Shown: positions 1 to 64,000, counted from the stretch's first letter. The stretch: DNA of 64,000 nt from an uncultured virus (IMG/VR IMGVR_UViG_3300024518_000036) (IMGVR_UViG_3300024518_000036); one strand, 5' to 3'. Numbers and translations are program-made. The notes: a model not told the origin generated them from the letters alone.

Positions 1-639
1 CGTAGGCGAGCACGTCGAAGTAAGAAGAACCCAGCTTTGTTGCCCCGACCGGGGGTGCACCTCCAGTGGAAGGGGGGAAGGTCCGGAAGGGCCCTTTGGG
101 AACCCGAAGGTCAAACCAGGCAGAAGCCATTCATTGCCTTCTTGCACCTGTACGAAGGAGATCGCCTGATCGGCGGTGCTTCTATCCGAGAACTCCCCCG
201 GGAGGGTGCCCGTGGAAGGCGCGCAGCTCGGATCAGTGGAGTTGTGGCAGAACATGGGTGGGGACCGCTGTTGTACGATAGCGCGGCTCTGCTTGCCGGG
301 AAGCAGGGGCTGCTCCTCGTAGCGCACTCAATCGAGGCCGTGAAGATGGGCAAAACCTACACGGTCGCGAGTACAAGCCCAGAAGCACAAGGGGTTTGGG
401 AGGGCTACCTACGACGCAGTGACGTGCAGATTGTAGAGCGGCCAGCGTATCTCCCTACTTCTTCTATCGATTGGGGTATCTACCTTTCCCCGCAATCTTT
501 CGAGAAAGCATGGGGTGTGGACGCGGATCAATGGCTCTCTCACAGGAAGCCTGTATGGGCCCAGGTGCCGCATAAGGAGTGGGATACCCTGTTCGACCAG
601 CTATACCAGGGAGAAGGAAGCGGTCGGAGCTACCTGTGA
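1..639 (+). CDS. 5'-truncated ORF ending in a GNAT-like acetyltransferase domain
   Basis: Frame open from base 1 (RRRARRSKKNP...); VVAEHGWGPLLYD and STSPEAQGVW resemble acetyl-CoA-binding motifs of phage GNATs. Confidence 0.5.
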   Translation, partial: RRRARRSKKNPALLPRPGVHLQWKGGRSGRALWEPEGQTRQKPFIAFLHLYEGDRLIGGASIRELPREGARGRRAARISGVVAEHGWGPLLYDSAALLAGKQGLLLVAHSIEAVKMGKTYTVASTSPEAQGVWEGYLRRSDVQIVERPAYLPTSSIDWGIYLSPQSFEKAWGVDADQWLSHRKPVWAQVPHKEWDTLFDQLYQGEGSGRSYL

Positions 640-656
640 CGCGCACGGCTGACTGC

Positions 657-696
657 TCGCCCAATCAACAAAGGAATCGCCCAATCAACAAAGGAA
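657..696. repeat. Perfect 20-bp tandem duplication TCGCCCAATCAACAAAGGAA x2
   Basis: Read directly; intergenic, just before the RBS of ORF 709. Confidence 0.95.
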
Positions 697-708
697 AGGA
701 GTAGCCCG

Positions 709-996
709 ATGATCCCACCAGAACTGGCACTAGATGCCTTCAAAACACTCACCAAGACCTCGGCGAAGACCCACGCCATAGACCTGGCCCACGAGAACGC
801 GCCGGTGGCGGCAGATCTCGCAGCCGTACAGACCGAATACGCCAATGTGCTGGCCGCCATTGATGCCGCCACCGACACCGTACAAGTTGAGGCGGCAATT
901 ACCGCCTGGCTGGAGTGGGAGGTCCCGGCAGAGGCCCCGTCGGAGGTCCCGCCGGAGTTCGTTCCACCGGAGGCCCCGCCCGAGTTCGGAGGCTAG
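709..996 (+). CDS. Hypothetical helical protein with Pro/Glu-rich tail
   Basis: AAGGAG RBS and ATG; GC3-rich codons. Confidence 0.7.
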   Translation: MIPPELALDAFKTLTKTSAKTHAIDLAHENAPVAADLAAVQTEYANVLAAIDAATDTVQVEAAITAWLEWEVPAEAPSEVPPEFVPPEAPPEFGG

Positions 997-1211
997 CTCG
1001 GCTTCTGGCTTCCATAGCCGTCTTTCGCCCAGCCCCCTCCTTTCAGAAGAAAGGACGTGTTGTAGACCGTGACCCGCTTCATTGCGTGAGTCGCAGGGTG
1101 GAACGCTTCGCCGTGCTGACACATCGGGGGGTTGAGGTCGCGGCCCGCAATGGGCTTGTTGACGACCTCTTTGTGCCCACAGCTTTCACATATGAAGTCG
1201 TACGCGGGCAT
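993..1211 (-). CDS. FmdB-family zinc-ribbon protein
   Basis: MPxYDFxCxxCG...C..H...MKRV...FLLKGGGWAKDGY matches the FmdB pattern. Confidence 0.8.
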   Translation of the reverse strand: MPAYDFICESCGHKEVVNKPIAGRDLNPPMCQHGEAFHPATHAMKRVTVYNTSFLLKGGGWAKDGYGSQKPS

Positions 1212-1726
1212 CAGTCCTTCCCCTTGTCTTCGATCTGCAGGGCGTCGGTCGGGCCGGGCAGCAACTTGTCTCCGAGTCCCTGAATCGCGAGCAGGAGCTG
1301 ATTCGGGTCGATGCCCCCGTCCACGGCCACCTGAAGTGCCTTCACCAATACCTCGGCCTTCTCGATTTGCAAGCGGCCGGTCACTCTGACGGCTTCCAGC
1401 TCTAGTGCATCGCGGGCCTGGATCGCGTCAAGCTGAAGCCGGTCTTCCTCGACAGCCACACGACGGCGCTCGACTTCGGCCTCGGTTTCGGCTCGCTTCA
1501 GTGCTGCTTCGGCACGCGCCGAGGTGAGTTGGGCGTCACTCTCTTGACGCGCCTTCTCGATGAAGCGGCGGCCCTTTACTTCCTGAATCTGTTGGTACTG
1601 GTTGATGGCTGCGAGCTGGGTTTCTCGGTCGACCCGGTTCCCTTCGTGGTCGAAGCCGTTGGCCAGACGCATCAACTCGTTGACCATCTGCCGGTCTTCC
1701 TGTCCTGGTTTCGTCCAAATTGCCAT
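1211..1726 (-). CDS. Coiled-coil hypothetical protein
   Basis: Charged helical ORF, coupled to 993-1211; TAGACT -10 box 6 nt before ATG. Confidence 0.75.
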   Translation of the reverse strand: MAIWTKPGQEDRQMVNELMRLANGFDHEGNRVDRETQLAAINQYQQIQEVKGRRFIEKARQESDAQLTSARAEAALKRAETEAEVERRRVAVEEDRLQLDAIQARDALELEAVRVTGRLQIEKAEVLVKALQVAVDGGIDPNQLLLAIQGLGDKLLPGPTDALQIEDKGKD

Positions 1727-1744
1727 GAGCTAAGTCTATCGTGA

Positions 1745-1800
1745 GTAGCACTCGAAGTCAGCTCAACGGCTGGCCTCGGAAAGGAGCTGCGGGCTACTCT
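1745..1800 (+). promoter_or_regulatory. GTAGCACTCG box plus -10 (TACTCT), probably leaderless SOD promoter
   Basis: Box 1745-1754; -10 at 1795-1800; ATG at 1806. Confidence 0.55.
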
Positions 1801-1805
1801 CCCGC

Positions 1806-2372
1806 ATGGCCAAGCTGAAGCCGCTTCCTTATTCGACCAATGCCCTGGAGCCGACTCTGGGCGCTGAGTCCGTGGAGATTCACCACGGAACGCTTCAAGC
1901 CAAGTACGTGAAGAACTGGAACAAGGGGATCGCGGCACGGCCCCACAGCCGTAAGGACTATGAAAACCTGGCTTTCAACGGTGCCGGGATCATCTTGCAC
2001 GAGATGTACTGGGAGAACCTCATGCCCGTTGGGGAGTCGCCGCTCCCTTCTCCCCAGTTCCTTTCCTGCGTCCAGCGATGCTTCGGTTCACTCCAGACCC
2101 TCGTGGACCAGATGGCCGGCATCGGCACCGTTATCCAGGGCTCAGGCTGGATCGTCCTGGCCTGGATCCCCCGATTCGAGCGTATGGTGCTGCTACCGAT
2201 CCGCAATCACCAGAACGGGTGGATCCCCGGTGCTGTTCCCCTGCTCGTCATCGATGTCTGGGCACATTCGTATTACCTGGACTACCAAGCAGCACGGAAC
2301 CGCTACCTTCAGTTGCTCTGGCACAACGTGAACTGGGGCGTCGTGAGTTCACGCTATGCAGAGGCAGTATGA
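1806..2372 (+). CDS. Fe/Mn superoxide dismutase family protein (variant)
   Basis: LPYxxNALEP, HH...YV, LHEMYW, QGSGW, DVWAHSYYLDY motifs. Confidence 0.9.
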   Translation: MAKLKPLPYSTNALEPTLGAESVEIHHGTLQAKYVKNWNKGIAARPHSRKDYENLAFNGAGIILHEMYWENLMPVGESPLPSPQFLSCVQRCFGSLQTLVDQMAGIGTVIQGSGWIVLAWIPRFERMVLLPIRNHQNGWIPGAVPLLVIDVWAHSYYLDYQAARNRYLQLLWHNVNWGVVSSRYAEAV

Positions 2373-2376
2373 GGCG

Positions 2377-2459
2377 GATCTGGCTCTGTGGCACTCGACC
2401 ACTTCGTGGCACCCGATTAGCCCTTAGCGGGTGCTCCCCTTCGGGAAGAAGGCTAAGAT
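2377..2459 (+). promoter_or_regulatory. Promoter with GTGGCAC boxes; includes a 22-bp repeat shared with 3050-3071
   Basis: GATCTGGCTCTGTGGCACTCGA at 2377-2398; second box at 2406; inverted copy at 2428-2436; TAAGAT at 2454-2459. Confidence 0.6.
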
Positions 2460-2480
2460 CGGTCGAAAAGGAGCTAACTC

Positions 2481-2936
2481 ATGGCTGGTAGACCCCGACG
2501 GCGTGCACGACTGAACGCCAAGTCCCGTGCACGTCTAATAGGAGAACAAGAAGCAATTGGGGGGTCACGGCGTTTCAAACCTCCTCGCTATTCCATATGG
2601 GTGCTGCGAGATGTAGCGTCCGAGAAGAAGCATCCCGGGACTTTCCTCGTCTTCTCGAACCACCCGGCCCTACATGAGCTGCGCCCACGAGGCCTACACC
2701 CTCGTCATGCCGACTACAACAAAATCGGGTGGTTTGCTGCGCACAGTCAGGACCAGGCCGAGCAAGTGCTAGGCGCAATGACAGCGACACTTCATTTCTA
2801 CGAAACCTTTGAGGACGGGGAAATTCCAACCTACGATGTGACCGTCTACGTTGGTGGTGACCCCGGAACGCCTTTGGGGGGGCAGTTCCGTCAGAGCTTG
2901 AATGAAGTGATTCGAGGTTACGGTGAGTTGGGGTAA
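2481..2936 (+). CDS. Hypothetical protein with Arg-rich N-terminus
   Basis: AAGGAG RBS; upstream promoter motif. Confidence 0.7.
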   Translation: MAGRPRRRARLNAKSRARLIGEQEAIGGSRRFKPPRYSIWVLRDVASEKKHPGTFLVFSNHPALHELRPRGLHPRHADYNKIGWFAAHSQDQAEQVLGAMTATLHFYETFEDGEIPTYDVTVYVGGDPGTPLGGQFRQSLNEVIRGYGELG

Positions 2937-3049
2937 GAACTGGGGAGACAATGGGACAGCGTGGATTCACTGGGACGATCTCTCCTACTTGCTTAAGGAG
3001 GGCGGAGAGGCTTGCATCCCGACTGAGAGGCATCGTCCTCCTCGGCCCT

Positions 3050-3115
3050 GATCTGGCTCTGTGGCACTCGATGTGATGTGAATCCCTGTCCTCCTGGGCC
3101 CAACAGAGGTAGCTT
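3050..3115 (+). promoter_or_regulatory. 22-bp repeat copy with GTGGCACTCG box plus -10 (TAGCTT)
   Basis: Identical to 2377-2398; -10 at 3110-3115. Confidence 0.6.
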
Positions 3116-3138
3116 CGAGAAGCAACTTGAGGCACAAC

Positions 3139-3714
3139 ATGGCTTACACCATCGACATTTCGGAAGCACCTGGCGGTACTTACACCAAAGTCAAGAAGCT
3201 GCTCGTCGAGCTGGCCGGGACCTGGGACTACGAGAAGCCGGTGTTTACTTTCACTGCGGAAGACGATGATGCTGCTTCCTTAGCCGAAGACCTCGAAGAT
3301 CTGGGGGTGTTCATGACTGCTCCAGAGGCTTCAGCGGCGCCCGAGCCCGCTCCGGCGCCGGAGCCGGAGCCGGAACCCGCTGCCCCAGAACCTCTCCCGG
3401 TGGCAGCACCCCCGGAGCCGGAGCCAGAGCCAGAGCCAACTCCTGTCCCTCCCCCGATGGAGTCTGCACCTGCGCTGGCTCCGGCTCCCCCTCCTCCCCC
3501 CGCTCCTGTAAACGTCGTCGGGGCCATGTTCACCGTGGTCTACCACGGCCGTTGTTTGGAGAAAGGAACTGTCGGGAAGCGGCCTGTCAGGCGCGTAGGT
3601 CGGAGTCGGGTGCCTCAGGAGACAACGCTGGAGCAGATCGCTGCTGGCTTCTCGAAGACCGTAACTGTGGAGGCGTACCGCAACGGTGAGAAGATCGCCA
3701 CATTCACGGGCTGA
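3139..3714 (+). CDS. Hypothetical protein, two small domains joined by a Pro/Glu/Ala linker
   Basis: GAGG RBS, ATG 3139; PEPEP low-complexity linker. Confidence 0.75.
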   Translation: MAYTIDISEAPGGTYTKVKKLLVELAGTWDYEKPVFTFTAEDDDAASLAEDLEDLGVFMTAPEASAAPEPAPAPEPEPEPAAPEPLPVAAPPEPEPEPEPTPVPPPMESAPALAPAPPPPPAPVNVVGAMFTVVYHGRCLEKGTVGKRPVRRVGRSRVPQETTLEQIAAGFSKTVTVEAYRNGEKIATFTG

Positions 3715-5705
3715 TGTCGTACGGGCGGCAGGCCAACGTCGTCCTGGTCTTCGATCCGACAGGGAGAGTCCTCTCCCTTCGCCGAGGCCCCACAGACCCG
3801 TGGAGGCCAGGCTACTGGAACTTTCCTGGTGGCCGCCGAGAGAAGAGTGACAAGAGTGCCCAAGAAGGCGCTGCCCGTGAGCTTCGTGAGGAGTCGGGAA
3901 TCTACATCGACCCTCGCCACCTCAACTGGGCCTTCTCGTTTCGGAAGTTCCCCGGGCTGGTCAACGTCTTCTGGGTGAAACTGCCTCACCGTCCGGAGGT
4001 GAGCCATCCTGACAGGGAACATGATGCTCACCAGTGGTCTTGGCTGTGGGAGATTCCTCAGCCTACAATCCCCAACATCCGGTACATTGCCGAGCAGGTG
4101 ACGGGGAAGACTTGGAACCTGGCGCCAGTTGGTAGCACTCCGTCTGACCTCGGCTCCCTTTACGGGACGACCAGAACAGGCGAAACTCTCTCTGGAGGTC
4201 GAAGCATGTCTGCCCGTTGGAACAAAAGCGACTACCTCGCCTACTGGCCGAAGTACCAGCCTTTCCCCTACGCCCTCAAGCGGGGAATGAGACCAGTGCC
4301 GAACGTCAACTCGGTGGATTGGCCACAGGCGCAGTTCGCCCCTATGTACCTGCCCCCTGGGAGCCCGTCTTTTCAGCCGTACTCTTATCGCAAGAACGAC
4401 GTGCCGCTGACGGCCCAAGAACTTCACTACACGGTCACCAACTACGGTCCTTACCGCCAATCTGGCGTCGGGCGCGGTGGAGATCTTGCCCGCTTGCCTC
4501 TCGGCTATGGAGCTGCTATGCGCAACCCCCGACGACTCTGCCCACCTTCCGCCCCAGGGGTCAACACCGTCCTTCCGTCTGGGGATCATGCTTCGAGTGG
4601 TCTCGGCAAAGCCAAGCTGCGCAAGATCGGGCGCCTCATTCGACGCCTCAAGGCCAAGAGTCCACGTACACGGAAGCAGAACCGCCGGCTCGCTCGGTTG
4701 ATGCTCATGTACCGGGCTCTTCGCGCAGAACTGGACACCTCAGTTCCGACCGACTTCGAGCAGAAGCACCGGCGCCGCAGGGCCAGGACCGCTGCTCGGG
4801 GTCACTTCCGCAAGGCAAGAGGGCGTCGGGCTCGTAGACGCACGGGAAACAAGGTGCAGAATCTGGTGACGCAGCAAGCGCTGGACGTGGAAGCCGCAGG
4901 CGTTGTTGCAGCACCTTCTCTGGCGCTTCCGATGACCGTCACCCAGTACGGTCTCCAGGCTCCTGCGGTCCAGCAGGGCTGGATCACTACCTCCACACCC
5001 ATCGCCTCTGGCATTCCTTCAACCACACCAGCTGTACCGCCCCCCTCCAGCATGGGTTTGCCCGCGAAGGGTTTCAACCTTGGGGATGGCTTTGCCTACG
5101 AGCTGGCTCCGCTTCAGGCCATGGCTCCGTACGGTGAATATGGCGATCTGGCGCTGGAGAATCCCTTCTGGGACACCTTCACGAGGAAAGGCCGGGCGAA
5201 AAGCCGGGCGAGAAGGGCGGCGAAGTCCTCGACCGCTACGCTGAAGAAGCAGCTCTTCGCTCTCTTGACCAAGAAGCCCCTTTTTGGGAAGAAGAGGATC
5301 ATCACAGCAGACGAGCTGTCGGGGAGCAGGCGCAGGAAGTTCGATTCCATCCTGTACCTGCTCGGCAGAAAGGGCTACCGCCTTCAGCGGCGTGCGGGCA
5401 GGCTGCCCAAGCTCGTAAAGCAGGAAAGAACACGAAAGGAGCGGGGTACGCGTACATGGGACCAGGCCACCTCTCACTGGGACCAGCCGTCAGGGGACAA
5501 GGGGGGTCCATTGGATCGGTCAGTGTCGACCGCCGACTATCTGTACGGTGACTCGGCTCTGGAGAATCCCTGCGGCTGTGACGGCAAGGCTCGCCGCAAC
5601 ATCGGCATCACCAGCGACGCAGGAATCGGTGCTGGCGCCCTGCTGACGATGGCAGTCTTTACCGGAGTGGCTCTCTACATGATCAACATCGACGGCACTC
5701 CCTAG
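3714..5705 (+). CDS. Nudix hydrolase domain fused to a basic, C-terminally membrane-anchored protein
   Basis: Nudix box GGRREKSDKSAQEGAARELREESGI; Arg/Lys-rich segments; GDLALENP/GDSALENP; C-terminal TM. Confidence 0.8.
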   Translation: MSYGRQANVVLVFDPTGRVLSLRRGPTDPWRPGYWNFPGGRREKSDKSAQEGAARELREESGIYIDPRHLNWAFSFRKFPGLVNVFWVKLPHRPEVSHPDREHDAHQWSWLWEIPQPTIPNIRYIAEQVTGKTWNLAPVGSTPSDLGSLYGTTRTGETLSGGRSMSARWNKSDYLAYWPKYQPFPYALKRGMRPVPNVNSVDWPQAQFAPMYLPPGSPSFQPYSYRKNDVPLTAQELHYTVTNYGPYRQSGVGRGGDLARLPLGYGAAMRNPRRLCPPSAPGVNTVLPSGDHASSGLGKAKLRKIGRLIRRLKAKSPRTRKQNRRLARLMLMYRALRAELDTSVPTDFEQKHRRRRARTAARGHFRKARGRRARRRTGNKVQNLVTQQALDVEAAGVVAAPSLALPMTVTQYGLQAPAVQQGWITTSTPIASGIPSTTPAVPPPSSMGLPAKGFNLGDGFAYELAPLQAMAPYGEYGDLALENPFWDTFTRKGRAKSRARRAAKSSTATLKKQLFALLTKKPLFGKKRIITADELSGSRRRKFDSILYLLGRKGYRLQRRAGRLPKLVKQERTRKERGTRTWDQATSHWDQPSGDKGGPLDRSVSTADYLYGDSALENPCGCDGKARRNIGITSDAGIGAGALLTMAVFTGVALYMINIDGTP

Positions 5706-5707
5706 AA

Positions 5708-5923
5708 GTGAGGATCAACCCGCGAGCCCAGAAGAACACGCTGCTTCTGCTTGGAGCAGCAGTCGCTGGGCCTGCGTTGATTGTCGCCGGGGCTGGCTAT
5801 CCAGGGACGTGGGCATCGAAGGGCTTCCTCGTGCTTACGGGCATCGGTCTGATGGGGACGACGTACTACTACTTCGACACCGACGTCCGGGCGCTCCTTT
5901 CTGCGCCCAAGCCGACTGCATGA
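5708..5923 (+). CDS. Small two-TM membrane protein
   Basis: Two hydrophobic segments; starts RINP. Confidence 0.7.
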   Translation: MRINPRAQKNTLLLLGAAVAGPALIVAGAGYPGTWASKGFLVLTGIGLMGTTYYYFDTDVRALLSAPKPTA

Positions 5924-5935
5924 GGGGGGAGGCTC

Positions 5936-6376
5936 GTGAGCTTCGGAGAATTGGTCAACCAGCGGTGGGCTGAAGCGCAGTATCGACTGGGCTTGCCTCC
6001 TGGTGCGCTCCGTCTCACGTGGGAAGTCAGCAACAGCCACCCACACTTCAAGAAGAAGCGCGGCTACGCCGTCTGCTACTTCAGGGGCGGCAACCACTGC
6101 CACCTGAAGTTCGCTCCGAAGATCCAGCAAGCCCCAACGCACCGGGCCGATGCCATCTTGCGCCATGAACTGGGGCATGCTCTCGACTTCCTGATACCAA
6201 AGCACTCGCTGGATCAATGGGCTGCAAAACAGGGGGTTCGCCTTCCTCATACGGACGAGAGAAGAGCAGATGCCCTTGCTCTGGCCGTGTGGAGAGAGCC
6301 TATTCGCTACGACCATCAGATGGTGCAGTCCACTCAGCACGGGCAGGATGTCCGACCCCTACGCTTGGGGCTGTGA
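5936..6376 (+). CDS. HExxH zincin-like metallopeptidase (paralog of 27624-28112)
   Basis: LRHELGH...ERRADALA. Confidence 0.7.
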   Translation: MSFGELVNQRWAEAQYRLGLPPGALRLTWEVSNSHPHFKKKRGYAVCYFRGGNHCHLKFAPKIQQAPTHRADAILRHELGHALDFLIPKHSLDQWAAKQGVRLPHTDERRADALALAVWREPIRYDHQMVQSTQHGQDVRPLRLGL

Positions 6377-6609
6377 TGGCGAAACGGAATCCCAACATCA
6401 TCGAGTACATTCTCCCCGCCGACAAGCCAAAGGCGGACGGGGACTTCATCGAGTTCTACACCCAGTTCAACCTCATGCTGACGCCTGTAGCCTTCGGAGT
6501 GAGCTACTACCGCAACCAGTCGCTCAAGTGGGCCTTCATCCACACGCTGCTGGCCGCTCCCTACGTTGCCTACGTCCTCGTTGATGTTCTTGCCAAGGAA
6601 GACTCATGA
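6376..6609 (+). CDS. Small membrane protein
   Basis: TGATG overlap start; MAKRNP; SYYRNQSLKWAFIH followed by a hydrophobic segment. Confidence 0.7.
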   Translation: MAKRNPNIIEYILPADKPKADGDFIEFYTQFNLMLTPVAFGVSYYRNQSLKWAFIHTLLAAPYVAYVLVDVLAKEDS

Positions 6610-7406
6610 GTGGCCGCTTCGACCAGCGCTTGGTGCAACAGGGTCTTCTTCCCTCGACGAGGGCGAAGTACAAGGAGATCATCGACTCGGCTGGCGACAC
6701 CCCTCTCCTTTCTTGGGTGCGGTCCAAGGTGCACGCCCGTACTCCAATTGGCACCATCTTGCCCATGCGGGCTGCGGTGAAGCACTACCTGATTGCGGAG
6801 ATGGGGTACACCGAGGATGAAATCAAGGGGCTCCTTCCGAAGGCGAAAGGGCGTCCGGCTGCTTTGCGTGATGCCCTTTCCCCAACGCAGCTCGCTCAGT
6901 ACCACGCTGCCGTGGAGCAGGTGGATAGGGAACCGGCGCACACGATCCTCACTTTGCTGCCAATGACGGGGCTCCGAATCAGCGAGATCTGCGGGCTGCG
7001 CCTGAACAACATCCGAAACTACGACGGCCGACCCATCTTGGTGTTTCACGGGAAAGGGGACAAGCCTCGCACCATTCCTCTCGGTCGGTCCGGTAAGAGG
7101 GCCCTCGATGGCTACCTGGAGCGGGAGAAGCCGACGGACTGGCTCTTTCTCACCTACAACTACACCGGGCCGATTGGGCCACCTGCAATCCGCAAGTACA
7201 CGAGGAAGATCGCCCAGGACTACCCCAGCCTGGCAGGTCTCTCCCCCCACGTCCTTCGTCACACATTCGCCACGATGGCGCTTCGGAACGGCATGGACCT
7301 CGCCCGGTTACAAATCATCCTCGGCCACAAGAGCATTGAGACCACTCGCCGCTACCTGCACCCCACCGTAGGCGATTTGCAGGACGCGATGGACAAGATG
7401 CCGTAG
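6606..7406 (+). CDS. Tyrosine recombinase (XerC/D-like integrase/resolvase)
   Basis: Full catalytic set: TGLRISE, GKGDKPR, HVLRH, LGHKSIETTRRY. Confidence 0.95.
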   Translation: MSGRFDQRLVQQGLLPSTRAKYKEIIDSAGDTPLLSWVRSKVHARTPIGTILPMRAAVKHYLIAEMGYTEDEIKGLLPKAKGRPAALRDALSPTQLAQYHAAVEQVDREPAHTILTLLPMTGLRISEICGLRLNNIRNYDGRPILVFHGKGDKPRTIPLGRSGKRALDGYLEREKPTDWLFLTYNYTGPIGPPAIRKYTRKIAQDYPSLAGLSPHVLRHTFATMALRNGMDLARLQIILGHKSIETTRRYLHPTVGDLQDAMDKMP

Positions 7407-7414
7407 GAGAATCC

Positions 7415-8293
7415 ATGTCCTCTGTTACACACAACATCCGCTACTGGGGCGACTCCATCGAGGCGCTCGCAAATGACATCGGTGTGGAAGTCGCTGCTCT
7501 TCACGCCATCGCAGCCGTGGAAGTCGGGGCCATCCAGTCAGTTGATGATGGGCTTCCCACTATCCGGTTCGAGGTTCATGTCTGCCTGAAGCGAACGCGG
7601 AAGGATATGTCCGGCGTGATCAAGTTGGAGAACAGCCCGCCGTTAGATGCTTGGAACAAGGATGCGCAGTGGTACTACAGCCAGAGCCGATGGGTCCGTG
7701 TTCACAGCGGGGCGCAAAGGGATGAGTGGGCTGCCTTGGCAGCTGCCTCCAAGGTCGACGGGGCGGCCGCGTTGGAAAGCGCCAGCTATGGCGTCGGGCA
7801 GCTCATGGGCTTCCACTGGATGCTGATCGGGTGCGTGAGCCCCCAAGCAATGGTGGCAGAGGCTACAGAAGGAGTCCCGGCTCAGCTTGGCCAATGGGGA
7901 CGGTTTCTCACCAACGAGCAGGACGGCAAGCTGATCACCGCGATGAACAACCACGACTGGGAGGGGTTCACCCGCATCTACAACGGTTCTGGTCAAGTCG
8001 ACTACTACTCCAGTCGCATGGAGCAGATGTACAACGAAGCTGTTGAAGCACTCGAATCCGGGATGACAGAGGAAGACCACGATCAGGCAGACCTCAGCAC
8101 TTGGGAGGCCCGGCAGGAAGCTCTGGTCACTCTCGGCTACGACCCCGGTCCCGTCGATGGTGCCTTTGGGCCCAGCACCAAGTCTGCTCTCCAGGAGTTC
8201 CAGGCAGACCAGGGGCTCACAGCGGACGGGGTCTGGGGCCCGAAGACTGAGAAGGCCATGGACGAAGCTCTCGAAGCAGCTAGCAGCGCTTGA
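7415..8293 (+). CDS. Endolysin: N-acetylmuramidase (DUF3380-like) plus PG_binding_1 domain
   Basis: AIAAVE, IRFEVH, ALESASYGVGQLMGFHW, FTRIYNG; C-terminal LGYDPGPVDGAFGPST...FQ...GLTADGVWGPKT. Confidence 0.9.
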   Translation: MSSVTHNIRYWGDSIEALANDIGVEVAALHAIAAVEVGAIQSVDDGLPTIRFEVHVCLKRTRKDMSGVIKLENSPPLDAWNKDAQWYYSQSRWVRVHSGAQRDEWAALAAASKVDGAAALESASYGVGQLMGFHWMLIGCVSPQAMVAEATEGVPAQLGQWGRFLTNEQDGKLITAMNNHDWEGFTRIYNGSGQVDYYSSRMEQMYNEAVEALESGMTEEDHDQADLSTWEARQEALVTLGYDPGPVDGAFGPSTKSALQEFQADQGLTADGVWGPKTEKAMDEALEAASSA

Positions 8294-8378
8294 CGTGTGC
8301 AGATCAGCCTGCTGAGCTATACTGAAGACCAGTGAGAGCGTCCTTGCGGCGCAACTCGTGGGAGTTGAGGGTTTTTGG

Positions 8379-8408
8379 CCCCCTGAGCCCTGGGGAGGGT
8401 TCAGGGGG
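8379..8408. terminator. Strong hairpin between convergent genes
   Basis: CCCCCTGAGCCCT-GGGG-AGGGTTCAGGGGG, 13-bp stem. Confidence 0.65.
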
Positions 8409-8426
8409 TCATCGCCTTCCCTTCGC

Positions 8427-8873
8427 TCAGCTTCCCTTCTCTTGACTCTTTCGCCACTCTTCCAGAGCGATAAGACGGGCGATCAGGTCCTTCAGATCTC
8501 TCTCCTGATCCTCGTCCTTCTTGTCGATCACCTTGAGCTTGTCCCGGGTGATCTGCTTGAACTCATCGAGATCGGCTTTGTGTCCGGCCAGGATGTCTCT
8601 GGCTTGAGCCCTGGCTGTCTCAACTTCGTCCTTAGCGATGCCCATCATGGTGGCTGTACCCACGGCTCGCTCTTCAGTGGGCTTGGCCGGACTGGGCGTA
8701 GCTGGAGCCTTCTTCTTCCCCAGGTTGACCATGTACTGCATCGCCAGCCGGTAGCCGCCTACAAGTAGGACAATGAGGAGGATGAAGAAGCCGCCGGCAA
8801 TGCCCAGCTCTCCCATTGCTATTCCAATACCTTCGCTGACTTCTTCCATGACGGGTGGCTCCTCTGACCCCAA
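8427..8873 (-). CDS. Single-TM protein with coiled coil (holin-like candidate)
   Basis: N-terminal hydrophobic helix; next to the endolysin; start uncertain. Confidence 0.55.
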   Translation of the reverse strand: MGSEEPPVMEEVSEGIGIAMGELGIAGGFFILLIVLLVGGYRLAMQYMVNLGKKKAPATPSPAKPTEERAVGTATMMGIAKDEVETARAQARDILAGHKADLDEFKQITRDKLKVIDKKDEDQERDLKDLIARLIALEEWRKSQEKGS

Positions 8874-8874
8874 G

Positions 8875-9261
8875 CTAAGCTTCGGGAAACAGAATCGGGA
8901 AGGTGATGAACTGCTTGGGGGTGTACTTTTCCCGGTAGTAAGGACACCACTCCGGCCAGGCCAGTAAGGCCAGCTCTATGGCGAATTGGGCGGCCTCGTT
9001 CTCCTGCGGGGTGTTGAGTTCGAGTTCCTCGCCCTCGGCACCGTCTTCCTCTTCGCGCTCAACGATGAAGAGGCCACCACCGAACTCGCGGTAGACGGTG
9101 ACCCACTTCTCCGAGTTGATGATGGCTACGAGGTCGTTCGGGGAGAGGACGTGGTCGTAACGAGCTATCGAGACGCCGACCGCTTCTTCCGAAAGGAGGG
9201 CTACTGCAATCTGTCCTCTTGCATCGATGACCATGCCTGGGATCGCGTTGACTCCTTTCAT
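8875..9261 (-). CDS. Hypothetical acidic protein
   Basis: GGAGG RBS; TAGACT -10 upstream. Confidence 0.7.
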   Translation of the reverse strand: MKGVNAIPGMVIDARGQIAVALLSEEAVGVSIARYDHVLSPNDLVAIINSEKWVTVYREFGGGLFIVEREEEDGAEGEELELNTPQENEAAQFAIELALLAWPEWCPYYREKYTPKQFITFPILFPEA

Positions 9262-9275
9262 GTTTCCTCCCAGTC

Positions 9276-9341
9276 AGTCTACCCCTTCGGTAGCACTTGA
9301 GCGGCCCCTTGGGGGTTCCTTTCTTGTATTTGCCGTGCTAC
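9276..9341 (-). promoter_or_regulatory. GTAGCAC box, inverted box and TAGACT -10
   Basis: Box 9335-9341 (-); inverted box 9290-9299; -10 at 9276-9281. Confidence 0.55.
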
Positions 9342-9351
9342 GGACCCCGCC

Positions 9352-10959
9352 CTACCGAGCGGCTCGCATAGACATACGCACCCGCCGCTCATTCGACCGG
9401 GACAATCGCTGTCCGGTGATGATCCGAATGTCTTGGCAGACCTTCACTACAGTGAACTGGTTCTTTCTAAAGACCTCTGCGGGGTGGAGGACCAGCTTGA
9501 AACGCTCGTTCATGGTCACCTTGCGCTCGGGCTTGTATCCGTGCATGCGGCACCAGTTGACTGCAGAACGGGTCTTCCAGCGGTCTCCGTAGAAGACGAC
9601 ACCGTGTGTGATCTTCGGGCTCGGAAGGGGGGGAAGAGGGTCGCCTTGTCCGAGGTCCAAGACATCCACGGCCTCCGCCTTTGCGTGGTCTCCCCAGCGG
9701 TGGATGAGCGCCTCGACGTTCCCAAGGGGTGTTTCTAGCACGTCTGCAGAGCCGATAGCGGTGCGAATGACACGCCTCTTGCTCCGAACGATGGTGTCAA
9801 TTCGGTCGTCTACGGTGTCCACCGCGTGCAAGTACCAGATGGTCGTGCGGTGGGTCTGGCCAATGCGCCTAATCCGGTCCTCAGCCTGTTCCTCTTCGGC
9901 GCTGGTGTAGAAGCGCTCTACGAAAAGGAGATGGCGAGCAGCTGTCAAGGTGATGCCCTCCTTGGCTGCTTTCGTGCCGAGGAAGACGGGGTATTCGTAA
10001 CGTTGAAACGCGTCGATCATAGCCTGGCGTTTCCTGGCAGATGTACTTCCTTCGAGCACAGCGTGTCGGATCCGCTGCTTCTTCAGCCCCTTCCTCAGCT
10101 TGCGCAGAACGTCCTGGTGCTCCAAGAAGACCACCACAGGCTCTCCAATCCGCACAGCTCGGGAAATCCAGTCCAGGGCCGCTGGGACCTTGGAGGCACC
10201 AGAAAGGCGGCGCAGATACCCTATCTTGGCCAACGCTTCGGCAGAGAGGGCACGCTCCACCTCGAACTCGGCCATGCCTTCACCGAGGAGCTTCTCCTTC
10301 TCTCGTCGAAGCCACTGCTCGAAGTCTTGGTCTGCCTTTTCGTACTCCGACTGGTGCTTCGGCCGGAGGCGCACATGCAAGTAGCTCCTCTTCTTTTCGG
10401 GAATGTCCTTGGCGACGTCCTCCAGAAGCCGTCGGATCATAGGCGGGTTATCACCCAACAAGTTGGTAATTGCGCGAAGCTCTTGCCGGGTGTTGATGAT
10501 GGGAGTGCCCGTGAGAAGCAAGATCTGCTTCGTCGCACGAGTCAGTTGGTACAGAGCCCGAGACCGCAGGGCGTCGGGGTTCTTCGCGTAGTGAGCTTCG
10601 TCTGCTACCACCGTACGCACTTTCACTCGAAGAAGGTCAGTCCAGCGGGCGTCAAGCAGAGCCCAGCTCATGATGTAAACCACACTCCTCGTCTGCGGAC
10701 GCGGGAGCTTGCTGTCCATGTCTTCAACGACGATGACTTTGATGCCCGGGGCCCACCGCCCGAACTCCCTCGCCCAGTTTAGAGTTACCGACGCTGGGCA
10801 GATCACTGCGGCAGGAAGGCTTCTCTTGTACGTCTCTGCCAGAGCACGGATGGCGATGGGGGTCTTGCCACTTCCTGGTGCAGACGCAACCAGGACCCCC
10901 AGCCGATGGCGCTTGATGAAGTCAACATCTTCGCGCTGAAAGGGACGAAGTCGGGGCAT
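9352..10959 (-). CDS. SNF2-family (SF2) helicase with extra C-terminal domain
   Basis: APGSGKT, VICPAS, DEAH, LTGTP, EGITL, EQAEDRIRRIGQ. Confidence 0.92.
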   Translation of the reverse strand: MPRLRPFQREDVDFIKRHRLGVLVASAPGSGKTPIAIRALAETYKRSLPAAVICPASVTLNWAREFGRWAPGIKVIVVEDMDSKLPRPQTRSVVYIMSWALLDARWTDLLRVKVRTVVADEAHYAKNPDALRSRALYQLTRATKQILLLTGTPIINTRQELRAITNLLGDNPPMIRRLLEDVAKDIPEKKRSYLHVRLRPKHQSEYEKADQDFEQWLRREKEKLLGEGMAEFEVERALSAEALAKIGYLRRLSGASKVPAALDWISRAVRIGEPVVVFLEHQDVLRKLRKGLKKQRIRHAVLEGSTSARKRQAMIDAFQRYEYPVFLGTKAAKEGITLTAARHLLFVERFYTSAEEEQAEDRIRRIGQTHRTTIWYLHAVDTVDDRIDTIVRSKRRVIRTAIGSADVLETPLGNVEALIHRWGDHAKAEAVDVLDLGQGDPLPPLPSPKITHGVVFYGDRWKTRSAVNWCRMHGYKPERKVTMNERFKLVLHPAEVFRKNQFTVVKVCQDIRIITGQRLSRSNERRVRMSMRAAR

Positions 10960-10968
10960 GAAGAGAGT

Positions 10969-11205
10969 CTATTCTCCGGAGTCGGTGGAGAACAGGACCA
11001 AGCGCCTCAACCGGAAGAGTAGTTGACGGTCTTGCTCTATGGCATCAACCAGGGCGCGTGCTCTGATTGCTGGGTCCTCCTCTTGATTCATCGCCTGAAC
11101 AAGAAAGGAGCGGGCGAGGGTAGAGATAGGCACCTGCCGCTCTTCAGCAAGTCGAGAGAGCCTGTCATGGACCACCTCGGGAACGCGGAGGGTCAGCATC
11201 GGCAT
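10969..11205 (-). CDS. Ribbon-helix-helix (Arc/CopG-like) regulator
   Basis: MLTLRVPEVVHDRLSRLAEERQVPISTLARSFL; AGGAG RBS. Confidence 0.8.
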   Translation of the reverse strand: MPMLTLRVPEVVHDRLSRLAEERQVPISTLARSFLVQAMNQEEDPAIRARALVDAIEQDRQLLFRLRRLVLFSTDSGE

Positions 11206-11243
11206 GGGTCTCCTACTACAAAAGAGTACGAACGAGTACACCC

Positions 11244-11287
11244 ATAGCACCCCGACCCCGAACAGGGAAGAAAAGCCGTGGTAAGAA
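11244..11287 (+). promoter_or_regulatory. ATAGCACCCCG box plus -10 (TAAGAA)
   Basis: 38-nt spacing, as at other sites. Confidence 0.5.
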
Positions 11288-11318
11288 AGGAGTCTACAAC
11301 CCCCATCAGGAGTTCATC

Positions 11319-11708
11319 ATGGCCCTCGTTCTCACTACACAAGCCAATCCCGGAACAGCTGACTGGGTCGAAGGCGGTACGGTCGATCAGATCACCGATC
11401 CAGGTGATGCTGGTGCGATTCCTGTCACCGAGTCCGGCTCTGTCGCTCTCGACACCGGCCCAGGGGTGGGTGCCCAGACGCGTACCGTGGCCGCCCCAAC
11501 CTTTGCCGGTCAGACCTTGGCTTTCTTCTTCCAGACGGATGTAGGCGACTGCGTCATTACCTTCGGCACTGCGCTCAACGTCACAGGCAACACAATTGCC
11601 ACGTTCGCCAACGTCAGGGAAACCCTCATTGTCATGGGCATCTACAGCACCTCTGTGGGCGCTTTGGTATGGCGGCCTATCCACATCGACGGCCCGGTCC
11701 TTTCCTAG
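11319..11708 (+). CDS. Small beta-rich protein, putative virion decoration/spike
   Basis: Thr/Gly/Val-rich beta pattern; AGGAG RBS. Confidence 0.55.
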   Translation: MALVLTTQANPGTADWVEGGTVDQITDPGDAGAIPVTESGSVALDTGPGVGAQTRTVAAPTFAGQTLAFFFQTDVGDCVITFGTALNVTGNTIATFANVRETLIVMGIYSTSVGALVWRPIHIDGPVLS

Positions 11709-11752
11709 TCCTTTCCCTTCAACACCTCGCCTCATACAACTAAGGAGCCCTC

Positions 11753-12112
11753 ATGGCTACCACCATCAACAATGTCATCCAAATCGTCGTCGACATCAAC
11801 GCCGACTTCTCCGGTGGCTACAACATCACTATTCCCCGAGCTGGCACCATCGTGTCCATTAGCACCGTAGCCACGGTGACCGGAACTGTGGACATCGGCA
11901 CGGTCGCTGATCCCAACGGCATCGCCTCTGCTCTCGCCCTGACGGACAACGCCTTTGTGGCTGCTGCCGCCCTCGGCGCTCTTGGCACCGAAGCTCTGAC
12001 CATCGCGGCCGGTGCAGTCCTCCAGTTCACGACCAACGCGTCCAACGTGCGCGGGATCGTCACCCTTACCCTGGCTGCCCCTGGGGCCGCGTTGCCTGAG
12101 ACCGCAGTCTAG
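11753..12112 (+). CDS. Small beta-sandwich protein, putative virion protein
   Basis: ITIPRAGTIVSIS...LTIAAGAVLQF jelly-roll-like strands; AAGGAG RBS. Confidence 0.55.
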   Translation: MATTINNVIQIVVDINADFSGGYNITIPRAGTIVSISTVATVTGTVDIGTVADPNGIASALALTDNAFVAAAALGALGTEALTIAAGAVLQFTTNASNVRGIVTLTLAAPGAALPETAV

Positions 12113-12130
12113 TAGGCTAGAGTGTAGTAA

Positions 12131-12418
12131 GTGGGTAAAGCTCGCCGGAATCCTATTGGTATGCCTGCTCCTTCGGGGGTTCAGGTCGTCCAGCTAGGGT
12201 CTGGCGAGCGCACCCACATCTACAACCCGAACAAGGGAACCGTGATCTGCAACAGCGGCAAGAACGCAGGGCGTAAAGCTGATGACGGGACAGACCGACG
12301 AGGCGGTGCCCAGGAGATCTACGCCGCCAACGCGAACTTTGTGACGTGCTACCGCTGCCAGAAGCTCGCTGAGATGAACCTGGAGTCTGGCCGCCTGGCG
12401 TGGCAGGGCCGATCCTGA
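12131..12418 (+). CDS. Small Zn-binding protein starting KARRNP
   Basis: H...C...VTCYRC; TAGAGT -10 7 nt before GTG. Confidence 0.65.
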   Translation: MGKARRNPIGMPAPSGVQVVQLGSGERTHIYNPNKGTVICNSGKNAGRKADDGTDRRGGAQEIYAANANFVTCYRCQKLAEMNLESGRLAWQGRS

Positions 12419-12428
12419 GGGGGCCTTC

Positions 12429-15095
12429 GTGGGGCGTAAGATCGAGTGGGAGGAGATGCCGCTGGAGCGGCTCGCCAGGAACACCGGGCCCATTGGCTCG
12501 GTCAGCCGCCCTCCCGGCAGCCACGGGTACACCTACCAAATCGCGAAGAACGACTCCTGGCACCTCTTCTGGTGGCCGTTGGATATGTGGCACATCCGTG
12601 CTCAGCTCGTTCATGCAGGCAGGCCCTATGCGTTCTACGACACCACCCTCACCGTGGGTCCTGGTCACCGGGGGCACCCAGACAAGGAGGCAGCTTTCAA
12701 GTGGGCACGAGAGCTGATCCTCAGCCCCTTGGAACAGCTCTCTGAAGCCTACGAGAACCCAACTCAGCGCAAGACCTTCACACCGAGCTACGGGGCTGAC
12801 AGCCAGCGGACTTATGACGTCAAGGTGGCCCAGTGCGCTCCCTATGTGGGAACCCCCTGGCGACAGCGAGGTGTGGCCAGGGCTTCTGGTTACCCACCCG
12901 AGCCGTGTAAGCGCCTCGAACACGACATGATCGTCGGTGGTCGGAGTGCCAACCGCTACCCCAAAGACGCTCCATACCCTCGGGACAAGAAGAAAGGAGG
13001 CCCGGAGAAGCAGGGGAAGAAGGAAGGGCGTAGAACCAAGAAGCGACTCAGTGGTCCTCACCGGATCTACTCGGCCAGGACGCAGCCAGTGAAGATCAGG
13101 ACCACGGCAGCCATCCAGAAGTCAGGCTACGCCGACCCTTCAGTATCGGCAAGTAGCGCCCGCATCCGGGCTGCCATCGACAAGTACAGGCAGCACTTCG
13201 ACTTCGACTGGGGATCTCGGGGGCTCTCAGTTCCGGATGTGGTGGGTCCGCTGCTGAAAGCCGGAATGCCCTCAAAAGCCGCCCATATCCTCGTGGGTCG
13301 AGCAGCTCGAATGTGGTATCCCGACGTCCCGCCAGCAGAGATGACTCAACTGACGTTGCTGGCACAGATTCAGCACCGGGTGGGCCCACTGGAGGGGTAC
13401 TACGACGTGGACGCTGCTAAACGCCAGATTCGAGTTGAGGGGAAAGAAAGGGAGCTGGGCTACCTCGTCGAGGTCTCCGCAAGCGCAGGCGACAACTGGA
13501 AGGGTCTGCTGGACGACCGGACCATCAATACGAGCCTTCAAGCCTGGGTCGAGAAGAAGAAGGCCGAACGAGCTGATGAGTGGGGTCCAGGGAAGTACGA
13601 AGCGTCCGGGGACGACCCAGTGTTCGTCAGACGGCTGTTCAACGATGACATAACGCGCCAGCTCCTAGCCCTTGCCCGTGAGTGGAAAGTACCAAACCTG
13701 ACGGTAGAGTTGTTTTTCTCCGGGTTAGAAAGGGGGTTTGACATTCCATTTTCGGTGAGAGAGCACTCGAAGTTAAGTGCGAGCAAGGCTCTGCCCTCGG
13801 AGGTGGACTACAGATCATTGCAGAATGTCAGCCTGACCGACCTTCCTGAACTTCTTGCTCGGCTCTCGCGCAGGAAGAAAAGGAAAGGAAGGAAGCTCAA
13901 GCCCCTTTCACCTGCACGGAACAACCCTCGAATGGCCCAACGCAACGACCCCATGCTTCAGTTCGTCGCTTCCGAGGTGGAAGCAGGACGGCTGGTAGAC
14001 GTGCCAGGAAAGCCCGACAGGGTGTACTGGCCCTCGTCCAAGCGCAAGGTCGTGAGTCAGGGCATGATCGACCGAGGGGGCGCTTCTCCGGCTGATCTGG
14101 GGAAGAAGGTCAGGATCTACACAGGCTTGAAGGAAACCACTCGGGACCGAGCATTGTCCTGGATGGCTATCGCAGACGCAGGGAAAGCAGCTCGGGGCGA
14201 GCTGAGAGATGTTGCCCTGGAAACCTATGGCCAAGAGGGGATGTCTCGCCGCCCTCTCCTCTCCGGCCCAACCACTTCATCGGCGGCCATCCCCGCCAGG
14301 GAGAATCCAATGTCCAAGAAGAGCTACTGGGAACGCCAGTACCAGACCGGTCCCTACGGGGCCAACCGTTCCGTCCCGGCTGCGCGCCGTAACAAGAGCC
14401 GGAAGAGCCAGAAGAAGCGCAAGCTGAGTCCTGAGGCCGAAGCGAAGTTCCGGCTCGTCGGCCAGATTGCGCAGAAGTACGCCAAGGAGCAAGGCTGCGA
14501 CATGAGCACTGCCATGAAGCAGGCGTGGGCCGATGTCAAGGGTATGCGGGCAGCCGCGAACCCGTGGTACCCCGGTACGCCGTCGCTGTATCTCCCGGAC
14601 AACCCTGTCATGAACGCCCTCGTCCCGGCTCCGTACGCATGGAGCGACGAGACCGAGGTGTTCTCGGCGCTGGTTCCCGGGCCGTATACGAAGGGCAACC
14701 CGAAGTGGCACGCGCCTCGGTATGAAGAAAGGGCTCGCCAAACTCGGGCGATGTCACAGCCAAGAAGGAAGAAGGCTCAGGCTGCCGTCAGAAGGGGCAA
14801 GGGCCACAAGAAGGCTCACTGGAAGAAGCAGGGTCACCCGGCCTACAGCAAGTTCTCCAGCCGTCCTCGGATGCCCAACTATGAGCAGGTCCTCGGACAG
14901 TTCAGCACTCAGCAGGACTGGGTCACTCAGGGGATGCAGCCCATGAACCGGCGCAATCCGGGCGGTATGACGGGACGTTTCCCCGGCGAGTGCTGTATGT
15001 GCGGTGGTGAGACTCGTGGTACGGAGATCGTCCAGCATCCCACGATGCGGGGCCCTCGTGGCGGCAAGAAGTACGCCCACACCGGTTGCTTGTAG
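12429..15095 (+). CDS. 888-aa basic modular protein with many x-x-N-P motifs and a C-terminal Zn finger
   Basis: YENP, RNNP, RENP, AANP, RRNP; C-terminal CCMCG...HTGC. Confidence 0.8.
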   Translation: MGRKIEWEEMPLERLARNTGPIGSVSRPPGSHGYTYQIAKNDSWHLFWWPLDMWHIRAQLVHAGRPYAFYDTTLTVGPGHRGHPDKEAAFKWARELILSPLEQLSEAYENPTQRKTFTPSYGADSQRTYDVKVAQCAPYVGTPWRQRGVARASGYPPEPCKRLEHDMIVGGRSANRYPKDAPYPRDKKKGGPEKQGKKEGRRTKKRLSGPHRIYSARTQPVKIRTTAAIQKSGYADPSVSASSARIRAAIDKYRQHFDFDWGSRGLSVPDVVGPLLKAGMPSKAAHILVGRAARMWYPDVPPAEMTQLTLLAQIQHRVGPLEGYYDVDAAKRQIRVEGKERELGYLVEVSASAGDNWKGLLDDRTINTSLQAWVEKKKAERADEWGPGKYEASGDDPVFVRRLFNDDITRQLLALAREWKVPNLTVELFFSGLERGFDIPFSVREHSKLSASKALPSEVDYRSLQNVSLTDLPELLARLSRRKKRKGRKLKPLSPARNNPRMAQRNDPMLQFVASEVEAGRLVDVPGKPDRVYWPSSKRKVVSQGMIDRGGASPADLGKKVRIYTGLKETTRDRALSWMAIADAGKAARGELRDVALETYGQEGMSRRPLLSGPTTSSAAIPARENPMSKKSYWERQYQTGPYGANRSVPAARRNKSRKSQKKRKLSPEAEAKFRLVGQIAQKYAKEQGCDMSTAMKQAWADVKGMRAAANPWYPGTPSLYLPDNPVMNALVPAPYAWSDETEVFSALVPGPYTKGNPKWHAPRYEERARQTRAMSQPRRKKAQAAVRRGKGHKKAHWKKQGHPAYSKFSSRPRMPNYEQVLGQFSTQQDWVTQGMQPMNRRNPGGMTGRFPGECCMCGGETRGTEIVQHPTMRGPRGGKKYAHTGCL

Positions 15096-15156
15096 TCGGA
15101 GCTTCTTAGTCCGTGCGCACTGACGAAATCCAGGGGGCAACCAGCCCCTTCGTGAG

Positions 15157-15411
15157 ATGATCTCGGACCTCTGCATAGAGGGAGCCGAGCTTGTCTCCCA
15201 CACGGTCTTCTACCGAGAGGCCCTGGCACTCTTGAAGGAAAGAAGCGACGAGGGCTGCCTCCTGATGGACTTCCTCACAAAAACGATGCACGGAACTGCT
15301 TGGACGCCCAGAGTAGCCCGAACACTCCTCACTCGACTTGAACAACAAGGTCTCGTTTACCATGACGGAGCAACGATGGGGCGCAAGTGGTTCTGGTCCG
15401 GGTGTGGCTGA
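15157..15411 (+). CDS. Small winged-helix-like protein
   Basis: ARTLLTRLEQQGLV...RKWF wing pattern. Confidence 0.45.
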   Translation: MISDLCIEGAELVSHTVFYREALALLKERSDEGCLLMDFLTKTMHGTAWTPRVARTLLTRLEQQGLVYHDGATMGRKWFWSGCG

Positions 15412-15435
15412 CTCCCCTCCTTTTCCCAGTAGCCG

Positions 15436-15705
15436 TCATCTCCTCCAGAACTTCGGCATCATCCGGTTCATCTTGCGGCGGCGCTTTTCACACGGAGTGC
15501 AAGTTTCAATACCCAGCTTCGACGCGGCTGCGTGAACCACATCACCCGCCCCCATCCAGCCTCGCTGAGCACTTTGGTGAGCCTTGTGCTTCGTCGCGAA
15601 GGAATTGAGATGCAACCGGGTCGGGACGCCCGCAGCGGCTCCACAGACATCACAGACGGCGATTCTACGCCCATTCCGTGTTCGGACCCGAATCCACTGC
15701 TTCAC
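15436..15705 (-). CDS. Small Cys-rich viral protein
   Basis: GTG start overlapping the upstream stop; CxxC plus GAGDVV...GIETCTPCEKRRRKMN. Confidence 0.65.
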   Translation of the reverse strand: MKQWIRVRTRNGRRIAVCDVCGAAAGVPTRLHLNSFATKHKAHQSAQRGWMGAGDVVHAAASKLGIETCTPCEKRRRKMNRMMPKFWRR

Positions 15706-16397
15706 TGGCTCTCCTTCTTGCGGACGGAGAGCCAGAACAGGAACCCACCACCGAGGAGAACGGCTGCGAGGGTTCCTGTCAAGGCTACGCTCAGGAGGCG
15801 TCCTTCTGGATCGGCCAGCCACTGGGGAACTCCCTTGGCGAGGATCTTCGACGTTGCGCTCAGGTTGTAGGCAGCCGGGGACTGAGCAAGGTTCAGCACC
15901 GACGCCTCTCCAGTAAGCTGGATGTCCTGGTTTCGTCGTCCTGGGGGGTAGAAGATGGCCGCGTACACGTCGGGCTGGTCCTTGTAGGGGAGATACCCCA
16001 TTCGGCAACCCCCAGAGCCCGTTGCACGTTTGCGGCCCTCGAAGGGCTCTGGGCACCCCTGTCGAATACGCGGGAGCATGAAGTACTTCTCCACGTAGTC
16101 CATTTGATCTACGGCAGACATGGCCTGCAGAGCAGTAGTAGTGGTGCCCAGCTCGGAGGCCACTGAGGGAAGGAACTGGATGAGACCTGTTGCCCCAGAA
16201 GACCTACCCGTTCGAGGATCGTGGTGCACGATGGACGGACTGAACGTGAAGCCCGACTCGTAGTAGATGGCGTTCGCCAGCATCGCGGGGTTCGGGATGC
16301 CAACTCGTTGGGAGACTCGGACGATCTTCTCCGCCAGCTCGCGGGAGATGCCATAGCCATCCTCGATGTCCTTGCCTGTGGCGATGCGACTCAACAT
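15702..16397 (-). CDS. Lytic transglycosylase (SLT-like) with C-terminal TM anchor
   Basis: IYYESG catalytic Glu, GATGLIQF, QMDYVEKYF; C-terminal TM plus RKK. Confidence 0.85.
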   Translation of the reverse strand: MLSRIATGKDIEDGYGISRELAEKIVRVSQRVGIPNPAMLANAIYYESGFTFSPSIVHHDPRTGRSSGATGLIQFLPSVASELGTTTTALQAMSAVDQMDYVEKYFMLPRIRQGCPEPFEGRKRATGSGGCRMGYLPYKDQPDVYAAIFYPPGRRNQDIQLTGEASVLNLAQSPAAYNLSATSKILAKGVPQWLADPEGRLLSVALTGTLAAVLLGGGFLFWLSVRKKESQ

Positions 16398-16408
16398 CGC
16401 CTCCTACG

Positions 16409-17044
16409 CTACCCGAAGTATCCGAAGTTCGGGATGCTCATGCTGTTCACTGGCACGGCCTCCACATCGCCCACCCGTTTGGCCCGCCTGACGCGGCGAA
16501 CCGGATGACGACCCCGCATTGGGTGCCGTCGGCGGGCGTCCCGCTTCGTTTTCACGATGGCCTTGAAGCCTTTTCCCGGCTTGAAGAGAACGACCTTGGG
16601 GCCTTCCACAGTCCAGGTCACTTTGGCTCTGACGGTCAGCACTTCTCCACCCGGTCGGGTGATTGTGATCTCGTAGAGGCGCTTGCGTCCGGGGATTCGC
16701 TGGGTGACCATCGTGGATTGACCCGATTGAAGCTCCTCAATGACGGTCTGCCGTTGAGGCATGCCCGTGACCCAGGGAGCCGGATTCCAGAACGCACCAA
16801 GCGGCTCGTCCACAAGCTGGAGGTTGATGGCCTCTTCTATGCCTTCAAGGGCACGCAGGACCTGCTCCTCGATGGCAGGAAGGTCTTCTTGAACCTGCTC
16901 TGCAGTCTCTTGGAATGTCAAGGTAACTTGATCTGCGGCTCCCGACGCTTGATCTGCCAGTTCCTCTTGCTTCTCCTTTTCGCGAGAGAAGTACCAGAGG
17001 GCAGCCCCGCCAACAGCGAGTCCGAGGAGTAGTTTGGTGTTCAT
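16409..17044 (-). CDS. N-terminally anchored membrane protein with basic tail
   Basis: AAGGAG RBS; MNTKLLLGLAVGGAALWYF. Confidence 0.75.
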   Translation of the reverse strand: MNTKLLLGLAVGGAALWYFSREKEKQEELADQASGAADQVTLTFQETAEQVQEDLPAIEEQVLRALEGIEEAINLQLVDEPLGAFWNPAPWVTGMPQRQTVIEELQSGQSTMVTQRIPGRKRLYEITITRPGGEVLTVRAKVTWTVEGPKVVLFKPGKGFKAIVKTKRDARRRHPMRGRHPVRRVRRAKRVGDVEAVPVNSMSIPNFGYFG

Positions 17045-17055
17045 TTGTGTTCTCC

Positions 17056-17811
17056 TTACCTGCCCGAAAGGTACCAGAGCAACCCGAGGCCCCCCGCAGC
17101 ACCTGCTGCGATCATCCACATAGGCACGCCAGCGTCATCTTCATCGTCATCAAAGTCGTCGGCGGAGGGACTGAACTCCTGCTCAAAGTCGTCGGCGGAG
17201 GGACTGAACTCCTGCTCGGAGCGGCGCTTCCCCTTCCCCTTCCCCTTCTTCTTCTTCTTCTTCATCTTCCTCCCTGCTTCCGCGGCGACGTCGACCAGGC
17301 CCTCGGCGTCGTAGTAGGTGGCAGGATCTTGGTCGTAGTAGTCGGTCGAGAACGTACGCGCCGAGCTGACCATCGTGCTCGTCGTACTCGCCGTACCGGT
17401 ACTCCCGGTCGGCTGGTACTTCTTCCACTTGACGTAGGAACTCTTGCAGTAGTTGGACTTCTTCCCCAGCCGGAAGAACCCCTTCACCTTCTGCGGATAG
17501 TAGTCCTTTTTGTTGGCCTTTCTCTTCCGCCGGCACTTGTCGTATGCGTCTTTGTACTTGTCTGCTTTCTCGGCGTCGCCTGCGTAGACGACTGCATCCA
17601 GACCGGCTTCCCAGGCCTTAGCCGCCTTGGGGGATACCTTCTGCCAGGCCAGGAACTTCTCTCGGCAGGTGCCCAGTTTCTTCGCGTCCTCGTGGGGCCA
17701 AGCCTTTTTGTTCTTTGCAATCTTCGCCGCTCGGCACTTGAAGTAGGCATCCTTCTTCTTCTTGCTCTTGCTCTTGCTGCTCTTGTTGGGGAGGGCGAAC
17801 GTCGTAGCCAT
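17056..17811 (-). CDS. Lys-rich, Cys-repeat, tail-anchored membrane protein
   Basis: Two K-rich Cys-pair repeats, acidic linker, GGLGLLWYLSGR end. Confidence 0.8.
   Translation of the reverse strand: MATTFALPNKSSKSKSKKKKDAYFKCRAAKIAKNKKAWPHEDAKKLGTCREKFLAWQKVSPKAAKAWEAGLDAVVYAGDAEKADKYKDAYDKCRRKRKANKKDYYPQKVKGFFRLGKKSNYCKSSYVKWKKYQPTGSTGTASTTSTMVSSARTFSTDYYDQDPATYYDAEGLVDVAAEAGRKMKKKKKKGKGKGKRRSEQEFSPSADDFEQEFSPSADDFDDDEDDAGVPMWMIAAGAAGGLGLLWYLSGR
17150..17217. repeat. 33-bp tandem duplication (EQEFSPSADDF x2)
   Basis: Read directly. Confidence 0.95.
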
Positions 17812-17859
17812 GATTATCTTCCTCGGGACGCGGAACGCGCGACGCGCGGCTGCCAAGAG

Positions 17860-17914
17860 TACTTACCATGTGGAGGGGGTCGAGAAAGGAGCTGGAGGCC
17901 AGCCCGAGTGCTAC
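17860..17914 (-). promoter_or_regulatory. GTAGCACTCG box, CAGCTCCTTTC and -10 (TAAGTA)
   Basis: Box 17905-17914 overlaps the upstream TAG stop; 49-nt spacing. Confidence 0.5.
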
Positions 17915-18450
17915 GTCCTGCTCTTTCGGTACCAGTAAGTGCCTGCCGCTGCGCCCACACCAACGAGTACGAGCCACGGAACGGCCTGCCGGAACTGGAC
18001 GGCTCGCTTGCTCTTGCGCAGGATGGTGGTCATCCTCACGCGCTCTTCGTCAGGCAGCTGTGAGTCCTCGATTACCTCGATGGCATCGTTGAGAACGGCG
18101 CCCGACCCTCGAACTGGGCACCAGAGTCCCGTCCAGGAGCAGACCATTCCGACGTCGTCCTTCGCGCGTTGGGCCTCTTGCACCAGCGAGTTCAGCTGAG
18201 CAAGGAGGAAGGTGTGACCCGCCGCAGGATTCCCCTCTTCTTCCAGGCGCCTCGCCCGAAGTGCTGCAATAGCGACGAAGTACGATGCTTGCTCGTAAGC
18301 CTCCATCAAGTTCTTCGGGGGCTTCGTCATCCGGTAGTCGAGTTCTTCGTAGACCCCAGGCTCAATGCCGGAGCCAGCTTGGGCCTTGTAGACCATCGTG
18401 TCGTCGGCCCACCAACTCATCACCATTTCACTGGGCTGGAACTGAGGCAT
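17911..18450 (-). CDS. Tail-anchored membrane protein starting MPQFQPS
   Basis: C-terminal TM plus RK; AGGAG upstream. Confidence 0.8.
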   Translation of the reverse strand: MPQFQPSEMVMSWWADDTMVYKAQAGSGIEPGVYEELDYRMTKPPKNLMEAYEQASYFVAIAALRARRLEEEGNPAAGHTFLLAQLNSLVQEAQRAKDDVGMVCSWTGLWCPVRGSGAVLNDAIEVIEDSQLPDEERVRMTTILRKSKRAVQFRQAVPWLVLVGVGAAAGTYWYRKSRT

Positions 18451-18473
18451 GAAGGAAAACTCCTGGCAGTCTC

Positions 18474-18517
18474 ATCCTACCGGGCTGAAACAGCCACGCC
18501 ATAAACCCGAGTGCTAC
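18474..18517 (-). promoter_or_regulatory. GTAGCACTCG box plus -10 (TAGGAT)
   Basis: 38-nt spacing; box overlaps the upstream TAG stop. Confidence 0.6.
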
Positions 18518-21500
18518 CGGTTACGCGATCGGCGGGGCTGACGGCGAGACCGGCGCCGGTTCTTCTTCGCTTTGGCTCTCTTCTTCGAGGCGCTCGCCGC
18601 TTCGATCTTCCTGTCTACGGTCTCGATGGCAAGGTCGATGTCTTCCATTATCTCAGCGAGGCTACCTCGTTCAGCCTCTGCTTGGGACAGGGCTGAGTGC
18701 TCACGGATGGTCTTTGGTCCGTGCCACCGCGCCTGCTGCTTCGGGTCCTTGTCGGTCTCGCGCTTGCCGTACCATCGCTCATCGAAGACGGGCGGAAGTC
18801 CTGTCGGAGGGCGTTGGGGAGACAACTCCTTTTCTTGCAACAACCTGAACGTCTCGGCATCGTAGCCCCGCAGGCTGTGGCCCGGCCTGGTTGGCCCGTG
18901 AGGGGGCTCTTGCCCAGAAAGGGGGTGCGGGGACCACCGACCGCCCTTCTCTCGACGCAGGACGTTCCCAGGGCTCTTCTGGAACTTCTCCAGCGCCTCT
19001 GCTTCATCTTGTCGACGCTTCTTGATGATCTGGTCCAGTGACTCCCGTGGCAGATCTTGGAAACGAGAGCGCAGGTCAGCTTCAGTCTGTGCCCCGAACA
19101 GGTTCTGGTCTTTGGTGGCCTTGGCCAAGGCAGTGCGCAGAATGGTCCGAGGCCTTGCTGTCTGCTTTGTTTCGGGCGTCAGGGGGTCATAGGTCCTCCT
19201 CCCTTTTCGCACGTCGGCCAAAGCCCCTTTCTTGCCAACACCGCCTCGTTTTGCCAGCTCCGACGTCGGACGAGACAGACCAACCTCACGGAATCGAATC
19301 ATCTGAGCGAGGGCTGGGTCTACTCCACTTCTCTTCAGCTCATCGAGGAAGGGGATGGGGTCGGAAACAAAATCCATCGCTGTCCCACCCGCTTCTTCCA
19401 TCGTCTCCCCGAGGGGCCAGAGAAGCGCGTAGGGCGTGAAGTGCCCGATGGGTTGCCCCAAGGGATCTTGTCCTACAACGATAGGAACCAGCTCTCCGCC
19501 CTCCCCGTGCATCTCGACTTCCTCGGGCCCTTCCCTCAGTGGACCGGTGTGGCCACGGGGTCGAATGGGGCCGCGAGTGATATCGGCAATGAGGTTGAGG
19601 TTCTCGGGGTTTCCTCCTGCAGGTGCGAGCATCGCCTGGAGCTTGTAGTAGACCTGGGCTGTGTTGGGAGAAGAGACCGCTGCCTTCTGCAAGTCGGTCG
19701 CCGAGGACCCGTACCGACCAAGGACATCAACGTCTTGCAGCATCTTGGGCTGCCCCAGCAAGCCGGTAAAGCGCTCTGCTCCCTTGTTTCCTGGCCAGAA
19801 CAGTCGAGTCAGCTCGAAAAGCACCGGGTTGTAGGTCAAGTAGGCCGTGTAGTTGCCGGTGCGGCTGAGGTTGACGGAGCCGCCCAGTAGCTTTGCCTCT
19901 GCACGAGAAAGGAACTTGGAGAACTTCTGCAACTCGTGCATCCCAGGGCAGGGGTCAACTCCTCTCCTCTCCGGCATCAGGCGGTAGCATGGGTTCCCTG
20001 GGTCAAGGGGGCCGCCTAAGTGGTAGCCACCAAGCTGGTGGTAGAGGACCGCAAGGATCAGAAGCTCAGTCGCTTCATCGAGGGATGTGGGCCGCATGTC
20101 CCCACGCCAGAGGGCCGGGTAGACATCATCGAGGACCAGCGAGAGGGCCCAGTTCGAGTCGACCTGCTGCTTGAACGCCTCAGAAGACCACCCGGGGGGT
20201 CTGAGCAGATCGAACTTCAGGTAGGGCCTGCCTCGGCCTTTATCGTTCGGGTAGAGGGGATCGCCATAGACAGGGTTCCCCCGAGGTCCCATACGGATGC
20301 CCCCTTTTGCGTAATGCAAGGTGGCCCAGAGGATCTTGTCTGCTAACTGCACGGCTGGCAGTTTGCCGTCCTTGTCCGGCTTGAGGGATGCAGGGGGCCT
20401 CTGCGCTTCGAGCAGATCTTTCACTCCTCCGCCATGAATCGCGGCGCTTCGAGCTTTCAGCAGCGTCTTCTTGACCGAATCATCCAGGCTGTGCCACACG
20501 AAGGCGAGCAGATCATCAGTGGGGTGGTGGTCTCCGGAGGTGTCGCCAGCGAGCCATCGGAGGGCTGACCCGGAGAGGTGCTCTACGCTGAAGGGTCCGA
20601 AGTCGAACTTGGAGTGAGGGACTGGCATCTTTGGGAACAGAGTTGCGAGATCATGCAGAGAAAGAGACCCGCCCCGCTTCTTCCTCAACTCCTCGAACTC
20701 CCCCTGAGACAAGATCCCGAGGTCTACAATGGAACGGGCCTTTGGGAGCTGCCGGGCGGGCGGAGCCTCTCGCAGCTTATCCCCGTACTCCTTGATGAAC
20801 TCTTCGTACTGGTCGAGGTCGTCGAGGTCGGTGTCCGTCCTATTGGGTGTGAGGAGGCCCTGACCCAGCCCCTGCCCAGTCACGAACTTGCTCCAATGCT
20901 CGTCTAGGATCCCGAGTTGAAAGCCCGTCTCGTGTTTCCCGTCGGAAAGGACATCGGAGATGATCCGAGCTGACGGCTCGTGGTTGTGTGCGTCGTTGAG
21001 GTACTGGACATACCACCGCATGAGTGAGGCATAGCCCTTTGCAAGCTTGACAATCACACGCCGGACGTCGCTGTAGTAGTAGGAGCGCTCGACCTCGACT
21101 TCTCCCCCCCGGGACCAGTCTCGAACCTTTCTGGGGTTGGGGTCTTCGCGTTCGGGCTTCAACGAGTTCGGAGCCCGCGAGAGCTTGAGGAACAGGGAGC
21201 GGGCTGAGCCGTAAGCCGCGCTCAGTTGCTGGACGCGCTGCTTGAGCACCTTCATCTGTGACTGAGCCTTCTTCTGGTCAGCAGACAGGCAGACGGTGTA
21301 CTCATCGACAGGTTCTCCCCTCTTCTTCCGCTTACCCATCAGCTCTCTGCTGACCTCAAAAGGAACTGTCGTGGGGACCCAGGAGAAGAACGGACTCTCG
21401 GACTTGTCCTTCAGAAGCACTGAGACCTTGGTGCCCTGGGTCAGGCGCCCATCATCTGTGACGGAAGGGCCTGAGACCGGCGTCTTGGGGTCTAGGGTTA

Positions 21501-23802
21501 CCCTGTGCTCCGGGTTGGTCCCGACTCTCACAGCCCCGCTGGCAACAAGCCATCTGGCCACAGGCGCCGAAATCCCTTCGACCGCCAAAGCTTGGATCAC
21601 GGTCCCGGCTTGTCGGGCGTTGAAGGCTCGGTAACCATAGGGGCGGAACTTCTTCAACCGCTCCGGGCCAGACGACTTCCACTTGGAGACACGGAAGAAA
21701 GTCAGTTTTCCTGCTGGGCCGATCTGTGCGAAGTCCTCCTTAATGTCGGCCTCAATCCCTGCCGCTCCACCTTTGGGGAGCTTCCCGATCAGTTCGGCCT
21801 GAGGCTGAGTCGCGCGCATAGAACGGTACTTGCTCTTGCGGAGTCTCATGTAACTGCGGAAGCGCTCAGTGACTGGGAAGACGCTCATCCCGGGCCGGTG
21901 CTCCAAGGCGTTCTTGTACCGCTCCAGCGCTTCATTCATCTCGTCGAGCTTTTCCTTCGATGGCAGGGAGATGATGACAGCGCTTCCCCGGGGGATGGTC
22001 TTAGTGAGGTCGGTCACTTTCCTGTAGCCACCGGTGAGACTGCGAGTGCTGTGGCGGGGGTCAGCAAACTGAACTTTCACGACTGCCTTTCGCGTGAAGA
22101 GGTCGATCGCTGCACCGATGCTCTCGCGAACCGTCTTCATCTTCTTTTCTAAAGCGAACGCCTCTCTCATCAGCTTGCTCGCATCCTGGCGGTCTTTCTC
22201 TGTACGATTTGGCTTTTGTTCAAGGGCAGCGGCGTCTTTGAACTTGCGCGTGGTTTCACTCTGCCAGTCGATGAGCTTTGTGGAAGGTGTGCGAGCGTAG
22301 GTCTGGACGAGAGGAAGGACCTGTTCTCTGACCAACCCGGCTAGCGTCTGACTCTGGTCGAGGTAGAAAGGACCAACCACCTTGTCCTGAAGCTCTGCCC
22401 CTGCCCTTTTGGCCAGCTCTTCGACCTTCTTCCACTTGAGGAAAGGAGCTGTCTGCCTCTTCTGGTTGTCCACCACCAAGTAGTAAGCAGTGCCGTCAAT
22501 GGGGTTGCCACAGTACACGCGCCGGTCGCCTGAAAGGCGAGGTGGGTCTGGTCGCGTGAAGAATCCTGCCAGGTGGGTTTTGATGCGATCCGTCACAGCA
22601 GCATCGAGCGCAGCTTGGGACTTGGGCCTGAATTGAGTGGTGCGTGCTGCTGCTGCTTTTTGCTCCCGAAGCTTGGCCCCCCTCGCCAGCCGAGTCTTCT
22701 TCCTCTCTGCATCTTCCCGCTTCTTGCGCTGGGCGGCGGACAGCGGCTTCTTCTTCTTCTTCTTCTTCTTCTTCAGGCCCACGGCGGCCTTGTACTTGGC
22801 TTCAGCCTCAGTAAAGATCAGCTCTTGGGGAACAAGAGCCACGAGCCCGTTGTACAGCTCCTCCTCACCTATCAGGCCTTCATTGAACACTTTGATCAGG
22901 TTGTTGGCGTCGGTCTTCGGCTGGTGGAGCCACGCCTCACGCAGTTCGCCAAGAAGTCCTCGATCTACTCCTTCACCTTTACGGTAGCTCTCCTCTTCGG
23001 TCTCCCCTTCGGCCCGCCACTCGGGGTACTCTTTCTGGGCCGCTTGGTCGGCTTCGCTGATTCGCCCTTCGAGCACTTCCATCCACACCGCCGCCCGAGC
23101 GAGGTCTGCTACCGGAGCAGTCTCACCGGGGGCGGGGATCTTCCGCATGAAGAACTCAAGCTGGGCCTTCTCGTCGGACGACAGAGGTGCAAGACTTCCC
23201 CCCTCTTTTCTCTCACGTAGAAGGTAGTCGAGGTGATGCTGCTTGCTCTCCTCTCGGTCCTCCTTCCTCTTGCGCTCACGGATTTTTGGGTCTTGAATGC
23301 GCCTCCTATCCCGGGGGAGCCACTCCCCAGTTCTCTCGTCGTAAGCGAGGTCTTCTTTTTTCTTCACCCCTTTGAAGCGCCAGTCCCCCTTCTCCAAGAC
23401 TTCCCGTTTGTGGGCAAGGCTTTCGAGGGAAGACTCTTCTAGCCCCTGGATGATGGATTCGACCCGTCGAACGGGGCCTGCGTGCTCTCCAGGGAACAGA
23501 AATTTGGCCTCTTTCAGGTCTTGGCGGGCCTGAACTAACTGCTGCTCTCGCCACCGAAGCAGCTCCTCGTCCTCCTCTGACGGGTTCCATCGAGCCCGAC
23601 GGCCCCTACGTCTCCGGCGAGGGCGGCGCCCGTACGGGTTGGGATTGGCCCTTGCCGACCCGGCAGGAGAAAGGAGGTCTTCGTTCCTGCGCTCGACCCT
23701 GTGGGAAGCGTCGTCAAAGCGCACGTCGACCATCCCGTTGGGCATGGAGCCTTCGACAGTTCCGGTCCTACCCTGGTAGCTGACCCGTGCGCCCTTCTTC
23801 AC
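18514..23802 (-). CDS. 1762-aa giant basic protein, putative virion-internal protein
   Basis: Long ORF; N-terminal SH3/Tudor-like beta module, then ARANP...ARWNP; Arg-rich C-terminus. Confidence 0.85.
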   Translation of the reverse strand: MKKGARVSYQGRTGTVEGSMPNGMVDVRFDDASHRVERRNEDLLSPAGSARANPNPYGRRPRRRRRGRRARWNPSEEDEELLRWREQQLVQARQDLKEAKFLFPGEHAGPVRRVESIIQGLEESSLESLAHKREVLEKGDWRFKGVKKKEDLAYDERTGEWLPRDRRRIQDPKIRERKRKEDREESKQHHLDYLLRERKEGGSLAPLSSDEKAQLEFFMRKIPAPGETAPVADLARAAVWMEVLEGRISEADQAAQKEYPEWRAEGETEEESYRKGEGVDRGLLGELREAWLHQPKTDANNLIKVFNEGLIGEEELYNGLVALVPQELIFTEAEAKYKAAVGLKKKKKKKKKPLSAAQRKKREDAERKKTRLARGAKLREQKAAAARTTQFRPKSQAALDAAVTDRIKTHLAGFFTRPDPPRLSGDRRVYCGNPIDGTAYYLVVDNQKRQTAPFLKWKKVEELAKRAGAELQDKVVGPFYLDQSQTLAGLVREQVLPLVQTYARTPSTKLIDWQSETTRKFKDAAALEQKPNRTEKDRQDASKLMREAFALEKKMKTVRESIGAAIDLFTRKAVVKVQFADPRHSTRSLTGGYRKVTDLTKTIPRGSAVIISLPSKEKLDEMNEALERYKNALEHRPGMSVFPVTERFRSYMRLRKSKYRSMRATQPQAELIGKLPKGGAAGIEADIKEDFAQIGPAGKLTFFRVSKWKSSGPERLKKFRPYGYRAFNARQAGTVIQALAVEGISAPVARWLVASGAVRVGTNPEHRVTLDPKTPVSGPSVTDDGRLTQGTKVSVLLKDKSESPFFSWVPTTVPFEVSRELMGKRKKRGEPVDEYTVCLSADQKKAQSQMKVLKQRVQQLSAAYGSARSLFLKLSRAPNSLKPEREDPNPRKVRDWSRGGEVEVERSYYYSDVRRVIVKLAKGYASLMRWYVQYLNDAHNHEPSARIISDVLSDGKHETGFQLGILDEHWSKFVTGQGLGQGLLTPNRTDTDLDDLDQYEEFIKEYGDKLREAPPARQLPKARSIVDLGILSQGEFEELRKKRGGSLSLHDLATLFPKMPVPHSKFDFGPFSVEHLSGSALRWLAGDTSGDHHPTDDLLAFVWHSLDDSVKKTLLKARSAAIHGGGVKDLLEAQRPPASLKPDKDGKLPAVQLADKILWATLHYAKGGIRMGPRGNPVYGDPLYPNDKGRGRPYLKFDLLRPPGWSSEAFKQQVDSNWALSLVLDDVYPALWRGDMRPTSLDEATELLILAVLYHQLGGYHLGGPLDPGNPCYRLMPERRGVDPCPGMHELQKFSKFLSRAEAKLLGGSVNLSRTGNYTAYLTYNPVLFELTRLFWPGNKGAERFTGLLGQPKMLQDVDVLGRYGSSATDLQKAAVSSPNTAQVYYKLQAMLAPAGGNPENLNLIADITRGPIRPRGHTGPLREGPEEVEMHGEGGELVPIVVGQDPLGQPIGHFTPYALLWPLGETMEEAGGTAMDFVSDPIPFLDELKRSGVDPALAQMIRFREVGLSRPTSELAKRGGVGKKGALADVRKGRRTYDPLTPETKQTARPRTILRTALAKATKDQNLFGAQTEADLRSRFQDLPRESLDQIIKKRRQDEAEALEKFQKSPGNVLRREKGGRWSPHPLSGQEPPHGPTRPGHSLRGYDAETFRLLQEKELSPQRPPTGLPPVFDERWYGKRETDKDPKQQARWHGPKTIREHSALSQAEAERGSLAEIMEDIDLAIETVDRKIEAASASKKRAKAKKNRRRSRRQPRRSRNR

Positions 23803-23811
23803 AAGACAACC

Positions 23812-24297
23812 TCACTGGCTGGCAGACATGGTGACAATGACACGGTCTTCGCCTTGGTCTGCTGCAGGCACCTCTGCAGAGGTGTCGAACTCCAACGCTA
23901 TGGTCTCAACACCAGCACAGCAGAGCTTGAAGAAGATGGGCTCCCCGACAGGAAGAAGCTGGGGCGTCGTGAGCGGCACGAACGAGTCCGACGTGAGAAG
24001 AGCGAAGGCTGGATGTGGCGTCCCTGGGTTGATAGCCACCGCACGCCACGCGATGTAGTTCCGTGCCTGAAAGACGAAGTCCGACCGGTCGTATTCCGGG
24101 AACTGGAGCAAGCTGATGTAGATCTCAGGCAGGTTTCCGACGTACAAGGTAGTGCTCGTACGCACTGCTCCGGAGTTGGTCGTGTTTCCAGTAGGAGCAC
24201 CAAAAGTGGCTTCTTTCACGATGATGTTGCGCCGATCAAGGACCTGCGCAGCGGCAATTGTTCCAGCACCTGCTGCTGGGCTGGTGTCAGTCGGCAT
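23812..24297 (-). CDS. Beta-rich hypothetical protein, putative minor capsid/vertex
   Basis: Alternating hydrophobic strands; translationally coupled. Confidence 0.55.
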   Translation of the reverse strand: MPTDTSPAAGAGTIAAAQVLDRRNIIVKEATFGAPTGNTTNSGAVRTSTTLYVGNLPEIYISLLQFPEYDRSDFVFQARNYIAWRAVAINPGTPHPAFALLTSDSFVPLTTPQLLPVGEPIFFKLCCAGVETIALEFDTSAEVPAADQGEDRVIVTMSASQ

Positions 24298-25022
24298 TAG
24301 TACACCGCAGCCTGAAGAACAAGCGTCTCGGGATCTTGGTCTTCAACAGGCGGAATCGGGAAGCCAGTCTCGATGAAGAGAGAAAAGTGGATCTTCAGCC
24401 TCCAGTACCGAATCGGGTAGCCATCGCCGAACCCCAACACCGTGCCGGGAGGAGAGAAGCCCGCGATGGAGGACTCTTGCCCCACAGCAGTCGGGGCGAA
24501 CTTCGAGGTCGCGTCCGTTGACCCAATCAACACCACATTTGGCGGTGTTCCGATCCCCTCTCCCGCACGAGTTTGGCTTTGGGCCACGGTGGTCTGGCCG
24601 AAGTCTAGAGCCTGTGTTGTCACAGGAAAGGGTTGTGTCAGAGGCAGAGACTGCGGGTCTCCCCCGAAGATCTGCACGTAGAGCCGAGCCGCCGTGCTCC
24701 AGATGGGGTTGCCTTGCTTCGGTCCTGCCTGAGCAGAGCGAAGATCAGGTCGCAAGTCGAAAACTGGAGAGGTCCACGCGTAAGTGAACAGGATACCAGG
24801 GGGTCCGGCATCGTTTGGTGTGGCGCCCGAAATGACTCCCGTCCACAAGAAGGGCATCTTCGCCCCGTACCACTGGGGACGAGGGACCTCCTTGGGAGAG
24901 GGCATTGGGAGCGTGCCCTCTGGGTTGCTGTAGAGGGGGCTCCGGCCGAACTGGTCGGGGTATTGCTTCACCGAGGCTCCTACCGGATGTTGAAGTTCCG
25001 AGGCGCCCGTATCTCCAGACAC
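24297..25022 (-). CDS. Pro/beta-rich hypothetical protein, putative structural
   Basis: WTSPVFDLRP, RYWRLKIHF strands; start uncertain. Confidence 0.55.
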   Translation of the reverse strand: MSGDTGASELQHPVGASVKQYPDQFGRSPLYSNPEGTLPMPSPKEVPRPQWYGAKMPFLWTGVISGATPNDAGPPGILFTYAWTSPVFDLRPDLRSAQAGPKQGNPIWSTAARLYVQIFGGDPQSLPLTQPFPVTTQALDFGQTTVAQSQTRAGEGIGTPPNVVLIGSTDATSKFAPTAVGQESSIAGFSPPGTVLGFGDGYPIRYWRLKIHFSLFIETGFPIPPVEDQDPETLVLQAAVY

Positions 25023-25543
25023 ACGAATGTGATGTCGATTCGGATGTTATTGCGAAGCGGGGTGATGCCACAAATGAGGGTGCCCCCCTGATCTACATTG
25101 TACCCGTGACCGCCAATCTCACCTGGCTCTGTCGCACGTCCCAGCACCGTGTCGGCCAGCCGGGCTTCTGTCATGAGCTTGTCGCCCATGGTGTACTCGA
25201 CCCGAAAGAGGTACTGGAGGTTCATGTTGACGACGCTGAGCTGTGTCAGTGCCGTCTGCGGATCCGTGAGATCGAACGCCGCGCCATTGATCGCAACTAC
25301 GCGGACAGGGATGTCGAACTGGACGGTTCTGAGCATCTCGGCGTTGACTGCGAAGTCAGTGTCCGTGCTCAAGATCCCCGTCGAGTAAAACCGGACCTGG
25401 TAGCCAACATTCGGGTTGGTCGAGTACCACGGAGAGGTGGGGTAGAAGGGGAACCGAACGAAAGGAAATGGTTGCTCCCCTCCGAGCTGCGCCGAGGAAG
25501 GCATCGCGACGACTGCCGACCGGTACTTGGGATCTTGGCTCAT
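24980..25543 (-). CDS. Putative single jelly-roll minor capsid protein
   Basis: About 8 predicted strands; N-terminal arm with PFYPTSPWYSTNP. Confidence 0.45.
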   Translation of the reverse strand: MSQDPKYRSAVVAMPSSAQLGGEQPFPFVRFPFYPTSPWYSTNPNVGYQVRFYSTGILSTDTDFAVNAEMLRTVQFDIPVRVVAINGAAFDLTDPQTALTQLSVVNMNLQYLFRVEYTMGDKLMTEARLADTVLGRATEPGEIGGHGYNVDQGGTLICGITPLRNNIRIDITFVCLEIRAPRNFNIR

Positions 25544-25596
25544 GGATGTAGTCCTTTTAGGAGTGGAGCATAGCGCAGAGGTGAAAAAGGAGCCTG

Positions 25597-26130
25597 CTAT
25601 CCTTTCCAGAGGAAGAAACCGACGAGACCTGCAACAGCCAACCCGCCGAGGCCCACGTAGAGCATGGTGTTGTCTCCACCCTCATCAGAGGTGGTGGAGT
25701 CGTCGTAGTCATCACCGTCGAAGTCCATCATGGCCAGCTCCGCGTCCGTGAGATCAGGATCGACCTGAGGCTCCATCTTGGAGTCGTCGATGTCTCGAAG
25801 AAGAGCCTCTTCCAGCTCGGGGTCGAGCTTGCCTTTTTTCTCCAACTTGTCGGAGAGCTTCAGGGCCCTCGTGCCAGCCTTACCCCGGTGCTTCTGCCAC
25901 TTCTTGTACTGGCCCTTGCACTTCTTGGCCCCTGCCTCGGGATAGACCGCTTTTCCCTTGTTGGTCTTGCTCTGCTTGCAACGCAGGTACTTTGTGCGGT
26001 ACAGCGTTTTCTTTTGTGTTGACTTGGCGTGCTTCTGCGCCTTGGTCAGAGCGATACCCAAGAAGGGGTTCTGGAGGGCAGAGTGCGACGGGTTGGCGCG
26101 GACTGGAATTGCTGAATGTCGGACGGGCAT
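25597..26130 (-). CDS. Lys-rich tail-anchored membrane protein (related to 17056-17811)
   Basis: RANP, ALQNP; YLRCK...CKGQYKKWQK; acidic linker; TM. Confidence 0.8.
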   Translation of the reverse strand: MPVRHSAIPVRANPSHSALQNPFLGIALTKAQKHAKSTQKKTLYRTKYLRCKQSKTNKGKAVYPEAGAKKCKGQYKKWQKHRGKAGTRALKLSDKLEKKGKLDPELEEALLRDIDDSKMEPQVDPDLTDAELAMMDFDGDDYDDSTTSDEGGDNTMLYVGLGGLAVAGLVGFFLWKG

Positions 26131-26151
26131 GAAAGCTCCTCGCTGGAGCAG

Positions 26152-26205
26152 AGCTTATCGCGGTCACCGAGGTGAAAGGAGCTGAGAAGAAAGTCCGAGT
26201 GCTAC
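26152..26205 (-). promoter_or_regulatory. GTAGCACTCG box, CAGCTCCTTTC and -10 (TAAGCT)
   Basis: 48-nt spacing; box overlaps the upstream TAG stop. Confidence 0.6.
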
Positions 26206-26741
26206 GAGGCTCCTCTCTCGATGAGCATCGCGTGGCAACGACCAGCAAGAGTCGCGTCGAACAGCGCTCTGTGCTGTGCTGAGTCGGTCCGTTCCGGCAA
26301 GTAGACCCCCAACCCAGCGCAGGCGTTCATCAGGGAAATGCTCTTGCGATTGCCTTGGAGGGCCATCGAGGTCCGCCGCATGAGGCAGTCACCCCAAGGG
26401 AGGTGCTCCGAAGCAGGGAAGGTCTTCTTCATCATGCCCCTATCGAAAGGGACGTTGAAGGCCAGAACCGCCGTCACGGGAGCGTGCAGAGACATCCAGC
26501 TGAGCAAAGCCTCCCAGACTTGGTCGGCGGGTGCTGCTGCCATCACCAGATCTGGGTCGATCTTGTGGACGTTGAAGGCGTACTTCGACCACCCACCGAG
26601 ACCCTGGGTCGGCTTCACGAGGGAGCTGAAGGTTCCGACCTCAATTCCTTTCTCTGTCAGCACGACGGCGCCGATCTCGATGACGGACGAGAGCTTGTTC
26701 CCCAGGTGGCCAGAGGTCTCCGTGTCAAGGACGACGATCAT
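26202..26741 (-). CDS. DEDDh 3'-5' exonuclease (DnaQ-like)
   Basis: LDTETSG, AFNVPFD, HRALFDA. Confidence 0.92.
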   Translation of the reverse strand: MIVVLDTETSGHLGNKLSSVIEIGAVVLTEKGIEVGTFSSLVKPTQGLGGWSKYAFNVHKIDPDLVMAAAPADQVWEALLSWMSLHAPVTAVLAFNVPFDRGMMKKTFPASEHLPWGDCLMRRTSMALQGNRKSISLMNACAGLGVYLPERTDSAQHRALFDATLAGRCHAMLIERGAS

Positions 26742-27072
26742 AAGTTGTTTCCTCCCGGAAAGGAATCACGGCTCTTACTTCTCGAAGAACGAACAGTGTG
26801 GTCTTCCCGGGATACCAGAAGGACTCCTTGGTCCCCCGGTTCTGGACCGTCCAACCTATCCCCCTCGCCCAGTCTCTCATGGCGCGAAGGTCACCTTCCC
26901 GGTAGCCGGAGTCCATGCTGTATAGCTCTGTCGTCAGGGCAAGGCGTCCATCCGCCTTCGGAGCCCCGAAGCTGTGCGCGTGGAAGTACCACACCGGGTC
27001 TCCTCCGGGTGCCTTGGGACTCTTGTAGAGCGTCCCGTCCACGTCATAGATGTGCAGTTCCGTTGGGCGCAT
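26725..27072 (-). CDS. Short protein with HAD motif I (possibly a truncated HAD phosphatase)
   Basis: LHIYDVDGTLYKSP; later HAD motifs not evident. Confidence 0.5.
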   Translation of the reverse strand: MRPTELHIYDVDGTLYKSPKAPGGDPVWYFHAHSFGAPKADGRLALTTELYSMDSGYREGDLRAMRDWARGIGWTVQNRGTKESFWYPGKTTLFVLREVRAVIPFREETTYDRRP

Positions 27073-27136
27073 GCTTGACCTGTGCTGCCCCCTACATAGC
27101 CGCTCAGTCCCTTGTGTACCGCCAGAGGGCTGCAAC

Positions 27137-27355
27137 TCATCCTTCCTCCTGTACCAGCTTGTCGGCCAGAGCCCACACGGCGTCGGCGATGGCCCCGGCC
27201 TCGCGGCACACGTCGGGCATGTTCGTCTCGGCAGCTACCTGCTCGACCCACCCGAGCGAGGAGCAGATGGCCCACAAGGCCCCGGACAACTCGCGCTTGT
27301 CCATCGGTTCTCCTGGCTTCCGCCGACTGTCCAGATTCACTACGTCGGCGCTCAT
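27137..27355 (-). CDS. Hypothetical protein
   Basis: MSADVVNLDSRR start; helical. Confidence 0.5.
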   Translation of the reverse strand: MSADVVNLDSRRKPGEPMDKRELSGALWAICSSLGWVEQVAAETNMPDVCREAGAIADAVWALADKLVQEEG

Positions 27356-27623
27356 AGAACGACAAGAGAGACAGCGGCTGACGCAGCAATGTAGATGCCT
27401 ACAGCCGCAAGACCCGTCCGACACACTCCGGGGTTCACCCGAACAGGGGGAACCAGGAACTGAGGGGCATCGTACTTCATGTTACCGGCTTCTCAGGTTG
27501 CTGACTGCGTACCGCCTGGCGTGTAGGTAGACCCACACCTCCCGGCCTGCTACAGCCAGCCCACGCGGGTCGCTCTCTGCGACTCCCCAGTCTGTCCACT
27601 CCACCATCTCGACCGCGTGCATT

Positions 27624-28112
27624 ATGTCCTCACACAACACACTTGTATCAGACCAAGAGACCCTCGGCAAACTCCTCGCAAGCCGGTGGAAGGAGGCCTG
27701 TGCTGTCGTAGACAGGCTGGAAGACCTCAACGTCGGCTGGGCCATTGGGGAGTCCGAGCACTTCCGGAAAGAAAGGGGCTTCGCTGTCACTCGCTTCTTC
27801 GGAGACGGCCAGTTCCACTTGATCTGGTCAGAGGAGATCCTGGGCCAGCCCCTTTCTCGGGTGGATGCCATCACCTGCCACGAGATCGGGCACGTCGCTG
27901 ACTTCGGTCTGCCCTTCATCGAAGACCACTTGAAGGAGGCCCTCCCCGAGCGGATGGAAACCGTAGTGGTGCCCCCAGAGAGCCAGCGGGAGCTTCGGGC
28001 CGATTGCCTCGCCTACCTCCTGTTCGATGTGCTGATTCGCTACGACAGCGAGGACATACAGACCCTCGACCCCAGCGGTGTGGCACCAAGACCAGAACGT
28101 CTCGGGCTGTAG
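27624..28112 (+). CDS. HExxH zincin-like metallopeptidase (paralog of 5936-6376)
   Basis: TCHEIGH...ELRADCLA...IRYD...RPERLGL. Confidence 0.7.
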   Translation: MSSHNTLVSDQETLGKLLASRWKEACAVVDRLEDLNVGWAIGESEHFRKERGFAVTRFFGDGQFHLIWSEEILGQPLSRVDAITCHEIGHVADFGLPFIEDHLKEALPERMETVVVPPESQRELRADCLAYLLFDVLIRYDSEDIQTLDPSGVAPRPERLGL

Positions 28113-28114
28113 AC

Positions 28115-28148
28115 AAAGAAAACCCCCGACCCGGAGGTCGAGGGTTTC
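28115..28148 (-). terminator. Rho-independent terminator after the putative capsid gene
   Basis: GAAACCCTCGACC-TCCG-GGTCGGGGGTTTTCTTT on the minus strand. Confidence 0.85.
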
Positions 28149-28173
28149 GGCGAAAAGCCAGGTTGAACCTGAC

Positions 28174-28887
28174 TTAGTTGCCGATTTCGATGACCGACTT
28201 GTAGTAGCCCAGCAGCACGACGCGGATAGCGATGGACAGGGTGTCCGCGCTGACGCCGTTGATGACGCCCTGAACCGGACAGGTGCGGGAGCCGAACTGG
28301 ATGAGGATCGCGAACGTCGTGTTGCCGGGGAGGGCGACAGGGTGCTTGCGGTACATCCAGATTCCGCCGTTGCCGTTGTTCATCGCACCGGCAGAAGCAT
28401 TGGCCGCGTTGGTGCTGATGGCACCGAACACGCCGCCGCCCGCGCCAGCGAGCATCACAGGACAAATGTCCACGACTGTTTGCGTGAAGTCCCAGGAAAG
28501 AACTCCATTATTGACGACGTTCTGCAGGTCGGTGATGGTCGAGGCGTCGTCGAACGCCACGCACTGCTGGTCGATGTTGCCGTCAACATCGGTAGTAGCA
28601 CCGATGACCTGGGTGGCGACGCCATAAACGTCATATGCCTGCCCGGACGGGATACGGCCGCCTTCCTTGAGGTTCGTCTCGGTCTTGGAGAGGCCAACCG
28701 CATAGCCCTGGCCCTGAGCGCCCAGCGGAGTCGTGAAAATCCGGTTCTGGCTGTTGGCCAGAGCGGTGCCTGCAACGAACGCGTGCGTCGAGTAGAGGGT
28801 GATCTCGCCGAAGCGAAAGAGGTTGGTCGGTTGCTGCGACGGGACGCCCGGGATCGGGCCCGCGCCGGGGGAAACGAGGGGATGCAT
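28174..28887 (-). CDS. Putative major capsid protein (jelly-roll type)
   Basis: 237 aa, beta-rich (ETNLKEGGRIPSGQAYDVYGV; PVALPGNTTFAILIQF; IAIRVVLLG); strong C-ending codon bias, AGGAG RBS, own terminator. Confidence 0.55.
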   Translation of the reverse strand: MHPLVSPGAGPIPGVPSQQPTNLFRFGEITLYSTHAFVAGTALANSQNRIFTTPLGAQGQGYAVGLSKTETNLKEGGRIPSGQAYDVYGVATQVIGATTDVDGNIDQQCVAFDDASTITDLQNVVNNGVLSWDFTQTVVDICPVMLAGAGGGVFGAISTNAANASAGAMNNGNGGIWMYRKHPVALPGNTTFAILIQFGSRTCPVQGVINGVSADTLSIAIRVVLLGYYKSVIEIGN

Positions 28888-28979
28888 TTGATGCTCCTAA
28901 GGTGAAATCTAGTGGCCCGAAGGCCGATAAACGGTAAATGGTGAAGACCCCGCCGGTTAAGGCGGAGCCCCCGGAGGGG

Positions 28980-30926
28980 TTAGGCACCCATGAACAGGGC
29001 GGGGTCGCCCAGGTAGTTGGTCGCGCCGTTGGCCCCACTGGCCCCCGTTCCGGCCGCAGAGACAGCGACGAACTCAGGGTCAGCAGAGTGCGTCTCGGCC
29101 TGGGTGACCTGAGCCTCGTTAATCAACTGCTGGTAGGTCGCGATGGCAGACTTGCGCAGCCGGTAGATCAACTTGATGCGCTTGCGTGGAGGCAGGGCGC
29201 AGATCTGCTGAGCCTTCTTCCACCCGACGGTGCGAATCAGCCAGCCCCAACGATGCCCTTCCTTGCCCGCGTGGTGCGAGGGACCACCGGCCTTCCGGCC
29301 AGCCATCCGATGAGAAGGGCTACCGAAACGGCTGCGGAAACGATGACGGCCGGTGAGCAGGGCCTGGCCCTCCTCACCGGAGAAGTCCGCACCACTGTAG
29401 TAAGCATCGGCGTAGCTGGCCTGCGCGTAGTCACCGCCCTGCGTCAGGGAAGCTCCTTGAAAGGGGTTGTTCAGGCCACCGGGGCCACTTTCCAAGGCGA
29501 GGTCACCCAGAGCGGAGACGTTCTCCAACGCAAGGTCACCCAGAGCGGAGACGTTCTCCAGCGCAAGGTCACCGAAGGCAAGACCCGAGATGTCGATTTC
29601 CTCGTCGAGAATCTCTTCGTCGTAGTCCCCTTCGTCTTCGTAGGTCTCTTCTTCGTCACCACCCAGAATGTAGTTGAAGGCATCAATGCCTCCACCGAAC
29701 ACGAGGGCCGCACCACCGGTGAGAGCCAGGTACTTGCCAGGCATGCCACCGAAGACCGGAGCGAGCATGGCCAAACCCGTGCCGACCAGGAGACCCTGGA
29801 GGGTGTAGGGCATGTTGTCCTCGACGAACTCACCGACCATCGGGATCTTCCCAACGTTCTCTGCGAGCGTCTCGGTCCAACCCTGGATAGAAGCGAATGC
29901 GGTCAGTCCGCCCGCCGCTGCGCCAGCCACCAGGACGGGAGCTGCATATCCAGAGAGATACTGGGTGACCCCACCAAACCCCGGATTCATCAGGGCGAGG
30001 TCACCAACGAAAGGGTTTGACCGACCCTTTGATGCGTGCCATGAAGCAACCGCTTCCTGATGGGAAGCGCCCGCCTTGCGAGCGGCGCCGTAGTGGAGGT
30101 TGTAAGCGGTAGGAGCCCGCTTGCCGCCCTTGCGGGGCTTGGCGACGTATGCACCGCCACCGCGCTTTTGAGCGAGGACGTGGCCGGACGCCTTGTAGGG
30201 ACCTGCACCCTTCCAGGTGCTCACACCCGGTGCGGGATCCGGACCCCACGGGGCCTGCGTGTGCCAGCCAGCCTGCGTGCCACGGAAGGCAACGCGGTCG
30301 GCGTTGTAGCCAGCGAACTTGGTGGCGCCGTACTCAGCGGCGTACTGGGCCTTGGTCGGACGGTTGCCGTAGCGGCCGGAGCTGGGGACCTTGCGCTTGC
30401 GGCGCTTGCCCGCCTTGAAGTACTTGGCCTGGGCGGCGGAGGACGGGGACCACTCGTAGGTCTCGTACTTGTCACCGGCGCGGTACATGTTGGCCTTGCC
30501 GCCCAGACGCTTCTGCTTGACGCCAAGAAGGCGCGCGAACTCCTGCTTCAGGAACGAGCGAGTCGCCTTGTCCTTCGGCGTGGGAGTGCGTGCCGCACCG
30601 GAGGTGACGTGCTTGAACCAGGCATTTGCATCGCCCCGACCGAAGCCAGCCGCCGCCCGTTCACCTGAACCGGCGTTCTTGACCTGGTCCCAACGGCTGA
30701 GAGTGCTGGCGGCCAGGCCCTTGAGCTGCTGACGGTCGCTTGCGTTGAGATGCTTCGATCGGAAGCGAGAGGGGGGGCGCGGGTTGGCCTGTGCGACGGA
30801 TCGCATTGCCACCCGAGTCAGCCGGTTGATCCGTTTGTGGACGGAGTTGCGTCGGGCGTTTGCCATTGTAGTCTTCCTAGGATTCGAGATGAGGATGGCC
30901 CCGGAAAGGGGCGGGAGGTGATTCAT
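28980..30926 (-). CDS. Basic core-like precursor protein with central hydrophobic helices and GDLALEN repeats
   Basis: GGAGG RBS before ATG 30926 (MNH...ILISNPRK); Arg/Lys/Ala-rich N half; TM-like helices; directly upstream of the capsid candidate. Confidence 0.75.
   Translation of the reverse strand: MNHLPPLSGAILISNPRKTTMANARRNSVHKRINRLTRVAMRSVAQANPRPPSRFRSKHLNASDRQQLKGLAASTLSRWDQVKNAGSGERAAAGFGRGDANAWFKHVTSGAARTPTPKDKATRSFLKQEFARLLGVKQKRLGGKANMYRAGDKYETYEWSPSSAAQAKYFKAGKRRKRKVPSSGRYGNRPTKAQYAAEYGATKFAGYNADRVAFRGTQAGWHTQAPWGPDPAPGVSTWKGAGPYKASGHVLAQKRGGGAYVAKPRKGGKRAPTAYNLHYGAARKAGASHQEAVASWHASKGRSNPFVGDLALMNPGFGGVTQYLSGYAAPVLVAGAAAGGLTAFASIQGWTETLAENVGKIPMVGEFVEDNMPYTLQGLLVGTGLAMLAPVFGGMPGKYLALTGGAALVFGGGIDAFNYILGGDEEETYEDEGDYDEEILDEEIDISGLAFGDLALENVSALGDLALENVSALGDLALESGPGGLNNPFQGASLTQGGDYAQASYADAYYSGADFSGEEGQALLTGRHRFRSRFGSPSHRMAGRKAGGPSHHAGKEGHRWGWLIRTVGWKKAQQICALPPRKRIKLIYRLRKSAIATYQQLINEAQVTQAETHSADPEFVAVSAAGTGASGANGATNYLGDPALFMGA
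29499..29573. repeat. 33-bp tandem repeat (GDLALENVSAL, about 2.3 copies)
   Basis: Read directly. Confidence 0.9.
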
Positions 30927-30978
30927 TCGGCCCTCCTGGGGCCAATCCCTTTCTGGAGATTCCGTCAGGGGTGCGTGG

Positions 30979-31045
30979 AGTTTCTCGCGCCAGCGGAAAG
31001 GAGGCAAGAAAGGAACTGAAGTCGGGGTGCTACGTTTTGTGCTAC
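30979..31045 (-). promoter_or_regulatory. Two tandem GTAGCAC boxes plus GAAACT -10-like element (capsid operon promoter)
   Basis: Boxes at 31023-31033 and 31039-31045; spacings 49 and 61 nt. Confidence 0.5.
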
Positions 31046-31106
31046 ACAACCTCGACTCTTTTCTGCTCGTCTGCTAGGAAAGGAGTTGAAAGGCGGCCGG
31101 TGACAC

Positions 31107-31352
31107 ATGGCAAAACCCCTCGTCGGGCATCACCTGATGCGCGTTCGGATAAGAAAGAAGATCTTTCAGAAGCTGCAAGAGGTTGCTGAAGAGGAGTCCG
31201 AGCGGACTGAAGAGCACGTCACTGTCTCCGACCTCGTTCGGGCTGCTTGCTACAACTACCTGATGATACACGACTCCGTTCGACGGCTGGAGAACGCTCC
31301 CCCTCTGGAGATCGAAGACGCGATTCTCGTGATCACTCAGCCGATGCTCTAG
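31107..31352 (+). CDS. Ribbon-helix-helix DNA-binding protein
   Basis: MRVRIRKKIFQKLQEVAEE...VTVSDLVRAA. Confidence 0.7.
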   Translation: MAKPLVGHHLMRVRIRKKIFQKLQEVAEEESERTEEHVTVSDLVRAACYNYLMIHDSVRRLENAPPLEIEDAILVITQPML

Positions 31353-31717
31353 TTCTTTTTGCCGATGAGCGGAATCGGTTTCCCCTTCGGCCAGAACCAG
31401 ATCACGCCACCGATGATCCCGAAGACCCCTGTGATGACAGCCGGCCAGAACCACGGCTGCTCTGTGATCTGCGGCTTCTTGCCATCGTCCTGAGTCTGAG
31501 GCTGAGGCTGAGTTTGAGGCTGAGTCTGAGTCCGAGGCTGGGACTGCGGAGCGGCTTTGGCTGCCTCAGCTTCAGCAGCTTCTCGAATCGCCTTCTCTTC
31601 CTCGTCCTCGTGCATCAACCCAACGGGGGACCAACGAGGCGCCATCTCGGCATACTTCGAGTACCAGCTCTCCTCAGCACCGTAGTTGCTGTACTTACTG
31701 GGCTGGAACTGGCTCAT
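31349..31717 (-). CDS. Tail-anchored membrane protein starting MSQFQPSKY
   Basis: QPWFWP-TM-WPKG. Confidence 0.8.
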   Translation of the reverse strand: MSQFQPSKYSNYGAEESWYSKYAEMAPRWSPVGLMHEDEEEKAIREAAEAEAAKAAPQSQPRTQTQPQTQPQPQTQDDGKKPQITEQPWFWPAVITGVFGIIGGVIWFWPKGKPIPLIGKKN

Positions 31718-32321
31718 TCTCCACGCCCTCCTCGACTTCCTGTAATGGGGGTGGTGGGGGAAGGGCCTTCTTTGCCTTCACCTCGGCCCTGGCGATTGAC
31801 GCCCGGGAGCGCCGGGTGGTGGCACTCGGGGCGGGCGGAGGTGGCGGGATATACTCCGGCTCCTCTTCCTCTTCCTCTTCCTCTTCCTCTCCGCGTGGCC
31901 AGTAGACGTACGCGACTCCCGCAGTACTGGCAACACCGAGAAGGACGACGGGCCAGAACCAGGGTTGCTTGTAGAAAGGGATGTCAGCAGCCCCTGGGCC
32001 TATCTGGGCAGGCAACTGCTTGGCAGGCAACTGCTTGGGGCTGGTTCCTTTCGCTCTATCGAGCACCTCTTGGCCCATGACGGAAGCAATCACCTCAGCG
32101 TTGCTCTTCACGTCGTTGGCGAGGTTGCGGATGATGCCCCAGTAGGTATCACCGTCCCCCGATGTCCAGATCTTTCCCGTGGAGACGAGCACGACCGAGC
32201 CATCACTGTGAAGGAGAAACTCAGTGCCTTGTATGTCCTCGACCTTGGCGGACTTGTTTTGCCTCGCCGAAGGTGTGCTCGCCGAAGGTGTGCTGAACTT
32301 GCTGGGCTGGAAGGTGGACAT
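31695..32321 (-). CDS. Membrane protein starting MSTFQPSKF
   Basis: QPWFWP-TM-WPRG; poly-Glu and Pro tail. Confidence 0.8.
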   Translation of the reverse strand: MSTFQPSKFSTPSASTPSARQNKSAKVEDIQGTEFLLHSDGSVVLVSTGKIWTSGDGDTYWGIIRNLANDVKSNAEVIASVMGQEVLDRAKGTSPKQLPAKQLPAQIGPGAADIPFYKQPWFWPVVLLGVASTAGVAYVYWPRGEEEEEEEEEEPEYIPPPPPAPSATTRRSRASIARAEVKAKKALPPPPPLQEVEEGVENEPVPAQ

Positions 32322-32327
32322 GAGGGG

Positions 32328-32371
32328 AGTCTATCTCGTGAAGAAAGGGGAAGGGCTTGGCCGAGTGCTAC
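32328..32371 (-). promoter_or_regulatory. GTAGCACTCG box plus TAGACT -10, leaderless start
   Basis: 38-nt spacing; ATG 6 nt after the -10; no SD. Confidence 0.65.
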
Positions 32372-32380
32372 GTCTACAGC

Positions 32381-32710
32381 TCACGACAGATCCGATGGCT
32401 GAAAGGAGCGGCTGCTTTTCAATCTCGCTTCTTTCTCGGTGAGGTGCTGGTCAATGGCCTGCTCTTTTTCCATTCCTTTCTTGTACAGCGAGGCCCCGAG
32501 CGCGAGAGCAACGAGACCGCCTCCGAGGTAGCCGAATACTTCGTCACTGTCCCCTCGGACCAGGGCCGGGATTCCGACGAGAACACCCAAAGCACCTGCG
32601 AGGCCGAGGGCATAGCTAGCGCCTATCTCGGGGATGCCCCCGACGATATTCTCGGCTTTCAATCTGTGATTCCCGGGGATGGGCAGGTGTAGTTTCCCCC
32701 GGCCAACCAC
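32381..32710 (-). CDS. Two-TM small membrane protein ending SFQPSDLS
   Basis: Two hydrophobic helices; start uncertain. Confidence 0.6.
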   Translation of the reverse strand: MVGRGKLHLPIPGNHRLKAENIVGGIPEIGASYALGLAGALGVLVGIPALVRGDSDEVFGYLGGGLVALALGASLYKKGMEKEQAIDQHLTEKEARLKSSRSFQPSDLS

Positions 32711-33333
32711 AGTCTTCCGTGAGCGTCAACGGCCAGAAAGGGGAAGTGCTTCGACAGCTCGCCCATCTGATGAATATAGTAAGACCGGTCGTTGCCGGGG
32801 TTCTCGTCTCCTTTCTTGTGTGTGTAGTAGACAAGAGCAGTCAGGACGCCGACCGGTTTGACCATCACTTGCGGATAGTCTCGTCGCTTGCTGTGCTTCC
32901 CGCCCGCAATCGAGGCCAGATGGGCGAGGGGCATCGGGGTCACCCCGTTGTCGTTCCAGAATCGCTTGGCGAGTGTTTTGGAGGCCCGGGGGTCCACCAG
33001 GAAGTAGAGCCGCTCGTCCGGGTGGTCCGGGTCGTAAGCAACGTGGCTGTTGGTCGACACGTTCTTCGAGAACTCAATCATCGAGTCTCGCTTGCGTCGG
33101 GGGTGGGTCCGGTTGCTTCGAGCCGCCCCTTCGGGAGATCGGACGTGCAGTCGCACCAATCGACCGCATTCGATGAGCATCGGGGGAAAGTCGTTGTCTC
33201 CCCAGTCGATGACCTGCTGCGGCTGGACCCCCCAGTGCCAGTCCTCGTAGGCCTGAGCACCCTTGTTGATTCGTGGTTGTCCGAGTGTGACGTTGCCGTC
33301 AACTCGATACGGCCTCTTCTTGTTCTTTCTCAT
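32659..33333 (-). CDS. Globular viral protein of unknown function
   Basis: YEDWHWG...LVYYTHK...YYIHQMGE...LAGGNY...GITD. Confidence 0.75.
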   Translation of the reverse strand: MRKNKKRPYRVDGNVTLGQPRINKGAQAYEDWHWGVQPQQVIDWGDNDFPPMLIECGRLVRLHVRSPEGAARSNRTHPRRKRDSMIEFSKNVSTNSHVAYDPDHPDERLYFLVDPRASKTLAKRFWNDNGVTPMPLAHLASIAGGKHSKRRDYPQVMVKPVGVLTALVYYTHKKGDENPGNDRSYYIHQMGELSKHFPFLAVDAHGRLWLAGGNYTCPSPGITD

Positions 33334-34505
33334 GCGGCCCTCCGGCGCTTGATGGCCTGCACAGCGGTGTACCCGAGAAACGCCGTCCCTCCGAGTACAC
33401 CGACCCAGACCGCTGCTGTGATGACTTTGGTGATCTTCTCTGCTTGGATCCTCGATGCCTCGTCCTCAAGCTGCTGCTGTGCCTCAGCGACCTTGATTTG
33501 TGCTTCCACCAACTCCTTTTGTTCCCTGATGGCCCTCTTTTCTAGCAGTTGCTGAAACTTCTGGGCCCACCCACTGGCCTCGCCTTTCGCCACGGACTGC
33601 TCGGTCTTGGAGCGCCCAGACAGAGCTGACATGCCTATGGAGATGCCGTCCATGATACCGCCGACCGCTCCCAGAACGGCACCCACGGGGGCTCCAATGA
33701 TGGTTCCAGTAGCCCCGGCTGCTGCGGTGTACAGCCCCTTGGCCGCAAGACTGGTGCCCACCGCAACTCCGCTCTCCACCTTTGAGCGCTTGTCATTCGC
33801 CCCCATCCCAGCCAGTGTGAGGTGCATGGCGCGGGCGGCCCATGCCGGTCCTCCGGCGTCTTCGTCCATGACCCGCTTGCGAACGTACTCCGAGGCGTCG
33901 ATCAGATTGGCAGGAGCCTTCGCTCCTTCCAACTCCGAACCGGCCTTCACGATGTTCATGAGAGAGCGGTAGCTGCTGTCGTTGCGGAGCTTGAGCGCTG
34001 GGACCCCCGCCAAGTCGAAGCTGAGCCAGGGATCGATCCCGATTGCTTGGAGTGTCATCACCCCACCCAGGATCGTCGCCTTTCGCTCAAGATCCTGGTA
34101 ATGCTGCTTCTTCGGTGGTCTCCGGCCCCTGGCTACGTTGCGAAGGGCATCACCACCAGTCTTCACCCCTATGACTCGAAGAACATTCCCAACTTCGTCT
34201 GTGGGGCGTTCAGTCCACGGTTCTTCGACTGCCCACAGCTTGTAGTACTTCCCGAGAAGCTCCGTTTGCCCTGTCTTCTTCGCGCGGGGGTCTGGGTTGC
34301 CCTGACGAGCTGCACTCAGGCAGTCGTTGCGCCGCTTCTTGCGAGTGACCCCGTGAACGCCGAACGAAAGGACGCTCAGGCCCACCTTCACTGGCGGGTA
34401 TCTCTTGTTACAGGCCTTGGTGAGCTTCTTGACCTTCGCCGCGTCCGACTTCTTGTTCCGCCGGGCCAGTGCTCGACGACCGTGCGCAAAGGCGGGTTGC
34501 CGCAT
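33330..34505 (-). CDS. Basic membrane protein with Gly-rich hydrophobic hairpin, coiled coil and C-terminal TM
   Basis: ARRNK, QGNP; GAPVGAVLGAVGG; TM plus KRRR. Confidence 0.8.
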   Translation of the reverse strand: MRQPAFAHGRRALARRNKKSDAAKVKKLTKACNKRYPPVKVGLSVLSFGVHGVTRKKRRNDCLSAARQGNPDPRAKKTGQTELLGKYYKLWAVEEPWTERPTDEVGNVLRVIGVKTGGDALRNVARGRRPPKKQHYQDLERKATILGGVMTLQAIGIDPWLSFDLAGVPALKLRNDSSYRSLMNIVKAGSELEGAKAPANLIDASEYVRKRVMDEDAGGPAWAARAMHLTLAGMGANDKRSKVESGVAVGTSLAAKGLYTAAAGATGTIIGAPVGAVLGAVGGIMDGISIGMSALSGRSKTEQSVAKGEASGWAQKFQQLLEKRAIREQKELVEAQIKVAEAQQQLEDEASRIQAEKITKVITAAVWVGVLGGTAFLGYTAVQAIKRRRAA

Positions 34506-34506
34506 C

Positions 34507-35010
34507 TCAGCTCCCCGCTTGAAGTCGCTTCAGCTCTGCCTGCTGGATCTTCGTCCCCTGATAACCGCTCCACACTTTGGTCCCGAGCCACAAGACGATC
34601 ATGCCTCCAGCCAAGACCCCGGTGACCGTCAGAGCCGTGTACAGCGTGTCGCGGGTGCTTGCTTTGTACGCTTCGGCCTCAGCCGCCGCCAGCGAATCTT
34701 CGGTCCGCTTGATGGCCGTCTGGAGGGAGCAGACTCCGCAGATTTGCACCGCCATCAACGCTGCGCCTGGCCCGCCACCGCGAAGGGTCTGAAGACGAGA
34801 CTTGAGCTTGGCAGCCTTGTCAGCCGCCCCCCCAAACCCGAGAACTGACCCCAGAATCGGAACATACTGCGAGATCAGATCGCTTGTGGACGGCTTCTCC
34901 ACGTTCTCCACCGTCGTAATCGGCTCCTCTTCCTCTTCGTCCGCACCATAAGCGCCGTGCCCGTCAGAGTATCGCGAGGGTATGAAGGTTCGGGAAGCGT
35001 GAAAGCTCAC
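34507..35010 (-). CDS. Tail-anchored membrane protein (TFIPSRY near N-terminus)
   Basis: GTGA overlap start; TM near the C-terminus. Confidence 0.75.
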   Translation of the reverse strand: MSFHASRTFIPSRYSDGHGAYGADEEEEEPITTVENVEKPSTSDLISQYVPILGSVLGFGGAADKAAKLKSRLQTLRGGGPGAALMAVQICGVCSLQTAIKRTEDSLAAAEAEAYKASTRDTLYTALTVTGVLAGGMIVLWLGTKVWSGYQGTKIQQAELKRLQAGS

Positions 35011-35459
35011 TTCTTCGTCCCTTTGCGCGTGTATAAGTAGAACCCGCCGCCGACGGTACCAAGCACCACGACGCCTCCGATGACCCACGGGAGCAGGTCA
35101 TTACCGCCCCCGTCTCCCTGCAGTGCAGCCAGCTTGGCCTCCTCTTCTGCAAGCTCTTGCTGCGCCTTGACCATATTCGCTTCGTGACGCCGCGCTTTGT
35201 TGGCCTGGTCGATTTGCATTCCAGCACCGATACCGACCGTAGCCAGGCCGACGACACCCTCCATGAGGAGCCCGACTCCCTCTGATACAGGATTGGCCCT
35301 TGCAGCGTCTCCGAGGTCACCGATGTCCATGCCAGCACGGTACGTGGTCAACATCGCCTGGGCAGCGATCGGGTCCTCGCTGTAGCCATACTCCTCCGGC
35401 TCCTTGAAAGGAGAATCTCCTCCTGAGGCAACGAAGACGCGGGGAATGAGTTGAGCCAT
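35007..35459 (-). CDS. Tail-anchored membrane protein
   Basis: Coiled coil, then TM plus RKGTKK. Confidence 0.8.
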   Translation of the reverse strand: MAQLIPRVFVASGGDSPFKEPEEYGYSEDPIAAQAMLTTYRAGMDIGDLGDAARANPVSEGVGLLMEGVVGLATVGIGAGMQIDQANKARRHEANMVKAQQELAEEEAKLAALQGDGGGNDLLPWVIGGVVVLGTVGGGFYLYTRKGTKK

Positions 35460-35468
35460 TGGAACCCC

Positions 35469-36113
35469 TTAGTCTTTAGCCGGACGGGTCATGAAGTAGA
35501 CCCCTCCACCAAGGACCAGGAGGACCACGGGAACTCCAATCCACAGAAGGTAGTTGGGGGGTGGCTCTGAGGCAGAATCTTCGATCGGAGCAAGGTCTGT
35601 CTCTCCTCCTCCCGTGAACGCCGAGATGCCCGTGGTAAGAAAGGAGAAGGTGTCAGTGAGGGTCTGGGTGGTCTTGGCTTGCCGCTCGGCCTTTGGCGGC
35701 TTGCCGTAGAGCGCGGACCAGGTGGCGTCGTCGACGATGCCGGTATCGTCGAGCCCGTGGTCTTTCTGCCACCGCCTCACGGCTGTCGCCGTGCCCGAGC
35801 CGAACTTCCCATCGACTGAGGTGTTTACGCGCTCCTGTACGTCTTTGACGTGCATGGACTCCTCGTCCGTGCCGTTCCTGGTCCCCATTCCCTCTTTGAG
35901 AACAGGCTTACTTCCCAGACCACCACCGCCGAAGAGGCTGGTGAACGAGAACTTGCTTCCGCCCTCCTTCGCTTCTCGGCCAGCCTTCCGCTCAGCCCTC
36001 TTCTCTTTGGACTCCCAGAAGAAGCCCAGGTTGTCGTCGTCCAAGGCACCATCGAAGTTCTTGCAGAACGCTGCATGACTCTTGGGATTGATATCTGCTA
36101 TCAGGTCGCTCAT
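35469..36113 (-). CDS. PG_binding_1 domain protein with C-terminal TM
   Basis: VKDVQ...VDGKFGSGTATAVRRWQKDHGLDDTGIVDDATWSAL. Confidence 0.85.
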   Translation of the reverse strand: MSDLIADINPKSHAAFCKNFDGALDDDNLGFFWESKEKRAERKAGREAKEGGSKFSFTSLFGGGGLGSKPVLKEGMGTRNGTDEESMHVKDVQERVNTSVDGKFGSGTATAVRRWQKDHGLDDTGIVDDATWSALYGKPPKAERQAKTTQTLTDTFSFLTTGISAFTGGGETDLAPIEDSASEPPPNYLLWIGVPVVLLVLGGGVYFMTRPAKD

Positions 36114-36358
36114 GTTGCACTCACAAACTTGACGGCCACTCCGGCCAGGAATCGAGCGCCCGCAGCTCGGGTGGGCTCATCGAGAAGAGACTCCCCGGCG
36201 ACCTGCGGGTCCCAGGATTCCATCTTCTCTTGAAGGAAAAAAGCTACGATCTCAGGACTTGCAGCTTCACCAGCCGCACGGAGGTCGGCGTAGTGATCCA
36301 TGCCCATCTTCAGGTAGATCCCGAGCTGTTTCACAAGAGGAAGAAACTTCGCGAACAC
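36110..36358 (-). CDS. Small hypothetical protein
   Basis: GGAGGT RBS plus GTG; coupled on both sides. Confidence 0.65.
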   Translation of the reverse strand: MFAKFLPLVKQLGIYLKMGMDHYADLRAAGEAASPEIVAFFLQEKMESWDPQVAGESLLDEPTRAAGARFLAGVAVKFVSAT

Positions 36359-36359
36359 G

Positions 36360-37610
36360 CTACCTCCCAGAAAGGAACCAGAGGAGTCCCAGACCACCAA
36401 CTACACCCACGACCAGCATCATGTTCGGACCTTCATCTTCTGCGGACTCGTCGAACTCTTCCAAGTCCAGTTCCTCGAAGTCTGGAGCAAAGGGCTCGTC
36501 AGCTGCAAGAAGGTCTTCTTCCATCTCGTCGGACGCATCTTTGGGGGCGGTCCTCGCCTCAGCCTCAGCTTCTTCCGCAAAAGCCAAGATCTGGTCCAGC
36601 TCTTCCGGCGTGGGATCGCCAGCTGGAAATTCAGCGTGGTAGTCCTCTTCCACAGCTTCGAGCTGGTCAGAGACAGGCTGAATGAGGTCATCCATCCCCT
36701 CGGCCATAGGGTCGATTGCAACACCACCGGCTTCGCTTTCAGAGTTGAGCGCAGGGCCATCCTCGACAATGGTTGCTTCAACAGCTTGGGTGATAGAAGA
36801 AGGGCCCGTCACATTGCTGGCACGAAGGTTGATGAGACGAAGCAGAGAGCGCTGCGTATAGGCACGGAGTCGCTGAACGTACGCCCGGCTTGACTCGCGC
36901 GAAAGCCGAGGAACTTGGGTCCCCAACAGCCGAATGAGCACCGCCACATCGGAGTGATTCGGCACTGACCAGGCACGAGGAAGAACGAGCTTCCTGCGCT
37001 GGATTGCTACACGAGATGGGTGAAGACGAACGGCGCGCTCGAAGTCGAGACCTCTCTTCAAGAGGCCGATTCGGCGCTTGAGGTGGACTCGTTTGGCGGA
37101 AAGAACTTGAATGCGAGCTTGCCTGTGCTTCCTCACCAGCTTGGGTCCTTTCTTGTTCTTGGCCCGCTTGTGAAGAGTCTTCAACTCGGCGTTGACCGCA
37201 GCAAGCTGAGCGCGGGAGGCCCGAAGACGAATTTTCACCTGGTCAGGACCAACCTTCTCTACTCCCGAAATACCTCCCCGGAGGGCGCGCCCCTTCTTCG
37301 CCCGAGCGACTGCAACAAGTGAAGCAAGCTCCTTGACCTCCTGAGCTAGATCCTGAGACAAAGCTGTGCGGGTCGCGGCGTCTGGTGCCGTAGCGACTGC
37401 GACTCGAAGCCGAAGCACCTCGCGGCGGTGATGCCCAATCTTCTTGCCTACTTGACGACGGGACTTGGGCAGAAGAGCCAGCGCTGCCATCCTGACGTGG
37501 AGAGGTTGCTGTGCGAACACGGCACGGCGCCGAGCACGAAGAGAGGAGACCGACTTTTTGAGCTGTCGAATTCGCTTCTTCTTCGCCGCTATCTTCTTGT
37601 ACTTCGCCAT
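36360..37610 (-). CDS. Arg/Lys-rich, acidic-linker, tail-anchored membrane protein
   Basis: Ends GGLGLLWFLSGR; GGAGG RBS. Confidence 0.8.
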   Translation of the reverse strand: MAKYKKIAAKKKRIRQLKKSVSSLRARRRAVFAQQPLHVRMAALALLPKSRRQVGKKIGHHRREVLRLRVAVATAPDAATRTALSQDLAQEVKELASLVAVARAKKGRALRGGISGVEKVGPDQVKIRLRASRAQLAAVNAELKTLHKRAKNKKGPKLVRKHRQARIQVLSAKRVHLKRRIGLLKRGLDFERAVRLHPSRVAIQRRKLVLPRAWSVPNHSDVAVLIRLLGTQVPRLSRESSRAYVQRLRAYTQRSLLRLINLRASNVTGPSSITQAVEATIVEDGPALNSESEAGGVAIDPMAEGMDDLIQPVSDQLEAVEEDYHAEFPAGDPTPEELDQILAFAEEAEAEARTAPKDASDEMEEDLLAADEPFAPDFEELDLEEFDESAEDEGPNMMLVVGVVGGLGLLWFLSGR

Positions 37611-37643
37611 AGGACACAGCCTCCGGTCCGAAGTCTGAATACC

Positions 37644-37690
37644 GCTCTAGCATGACAGAAGAAAGGAGCTGATGGAAGACGGGGTGCTAC
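37644..37690 (-). promoter_or_regulatory. GTAGCACCCCG box, CAGCTCCTTTC and -10 (TAGAGC)
   Basis: 41-nt spacing. Confidence 0.55.
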
Positions 37691-37696
37691 ACACCC

Positions 37697-38002
37697 TCAG
37701 ACAGCACGGCGGGCGTTCTCTTTTGCCATCAGCAGTTCTAGGGCAAACTCGGCCAGCTCCCTCATGACCCCAAGCTGTCCTGCAGCACCGGCTTCTGTGG
37801 CCTGACAGCGAATCTCTCGCATCACCATGTCGAGATCCACTTCCTCGTGACGAAGAACTTGTGCGCGGTGCTCCAAGTTCGTGGCCAAGGCGTCCGCTGA
37901 GTCTCTCAACATCTGCCGGTAAGCAACCGAGTCCATGTCCTCCTCATCATCGAGCAGCCAGGGTGCTGACGGACCAAGAAAGGAGCTGGAGTACTTGGGC
38001 AT
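37697..38002 (-). CDS. Small helical hypothetical protein
   Basis: ATG 1 nt after the upstream stop. Confidence 0.6.
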   Translation of the reverse strand: MPKYSSSFLGPSAPWLLDDEEDMDSVAYRQMLRDSADALATNLEHRAQVLRHEEVDLDMVMREIRCQATEAGAAGQLGVMRELAEFALELLMAKENARRAV

Positions 38003-38003
38003 A

Positions 38004-38369
38004 TTAGACGTTGTATCCGCACAACCAGGCAGCAGCGCCGTAAAGCCACTCAAAGTTGCGTATCGGAGTCCCGTTGTCGACCATGCGGAACGCTTCACGG
38101 CACAGTTGGTGCTCCGTGGTTCCCTTGGTTTCCCCAAAAGAGGATCCCGGATCCCGCATCAGTCGGCCCATCTGCGCTTCCTGCATCTTCCCTGTCGTCT
38201 CGGCCATTGCCTCCAACGCGATCAGGAGCTTCGGATCCCGCGCCACTGCTGCTCGGTAGCCGGTGTCTGCGAAGGTTTGACAGCGGCCGTCACGAGCCCT
38301 TACGGCCATTCCGTAGGCGTACTCGATCCTTCCTGGGGTCAAGGAGTCTTTGAAAAGGAGCTTCGACAC
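38004..38369 (-). CDS. Hypothetical protein
   Basis: GGAGG RBS plus GTG. Confidence 0.65.
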   Translation of the reverse strand: MSKLLFKDSLTPGRIEYAYGMAVRARDGRCQTFADTGYRAAVARDPKLLIALEAMAETTGKMQEAQMGRLMRDPGSSFGETKGTTEHQLCREAFRMVDNGTPIRNFEWLYGAAAWLCGYNV

Positions 38370-38411
38370 AACCGCCCTCCGTCGGAGGAAAAGGCTAACG
38401 CGCAGGCAGGA

Positions 38412-41400
38412 TTAGCGCTGCTTCTCAGCTCTCTCTTCCCCAATGCCCATGAGGTCCTCGGACCATTCGTCTTCCTCCTCCTCTTCCTCTTCCTCTTCCT
38501 CTTCCTCTTCCGGTTGCCTTCTCTTCCGAGTAACGATGCCGGGTTCTGCAGGAGGAATCTCCTCCTCTTCGTAGGTCTTCCACTCCGGGGCTCCATGCGC
38601 ACCGCTTCCGATCCCAAGATCCCTCTCAGCTTTGATGTACGCCTCCACTTCCCCAGACATACGAAGCTTTCCCTTCATTGGTTCCTGAAGGTTGGCCGTG
38701 ACGGTAGCCAAGTTGACAGCCTGGCCAGGTTCCCACGCTAGATAAAGACCGGCCTGACCCACACGAGCGACGTAGATGCTCGTTGCTCCCTTCCCTATCA
38801 TACGCCTCTGGGGCTTTTCTGCGACCCAGAACAGGGCCGACTGAATGGCCTTGCCCAACAACATCGTCATGTCCGCAGGAGACTTACCCACCATGTCACA
38901 GTCAATGTGATCTCCCCGGCGCCACGTCATGACTCGGGGGATAGGAGCGCCTTTCGGGGACATCAAGATGAGGGTGCTGTTGGGCCACCGATCCTCTCCA
39001 AGAACGCGAGGAATCTCTTCGAGACGAAGCGTGGTCAGTCGACGCTTCCTGTACCTCTTGCACACTGCCGAAGAGGGCTGCATGGTGTGCCGACCGCCCT
39101 TCCCGCGCCTCTTGACGGCCATCCGTTGTTCGGCCAGGATCGCGATGGCCTCTTCGAGTGACAGCTCCGCTTGTTTCATGATGAGGGAAAGGGCCTTGGC
39201 GTCCTGGAAGGGCAGCGCCTGCCTCAGAGCCATATCGGCGACTTCTCTCGCCGTGAGTCCCCTCGTTACCTCGGTTGGCGTCCCCTTACCGTCCGTTACG
39301 TAGGCAACCACCTCGTCGTCCCGTAGCTTGCTGAGCCGAGAAACGAGGTTGAAGCCGCCTGGACCCAGTGCTTGAGAGATCCGATCAGCAACGGCCCAGG
39401 TGTCCGGGCGTTCCTTGCCCTGAGGAGGGAACAACGTGTCCAGGCCGGTCTTGTCGATTTTCCAGCCCTCAGGGCTGCCTTCCGCTTTCCGCAGGGCGTC
39501 GAAGGCCCCCTGAGCGGCCCACCACTCTGGGTACTCCGTCTTCAACTCCTTTGGCGTCAGCCTGCTGTCGCGGCTTCCTGGCGAGAAGTCAGGCCACTTG
39601 CCCGTCCGGACGAGGCTTTCCACCCTATCCAGACCCTCCTCCCGAAGTGGATTGTCCCGAGGACCACGGCTGCGACGGCGTCGTCGGCCACGCCGTCCGT
39701 ACTTAGAGTTCGGCTTGGCCATGTCTTTCAGGTAGGGCTCTGCGAATTCCACGGTGTCGTCAGGCGTAACCTGCTGCGCTGCGAAGCTCTCCCGGAGGCC
39801 AGGCTCTACTCCTTCTTGTGTCATCGCTTCACGAAGCAGAGCGTCTTGTTCTAGCTGTTGGGGAAGGAGCCCAAGGTTCATCTCGTGCTTGTAGCGAACC
39901 CTGAGCTGGTCCTTCAGTTGTTGCAATGCAGGCTTGAGGCTCTTCAACCACCGGAGCCGTCCCCTTTTACCCGTAGGCGGCTCGGGCAGTTTGATGCCCA
40001 GCTCGGCCATGTAGACGTAGAGCTTGTTTTCCTTGGTGGTGTCCTCTTCGGGCACCGGTTTGAATTCCAGAGAGTACCCATCCTCTACGGCAGTCGCATC
40101 GACGAAGAAGAGCTTATTGCCCACCTCCGTCATGTAAGGAACCCCCTCCTCGATCTCCTGTATCAGGGCCAAGTCCTCGTCAATGTTGAGGACTGTGGAC
40201 TGCCCGGTACGAATCCGGTTCATCTCCTTCGCCCTGCGAGCGAAAAGGGCGTCGGCGCTGAGATAGGTTTCACGAGGGCGCGTCAGCGCCACCACTTCTC
40301 CTCGACGCCCGCCATCGTGGGGCAAACACTCGCCTGTTTTTCGACAGATCTGGGTCACGAAGGAAAGGAAATCGGCAAAGCTCCTTCCTTGCTTGGTCGC
40401 CCAAGTCCCTGTGGGAAGCCCAGCCCGTGTCGCTCGCCCCTGCCTGCCGCCATGCGCGGAGTAGGCCACTTGACCGGCCAATACTGCGGCTGGCGTTCGA
40501 CGGCTGCCGGAGAACCCAGAGATCTCCGTGTTCAGCGTGTGGTAGTAGGCATCCATCAGCTGCATTTCTGGTAAGCGGGGGTCTTCTCCTTCCTCGTCCT
40601 CTTCCTTGACACTCTTGAGAACGCGGTCAAATCGCTCCGTCTGAGAGACGGGCTGAAACGCCAGGATGTTGGGGAGCTGATGGGCTCTGCCCATTAGAGG
40701 CACGATGTACCCTTTAGAACGGAACCACTCTGTCTGGGTGAGGTACTCGCTGAGCTGTTTCACTGTGTGGGGAGAGCCCCCAGCAGCAAACACTCCGTCC
40801 GCCCTACCCACTTCCGTGTAGAGATCGCCCTCAATCCTTGCTTCATCAGGACAGTTCCCGACCCCCCGGGACGTCGGAATACGCAGGGAGAAGAGGAGGA
40901 TCCCCGACTTCTCGTTCATCGCCAGAGCCCTGGGGATTGCCCTTCCTGTCTTATCCAGCTTGTTGAGGTCTACCTGAAGCGTCCCGACGACTGAGAAAGG
41001 AGCTGGAAGGATCCTGGGCTTGGCTTCATCCTGGGGCCTCTCCAGACGCCGCCAGATCTGGCTCAAAGACTCCGTAGTGCTTTGATCCCCAGGATGCCTC
41101 GTCAGACCCGACTGGTCACAGATGGCCTTGAGCAGCGCGTTGGCCGGGTTGAACACCAGGTCCCCCTCCGGCAGGGGCTCGAAGCAATCGGTCGTCTCGC
41201 CTTTGGCGCATATCCTGTCCTCGAACGACAGGTCGTAGATGGTGAGCTTCTTCCGCCCCTTGATCCAAGCCCTTCCGTAGTCAGGCATGAAGGGTCCGAG
41301 GCTCTGGTGACCGTCTTCGTCCTCGTACATGACCCTCGCTTCGGCCAGCTGCAAAGCGCTCGTGTAGCTTGCGATACGCTGTCCGTTGGCGTTCGTGACG

Positions 41401-44400
41401 GGAAGGTTCTCGCGGCGAACGAACTCGTTCATGCCCTTGATGGCATCACCTCGACCCAACTCGGTCGTGAAATCCTCAAAGGACATCGGTCCCCAAGACC
41501 GGGCGTACATCGGGAATTTTTTGCGTCGCTTCTTGCCCGGGACGTCGACCATCAACCGGAAAGCTCCGACCTCCCCTCGCTTCAGTGTTCCTTTCCCCTT
41601 TCGCACGGTCATTGTCTTCTGGCCGTTGAGCACGAAGGGCTTGAGGTGATCCATGAAGTTCAGGGTGATGTTGCGCGTCTCTCGAAGCTCGCGGTTCTGC
41701 TCCGCCCAGATGCGGTACTCGCTGAGGATCTTCTCGATCTGGTCTCTTCTCAGGGCCACCTGGTAGAAGACTCCGTACTCGGGGAACCACGCGCTCTCCG
41801 GGTTTCTCCGCACGAAAGGAGCGGTCGGGTAGAACGGGCGGCGAACCATAGTGTTCTGCCGGGCTGCCCGCTGGCGGCGATACGGGTTGCTCTGCGCAGG
41901 CTGCTGCTGGGCAAGCTTGACACCCTGTTCGATGAAGTCTTGAACGGCTGTGAAGATCCCCTTCTGCGCCTTCCAGTCCCTGTTCCCTGCGACGTTGAGG
42001 ACCTCGATTTGGTTGTCCACAAGCCACTTCGCGAACTCGACCGTGCTCGCCCTGGTGATGTGCTGACCCCCCTGCTGGCCCCCCCGCCACTGATGGACAT
42101 AGACTGGGTAGCCCTTCTGTGCTCCAGCGCCGACTTGAGGTCCATGCAGGACAGAAAGTCTGGCCTTGTCCCACCTCTTCTCGCGGGGGCCTCCCAGAGC
42201 TGTCCTGAGCGTCAGGTTGCCTCCGGGGGAGGTGGGGTCGCCAAACCAGAGCGTTCCATCAGCGTCGCTCACGTTGACCTTCGTACGAGGTGCCCACTCC
42301 TTAGAGTGATGCTCCTTCAGTCCGCCAGAAGGGAGATTGGCCAGCTCGGGGATGGCCCCGTCCACCAAGGAGGATCCTCCGGGAACTTCGACGTAGGCCC
42401 TGAACCCTCGGGGCATGGTGCCACCAGTCCTCAGCCCCAGGCCCACGGCCGCAGCAAGACCACCCTGGTCCGCGCCGGACTGGCCACCGGAGATGATGGC
42501 CTTGAGCACGAGCTTCTTCGCCGGGCTTACAGCCGCCGTGGCAGAGGCAGGCGCCCTCTTTGTCACAGTCGTCGTTGTCGAAGCACCTGGCTCTGCCCCC
42601 AGGAAGGCCAGCCAGCCGGGGTCGGGTATCAGAGGGGCCAGCGGAGCTGCCAACGGAGGGGGAGGAGGTGGCGTGATGTCACGAAAGGAGCCGTCGAAGC
42701 TCAAAGCGTAGACGTAGGAACCCCCGCGCTTCCCCTTCAGACGCAAGTAGACGTCGGTGCCCCGGATCGACGGGCCCCGGATCGACGTGACCCCCAGCTC
42801 TCCGGACTTCAGCGAAGTCTCCCGTTCCCGTGCCGTTTCGGCCTTGTTCCCCGCCAAGAGGGCGTTGGCCTGGTCTTTATTGAAGGTGAGCTTCAGCCGC
42901 TTTGCTGTGGCGTCGAGCTTCCTCTTCTGCTCCTGGCGCCTCTTGATCCCCTCGGGCATCGCCTTGGAGGGCCTCAGTCGCTTGGCTGCCAGGAAGCCAG
43001 CATACGCCGCGTCCTTCGGGCTTCTGTCGGTTCCCCCCAGTGCCTCGTTTCTACGCTTCATCACGGCCACGTTGATGTCGTCGAGAACGCCGTAGATCGT
43101 GACTACGAGCCGCTCCACAGGAGACTCCGGCGAGAGACGCCCAGCAGGTAGCGGAACGGTGCGGGCCTTGGGAACGGTGCGCTCCCTGGTGTCGAAGAGG
43201 GTGTCATCTAGCGCCTGGGCCCCGCGCTCCCCTTCCTCCTTGTAGACCTCGCGCATCTCTTGGACGTTGTACCTCCGATGCTTCTCCACTTCGTGCGCAA
43301 AAGACTCGTATTTCAACGAGAGTGGGTCCTTCCCCTTCTTGTCAATGAGCCTCTGCATCTGAAGCAGCGTCGGGAGATTCTTCGTCGCTCGATGACGGGC
43401 ATAGACGACCATGTGCCTTTTACCAGGGACGTTGCGAATCTTGGGTGGATCCCCGTACCAGGAGGGACCCGACTCGGTCTCGGACGGCAGATAGAAGGTG
43501 AGAGGCAACCTCTTCGCTTGCCTCATGCCTTGACGAACTGCAGTGGTGCAAGGAGTGGGCGGACCTGTTGGATCACTCAGATCAGGACAGAACGCCCCCT
43601 TGAACTCAACGGGAAGGTTGCTAAGTCCCGGAAGCTCTCCTTCGGCTCTCTGGATGAGAGGAGAAAGGAGACGAGCTACAAGCTGTTCAGCCCTCCGGCT
43701 CACCTGCCGAAGTTCGCCAGCAGCAGCCTCGGCGCGGGCATATTCCCGTTTGACTACCCTGGCCGCAACCCTGTGCGAGGCCCGGTGGCCTGTTTTCTTG
43801 CTCTTCTCCGGGTCACCAAAGACGATGGAGTAAATCCATTCCCCTGGCTCCACCCCCACCAGAGTCAACCGGAAGAGCTTGCCCTGGCGGCTCAAGATCC
43901 AGCGGTGGTATTGGTCCTGGTGTGCCCACTCTTTCGAGTCGGACGTCGGGATCTTAGTCAGCCCAATCCTCTTTGCCGTCCTCTCGTCCTTGACACTGAA
44001 CACGCCATCCCCAGCTGCTGCCCGATCCAGCACCGAGCGCGGCACAGGGAAAACCCGGTTGGCCGGAACAGCAGACCCGAACCCGAGGAAGAAGAGCGGG
44101 CTCGCTTGGGGGGTTCCTGGCGGAAATCTCCATGTCTGGACGAAAGCCGCTTCTTGTACCATCGAAGCCAAGACTGTCGGGAATACGTTCATCGTCTGCC
44201 CGACTGCCGCGAACCGCTGGGCCGCCGCAAGCGTGGCGGTAATCTCCTGGTGGTCCTTGGCCGAGAGCGCTCCGCCCCGCAGAAGACGCAGGGTTGGGAG
44301 TGGATCCTCGTTCATCAAGCGGTCTACAGCCCGCGCCAGCCCCATCTGGAGGTGGGGGCTGGGACAATTGTACTGAGCCGACTGTCGAACGAGCGTGATC

Positions 44401-45821
44401 GGCTTACCCCCTTCGATACCAACGCCCAAAGCTACCATACCGCGCAAAATCTCCGTCAAGAACAGAGTCAGAGTGATCTTTCCCTCCTTCTCTACCGTGA
44501 AACGCCCTCGAACCTTTCCAGCCGCTTCGTTTTCAGCTGTGAAGACGTAGTGAGGGTCAGAGGCGTCCCGAACAAGGCGCCCGTCCGTAATGCCTATGGC
44601 ATCAGTGCCGAGGGTCAAACGGCCCCCGGTGATCTTTTCGCTCTTAGGACCCAGCGCAACGTCGATGCTCACCTTCCCAGAGCTGTAGTTGATCGTCGGA
44701 GAGCACATAGAGTTCGCAAAGAGCGTGGACCCTGTAAGCTCTTTCCCCTTCTCGTAGAAAGGAGCTGGCAGAGCGAAGGCCAGCACGCCTTGCCACGCTC
44801 GATTAGATAAGTCCCAGAGCTTGGCGGTGATTAAGGTACGAGCCAAGCCGTCATACAGGGCTGGCTCGTTCTTGCCTACACCAACCGGAGCGATGCGATA
44901 ACTCCCTTCGTGCTCAGATAGAGGGCCCGAAGCCATGAGGCCCAAGAAGGTCCGAGGAGGGGCGGGAGGCGGCACACCCGCCCTCTCAGCCTCAACCAGC
45001 ACCGACGGGGGGTAAGCCCGCACGTCACCGACAGAAACCACCGGGTAGTTTCTCATCTTTCCCGGCTGCTCTGCTCTCTTGACGATATCGGACAGCTTCA
45101 CGACTTGCTTCTGAAAGGCTTGTGCACTGAGGGTCGTGATCCCCAAGAGCCCCTGCCCGCCCAGAATCCCGAAGTCAGGGAAGGGATGGGCCTTCGTCCC
45201 TTGAAGCGCCTCCCACTCTTCCTGAAGCCCGAGAGGAAGGTAGTTCTCCGCCCTGCCCCGGTAGGGAACTCGAAGGTCGAAGCTGATCTTGTTCACTGCG
45301 CTCAAGACCTCCCGAGCGGACTGGAGATCCTCCGGAGCGCCTTCCCCGGACCACTTCGGCTCGATGAAGCCCAGAACACCGCTCTCGTCGTAGGCGAAGA
45401 TTTCCTCCACGAGATTTCCTAGGGCGTCTTCGTTGATCCGCCCATGCTCCACCACCTGAGAAGTGTCGACCCCGTACTCGCCCAGGTGAGAAAGGAGCTG
45501 CCTGACGGCATCGCGGTAGCGCGGGTAGCTAAGAGCGGTCCTGAACGCATGCGCTGCCATGAGGACAGCGGTGGGGTTGACAGGAAAGAGCACGACCTGT
45601 CGGCGAGACAGCTCACCGTGGCTGAAAAGCGCATCCCAAGGCCCATCAACTACGGGGCCTGACTCCTGAGGCAGGGAAGCAGTCGCAGGGTTGTAACGAG
45701 AGACCCGAGTAGATCGGTCCTTCCTGCGCTTGCGGCGTCGGCCCCGAGGTGCACGAGGGGGGTTGGCCTCTGCAATCAGAGCCTGCTTCCACTGCCAGTA
45801 GCCTCGACGACCTCGACCCAC
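38412..45821 (-). CDS. 2469-aa polyvalent-type protein with SLOG (MoCo-carrier/YpsA-like) and ASCH-like domains
   Basis: IISGGQSGADQGGL...RTKVNVSDADGTL...VLNVAGNR (about 41920-42520); LNF...VLNGQKTMTVR (about 41400-41680); poly-Glu tail. Confidence 0.85.
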   Translation of the reverse strand: MGRGRRGYWQWKQALIAEANPPRAPRGRRRKRRKDRSTRVSRYNPATASLPQESGPVVDGPWDALFSHGELSRRQVVLFPVNPTAVLMAAHAFRTALSYPRYRDAVRQLLSHLGEYGVDTSQVVEHGRINEDALGNLVEEIFAYDESGVLGFIEPKWSGEGAPEDLQSAREVLSAVNKISFDLRVPYRGRAENYLPLGLQEEWEALQGTKAHPFPDFGILGGQGLLGITTLSAQAFQKQVVKLSDIVKRAEQPGKMRNYPVVSVGDVRAYPPSVLVEAERAGVPPPAPPRTFLGLMASGPLSEHEGSYRIAPVGVGKNEPALYDGLARTLITAKLWDLSNRAWQGVLAFALPAPFYEKGKELTGSTLFANSMCSPTINYSSGKVSIDVALGPKSEKITGGRLTLGTDAIGITDGRLVRDASDPHYVFTAENEAAGKVRGRFTVEKEGKITLTLFLTEILRGMVALGVGIEGGKPITLVRQSAQYNCPSPHLQMGLARAVDRLMNEDPLPTLRLLRGGALSAKDHQEITATLAAAQRFAAVGQTMNVFPTVLASMVQEAAFVQTWRFPPGTPQASPLFFLGFGSAVPANRVFPVPRSVLDRAAAGDGVFSVKDERTAKRIGLTKIPTSDSKEWAHQDQYHRWILSRQGKLFRLTLVGVEPGEWIYSIVFGDPEKSKKTGHRASHRVAARVVKREYARAEAAAGELRQVSRRAEQLVARLLSPLIQRAEGELPGLSNLPVEFKGAFCPDLSDPTGPPTPCTTAVRQGMRQAKRLPLTFYLPSETESGPSWYGDPPKIRNVPGKRHMVVYARHRATKNLPTLLQMQRLIDKKGKDPLSLKYESFAHEVEKHRRYNVQEMREVYKEEGERGAQALDDTLFDTRERTVPKARTVPLPAGRLSPESPVERLVVTIYGVLDDINVAVMKRRNEALGGTDRSPKDAAYAGFLAAKRLRPSKAMPEGIKRRQEQKRKLDATAKRLKLTFNKDQANALLAGNKAETARERETSLKSGELGVTSIRGPSIRGTDVYLRLKGKRGGSYVYALSFDGSFRDITPPPPPPLAAPLAPLIPDPGWLAFLGAEPGASTTTTVTKRAPASATAAVSPAKKLVLKAIISGGQSGADQGGLAAAVGLGLRTGGTMPRGFRAYVEVPGGSSLVDGAIPELANLPSGGLKEHHSKEWAPRTKVNVSDADGTLWFGDPTSPGGNLTLRTALGGPREKRWDKARLSVLHGPQVGAGAQKGYPVYVHQWRGGQQGGQHITRASTVEFAKWLVDNQIEVLNVAGNRDWKAQKGIFTAVQDFIEQGVKLAQQQPAQSNPYRRQRAARQNTMVRRPFYPTAPFVRRNPESAWFPEYGVFYQVALRRDQIEKILSEYRIWAEQNRELRETRNITLNFMDHLKPFVLNGQKTMTVRKGKGTLKRGEVGAFRLMVDVPGKKRRKKFPMYARSWGPMSFEDFTTELGRGDAIKGMNEFVRRENLPVTNANGQRIASYTSALQLAEARVMYEDEDGHQSLGPFMPDYGRAWIKGRKKLTIYDLSFEDRICAKGETTDCFEPLPEGDLVFNPANALLKAICDQSGLTRHPGDQSTTESLSQIWRRLERPQDEAKPRILPAPFSVVGTLQVDLNKLDKTGRAIPRALAMNEKSGILLFSLRIPTSRGVGNCPDEARIEGDLYTEVGRADGVFAAGGSPHTVKQLSEYLTQTEWFRSKGYIVPLMGRAHQLPNILAFQPVSQTERFDRVLKSVKEEDEEGEDPRLPEMQLMDAYYHTLNTEISGFSGSRRTPAAVLAGQVAYSAHGGRQGRATRAGLPTGTWATKQGRSFADFLSFVTQICRKTGECLPHDGGRRGEVVALTRPRETYLSADALFARRAKEMNRIRTGQSTVLNIDEDLALIQEIEEGVPYMTEVGNKLFFVDATAVEDGYSLEFKPVPEEDTTKENKLYVYMAELGIKLPEPPTGKRGRLRWLKSLKPALQQLKDQLRVRYKHEMNLGLLPQQLEQDALLREAMTQEGVEPGLRESFAAQQVTPDDTVEFAEPYLKDMAKPNSKYGRRGRRRRRSRGPRDNPLREEGLDRVESLVRTGKWPDFSPGSRDSRLTPKELKTEYPEWWAAQGAFDALRKAEGSPEGWKIDKTGLDTLFPPQGKERPDTWAVADRISQALGPGGFNLVSRLSKLRDDEVVAYVTDGKGTPTEVTRGLTAREVADMALRQALPFQDAKALSLIMKQAELSLEEAIAILAEQRMAVKRRGKGGRHTMQPSSAVCKRYRKRRLTTLRLEEIPRVLGEDRWPNSTLILMSPKGAPIPRVMTWRRGDHIDCDMVGKSPADMTMLLGKAIQSALFWVAEKPQRRMIGKGATSIYVARVGQAGLYLAWEPGQAVNLATVTANLQEPMKGKLRMSGEVEAYIKAERDLGIGSGAHGAPEWKTYEEEEIPPAEPGIVTRKRRQPEEEEEEEEEEEEEDEWSEDLMGIGEERAEKQR

Positions 45822-45822
45822 G

Positions 45823-46827
45823 CTACTTGACCCGGAACGGTGAAGGAAGGTGGAAGGAGCTTGTCTTTTCTAGTGTTTGTGTCGCATTGCCCCACCGGCT
45901 CATGACACTTCCTTTGTCCTCCCAAAGCCCCTTGCCCCTTACCCAGTCCAGTAGAATCTGTGTGCCCACCGAAACAGCTACGCCTGTTGCAACGGCCCCC
46001 GTGATCTTCGTCCAGTTAAGTGCTTCATCAGCAGCTTCCGCCGCCACGCTCGCTCCGACAGCCGCGCTAACGCTGTTGTTTGCGCGAGCAAGCCCCCCAT
46101 ATGCTTGGGAATAAGCAGGGCTTCTCCTTTCCCTCCGGGGCAGCTTCGATCTCTTGTACCCAAGAGGTGCTGGCTTGAGCCGCACGACGCGAGCTGGCCC
46201 TTTGCGCCTTTTTGCCATCTCAGGGAGATAGCGTGCGTCGCCACTTATGACATCCCAGCCGAGGGGGACACCTTCGACGGTCGGCTCTGCGAAGTACCAC
46301 TTAGACGGGTGGAAGGGCCGATCCCCAACCATCGCGTAGATATGAGCCCATCTCGTGTTCTGGGGAATGGGGTCGCCTTGGATGTAACGAACCTTCTGCC
46401 CGGTCACCTTGTCACGACCGGAAAGGACCAGCTTCCAGGGCAATCCCACGCTCTCGAAAAGCGCCCCCAACACGAGCACCTGGTCATCGCAATCGCCAAA
46501 GCCAGCCTTAATCGTCCACAATGGATCGGCCAGCCGCTCTCCGGGCTCGTTGACGTAGTAGATGTTCTCCGGGTTTTGTACCCACTTCAAGATAGCTGCT
46601 GCCTGCTTCTTGTACTGACGAGGCCGAGCCGGAGATTTCTTCAGTATCTTCAGCGCGAGCGTTGCAATTCGAGGGTCCCTGCCCCTCATCACTGCAATCT
46701 GGCGGATGACGACCAGGCGTTCTGGGTGAGAAAGGGAGTGCCAGTCAGGCAGGTGGTAGACCTTCGCGGAGCCCAGATTCAGCTCTTTGGCGTTGGTCTT
46801 GAGCTTATGGACTGGCAGACGGGCCAC
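45823..46827 (-). CDS. Transglutaminase-like cysteine protease with C-terminal hydrophobic helix
   Basis: YVNEP...P..TIK.GFGDCDD (Cys), WAHIYAMV (His), WYFAEPT (acid); AGGAGGT RBS. Confidence 0.85.
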   Translation of the reverse strand: MARLPVHKLKTNAKELNLGSAKVYHLPDWHSLSHPERLVVIRQIAVMRGRDPRIATLALKILKKSPARPRQYKKQAAAILKWVQNPENIYYVNEPGERLADPLWTIKAGFGDCDDQVLVLGALFESVGLPWKLVLSGRDKVTGQKVRYIQGDPIPQNTRWAHIYAMVGDRPFHPSKWYFAEPTVEGVPLGWDVISGDARYLPEMAKRRKGPARVVRLKPAPLGYKRSKLPRRERRSPAYSQAYGGLARANNSVSAAVGASVAAEAADEALNWTKITGAVATGVAVSVGTQILLDWVRGKGLWEDKGSVMSRWGNATQTLEKTSSFHLPSPFRVK

Positions 46828-46847
46828 TCGACCTCCTACTGGCGCTT

Positions 46848-46892
46848 ACTCTACCCCGGAAGGAGAGAAGGAGACCGCACATGAGGTGCTAC
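46848..46892 (-). promoter_or_regulatory. GTAGCACCTC box plus -10 (TAGAGT)
   Basis: 39-nt spacing. Confidence 0.6.
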
Positions 46893-46900
46893 AGGTAGAG

Positions 46901-47398
46901 CTACTTCGCTCCTGGCTGAGCGCCCTCGCCATCACCGATCTCTCCGTCGTGCGGAAGAAGAAGCTCCTCTTCCTCTTCCTCTTCCTCTTCCTCTTCGGCC
47001 TCCCCCTCGTCTGGCAGCTCGTTGAGACCAAGCATCTCGCGCATCTCGTTTACGCTGTCGATGATGTCTCCTGAGTCCGAGACGTAGACGGTGTCGTCGA
47101 CATCAGGGAGGTACACGGGCGTGGCCTGCTCCAGGGAATGAAACTGGGCCTCGACCTGGATGTAGACAGCATAGCGCTGGACCTCCCGAACCTCGGGAGG
47201 AAACTGAGCGACCAGCCCGTCAACCATCGCTTCCTTCACCTGCTGAATAAGGACCCACTTCGGGTTGTACTGGCGGCGAGTCATGCGAATCTTGGTCCAT
47301 CCGACAGGAAGATCCCCCAGCTCGTCAGAGTTGTCTTCCGTCCCGCCGGGCTCGACGACTCCGGTCATTGCGCACTCATACTCGTATTGGGTGTTCAT
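46901..47398 (-). CDS. Acidic hypothetical protein with poly-Glu tail
   Basis: AAAGGAG RBS. Confidence 0.75.
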   Translation of the reverse strand: MNTQYEYECAMTGVVEPGGTEDNSDELGDLPVGWTKIRMTRRQYNPKWVLIQQVKEAMVDGLVAQFPPEVREVQRYAVYIQVEAQFHSLEQATPVYLPDVDDTVYVSDSGDIIDSVNEMREMLGLNELPDEGEAEEEEEEEEEEELLLPHDGEIGDGEGAQPGAK

Positions 47399-47399
47399 C

Positions 47400-48026
47400 T
47401 CAGCTCCTTTTCCACTTCGTGGAGTAGTCATAGGTTCCTGCCAGGTCGGGAAAGCCCATGTGGCTCACCTGCACCATGTTGACTGCAACGCGGTCGATGT
47501 AGTCGAGGTACTCCTCTCGCGAGTCGTAGTTACGCTCGATGACACCCTGCTTTTCGATCAGAGCCCTTTCCACAAGCCGCTGGAGGCTCTTGGTCTCGTA
47601 AGCCATCACCAGAACAGGGATAGGCCATCGACCCTGCCCCAGGTCTTGCATAGCGCGAAGACGGTCTGGCTGCTCCACCCCGGGCTCCTCGAAGTTCTCC
47701 GTCCAGAGCGAACAAAACCCCACAAAGTGCTCCCACGCAGCCTCGCGCTGTTCTGCGCTTAGCTCGTGCAGCTTCATGCCCCGCGCAGCCCACGCACCGT
47801 CGTTGGTGGGCTCAGGAACAATCGACTCCCCCGGGCTGGCCCAACCAGGGACTACCTCGGGAGCTATCGTAGGGACTACCGTGAGAGGAGGGTTGATCTC
47901 ACCTACAGCTTCAAGAGCTGCGAGGTCAGAAGGAAGAGCTGCGAGGTCAGAAGGAATGAAGGCAGTGCCTTCGTGGAACAGAGCTTGAAACTCGGACAGC
48001 GTGCCCTTGAACGTGATCTCCATCAC
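47400..48026 (-). CDS. Hypothetical protein (contains a 21-bp duplication, PSDLAAL x2)
   Basis: Coupled ORF; repeat at 47913-47954. Confidence 0.75.
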   Translation of the reverse strand: MMEITFKGTLSEFQALFHEGTAFIPSDLAALPSDLAALEAVGEINPPLTVVPTIAPEVVPGWASPGESIVPEPTNDGAWAARGMKLHELSAEQREAAWEHFVGFCSLWTENFEEPGVEQPDRLRAMQDLGQGRWPIPVLVMAYETKSLQRLVERALIEKQGVIERNYDSREEYLDYIDRVAVNMVQVSHMGFPDLAGTYDYSTKWKRS

Positions 48027-50941
48027 TCGTCACCTCCCTCATCATCACCAGCGGCGTCGACATCTTCGAGTCTCGGGGGCTCATCCCCCTTGACATCTGG
48101 CCACCCGGGTGGGATATCGGCCTCGGCCAGCGCGTTCGCCTCAGTCTGGTTCCTGACAGTGGCCTCTGACATAAGGCGAACCAGATCGGCCTCGTCGTAG
48201 GGGACATCATCTGGGATAAGACCAGACTTCTTCATCGCTTCCACCGTGCGCTCTATCACCGCAGGAGCGACCTTCGCCTCTGCAAGGGCTGCATAGACGG
48301 TGACAGTCTTCAAGTACTCGTAGATGACAGGCTGCTTGACGATGGCTTCAGTGATGACGCCTATCCACTCGTCCTCGTTTGCAGCCTCAAGGCGCGGTAT
48401 GAGATCGCGGAGGGCGCGACGTGCGGTCCGCTGGGCCGAGAACTTCATGCCAGCAACCTTGGCGCGCTTGACTGTGTTGACCTCAGCGGCAGCCAACAGC
48501 TCGGCAGACGGCTCTGCGGTGAAGCCGGGGGCTGAAGCCGGAGCGGCACGCCTGGGTTGGGCTGCGTGCGGTGTCTCATCGTCCTCCAGCTCGTCCATCT
48601 CCGGCATGAACCCCGAAGTCGGCAGGTCTGACGGGAAGTCGTCGTCGGGGGGCTGGTGGGCGGGGATCGGAATCCCTGCTTGCGCTCTCTGTGCCTGAAG
48701 ATGGGCCAGAGCATCGGCCGATATCATCTTGACTCCGTCTGGCGTCTGGATAGCAATCATCTTCGGCTTCGGCTGCGCCTCTGTTTCGGCACGGCGGCGA
48801 CGTCCTTGCGGCTCTGGCGGAGGTCCTGCCTTCTGGCCCAGGGTCTTGGCCCCAACCTCGGCGACCGCAGCCAAGACCTTCGGAATGGCATCAGCCCAGC
48901 CACCCTCACCCTCAGCACCTGCTCCACCGAAGATACGTGAGAGCACCTCGGGTGTCTCCATGCCAAGCATCTCGGTGATGCCAGAGATACCACCGGTCCG
49001 CTCCATCTTGGTCATCTGAAGCATCCGTTCAGCATGTTCGCGGTCACGCTCCTTGCTCAGCTCCATCTCTCGAACCTGAAGGTCGTGCTGACGCTGCCGG
49101 TCCCTTTCAGCATGCTCTCTCCCGTCCCTGTCAGCCTTTTCCCGCTGCAACGACGCTTCCCGCTGGGCATCCCTTTCCAAGCGAGCCATCTCTCCCATAC
49201 GCTCCGCGTGCTCACGGTCTCGTTGGGCGTTCATCTCCATGGTCTTCATCTGAAGCTGCATCTCTTCGCGGCGGCGGGCAGCATCCTGCTGCGTCTCCTC
49301 GCGGCGACGTTCTGTCTCGCGCGCTAGCTCGTCCCGGCGAAGGGACTCCCTCCGCTCCCATTCTCGGCGCTCTTCTTCTCGCTTCCTCTCTGACTCCTGC
49401 CGTTCTCTTTCCCACCGCTCACGGTCGGCCCGGTCTCGGCGCTCTCTCTCTTCTCTCTCCGCCAAGATCTTGCGCTCGAAGCCCTTCTCCCTCCGATCCC
49501 TTTCTTCTTTGGCCCCGTCCTCTCGACGCACGCGCTCCTCGCGCTCCAGCACTGCCTTCCGCTCGAACTCCATCTTCTCGCGCTCAAGTCGTGTGCGGGC
49601 CTCTTCCTTCTCCTGCTCACGACGTGATTCCATCTCGGATTCACGCCGTTGAGCGTCGAGCCGCAGCTGCTCCGACTCGTGCTTGCGGGCTTCTTCCCAC
49701 CGCCGCTGGTCATTCGTCAACCGCTCGCGCTCCTCGATACGCTTGCGTTCCCAGTCCTCACCGTCTGCGCGACGGCGTCGGTCGGACTCATCGCGCTCCT
49801 TGAGCCGCTGTGACTCCCACTCTTCCTTTTCCGCACGGCGCTTCGCTTCAGCCTCATCGCGCTCCGCCCGGCGTCGCGTTTCAGCCTCTTCCCGTTCACG
49901 AGACCGGCGAGACTCCGTCTCCTGCCGTTGACGATCGAAGAACTCCCTGTCTTGCTGCATTCGGGAGGCGTCGGCCTCCCTCTGACGGTCGTGCTGCTGT
50001 CGGCCAGCCTCCTGCTGTTGCGAGAAGACCGTGGTGAGTGTGCCCATCAGCACCTCACTGTGCTGCTTCTGCGACTGCATGGCCTCGTCGGAACGGGACC
50101 GGTCGGAGGTCATGAGCCTTTCCATCATCTTCTCGACCGTTCCAGCCGAGCGTTCAGCCATGCTGACTCGCTCCTCTGTTCGGCGGGATTCTTCCGTGCG
50201 AAGACGGTCACGTTCCGACTCCAAGGTGTCCCGGAGGGCTCGATTCTGATCTTCGGCAGACTCCACAGCCTGCTCGAACATGCGACCCATCTCTTCCGCG
50301 TAGGAGGCACCGGCCTGGTCGTAGCCTTGACCGCCACCGCCATGAACATGGACGTCTCCACCACCTCGACCCCAGCCCCCTCCGCCGTTCATCTTCTCCT
50401 CCTCTTCTCGTCTCTTCAGGTCACGAAGCTGTCGCAGCGTGGCGTGGTGCTCTGAGATGTTGATGGTGAACTCCTTTCCAAGTTCTTGGCCGCGAATGTC
50501 AATGGGACGCATACGAAACTGGTAGTTACCCTGCCCCGCTCTCGGCATGGCTGACATGAAGGAGCGGACGAAGTCCTCCTCTGTGGCCTCAGCATCAATG
50601 GCACCAAGGCCTACAGGAACTCCGTTCTCCCAGCGCCACACTCGATACTGGACCGCTGTAGGAAACTGAGCTGCCGACGAGTAGAGCTTCGGGCTGGTTG
50701 CACGACCGAAGGGCTGGGCCTCCTCCCCGAACCCGAGATCGACCGATCGCGGTTTGGCTCCGAGTAGAGGAGGCTCTGCAAGAGTCTCAACATCGGGGTT
50801 GTTGAGGTCTGCAATGTCGGGATCGTCGAAGTCGTCGTACACGTCCTCACTTTCGTTGTGCAGACCTGGCAGAGCAGCTCCCTGAAGGGCCGAAAGCTCC
50901 GCTGCCTCCTCGTAAGGCGTCTCTTCCCGTCGTCCAGCCAT
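48023..50941 (-). CDS. 972-aa protein with a very long Glu/Arg-rich helical rod
   Basis: About 400 aa E/R-rich segment between globular ends; GGAGGT RBS. Confidence 0.85.
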   Translation of the reverse strand: MAGRREETPYEEAAELSALQGAALPGLHNESEDVYDDFDDPDIADLNNPDVETLAEPPLLGAKPRSVDLGFGEEAQPFGRATSPKLYSSAAQFPTAVQYRVWRWENGVPVGLGAIDAEATEEDFVRSFMSAMPRAGQGNYQFRMRPIDIRGQELGKEFTINISEHHATLRQLRDLKRREEEEKMNGGGGWGRGGGDVHVHGGGGQGYDQAGASYAEEMGRMFEQAVESAEDQNRALRDTLESERDRLRTEESRRTEERVSMAERSAGTVEKMMERLMTSDRSRSDEAMQSQKQHSEVLMGTLTTVFSQQQEAGRQQHDRQREADASRMQQDREFFDRQRQETESRRSREREEAETRRRAERDEAEAKRRAEKEEWESQRLKERDESDRRRRADGEDWERKRIEERERLTNDQRRWEEARKHESEQLRLDAQRRESEMESRREQEKEEARTRLEREKMEFERKAVLEREERVRREDGAKEERDRREKGFERKILAEREERERRDRADRERWERERQESERKREEERREWERRESLRRDELARETERRREETQQDAARRREEMQLQMKTMEMNAQRDREHAERMGEMARLERDAQREASLQREKADRDGREHAERDRQRQHDLQVREMELSKERDREHAERMLQMTKMERTGGISGITEMLGMETPEVLSRIFGGAGAEGEGGWADAIPKVLAAVAEVGAKTLGQKAGPPPEPQGRRRRAETEAQPKPKMIAIQTPDGVKMISADALAHLQAQRAQAGIPIPAHQPPDDDFPSDLPTSGFMPEMDELEDDETPHAAQPRRAAPASAPGFTAEPSAELLAAAEVNTVKRAKVAGMKFSAQRTARRALRDLIPRLEAANEDEWIGVITEAIVKQPVIYEYLKTVTVYAALAEAKVAPAVIERTVEAMKKSGLIPDDVPYDEADLVRLMSEATVRNQTEANALAEADIPPGWPDVKGDEPPRLEDVDAAGDDEGGDE

Positions 50942-51141
50942 TTAGACCTCCATGATGAAGGGGATTTAGTCACCCACTCCCTGCGCGGCCAGGCTCGCGA
51001 CCCTTAATTGAGGTTTGTTCATAAATACGACCGCGCAAAACGCAGGCTCGACCGTATAGTAGGAGTGATAAAAGATGGGCCGACATCCCACCCACCGTGA
51101 AATATGTGATTATGCACACCCGTAGAGAAAAGGAGCTGCAC

Positions 51142-51669
51142 ATGCCAGACGACCCTCGAAGACTGTCAGACATGGCCAAGGTCATTCGGCGAACCGGACT
51201 CCCCGTCCGTCGCGGTCAGCCCAAGCGCAAGCTACGGGACGCGATGCACAACGAGAAAGGGACCGGAGATACAAAAGAGACTGGAACACCTGCCCCAATG
51301 TTCGGCGAAGCTCTGGACTCTTGGGAACCCCGCTTCCGCGAACCCGAGGACAAGCAGCCAGCCGAGAGACGAGGGCGTCGTCGGGAGCGCAAGGAAGAGG
51401 AACCGGAGCCTCAACCAAAAAAAGGACCGGAGATACAATCTGTTGCGCCAGAGCCGGACAGCGGCTTCGAGGTGGAGACGCGCACCGTCAAGCGCATGAA
51501 GGAGTCGAAGGCTCGTCGCATGTCTCTGTCGGTCTCCATGAGCCCAGAAGAGGCTCGGATGTTGCGTATGCACGCTGCCAGCATGGACCTCTCATTCTCG
51601 TCCTGGGCACGGAACACGCTGTTCCGAGCGATGGGACGCAAGACGCCTGCTCGTCCGAAAAGGGACTAG
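51142..51669 (+). CDS. Disordered N-terminus plus C-terminal RHH DNA-binding domain
   Basis: SLSVSMSPEEARMLRMHAASMDLSFSSWARNTL; AAGGAG RBS. Confidence 0.75.
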   Translation: MPDDPRRLSDMAKVIRRTGLPVRRGQPKRKLRDAMHNEKGTGDTKETGTPAPMFGEALDSWEPRFREPEDKQPAERRGRRRERKEEEPEPQPKKGPEIQSVAPEPDSGFEVETRTVKRMKESKARRMSLSVSMSPEEARMLRMHAASMDLSFSSWARNTLFRAMGRKTPARPKRD

Positions 51670-51678
51670 CTATCGTCA

Positions 51679-52149
51679 TCACTCCTCCTCACCGAGCGCG
51701 CTGAGAGCAAGGATTTCCAGAGGAAACGAGGTGAGAACGTCACCGTGGGCAACATGATTCACGAAAGGAACCCCCAACTCCGTGGCGTAATCTACGGCCT
51801 CCGTCAAGAGCCTCGCACTTGGCTTCTTTCCGGAGACGTGGCCCCAAGAAAGGGACAAGCGGTAGGTGTAAACACCGTCCTTCTTTCTCGGCTTCGCCTC
51901 GTACATCTTTATGGCCCACACCGGAACGGAGAACCCCCTGCCTGTTGCTGCCATACGGTTGCCCGCCCGGCCCACCGTCACTACTTGCAAGCGTTTTTCT
52001 AGTTTTCCCACCCTTGACACAGCTCCTTTCAGGGGTAAAGCTCTCCTCGACAGTTCCACTGTCCTCGTTGAATCCTGTGCTGCCCTCGTCTCGGCTTCCC
52101 ACTCCTGGGTGCCGGGGCGAGGGCTCTTTTCGTTGATGTTGTTGAACAT
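51679..52149 (-). CDS. Hypothetical protein
   Basis: TGATG coupling; ends FPLEILA. Confidence 0.65.
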   Translation of the reverse strand: MFNNINEKSPRPGTQEWEAETRAAQDSTRTVELSRRALPLKGAVSRVGKLEKRLQVVTVGRAGNRMAATGRGFSVPVWAIKMYEAKPRKKDGVYTYRLSLSWGHVSGKKPSARLLTEAVDYATELGVPFVNHVAHGDVLTSFPLEILALSALGEEE

Positions 52150-52562
52150 CAGGTCTTCTCCTTCTTCCGCACCTTGTGTCGGTGCCGTGCGTTCCTGTTG
52201 CTACAGGTACGAGAGCAGTACTTGCTGCTGCTTCTCGCCCTGTTCTTGCAGTCCTTCCAAGCACACTGCTCGGCCAAATGAGCTTTCTCTTCCGCCTCCT
52301 TTCTTGCCTTCTTCCTCTCCACAGCCCTTCGCCGTCTCCGAGCCCTCACCTCCTCAAGACGCGCTTCAGCAGCTCCCCACTGGCGGTCGTACTCTTCTCG
52401 GATGGCTTCGCCGTACAGGCGCTTGCCACACATGCAGGCGAAGATCCGGTCGTCCCACTGCCCTTCCCTCGAATAAGAGGCTGTGTTGGAGCGGGTAATG
52501 CCGTAGCTCGACGCGCTTCCGCACTTCGGACAAGCAAACCGGAAACTGCTAGCGTCAACCAT
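52149..52562 (-). CDS. Zinc-finger protein (zinc ribbon plus CGNR-like finger)
   Basis: CPKCG...CMCG; C...C...KYCSRTCSNR. Confidence 0.7.
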   Translation of the reverse strand: MVDASSFRFACPKCGSASSYGITRSNTASYSREGQWDDRIFACMCGKRLYGEAIREEYDRQWGAAEARLEEVRARRRRRAVERKKARKEAEEKAHLAEQCAWKDCKNRARSSSKYCSRTCSNRNARHRHKVRKKEKT

Positions 52563-52938
52563 CGGTCTCTCCTACCTCTGCCAGCATCTGCACACCGCCT
52601 TCCGCAAACGCCTCAAAAGAGAACGGACCCACGTTGGGTGACTCTACCAAGACCGTCTGCTCTACTGCATCCACAGTGACGACTTGCCAGACGTCACTGT
52701 GGCGACTGAGGCCAATCCCGTACCCCGTAACGCCCAGCCAGGGGTCTCCGGCGTTACGGTCGGCTCCTACCAACTCGCAGAAAAGGATCCGCGCCAGGTA
52801 CTCAGAGTCATCCCACCGATCCCGCCCTCGTCGAAGGCCAGCCTGCACATCTGCTACCAAATCAGATGCGCCCCAGTGCGTGTAGAACCAGACTTCGCCT
52901 TCCTCATTGATGAATCTCACTTGTCCTCGATCTCCCAT
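52555..52938 (-). CDS. Phage-type hypothetical protein
   Basis: MGDRG...FYTHWGA...RWDDSEYLARILF. Confidence 0.7.
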   Translation of the reverse strand: MGDRGQVRFINEEGEVWFYTHWGASDLVADVQAGLRRGRDRWDDSEYLARILFCELVGADRNAGDPWLGVTGYGIGLSRHSDVWQVVTVDAVEQTVLVESPNVGPFSFEAFAEGGVQMLAEVGETDG

Positions 52939-52939
52939 C

Positions 52940-53182
52940 TCACTTCTCCTCGGTTGTTGACGCCACTGCGATTGCAGGGCTTGCGAAGGGGCACGCAGGG
53001 CACCCCAAGTAGTGTGTGACTCCCGCAGCTCCTTTCAGCAGCGGGTGCTTCACGGCGACCTTCACGTCGCAAAGCTCTGCTCCGCAGTTGGGACAAGGGG
53101 GAGCATCGTCGCCCGCCCTTTCCCAAGTAGGAGTCCCCGTCGGCTCGCCGGTCGAACCAAGGCCATAATCACGAAGGCTCAT
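52940..53182 (-). CDS. Small zinc-ribbon protein
   Basis: CPNCG...CPAC; GGAG RBS. Confidence 0.65.
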   Translation of the reverse strand: MSLRDYGLGSTGEPTGTPTWERAGDDAPPCPNCGAELCDVKVAVKHPLLKGAAGVTHYLGCPACPFASPAIAVASTTEEK

Positions 53183-53468
53183 CGGATTCTCCACTCGCAG
53201 GCTGGTCCTGGTGCAACACGTCGTACATGGTCTGCAACATCTCCTTGAGGATGCGCAGATCCCCAATGATGTCGTCAATGTGCTCAATGACCAGGGGAAC
53301 GTGCTTCGTGATGTTTCGAGTCTGCCCAGCCGGGGTCTTGACGATCAGCTCCGTTTCCCCATCACAGTCGCCGCAGTCAGGCTGGTCCTGGTGCAACACG
53401 TCGTACATGGTCTGCAACATCTCCTTGAGGATGCGCAGATCCCCAACGTCCACTTCTCTACTTGTCAT
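53169..53468 (-). CDS. Hypothetical protein with internal duplication
   Basis: GDLRILKEMLQTMYDVLHQDQP occurs twice. Confidence 0.6.
   Translation of the reverse strand: MTSREVDVGDLRILKEMLQTMYDVLHQDQPDCGDCDGETELIVKTPAGQTRNITKHVPLVIEHIDDIIGDLRILKEMLQTMYDVLHQDQPASGESDEPS
53198..53446. repeat. Exact 69-bp direct repeat (53198-53266, 53378-53446)
   Basis: Read directly; offset 180 bp. Confidence 0.95.
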
Positions 53469-54795
53469 CGAGCACCTCTTCCTCAGAGAGCCACCAGGAC
53501 AGGAGAGCGAACGCCTCGGAGTCCTTGCAAGCTGCGCAGGTGACGGTCTCCAGGTCCCGCGTCTTCAACAGTGCAGTGTCACTGCCGCAGGCAGACCCAG
53601 AACGAGACGACATGTGAATGGTTGCCAGCTCGACGGTTCCACGAAGACCCGCGTTGGTCAGGAGAACAGTCTCGATAGACCGCATACTCATCTTCTCCAT
53701 CTGCTCCCTCAGCAGCCCGAGAAGGTCTCGCAGGTCCTTTTCCGCCATCAAGTCGATCCCGTCTGTCGAGTCATCGCCTCCCTGCTCAGGCTCGTCTTCT
53801 CCGACGACCTCGACAGGTGCGACTTCGACCGCCACCTCTTCCTCCTCATAGAGAAGCGCTGCCTCAACCACAACTGGAACAACGACGGGGACAACTGGGA
53901 CAACGACGGGGACAGCTTCGTTCACGCTTTCCTCCTCAGCCTCGACTACCTCAGCCTCGACTACCTCGACTTGTTCAGTCTGAACCAGCTGCGGCGGCTC
54001 CTCCGTCACGGGCAGGGCCACCCGCCGCGATCCCATCGGCGTCAAGTACACCCGACCCTTTCGAGTCAAACCAGTCGCCAGCTCACCGAGCTGCTTGTCC
54101 GTCAGCGACTCTCGTAGGAGAATATCCACCGAGCCTGTGGCAGAATCCTCCTTCCACCACAGAGTTGAGGTTGGGTACGCGCCCAGCACGGCCTCGAACT
54201 GCTGCTCGACCGTCGCCTCCTTGTACTTCTGAAGACGGCTGAAAGCCTCGTAGACTCTCCCTCGAACGACCCGCTTCTTCCGAGGCCTTGAGACGGACTC
54301 CAATGCATCCCGAGCCTGCGACGGGCTCCGCTGAACCAGCAACGGAAAGAAGAGACCTCCTTTCTCGATGATCTCCAGGATGTCATTCTGACAAGCAGAA
54401 CGCCGATGCTGTCGAGCCGAGAGTGCTTCCTTCAGCTCCGTCTCGACATCCTCGCTTGTTTCTTCGGTCAAAACCGCGAGGCTTGGCTCCTCCCAGGTGC
54501 CCGCTGCAATGGCTGAAACGGCCTCGGCTGCCTTCGACACGCCGTTCTCGAAGACGACGGGTCGATACCCCGCTCTCTTCTCTGCAACACAGACATCATA
54601 GGCCGCGTGTGAGATGGATCTGGTTCGGCATACAATGACGTCCATGCTGGACGGGATTGGACCGGACACGTCCGGGAAATTGAAGCCCACATGACCTTCT
54701 CGCTTGATTCGGTCGGCGAGACTCTGTGCGTGCTCACGGCTACTGACTATTGCTACTTTTAGCATCTTCTTCTCCTGCTTGTTGTTGTCACTCAT
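53458..54795 (-). CDS. Hypothetical protein; N-terminal DUF2325/receiver-like fold, V/E/P low-complexity segment, C-terminal Zn site
   Basis: KVAIV...MDVIVCRTRSISH...PVVF; H...ACG...VTCAAC. Confidence 0.6.
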   Translation of the reverse strand: MSDNNKQEKKMLKVAIVSSREHAQSLADRIKREGHVGFNFPDVSGPIPSSMDVIVCRTRSISHAAYDVCVAEKRAGYRPVVFENGVSKAAEAVSAIAAGTWEEPSLAVLTEETSEDVETELKEALSARQHRRSACQNDILEIIEKGGLFFPLLVQRSPSQARDALESVSRPRKKRVVRGRVYEAFSRLQKYKEATVEQQFEAVLGAYPTSTLWWKEDSATGSVDILLRESLTDKQLGELATGLTRKGRVYLTPMGSRRVALPVTEEPPQLVQTEQVEVVEAEVVEAEEESVNEAVPVVVPVVPVVVPVVVEAALLYEEEEVAVEVAPVEVVGEDEPEQGGDDSTDGIDLMAEKDLRDLLGLLREQMEKMSMRSIETVLLTNAGLRGTVELATIHMSSRSGSACGSDTALLKTRDLETVTCAACKDSEAFALLSWWLSEEEVLDDK

Positions 54796-54955
54796 CACTC
54801 ACCTCCCGTCTGAACAGGGCCAGCGCGAGATACCCCGCGACCGGGCTGACAAACAGGGCCAGGATGACGCCATCGACTTCTGCGACCGACCACCCCGTCG
54901 CCACTAAAGCCAGCCACAAGGCAAAGGCTCCCCACTCGGTCAGCTTTCTACTCAT
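54788..54955 (-). CDS. 55-aa two-TM membrane peptide (not in ORF track)
   Basis: MSRKLTEWGAFALWLALV...LALALFRREVSDE, bounded by two junction repeats. Confidence 0.65.
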   Translation of the reverse strand: MSRKLTEWGAFALWLALVATGWSVAEVDGVILALFVSPVAGYLALALFRREVSDE

Positions 54956-55358
54956 CACTCACCTCCCGCCCTTCGGCGTCGAGAAATACGAGGGTGCCGG
55001 GCCACGGCCCTTGCCCCATGTCCATTCCTTTCAGCGCGTATGTGACGAACGGAGCCAACAAGGCGTAGTCGATGCCCGCTCGCTCGATATACGGCTGCAC
55101 TTCCGCCACCGTCCCACCGTCCCAGGCGAGGACGAGGGCAGACAGACCAGTCCCTATTCGCAGCGGCCTCAGCCGCCCCTCGTGGTCTGGGTGCGGACAG
55201 CCTCCGGCAATGCCCATCCATGTCCCGTGCTCCTGGTGGCCATGTCGGCACATCCAAAACGCGGCAGTTGGAGGACGCGCCCCGCAAGGCCCCTCTTTCA
55301 ACAGCCCGAATGGGTCACCCTCGGCTGGGATCAGGAGAACCGCTTTGATCTCACTCAT
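54948..55358 (-). CDS. Hypothetical protein (paralog of 60923-61270)
   Basis: Shared MSEIK..LL.PAEGDP, CGARPPT, ALVLAWDG, GTLV.LDAEGREVSDE. Confidence 0.75.
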   Translation of the reverse strand: MSEIKAVLLIPAEGDPFGLLKEGPCGARPPTAAFWMCRHGHQEHGTWMGIAGGCPHPDHEGRLRPLRIGTGLSALVLAWDGGTVAEVQPYIERAGIDYALLAPFVTYALKGMDMGQGPWPGTLVFLDAEGREVSDE

Positions 55359-55872
55359 TTAGTGCCTCCTCAACCGCATCGGTCATCAGGAGAGTCAGGG
55401 CCTCCAGGGGATGTAGCGCCCGCAGCTCTTCCTGGCCGTTCGTTTCCCTCCACCCCTTCGGGTGATCGGTGCCGGATCGCCTGTACCAAACGACGCGGTA
55501 TCGAGGAGGGCCCCTGCGCCGCCCGAACCCATCGGTCGAAGGGCCTTTCACCTTGGAGACGCGCCCGATGTTCTCCGAGGTTTCGGGCCGTCGACCCGCA
55601 AGGTGTCGTTTGCTTGGGAGGAGCTTGCCGACCCAGGTGACCCAGGCTCCCGGAACCAGCTCCTGAGGGTTCCGCCTCGCCGCCTTCAGGAGGCGCTCGA
55701 TGTCGAGGGCGCCACCTCGATCGACGCTGTCTCCGTCGCTATCGGCTCTGCTTGGTAGCGCCGACGACGGCGGGCGCGGACACCACCTACAAGCGCCGTC
55801 AGAATACCTGTTATAGCCGTCGGTCATATCCACGCCGCACTCAGCGCAGTTGTAGGTCATGGGGGCGCTCAT
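55351..55872 (-). CDS. Hypothetical protein with N-terminal Zn finger and SH3-like part
   Basis: CAECG...CRWC; ends HPLEAL. Confidence 0.6.
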   Translation of the reverse strand: MSAPMTYNCAECGVDMTDGYNRYSDGACRWCPRPPSSALPSRADSDGDSVDRGGALDIERLLKAARRNPQELVPGAWVTWVGKLLPSKRHLAGRRPETSENIGRVSKVKGPSTDGFGRRRGPPRYRVVWYRRSGTDHPKGWRETNGQEELRALHPLEALTLLMTDAVEEALNE

Positions 55873-56309
55873 GGCGTCACCTCGTCGATCTCAAGCGCGG
55901 CTCGCACCTTGTTCAACTTCCGCTCGTAGCAGCCGGACGTGTGCCCACCTGCACCTTCTGCGACATCCTGGCCGCAGAACTTACACTTCGATAGCCGTGC
56001 CTCGGCTTCCTGCGCCGCGTAGGCTTCCTCGTTGGTTATGTCCTCGATGGCCTGCTCTACTCCGCTGGCCCGCACTTCGGCGTCTCGCTGTGCGGCCCGC
56101 ACTTCGGCGTCTCGCTGTGCGGCCATGTGGACCGGGGCAGTCTCGTAACTGGTTTCGTCCGCAGTCGGCGTGTAGTCTTCGCCCGTGCGCTCGGCCTCGG
56201 CCAGTGCATGGTGGTGGACAGCACACAGCCACAGACCGCAGCACCGGCACTTCCGCGTGACTGCCGCACCACAGGCGCGAAAGGCCCCGGCTTCACAAGT
56301 CTCACTCAT
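55869..56309 (-). CDS. Zn-finger protein with a 27-bp tandem duplication
   Basis: Cys/His clusters; repeat at 56067-56124 (AAQRDAEVR x2). Confidence 0.65.
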   Translation of the reverse strand: MSETCEAGAFRACGAAVTRKCRCCGLWLCAVHHHALAEAERTGEDYTPTADETSYETAPVHMAAQRDAEVRAAQRDAEVRASGVEQAIEDITNEEAYAAQEAEARLSKCKFCGQDVAEGAGGHTSGCYERKLNKVRAALEIDEVTP

Positions 56310-56404
56310 CACTCACCTCCTGCCCTTCGGCCACTCAGCCAGTCGTCAGCCAGCACGAAGTTACCTTCGGGCTTGTGGCCCGTGTAGCGGTCACAGATCT
56401 TCAT
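56309..56404 (-). CDS. 31-aa peptide (not in ORF track)
   Basis: GGAG RBS; MKICDRYTGHKPEGNFVLADDWLSGRRAGGE; fills the gap exactly. Confidence 0.45.
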   Translation of the reverse strand: MKICDRYTGHKPEGNFVLADDWLSGRRAGGE

Positions 56405-56422
56405 CAGGTCTCCCGAGGGCGG

Positions 56423-56767
56423 TTAGGTCGTGATCGTAACAGGCGTCAGCGAGAAGTCCCGACAGCGCCACCCGCTGTTGCGACGGTATCGAACGTCACC
56501 GCAAAACATGGTGAGTTCACCCTTGGGAGCGCCAGCCAGTGAGGCGGCGAGATCTTCTGTTGAGCAGCACCAAGTGGGCCAATGGGCTGTGAGGTCAAAC
56601 TCACGGGAGGTGCGCGGATCGTTCGCAGTGACAGTAAAGAGGGGAGCCATGGGCGTACCTCTGCGCGGGTGAGTGCGCCCCTCAACCTTGACGGTGTAGT
56701 GATCGCCAACGGCGGTGAGAACGTGAGAGGTGACGTACTCGCGGAGGTGGCTGTTGACCTCACTCAT
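56423..56767 (-). CDS. Hypothetical protein
   Basis: ATGA coupling to the upstream gene. Confidence 0.55.
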   Translation of the reverse strand: MSEVNSHLREYVTSHVLTAVGDHYTVKVEGRTHPRRGTPMAPLFTVTANDPRTSREFDLTAHWPTWCCSTEDLAASLAGAPKGELTMFCGDVRYRRNSGWRCRDFSLTPVTITT

Positions 56768-59016
56768 AATCCCACCCCCAAAATCAGGTACGCGGCTCCA
56801 GCATTGGAGCCGAACGCATTGTCGTCACCCGCTCCGAGGAGCAGGTCTCCGTAGCCGTCGCCGTTCAAATCTCCCGCCGCGAGCACATGCCTGCCCAGTC
56901 CATCCGAACCTTCGTCGATACCGACGCCGATGATGTCAGCATCACTGTCAGAGAGACTGTGCGTTCCTTCTGGCAGCAAGGCAAACAGCCTCACACCGCT
57001 TTGGAGTCCGACAGCGATGACATCGTTGGAGTACCCGACGCTCAGTCCCACCCGGTCGATGGAGTCCTCTCCATCGATGCGAATTTCCGCATCGCGCAGG
57101 TTCATGGGTGCAACGGGACCGAACACCACATAGGCGCACCCGACCTGGGCGCCCTGATACGGAGCACCTACCAGCAGATCGAGGTAGCCATCTCCATTGA
57201 TGTCGCCTCCGCTCAGAGACGTACCAGCGCCCTCCGCAATGTCATCACCTGCTAGGGTCATCCCCACGTCGTCTAGCTCGATATACCCACTATCGGCCCC
57301 ATCCAAGACGAAGGCTCCAGACAAATCCCCTAACGGAGAACCGAGGACTGCCTCGTCGATACCGTCCCCGGAGAGGTCCAGGCTGGCAATGACAGTGCCT
57401 ACCTCACCAAGGGGTGTCCCTTCGTACAACGTGTCGGCGATCATGCTGGCATTCCCGGCCCCACTCCACGGCGGAATCCGGAAGACCTGACCTTGGCCGT
57501 AGCCTCCGGCGGGCGCTCCCACAAGGAGGGAGTCTTCCGCCCGAACCATTTCGGTGCCAAACTCACCAGGTTCACTGATTACAGTAGGTGCCCCATCCAA
57601 GTCGGGTGTCCCTATCGTCGAGGCGGGGAGGACATATACCTTTCCGTCCGCCTTGTTACCGACGGCAAGGTCGTCTTGTCCGTCTCCGGTGAAGTCGCCC
57701 AGTCGGACGACTGCTCCATCAGCAACACTACCAAATCCAATGCCTCCAGACTCTGCGAAGACCGCATCAGCCTGAGCCACAAGATCGAGGTTCCCTCCGA
57801 CTAGGGGGCCGTGCAACAGGTAGACATTCTTGTAGCTGTCGCCGACGGCCAGATCGTCGTAGCCGTCGGCGTTGACATCGCCCACTGCCCACATTCGCTC
57901 CCCTATATGAGCACCGTTGACGGCTTCATAGAGAGTAGTCGAGGCGATGCCCCCTACCAGGTGGCTCCCCGTAAGAGAGCACGGCCCGACTCCGCTATCG
58001 CAGTCGTTATCGATCCCGTCGTTGCAGATCTCGACGGCGTTGGGATTGACCAACACGTCGCCGTCATCGCAGTCGGTATCGTCGGCGACATAGCCGTTGG
58101 GTTGATCGCAGTCTATGTCAGACGTATCAGGGTCACCAAATGTGTCACTGTCGAAGTCGCGATACCACGTCAGAATGTCCACCTCGTCGCCGTCGTCGGT
58201 GATCCCGTCGCAGTCCGAGTCGAGCAGATCACAGAACTCGACGGCGTCCGGGTTGACCATGGGATCGCCATCGTCGCAGTCGGTGTTGTCGACGACATAG
58301 TCAGCAGGGACTGAACAACCCTCAACTTGGTTGAGATCGTCTCCGAAGCCATCGGCATCGGTGTCGGCATAGTACGTGCTTAGTACACCTTCATCGACCT
58401 CGGTATCGCAATTGTCATCAGTGCCGTTGCAAACCTCTACGGCTCCAGGAAGTACAGCGCTATCGCCGTCATCGCAGTCATCTTCGTTAGCAACAAACCC
58501 TTCGGGGCTCTGGCAAGCAAATGACCAGTTAGCCGGGTCGCCGTAGCCATCACCGTCGGTGTCGGCGAACCAGACGGGCGTGACAACGGAAGGGTCTGCG
58601 TCATCGCAATCGAGGTCGTTATCGGCGTAGCCTGGCGGCAGAGAGCACTGGACTAGTCCAGGTTGCCCCAGTGCTCCGGCTCCGTCGCCGTCCCTGTCTG
58701 GGAACACGGCAAAGAACTCGGCATCTTCATCCGCTGGGCCATCGCAGTCGTCGTCCCGACCGTTGCACCCATCCATCTCGACGCCGGGATGGATGTCTGC
58801 ATCTTCATCGTTGCAGTCCACTTTGTCGACTGCATAGCTGCCGACTACCCACCCCTTTGGGGGGGTTGCTGCGGGTTTACAGGTCCAGTCATTTCCACTG
58901 TGCGGATTGCCATAGCCGTCTCCATCAGCGTCCTGATGAAAGATCGTCATGCCTCGTAGGCACACCGAATCACACCCTCCTGCAAGCAGCAGGAGGCCAA
59001 GTATACTTTTTCTCAT
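56764..59016 (-). CDS. Lipoprotein with MopE-like putative metal-binding (DCDD) repeats and FG-GAP beta-propeller
   Basis: Lipobox LAGGC; repeated D.DGDG.G and DCDD...PGA.E.CNG.DDNCD; GDVNADGYDDLAVG, GDINGDGYLDLLVGAP. Confidence 0.9.
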   Translation of the reverse strand: MRKSILGLLLLAGGCDSVCLRGMTIFHQDADGDGYGNPHSGNDWTCKPAATPPKGWVVGSYAVDKVDCNDEDADIHPGVEMDGCNGRDDDCDGPADEDAEFFAVFPDRDGDGAGALGQPGLVQCSLPPGYADNDLDCDDADPSVVTPVWFADTDGDGYGDPANWSFACQSPEGFVANEDDCDDGDSAVLPGAVEVCNGTDDNCDTEVDEGVLSTYYADTDADGFGDDLNQVEGCSVPADYVVDNTDCDDGDPMVNPDAVEFCDLLDSDCDGITDDGDEVDILTWYRDFDSDTFGDPDTSDIDCDQPNGYVADDTDCDDGDVLVNPNAVEICNDGIDNDCDSGVGPCSLTGSHLVGGIASTTLYEAVNGAHIGERMWAVGDVNADGYDDLAVGDSYKNVYLLHGPLVGGNLDLVAQADAVFAESGGIGFGSVADGAVVRLGDFTGDGQDDLAVGNKADGKVYVLPASTIGTPDLDGAPTVISEPGEFGTEMVRAEDSLLVGAPAGGYGQGQVFRIPPWSGAGNASMIADTLYEGTPLGEVGTVIASLDLSGDGIDEAVLGSPLGDLSGAFVLDGADSGYIELDDVGMTLAGDDIAEGAGTSLSGGDINGDGYLDLLVGAPYQGAQVGCAYVVFGPVAPMNLRDAEIRIDGEDSIDRVGLSVGYSNDVIAVGLQSGVRLFALLPEGTHSLSDSDADIIGVGIDEGSDGLGRHVLAAGDLNGDGYGDLLLGAGDDNAFGSNAGAAYLILGVGL

Positions 59017-59020
59017 GTTT

Positions 59021-60379
59021 CTACCCGTGTTTGACGTTCAGTTCTTTGGGCGTGTCTTGCATCAGCCACCAGAGAATCATTGAGGCGCCCTTCTCGGCGT
59101 CCTTCTCGGCATCCCTCCACGCCATTGGGTCCGAGGGCGCTACATAAACCGGCTGGCTGTGCTGTTCCCGACTGAAGAATCCCAGCCACGCTTCGCCCAT
59201 ATCGTCGCGGGACGCGACGGTGAGTTTGCCCGCGTCGTTCTTTCCAAACTCCACCCAACTCGTCACGCCGACGTTCTGATAGACATCACCCGACACAAAC
59301 ATGTTCAGGCCCATCTCCTCAATGGATTGATCGACCTGAAGGATTTCCTCGACGAACTCGGGCGACGTGCCAGAAATGTAGACCTCGTTGAGGTTCCACT
59401 CCTGATTGGCCGTGCCCAAGCCGGTTATGCCCGCCCGTAGCACGCCGTAGGCAGGTTCTCCGAGGAGGATCTCCTGCCAGCTCTTCTTGTCCCATTCCAT
59501 GCCGCCGAGATCTGCTCCCTTGTCGGGATCCTCCTCAACTGCTCCGAGATCCATCTGGGCGTTCAAGTTCAGCCATTCAGATATGCCTGTAGCCTGCTGC
59601 TTCGGTGGAGCGTCCACAATGGCCCACTTCAGCCCTGCCGCAAAGGCGGTGGCGACCTCAACCGGCTCGTCACTTCCGAGAGCGAGCTTACGAGCCTGCC
59701 GCTTGACCACCATTTCCGCATCTGCAACCGTGGTTCTGAGGCCAATCATTTGGCCCCGGAAATACGCTTCATGCGCGGGTCCACCCGTTAGCGGGTGGAA
59801 CTGCTTTGCCATCCAGCCCACGCCGGCAGATGTGGCCCCGTCGATGCGACCGTCGATCAGATCCTTGAATGTAGCCTTGACGAAGTCGGCGCCCAGTCGG
59901 ACGATGGCTTCGTCTGCTGAGTTGAGGGAGTTTGTAATCTTCGCAGACAGGCTCCCTGCGATTCCTGCCGACGCTGCGCCGGTCGAGGCTACCGCAGCCA
60001 ACTCAATTGCAGTCAACAGGGTGCTAGGAACGCGGACGGGAGCCGCGTCGTTGTGCAGGTCATCCAACACATCAATTCTGGCCTCAACGACTTGTCCCGC
60101 CGCTGTCCCGGCCGCATCGACCTGGAGACCGAGTTCGACCATATCGATCTCACCGACTTCGAGCCCGACCTCGTCGACTTCCTCCTCCGCTGCCCCCAAG
60201 ATCCCAGAGCCCTCGTCTTGGGGGGCGGCGAGGTCTTGAGCCGCAGCAGCATTACCCCACGGAGCGAAACTCTCTTCCGGGCGATCCGAGGTTGTTGTTT
60301 CTTCCTCCGTTAACGATTGTTTAGTTGTCTGCTTCATCTCTTCTCCTTTCCCATTGAAAAATTGCATTCCGGTGCCCAA
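59021..60379 (-). CDS. Acidic helical hypothetical protein, possible effector-like cargo
   Basis: N-terminal PWGNAAAAQ; hydrophobic Ala/Gly segment; start uncertain. Confidence 0.65.
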   Translation of the reverse strand: MGTGMQFFNGKGEEMKQTTKQSLTEEETTTSDRPEESFAPWGNAAAAQDLAAPQDEGSGILGAAEEEVDEVGLEVGEIDMVELGLQVDAAGTAAGQVVEARIDVLDDLHNDAAPVRVPSTLLTAIELAAVASTGAASAGIAGSLSAKITNSLNSADEAIVRLGADFVKATFKDLIDGRIDGATSAGVGWMAKQFHPLTGGPAHEAYFRGQMIGLRTTVADAEMVVKRQARKLALGSDEPVEVATAFAAGLKWAIVDAPPKQQATGISEWLNLNAQMDLGAVEEDPDKGADLGGMEWDKKSWQEILLGEPAYGVLRAGITGLGTANQEWNLNEVYISGTSPEFVEEILQVDQSIEEMGLNMFVSGDVYQNVGVTSWVEFGKNDAGKLTVASRDDMGEAWLGFFSREQHSQPVYVAPSDPMAWRDAEKDAEKGASMILWWLMQDTPKELNVKHG

Positions 60380-60536
60380 AGAGGCACCAGACCTTCCAGT
60401 CTGAATCTCTGGACCTACACTCTGGTATCGGGTGAGTGAGTGCCCAGCCTACATAAAGGCAGGTAAGTCCCACGAAGCCCAGAGAAAGCCACCCCGCTGC
60501 GCGAGCGCAGCGCTTCAGTTTCGACTTCTCACTCAT
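60321..60536 (-). CDS. Small single-TM protein
   Basis: Starts at a junction repeat; hydrophobic helix. Confidence 0.6.
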   Translation of the reverse strand: MSEKSKLKRCARAAGWLSLGFVGLTCLYVGWALTHPIPECRSRDSDWKVWCLFGHRNAIFQWERRRDEADN

Positions 60537-60930
60537 CACTCACCTCCCGCCCTTCGGCAGCTTCTAGTGCAGCCACAAGGGCCTCGGCTTCGATAGACCC
60601 GTCAATCGGTGGGCGGCTCAACCACTTCCCACCCTCGGCGGCAGGACTGCACACCGTGAACCAGTCAGGGGCGCACGACAGAACATAGACGTAGGGGTCA
60701 CCCCAAGCCTCCCGAACCAGCGCAAGCAGGCAGCCCAGCGTGGCCGGGTCGGTGAGGTCGGGAGGAGTCGAGGGCATAGGGTAGGCCGCGCCGCCTACAT
60801 CCTCCAACACCGCAGCCCCAGAAGCCTGCACTACCCGCGCCGCTTGACCTTCGCTGTCAATAGCTCGCATCCCCGGCATCCACCGCCAGCCCTTACAGGC
60901 GACGGCTCTCTTGGCTAGTTCGTTACTCAT
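60529..60930 (-). CDS. Phage-type hypothetical protein
   Basis: WRWMPGM...PDLTDPATLGCLLALVREAW...EAEALVAALEAA. Confidence 0.75.
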   Translation of the reverse strand: MSNELAKRAVACKGWRWMPGMRAIDSEGQAARVVQASGAAVLEDVGGAAYPMPSTPPDLTDPATLGCLLALVREAWGDPYVYVLSCAPDWFTVCSPAAEGGKWLSRPPIDGSIEAEALVAALEAAEGREVSDE

Positions 60931-61270
60931 CACTCACCTCCCGCCCTTCGGCGTCGAGCAGGACGAGGGTGCCGATGGCTTCCCACTTGGCCTTGTAGTA
61001 CAGGACCATCTCGAAGCCCTGAGCGAGCCAAGGCCCACGCCCACAAACACGAGATGCGCGGTCCAACCCCCCCGCCACCGGCTCACCGTCCCAAGCAAGG
61101 ACGAGAGCGTCATCGTCGATGGTGGGCCAGCCCCTCAACCATACGTCGCCGACCTTCACGACAGTCGGAGGACGTGCCCCGCATTTCCACGCAGCACTGT
61201 TCGGGTCTCCTAGTAGCTTATGTGGGTCACCCTCGGCAGGTTCGAGTAGTATGTGCTTGATCTCACTCAT
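60923..61270 (-). CDS. Hypothetical protein (paralog of 54948-55358)
   Basis: Shares the same motifs as 54948-55358. Confidence 0.75.
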   Translation of the reverse strand: MSEIKHILLEPAEGDPHKLLGDPNSAAWKCGARPPTVVKVGDVWLRGWPTIDDDALVLAWDGEPVAGGLDRASRVCGRGPWLAQGFEMVLYYKAKWEAIGTLVLLDAEGREVSDE

Positions 61271-61356
61271 CATCCACCTCCAGCCTGTGCCTCGGCGCAG
61301 TACTCACACCCACATCCGTCACCTCAAGCGCAGCGATGAAAGTTCTTTTCTTCTGC

Positions 61357-62499
61357 TCACTCACTCTCACCGCCCGAAGCCACGTCTCCTGGGCCTGCCG
61401 GGAGATGGACGACCGTTACGAGCTTTCCGCTGAGGGCCTTCAGTTCGGCAGCAATGTCCTCGGGACTCATGTCCTCCGAAGGCACTTCAACCTCGTCGGT
61501 GTCCTCGGAAGCAGCAAGAGCCGGTGAAGCCGCCGCCTTGGGCTTGGCCGTACCACCCAGCTCCGCCTCGGCATCGGAGACGAAGGCGTCGAACCAGGCT
61601 CCTTTCAACACCTCTCCGGTGGCGAACCACTTCAACACAGCCCGCTGGTCATCGGACAGCGTCTTGGCCACCTCGGTGCCCAAGGCCTTGCGGAGCCACA
61701 CCCGCTTGATGCCGCGCTGGTTGGCCGAGCGTCCCGACTTCTTCTTGGTGACCGTGGTCGTGGTCGTGGTCGCAGCAGCTGTAGCCGTTGCTCCGCTGCC
61801 AGCGGTCTGTCCTGCCGTCCCGCTCCCTGCGGCGGCCTTGTTGGTGTTCGACCCCGTTACCGCTGCCTTGGCCTGCGACTCGGACACCCGGGTGCCCCCT
61901 GCCGCCGTGATGAGTGCTTCCAGCACGGGCTTCTGCTCCTCCCGCTTCAACCGCGACACCTCGATGGCTGCCGTCACCGAGATCTGACCCGCCTTCACCG
62001 CAGCGTGGACACGGGTGTCCGCCTCAACGAGGATCAACCAGTTTTTGATGGTGGTCTTGCTCTTGCCGAAAGCAATGGCAACCTCGTCGATGTCACCGAG
62101 GATGTCGTGAAGCCGCTGAGCCTTCACGGCCTTGGCAAGAACGTCATCGCTCTGGCGAAGCTCGTTGGCGCTGATCATGATGCCCTGCACCCGCTTGTCG
62201 TCAACAGTCTTCGGGAGGACCGGGACCTTCACGCCGTACTCACCGGCCGTGTCAGCAGTGCCCGCCGCTTTTCTAGCAGCCCTGACCCGTTGGCGACCGT
62301 CAATCACGATGGTCATACCAGCCTCCTGCCGGACCAGGACCGGGACCTGGATGCCGTAGACGATGATGTTCTTCACCAGATTCTGGTCTACCGGAAGAAA
62401 CACCCGTTCGTCAAAGAGGGGGTGCTCGTGCCGGTCATCGGTGTCCAAACCGATGATGACAAGGCTGTTGGGGTCCACGTACTCGATTTTCTGCGCCAT
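61357..62499 (-). CDS. ParB/Srx N-terminal domain plus HTH protein
   Basis: YGIQVPVLV...VIDGRQRVRAA...ANELR; IAFGKSKTTIKNWL. Confidence 0.85.
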   Translation of the reverse strand: MAQKIEYVDPNSLVIIGLDTDDRHEHPLFDERVFLPVDQNLVKNIIVYGIQVPVLVRQEAGMTIVIDGRQRVRAARKAAGTADTAGEYGVKVPVLPKTVDDKRVQGIMISANELRQSDDVLAKAVKAQRLHDILGDIDEVAIAFGKSKTTIKNWLILVEADTRVHAAVKAGQISVTAAIEVSRLKREEQKPVLEALITAAGGTRVSESQAKAAVTGSNTNKAAAGSGTAGQTAGSGATATAAATTTTTTVTKKKSGRSANQRGIKRVWLRKALGTEVAKTLSDDQRAVLKWFATGEVLKGAWFDAFVSDAEAELGGTAKPKAAASPALAASEDTDEVEVPSEDMSPEDIAAELKALSGKLVTVVHLPAGPGDVASGGESE

Positions 62500-62519
62500 G
62501 ATTGGCTCCTGTGTTGTTG

Positions 62520-62610
62520 TTCTTGTGCTGTTTCTGTTGTGCCCCTCTCGGAGGCGAGTTTTCTCGTCACCTGACGGAATCTGTCAAGTGGCAAGAGGTT
62601 TGTCAACTGG
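62520..62610 (-). promoter_or_regulatory. Sigma70-type promoter region with two TTGACA hexamers and an A/C-rich leader
   Basis: TGTCAA twice on the + strand (about 62582 and 62601); AGGAG RBS before the ParB-like gene. Confidence 0.5.
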
Positions 62611-63148
62611 CATTTTGCTCTGGCTTGAACTCCTCCCACAACTCGTCGATCTTCCTGTTCACGTCGTAAGGCTGCTCTGGCTCTTCCACGACGGCAGCAA
62701 GAGCATGAAGGTCGCCAAGATCTGCAGCCCACCACACCCAGAAGTTCGCGGTGTGATTCGACCGCCAGCCCGTGTACTCCGGGCCTTCTCTCACTCCGAT
62801 GGTCTCTCCGTACTTGCGGCAAGCAAGCCACGCCGAGGTGCGGGAAGTGACGACGACAACAAGGTTGTCTTTCCGGCGGGAAGCTCGGCTCTTGCTGACA
62901 GCGAAGACCCGATGGGTCTGGGATGCTCGCCAGAACCCGATACCTCTCCTCACCTCAAGAGGCAAGTCCGTGGTTCGAGTCACCGGATCGTCGTCAGCCA
63001 TCACTACCTCCAGTCGTCGGGTCGGGCAGGAGTTGAAGAAAGGGACCGGCACCTGTCGGCTCCGGTCCACTGTCCTCCCGCTCGCTCCTCTGCACTTCAC
63101 GATCGGCCATCTCCAACCAGTAGAGCTGGTCTTCAATCTCGTTGACAT
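62603..63148 (-). CDS. Hypothetical protein (true start probably near 63001)
   Basis: GGAGGT RBS precedes the internal MADDD. Confidence 0.5.
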   Translation of the reverse strand: MSTRLKTSSTGWRWPIVKCRGASGRTVDRSRQVPVPFFNSCPTRRLEVVMADDDPVTRTTDLPLEVRRGIGFWRASQTHRVFAVSKSRASRRKDNLVVVVTSRTSAWLACRKYGETIGVREGPEYTGWRSNHTANFWVWWAADLGDLHALAAVVEEPEQPYDVNRKIDELWEEFKPEQNAS

Positions 63149-63701
63149 CCTCTCCTGCGTCTTCGGCCCAGGCCCGAAGGCGTGGCCCGTTGATAGGAAG
63201 AAGGGTCGGGAGGTCGAAGCCCTGCTCCGGGCGCCGAACAGGTTTGCGTCGCCACCGACTCAGGTAGCGCCGGGAGACAGTGGTCCCCGTAGCGGCTTCG
63301 GCCTTGCAAAAGGCGCTGCTGATCACCCGCTCGAAGCGGTTGCGCTCGTTCTTCGGTACGTGGGCCCACAGCTGCAAGACGCAGCCGGTCATCGACGGCT
63401 CTCCGTACCCGTAGAACGCCACTTGAACGTCCTCCCAAGCGTAGGAGAGGTTCTCTTCGTCAGGACGGCCTCCATACCCGAAGTCGATGTAAGCGATGCT
63501 GAATACAGCAAACTTGAACTTCTTGTAGGCACGCTGGAATTGCACGGTCCGCTTGCTCGACTTCGCGTAGCTGTCCAGAATCTTCTCTGCTTCCTTGTAA
63601 GCAAATCGATCCGATTGGTGTTTCATGTAGTTTCTCTGGAGGGGTAGAAAGGAGGTGGGGAGGGCGCCCCTACTTGAGAGAGGCGCCCGGTAGGTGTTCA
63701 T
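62994..63701 (-). CDS. Hypothetical protein (start uncertain)
   Basis: Long ORF in the same orientation as its neighbours. Confidence 0.55.
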   Translation of the reverse strand: MNTYRAPLSSRGALPTSFLPLQRNYMKHQSDRFAYKEAEKILDSYAKSSKRTVQFQRAYKKFKFAVFSIAYIDFGYGGRPDEENLSYAWEDVQVAFYGYGEPSMTGCVLQLWAHVPKNERNRFERVISSAFCKAEAATGTTVSRRYLSRWRRKPVRRPEQGFDLPTLLPINGPRLRAWAEDAGEDVNEIEDQLYWLEMADREVQRSEREDSGPEPTGAGPFLQLLPDPTTGGSDG

Positions 63702-63707
63702 GGGAAG

Positions 63708-63998
63708 CTACTTCTTCTCTTCGACCGGAATGTGCCCCCCGTTCTTGAGTGCAAGGGCGCGCCCCTTGCTCAACAACCGAGAAGCAGCCCGCTCCACCTC
63801 GTACTGCATGAACATGTCGTCTTCGCTCTGTGCTGCCAGAGTGATGGCGTCGATGACCGAGGCGAGCATCCCGCCCGGAGTGGTCGTGACATCAGAGAGC
63901 GCAGCCTGCGCACCCTTGACCACCCGCTCCGGAACCGCAGGCATGAGCCCCAGCTCCTGCTCCAGCCACACGAAGGCGTTGTCGATGCCAATATCCAT
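63708..63998 (-). CDS. Hypothetical protein, may extend beyond the window
   Basis: Helical ORF at the window edge. Confidence 0.55.
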   Translation of the reverse strand: MDIGIDNAFVWLEQELGLMPAVPERVVKGAQAALSDVTTTPGGMLASVIDAITLAAQSEDDMFMQYEVERAASRLLSKGRALALKNGGHIPVEEKK

Positions 63999-64000
63999 CG

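Follow-up and report, generated by a model that had tools for sequence, protein, structure and literature searches.

The window, that is, the whole 64,000-nt stretch of DNA analysed here from an uncultured virus (IMG/VR IMGVR_UViG_3300024518_000036), has mobile-element genes, namely those for ParB, an SNF2 helicase, an integrase and a muramidase endolysin. In its 64 kb, no gene could be recognised as encoding a capsid protein, portal, terminase or prohead protease. Most of its genes matched no Pfam, PHROG or NCBIfam family, with NCBIfam giving no additional annotation. The analysis centred on two neighbouring genes of the minus strand, one for a giant protein of 2469 aa (P0001; 38412..45821) and one, directly upstream, for a transglutaminase-fold Cys-His-Glu protein of 334 aa (45823..46827), a candidate processing protease.

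P0001 was read as a polyvalent-type protein from a Pfam cpYpsA match (E 4.8e-18) and its homologues, among which P0003–P0006 are 28–31% identical to it. The chain comprises a basic leader, a variable middle, a basic spacer, a conserved C-terminal domain and a poly-Glu tail; the cpYpsA SLOG domain (residues 1109–1209), the only part with a Pfam name, lies inside the variable middle. Asn-Pro (NP) dipeptides bracket a basic N-terminal peptide at residues 20–45 (45687..45764, minus strand; AEANP-PRAPRGRRRKRRKDRSTRVSRY-NP) and a basic linker from the SLOG domain to the next conserved module at residues 1312–1341 (41799..41888, minus strand; AQSNP...FVRRNP). A junction module at residues 2035–2058 (39648..39719, minus strand; AKPN-SKYGRRGRRRRRSRGPRD-NP), in which R2055, N2057 and P2058 are invariant in 5/5 sequences, leads into the C-terminal domain at approximately residues 2059–2410 (38592..39647, minus strand). 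This domain, with an invariant R, D-x-D and W, was modelled by AF2 with a mean pLDDT of 83.7 and a pTM of 0.77, and no clear fold match was obtained with Foldseek against the PDB (best E 0.29), VIA wide (best Z 4.1) or BFVD (best E 0.25). In the AF2 model across the junction, the basic stretch has a pLDDT of 49–60, NP is at 68–69, and a pLDDT of 95 is reached from about residue 70, with the first helix beginning three residues past NP. As modelled, the junction N-P appears to mark the transition from a disordered basic stretch to a confidently predicted fold.

The cargo domains that Pfam found in homologues relate to ADP-ribose and NAD and were cpYpsA plus DUF7831 in P0003, Macro in P0004, and NADAR, DUF7831, DUF4326 and cpYpsA in P0240, while 13 of the 20 scanned family proteins had none. 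No peptidase domain was detected within P0001 or 19 homologues (Pfam, E up to 1e-4). The "ASCH-like" and "GNAT-like" labels that the earlier note had attached to domains of this DNA drew no hits from Pfam even when E values up to 5 were admitted.

The neighbouring 334-aa protein matched Transglut_core (PF01841) over residues 73–178 (27.0 bits against a cut-off of 23; E 5.6e-6), and its catalytic residues Cys113 (46489–46491; in GDCDD), His162 (46342–46344) and Glu181 (46285–46287), assigned by alignment on the minus strand, are invariant across 46 aligned sequences. It has 460 homologues, and PF01841 was found on most of the 120 matches listed. The AF2 model (mean pLDDT 80.8), which bears a hydrophobic helix at the C-terminal end, was matched by Foldseek with a probability of 1.0 to TglA (9crn; E 2.5e-4) as best hit and to the putative cysteine proteases 3isr and 3kd4 (E 3–9e-4), followed by TG2/TG3, PeiP/PeiW, TgpA and LapG; the TM-scores of 0.21–0.30 are low since the core alone aligns. 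Proteases, isopeptidases, transglutaminases and acetyltransferases are mixed in this list, so the fold does not discriminate activity. Solved members share 10–18% sequence identity with the 334-aa protein, and a phmmer search of PDB sequences returned nothing at E up to 1. The earlier description of the product of 45823–46827 as a transglutaminase-like Cys-His-acid protein was thus borne out by the Pfam assignment, the fold match and the invariant triad. In all four loci with the relevant side visible (the window, L001, L002 and L004), the transglutaminase-like gene lies directly upstream of the giant-protein gene. In L002, a Hint-type, intein-like insert immediately precedes the catalytic Cys; inteins typically occupy essential active sites. 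Self-processing within the tail of the enzyme was considered, but no consistent site emerged: NP lies beyond residue 200 in 20 of the 120 homologues listed, and this was weighed against the processing reading. Complex prediction for the transglutaminase-like core with the junction and C-terminal domain, run on the window's two sequences alone, gave no answer (score 0.00), which speaks neither for nor against an interaction.

In the 45 ORFs left of 46.9 kb (14,108 aa), Asn-Pro occurs 53 times against 24.6 expected from within-protein shuffles (z 5.7; reached in 0/300 shuffles) and ranks first by z among the 400 dipeptides, and [RK]xNP occurs 16 times against 3.2. Right of this point, NP occurs seven times against 5.6 expected in 19 ORFs. 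Position −3 is A in 19 and position −2 is R in 13 of 52 NP sites, which sharpens the motif to [A/S]-[R/K/Q]-x-N-P. Over the window, R.NP was observed 14 times (1.84 expected), AR.NP six times (0.17) and [AV]R.NP nine times (0.28), none of these counts being reached in 400 shuffles, whereas the look-alikes R.DP, R.SP, R.QP, R.NA, R.NG and PN.R did not exceed expectation. NP brackets around basic stretches, with the N-terminal peptide of P0001 among them, numbered four against 0.14 expected. For comparison, 42 coding sequences of E. coli K-12 (14,790 aa) gave 37 NP against 27.6, a 1.34-fold excess, with two R.NP (1.42 expected) and no AR.NP. The signal persisted when only ORFs of at least 150 aa were kept and their first 30 residues removed (NP 43 vs 19.5; R.NP 11 vs 1.58), as well as without the four largest carriers (A..NP 7 vs 1.46; 0/300 shuffles). 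Counts of the DNA word AAYCC were 53 for the sense coding frame and 11–19 for every other frame; because its excess is confined to the sense frame, the signal operates at the protein level, and a DNA-level motif, for which the flanking DNA is also unconserved, was ruled out as the cause. Ribosome-skipping peptides of the 2A type have NPGP as the C-terminal end of their motif, and 0 of 60 NP sites in the window precede Gly-Pro.

The NP examples listed in the earlier note are each present, in frame and in a plausible ORF. Only LISNP, at codon 56 of the ORF at 28980..31049 (minus strand; 689 aa, also with AQANP, GRSNP and ALMNP), is probably part of the 5′ UTR: the sequence is there, with a likely ribosome-binding site (AGGAAG) and ATG codon 62 downstream of it, where the L001 homologue begins. 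The 1762-aa protein P0007 (18514..23802, minus strand) has ten NP against 2.5 expected, including an ARANP-NP-YGRRPRRRRRGRRARW-NP segment (23581–23646, minus strand) after a conserved 45-aa N-terminal module, and its A50, N53 and P54 are invariant in 4/4 homologues of 41–82% identity. On the plus strand, the 888-aa protein P0008 (12429..15095) has seven NP against 1.8 expected, with sites at SPARNNP (13917–13928), IPARENP (14298–14309) and NRRNP (14949–14960) besides AAANP and AYENP. Also on the plus strand, short tagged starts were found in a 95-aa ORF (M-G-K-A-R-R-N-P; 12131..12418), a 77-aa ORF (M-A-K-R-N-P; 6376..6609) and a 71-aa ORF ((M)RINP; 5708..5923), a 663-aa NUDIX-headed protein identified through Pfam (3714..5705) contains AMRNP and two ALENP, and a 5′-open ORF (1..639) has RRRARRSKKNP at 1–33 before a domain without a Pfam assignment (E up to 5). 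Further carriers on the minus strand are a 177-aa ORF with an N-terminal AIPVRANP-SHSALQ-NP (25597..26130) and a 150-aa ORF with AARANP at 35289–35300 (35007..35459). NP is absent from the integrase and the exonuclease, and the two NP sites of the SNF2 helicase lack a basic patch, as had been noted from the sequence. The accompanying statement that the 47–64-kb genes lack the basic-patch motif has two exceptions, in AARRNP (55666–55677) of a 173-aa ORF (55351..55872, minus strand), the sole full motif right of 47 kb, and in RRQYNP of the ORF at 46901–47431, which is conserved in 2/2 homologues.

Conservation was assessed in 117 representative proteins from other contigs (120,668 aa) that are homologous to P0001, whose C-terminal domain is common to 118 representatives. 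Among the 117, NP was found 445 times against 215 expected, R.NP 128 times against 17.8 and AR.NP 55 times against 1.64, with control motifs at the expected level or lower. Brackets of the form NP-(4–35 aa, net charge of at least +4)-NP numbered 57 against 0.84 expected (maximum of 5 in 200 shuffles), and 28 of 101 proteins had a basic N-terminal leader closed by NP, against 1.25 expected; leader starts in family members include MARKRRNP and MANARRNP. The upstream seams of the brackets (e.g. LAQLNP and IAKLNP) run into poly-Arg, and in some members a single NP is retained with the basic spacer gone (SRL-NP-LRES). In alignment A4 of the junction before the C-terminal domain, N is present in 42/43 and P in 43/43 sequences, and both rank within the nine best-kept of 480 columns, the mean column identity being 14%. 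Across the whole lineage, the motif is a genuine and specific one that purifying selection maintains.

As to position, the net charge around R.NP sites is +3.0 upstream and −0.5 downstream, and in alignment A1 the homology to P0004, P0005 and P0006 begins directly past VRRNP/VRRNS/ARKNP. P0003 has NP at 19 and 196, with Pfam domains beginning 5–6 residues later at 26 and 202, and in P0004 ARSNP is found 30 residues past the Macro domain. The N-terminal or linker-to-domain location that the earlier note had described was therefore seen in P0003, P0004 and the P0001 junction (Pfam, AF2). A motif at every domain junction is refuted by P0240, in which the four cargo domains NADAR, DUF7831, DUF4326 and SLOG are connected by Ala/Pro/Ser linkers without NP. 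The relative L001, of which 23 kb were seen, has no motif enrichment (A..NP 1 vs 0.98) and reads ARRNT at the junction, with a transglutaminase-like gene that is 59% identical, which counts against a processing code.

On these sequence patterns, we tentatively propose, with somewhat less than even confidence, that [A/S]-[R/K/Q]-x-N-P is a processing code that would probably be read by the neighbouring cysteine protease. The pentapeptide would act as a lineage-wide short linear signal at the ends of arginine-rich leaders and spacers. If both NP seams around a basic stretch were cut, a small Arg-rich peptide would be released, and the same cuts would free the flanking modules or strip a basic N-terminal leader. 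The likeliest enzyme would be the 334-aa transglutaminase-fold protein, whose gene immediately precedes that of P0001. We infer the cutting itself, its place in the pentapeptide, its timing (in the particle or after delivery), the packaging of the substrates and the identity of the enzyme. To our knowledge, most proteases spare Xaa-Pro bonds, and this was counted against seam cleavage.

The probability that the pattern stems from chance, amino-acid composition or an ORF-calling artefact is next to nil. The pattern was picked from the same data as were used for the first test, LISNP is probably untranslated, and some starts of short ORFs are uncertain; yet the excess survives removal of the short ORFs and the N-terminal 30 residues as well as leave-one-out, is specific to the coding frame, and is repeated in the 117 proteins of other contigs, which, with the bracket counts and the near-invariance in alignment A4 and in the 1762-aa family, refutes this reading. 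Rather unlikely is an account in which the seams stay uncut: the Arg-rich stretches would be nucleic-acid-binding arms or counter-ions travelling with the DNA, and Asn-Pro would be a structural stop (e.g. a helix N-cap plus N1 proline) or a tag by which the protein docks on a partner to be loaded. The junction NP lies three residues ahead of the first helix, with acidic residues at +3 to +5 resembling a capping box, and the charge switch at R.NP sites, the mild excess of NP in ordinary E. coli proteins and conserved NP sites plainly structural within folded blocks (RVYCGNPIDG and TYNPVLFE in the 1762-aa family alignment) all fit such a role. However, helix caps normally accept Ser, Thr, Asp or Asn, and this tolerance is at odds with the retention of N and P in nearly every A4 sequence. 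Capping cannot account for the upstream bracket seams because poly-Arg, and no helix, comes next. Moreover, A/S at −3 and R/K/Q at −2 fall in the disordered part, where they have no capping role, and very short leaders such as MAKRNP and MGKARRNP bear the same tag with no arm to delimit.

If the seams are cut, the cut might be made by another enzyme, namely a SprT-like zincin, a prohead protease encoded outside the 64-kb window or a host protease, and the transglutaminase-fold protein would then be a virion- or membrane-anchored cell-wall endopeptidase or cross-linker; we judge this unlikely. A 146-aa zincin with HELGH at 6164–6178 is indeed encoded in the window (5936..6376, plus strand), and the contig measures at least 133 kb, of which the window covers under half. 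A cell-wall or cross-linking role is conceivable because the fold matches PeiP/PeiW and transglutaminases and the module has peptidoglycan-binding proteins encoded close by; the C-terminal hydrophobic helix points the same way, and L001 retains the transglutaminase-like gene with few motifs in the part seen. Zincin-type peptidases are, moreover, predicted to process polyvalent proteins in the main text of Iyer, Burroughs, Anand, de Souza and Aravind (2017; PMC5512222). Against this stand the weak SprT-like match of the zincin (Pfam E 4.8e-4, below the cut-off), the failure to find a homologue of it in the related loci, and the pairing of transglutaminase and polyprotein genes in all four loci. 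Quite improbable, in our view, is self-cleavage, in which Asn-Pro would break by asparagine cyclisation. At the junction the adjoining fold would catalyse the reaction, in the linkers it would proceed slowly and spontaneously, and the outcome would be an enzyme-free timed release. It would account for the invariant Pro, which most proteases disfavour at P1′, and the junction NP adjoins a confident fold with invariant H316, D318, D320 and R307. The fold searches of this domain, which had no clear match, leave room for the known autoproteolytic folds. According to PMC10328401, reovirus mu1, aquareovirus VP5 and the autocleaving periplasmic domain of RsgI are split between Asn and Pro, but these cases require NP in a folded turn, whereas the present seams mostly fall within basic stretches that are disordered. 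In addition, conservation of A/S at −3 and R/K/Q at −2 hints at a partner that recognises the site.

A processing code of the proposed kind has parallels in virion maturation. The T4 gp21 protease reads L/I-x-E, and T4 internal proteins lose a capsid-targeting leader; the adenovirus protease cuts basic core precursors, and the basic mu peptide is released from a precursor. By analogy, the present motif resembles the codes of T4 gp21, the phiKZ/SPN3US prohead proteases and the adenovirus protease in being one short motif that recurs in many unrelated proteins and at N-terminal leaders, and differs from them in ending in Asn-Pro and in the fold of its candidate enzyme. A small, very basic peptide flanked by sites on both sides likewise recalls adenovirus, with the cutting being a proposal here. 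Taken to its full extent, the analogy would suggest an adenovirus-like core maturation in a bacterial virus lineage, in which an Asn-Pro-specific transglutaminase-fold protease would read one proteome-wide pentapeptide code, excise Arg-rich DNA-condensing peptides at both NP ends, strip basic targeting leaders and free ADP-ribose/NAD-processing counter-defence enzymes from giant carriers for delivery to the host; we regard this complete scheme as rather unlikely. In a bolder variant, the enzyme might transamidate or deamidate the Asn side chain and leave the backbone alone.

Within the transglutaminase fold, LapG/BTLCP, the lasso-peptide leader peptidases and PeiW/PeiP share the Cys-His-acid triad with the 334-aa protein, and several of them are genuine endopeptidases that recognise short motifs; particular to the present family are its phage context and the hydrophobic helix at the C-terminus. 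Autoproteolysis of the FlhB type takes place at NPTH. As in RsgI and mu1/VP5, Asn-Pro is conserved here, the bond being broken in those proteins; they have one NP per protein in a turn of a folded domain, whereas here there are many per proteome, mostly in disordered Arg-rich linkers with A/S-R/K/Q upstream. Polyvalent proteins, for which delivery with the DNA and processing by peptidases are predicted (PMC5512222), are giant mobile-element proteins that string together conflict-type enzyme domains, as do the relatives described here with SLOG, Macro, NADAR, DUF4326 and DUF7831. The main text of that study names an embedded zincin (MPTase) as processor and contains none of the words "papain", "SLOG" and "transglutaminase", whereas the present candidate is a separate transglutaminase-fold gene; relative to that text, a defined seam motif bracketing Arg-rich spacers is a feature of the present family.

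If the seams are cut, they would represent a new protease specificity around Asn-Pro, which most proteases avoid, a new enzyme class in phage protein maturation, and, for polyvalent proteins, the first "cut-here" code to be defined, their processing having until now been a prediction only. The motif provides a simple rule to find processed or delivered proteins in a phage lineage that is large, uncultured and otherwise beyond annotation, and to delimit cargo modules within giant proteins, and such a compact, portable seam motif with its cognate protease would be a useful tool for polyprotein expression. Even if uncut, a near-invariant pentapeptide in disordered linkers of proteins that are about 30% identical is an unexplained constraint worth testing.

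Searches for relatives and precedents were carried out in parallel. No relative could be confirmed in IMG/VR when it was scanned with alignment A1 and the transglutaminase-like protein, tblastn of GenBank phages with the transglutaminase-like protein and a syntenic 972-aa protein gave no match, and the ESM Atlas held no usable match for a 416-aa protein. The literature search, outside which most subscription journals lay, found no description of the NP motif or of a transglutaminase-like phage maturation protease. For the 972-aa protein, the nearest ESM Atlas clusters were 95% viruses, with Uroviricota commonest; this sole taxonomic hint points to tailed phages and lends no support to the "tailless virus" of the earlier note. 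The family alignments of the 416-aa and 972-aa proteins resemble long charged coiled coils.

The gene set comprised 64 ORFs scored by codon-usage log-odds trained on long ORFs, a training set that included, as a flaw, two antisense ORFs nested within the giant gene; the start codons assigned to short ORFs are uncertain, and all statistics derive from residue shuffles within each protein. Every Asn-Pro (NP) example listed in the earlier note was present in the sequence, and the enrichment was borne out when both parts of the window were compared with shuffles: the 45 ORFs left of 46.9 kb contain 53 NP against 24.6 expected, a count reached in 0/300 shuffles, whereas the 19 ORFs to the right contain 7 against 5.6. 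NP was the top outlier among the 400 dipeptides (O/E 2.18, z 5.8), and the window clearly exceeds the ordinary bias of an E. coli K-12 control (1.34-fold in 42 proteins of similar total length). A DNA-level motif was ruled out as the source, since the word AAYCC occurs 53 times in the sense coding frame against 11-19 in each of the others, and the surrounding DNA is unconserved, so that the signal resides in the protein.

The motif extends beyond N-P. Among 52 scorable sites, Ala occupies -3 in 19 and Arg -2 in 13, with observed versus expected counts of 14 vs 1.84 for R.NP, 6 vs 0.17 for AR.NP, 9 vs 0.28 for [AV]R.NP and 16 vs 2.86 for AR.N; within the window, none of K.NP, R.DP, R.SP, R.QP, R.NA, R.NG and PN.R rose above expectation. 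With short ORFs and the first 30 residues of every protein excluded, NP stood at 43 vs 19.5, R.NP at 11 vs 1.58 and [AS][RKQ].NP at 8 vs 0.55. The enrichment persisted under leave-one-out, and A..NP still stood at 7 vs 1.46 (0/300) without the four largest carriers. In the 689-aa ORF, the LISNP site shortly precedes AGGAAG-N6-ATG, where the homologue in the related metagenomic locus L001 starts, and is probably untranslated. A stretch of some 30 nt preceding the likely ATG of this 28980-31049 gene (window 30860-30930, -; L001:20937-20990), which reads LSGAILISNPR in the extended frame, is identical at the protein level in L001 and the window, against only 33% identity for the proteins; it may represent either a regulatory element or 5' leader under conservation, or a genuine conserved N-terminus.

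Conservation was assessed by a HMMER search with residues 1990-2469 of P0001, the 2469-aa giant polyvalent-type protein (38412-45821, -), against 1.84 billion representatives, which returned 118 proteins. In the 117 representatives other than the window's own protein (120,668 aa), NP was found 445 times against 215 expected, R.NP 128 against 17.8, AR.NP 55 against 1.64 and A..NP 122 against 21.0, while R.DP, R.SP, R.QP, PN.R, AR.DP and AR.SP were not above expectation; these counts include homologous positions from a common ancestor and therefore measure conservation, not independent origin. With the window's protein included, 84 of 131 R.NP sites fall at the homologous junction just before the conserved C-terminal domain, in 70/118 proteins, and the remaining 47 lie elsewhere, many at the N-terminus. 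In a 43-sequence alignment with a mean column identity of 14%, the junction Asn is kept in 42 and the Pro in all 43, both ranking in the top nine of 480 columns for conservation, with Ala at -3 in 21, Arg or Lys at -2 in 26 and 6, respectively, and Leu at +1 in 30. A five-way alignment of P0001 with homologues of 28-31% identity leaves R2055, N2057 and P2058 invariant, closing an Arg-rich stretch ahead of the best-conserved part, and the site after the SLOG domain (VRRNP, VRRNS or ARKNP) falls exactly at the onset of homology between otherwise different proteins. A position matrix built from other genomes' sites only gave 10 hits of at least 10 bits in the window proteins, vs 0.62 in shuffles. 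In the 1762-aa protein P0007 (18514-23802, -) and its three homologues (41-82% identity), A50, N53 and P54 of ARxNP are kept in 4/4, right after a conserved 45-residue N-terminal module. This module (23668-23802, -) is nearly invariant and has no Pfam match, and the protein ends in a conserved poly-basic tail, KKNxRR..RR (18514-18600, -).

The unit is an Arg-rich stretch carrying NP at either end. Two NPs enclosing 4-35 residues of net charge at least +4 occur 57 times in the 117 representatives, against 0.84 expected and a maximum of 5 in 200 shuffles, as in LAQL-NP-RRRGRR-NP-LPEK and IAKL-NP-VRRARKARRARRSRRAER-NP-LTDG; the upstream site likewise carries Ala/Ser at -3 and Gln/Lys/Arg at -2. 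Basic leaders ending in NP within 45 residues were found in 28/101 Met-started members (1.25 expected), and spacerless members retain one NP (SRL-NP-LRES). The window holds four brackets against 0.14 expected, including residues 53-74 of P0007 and 20-45 and 1312-1341 of P0001, and one of the four involves the doubtful LISNP. Its short leaders are MGKARRNP, MAKRNP and, at the cut 5' end, ...RRRARRSKKNP.

The placement at domain boundaries claimed in the earlier note held in part: the motif accompanies Arg-rich leaders and spacers and marks a disorder-to-fold edge, but not every junction carries it. AlphaFold modelling of P0001 residues 1990-2469 from a 43-row alignment (mean pLDDT 83.7, pTM 0.77) gave a pLDDT of 49-60 along the basic stretch, rising to 95 at about residue 70; NP occupies 68-69, and the domain's first helix begins at 72. 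Among P0001 homologues, P0003 has NP at 19 and 196, 5-6 residues ahead of cpYpsA (26-171) and DUF7831 (202-321), and P0004 has ARSNP 30 residues beyond its Macro domain. Disorder-prone composition in the window scored 0.73 at motif-like NP sites vs 0.61-0.62 at other NP sites or random positions. The motif is not a universal domain separator, because the NADAR, DUF7831, DUF4326 and SLOG domains of the homologue P0240 are connected by Ala/Pro/Ser linkers without NP, the tag being confined to the N-terminal leader (…ARATWRNP). The sites in RVYCGNPIDG, TYNPVLFE and VQNPEN, the last in the transglutaminase-like protein, lie inside folded blocks that are conserved, and represent NPs of the ordinary structural kind. 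The C-terminal domain itself (38592-39647, -) exceeds pLDDT 90 over ~340 residues, gave no clear structural match in PDB or BFVD, and has R307, H316 (42/43), D318, D320 and W343 as invariant residues in 480-residue query numbering; it is followed by an acidic tail with a 13-Glu run (38415-38560, -), opposite in charge to the Arg-rich leader and spacers.

The 334-aa transglutaminase-like protein (45823-46827, -), proposed in the earlier note as the likely maturase, matches PF01841 above cut-off. The best 120 of its 460 homologues all share at least 47% identity, placing it among the lineage's best-conserved genes, and C113 (in GDCDD), H162 and E181 are invariant across 46 sequences. The AF2 model (pLDDT 80.8) comprises a transglutaminase core followed by helices, including a hydrophobic one at 272-297. 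Its Foldseek neighbours are S. pyogenes TglA, two 'putative cysteine protease' structural-genomics entries and TG2/TG3/factor XIII, together with arylamine N-acetyltransferases, PeiP/PeiW endo-isopeptidases, TgpA and LapG; the modelled transglutaminase fold is certain, a certainty limited to the fold, which spans several reactions. In locus L002, the gene (L002:7695-9629) carries an in-frame insert of ~320 codons (L002:8040-9020, +) exactly before the catalytic Cys, starting with Cys and ending with Asn and matching Pfam Hint weakly (E 2.9e-5; 24.2 bits against a cut-off of 29.7); it is probably an intein in the active site. An intein at an active site points to an essential catalytic residue. 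Like the transglutaminase-like protein, the 416-aa coiled-coil protein (36360-37610, -) has a terminal hydrophobic helix that is conserved in relatives, a hint of membrane association for both.

The pentapeptide sites of the form [A/S]-[R/K/Q]-x-N-P, or seams, may form a processing code read by this transglutaminase-fold Cys protease, a reading that we put forward tentatively, as somewhat short of probable. It is suggested by the recurrence of the same pentapeptide at both ends of basic stretches, at leader ends and at the disorder-to-fold boundary, and by the near-invariance of its last two residues although they lie outside the fold. Cleavage sites of T4 internal proteins and adenovirus core precursors show such a pattern. 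The candidate protease would cut the seams, and the Arg-rich peptides released in this way could neutralise DNA or condense it; processing of polyvalent proteins has already been predicted (PMC5512222). In all four loci with the upstream side visible (the window, L001 at 59% identity, L002 and L004, the last as a C-terminal fragment at the contig end), the transglutaminase-like gene immediately precedes the gene of the giant protein. L001, in the 23 kb seen, which do not extend over the homologues of the window's richest carriers, has the enzyme with no motif enrichment and ARRNT at the junction, and this counts against a simple enzyme-motif link. The longest contigs of the transglutaminase-like homologues P0028 and P0059 equal in size those of the polyproteins P0004 and P0006. 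The enzyme's own tail shows no consistent seam among its homologues.

Seams left uncut, as structural or DNA-binding punctuation between Arg-rich stretches and folds, are an alternative that we consider unlikely yet of real weight. Rather less likely is that another protease does the cutting and that the transglutaminase-like protein is engaged in cell-wall or cross-linking work. Self-cleavage at Asn-Pro, described for RsgI and the reovirus mu1 and aquareovirus VP5 proteins (PMC10328401), we regard as improbable here, and chance is scarcely credible. The carriers behave like polyvalent proteins, whose family description stresses an embedded zincin peptidase; the carriers here lack one, and a stand-alone SprT-like zincin with HELGH (5936-6376) is a weak match. 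The seam differs from the known consensus motifs for maturation in T4, phiKZ-like phages and adenovirus, and is unlike the NPGP of 2A peptides. No description of it was found in the literature searched, which excluded most subscription journals; we rate the seam motif and the candidate enzyme class as apparently new, and polyprotein processing in a polyvalent-protein setting as known.

The window (G+C 60%) is coding dense, with library matches for few genes: a tyrosine integrase (6606-7406), a muramidase endolysin with PG-binding domain (7415-8293), an SNF2 helicase (9352-10959), an RNase T-type exonuclease (26202-26741), ParB (61357-62499), the NUDIX head of a 663-aa protein (3714-5705), the cpYpsA SLOG domain within P0001, the Transglut_core protein, and a whole Fe/Mn superoxide dismutase gene (1806-2372, +), here present in a phage-like element. 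An NCBIfam scan of the window added no annotation beyond the other libraries. The 64 kb yielded no recognised capsid, portal or terminase gene, and 'virion' is therefore an assumption throughout; an identical giant protein was found on a contig of 133,057 bases, so that 64 kb of at least 133 kb was seen. No relative of the lineage was found in IMG/VR or among GenBank phages, and JGI metagenomes yielded five related loci, in addition to a matching 3-kb contig of a Deltaproteobacteria MAG. We call the source an uncultured phage-like element because the ESM Atlas clusters closest to the syntenic 972-aa protein are 95% viral, with Uroviricota commonest.

This 972-aa protein (48023-50941, -) is kept in L001 and L002, and has a Gly-rich stretch, a very long, Arg/Glu-rich, coiled-coil-like middle and no family match. 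The best-conserved genes of the module encode small proteins, also without family match, at 31107-31352 (+; 77% identity to related loci), 38004-38369 (-; 67-69%), 32659-33333 (-; 55-64%) and 36110-36400 (-; 53-63%); the 81-aa gene among them lies on the strand opposite to its neighbours. The 750-aa protein (56764-59016, -), which may be an adhesin or receptor-binding protein, combines four MopE-type Cys-rich metal-binding motifs with FG-GAP repeats, and its three NP sites belong to the repeat (TDCDDGD..VNP).
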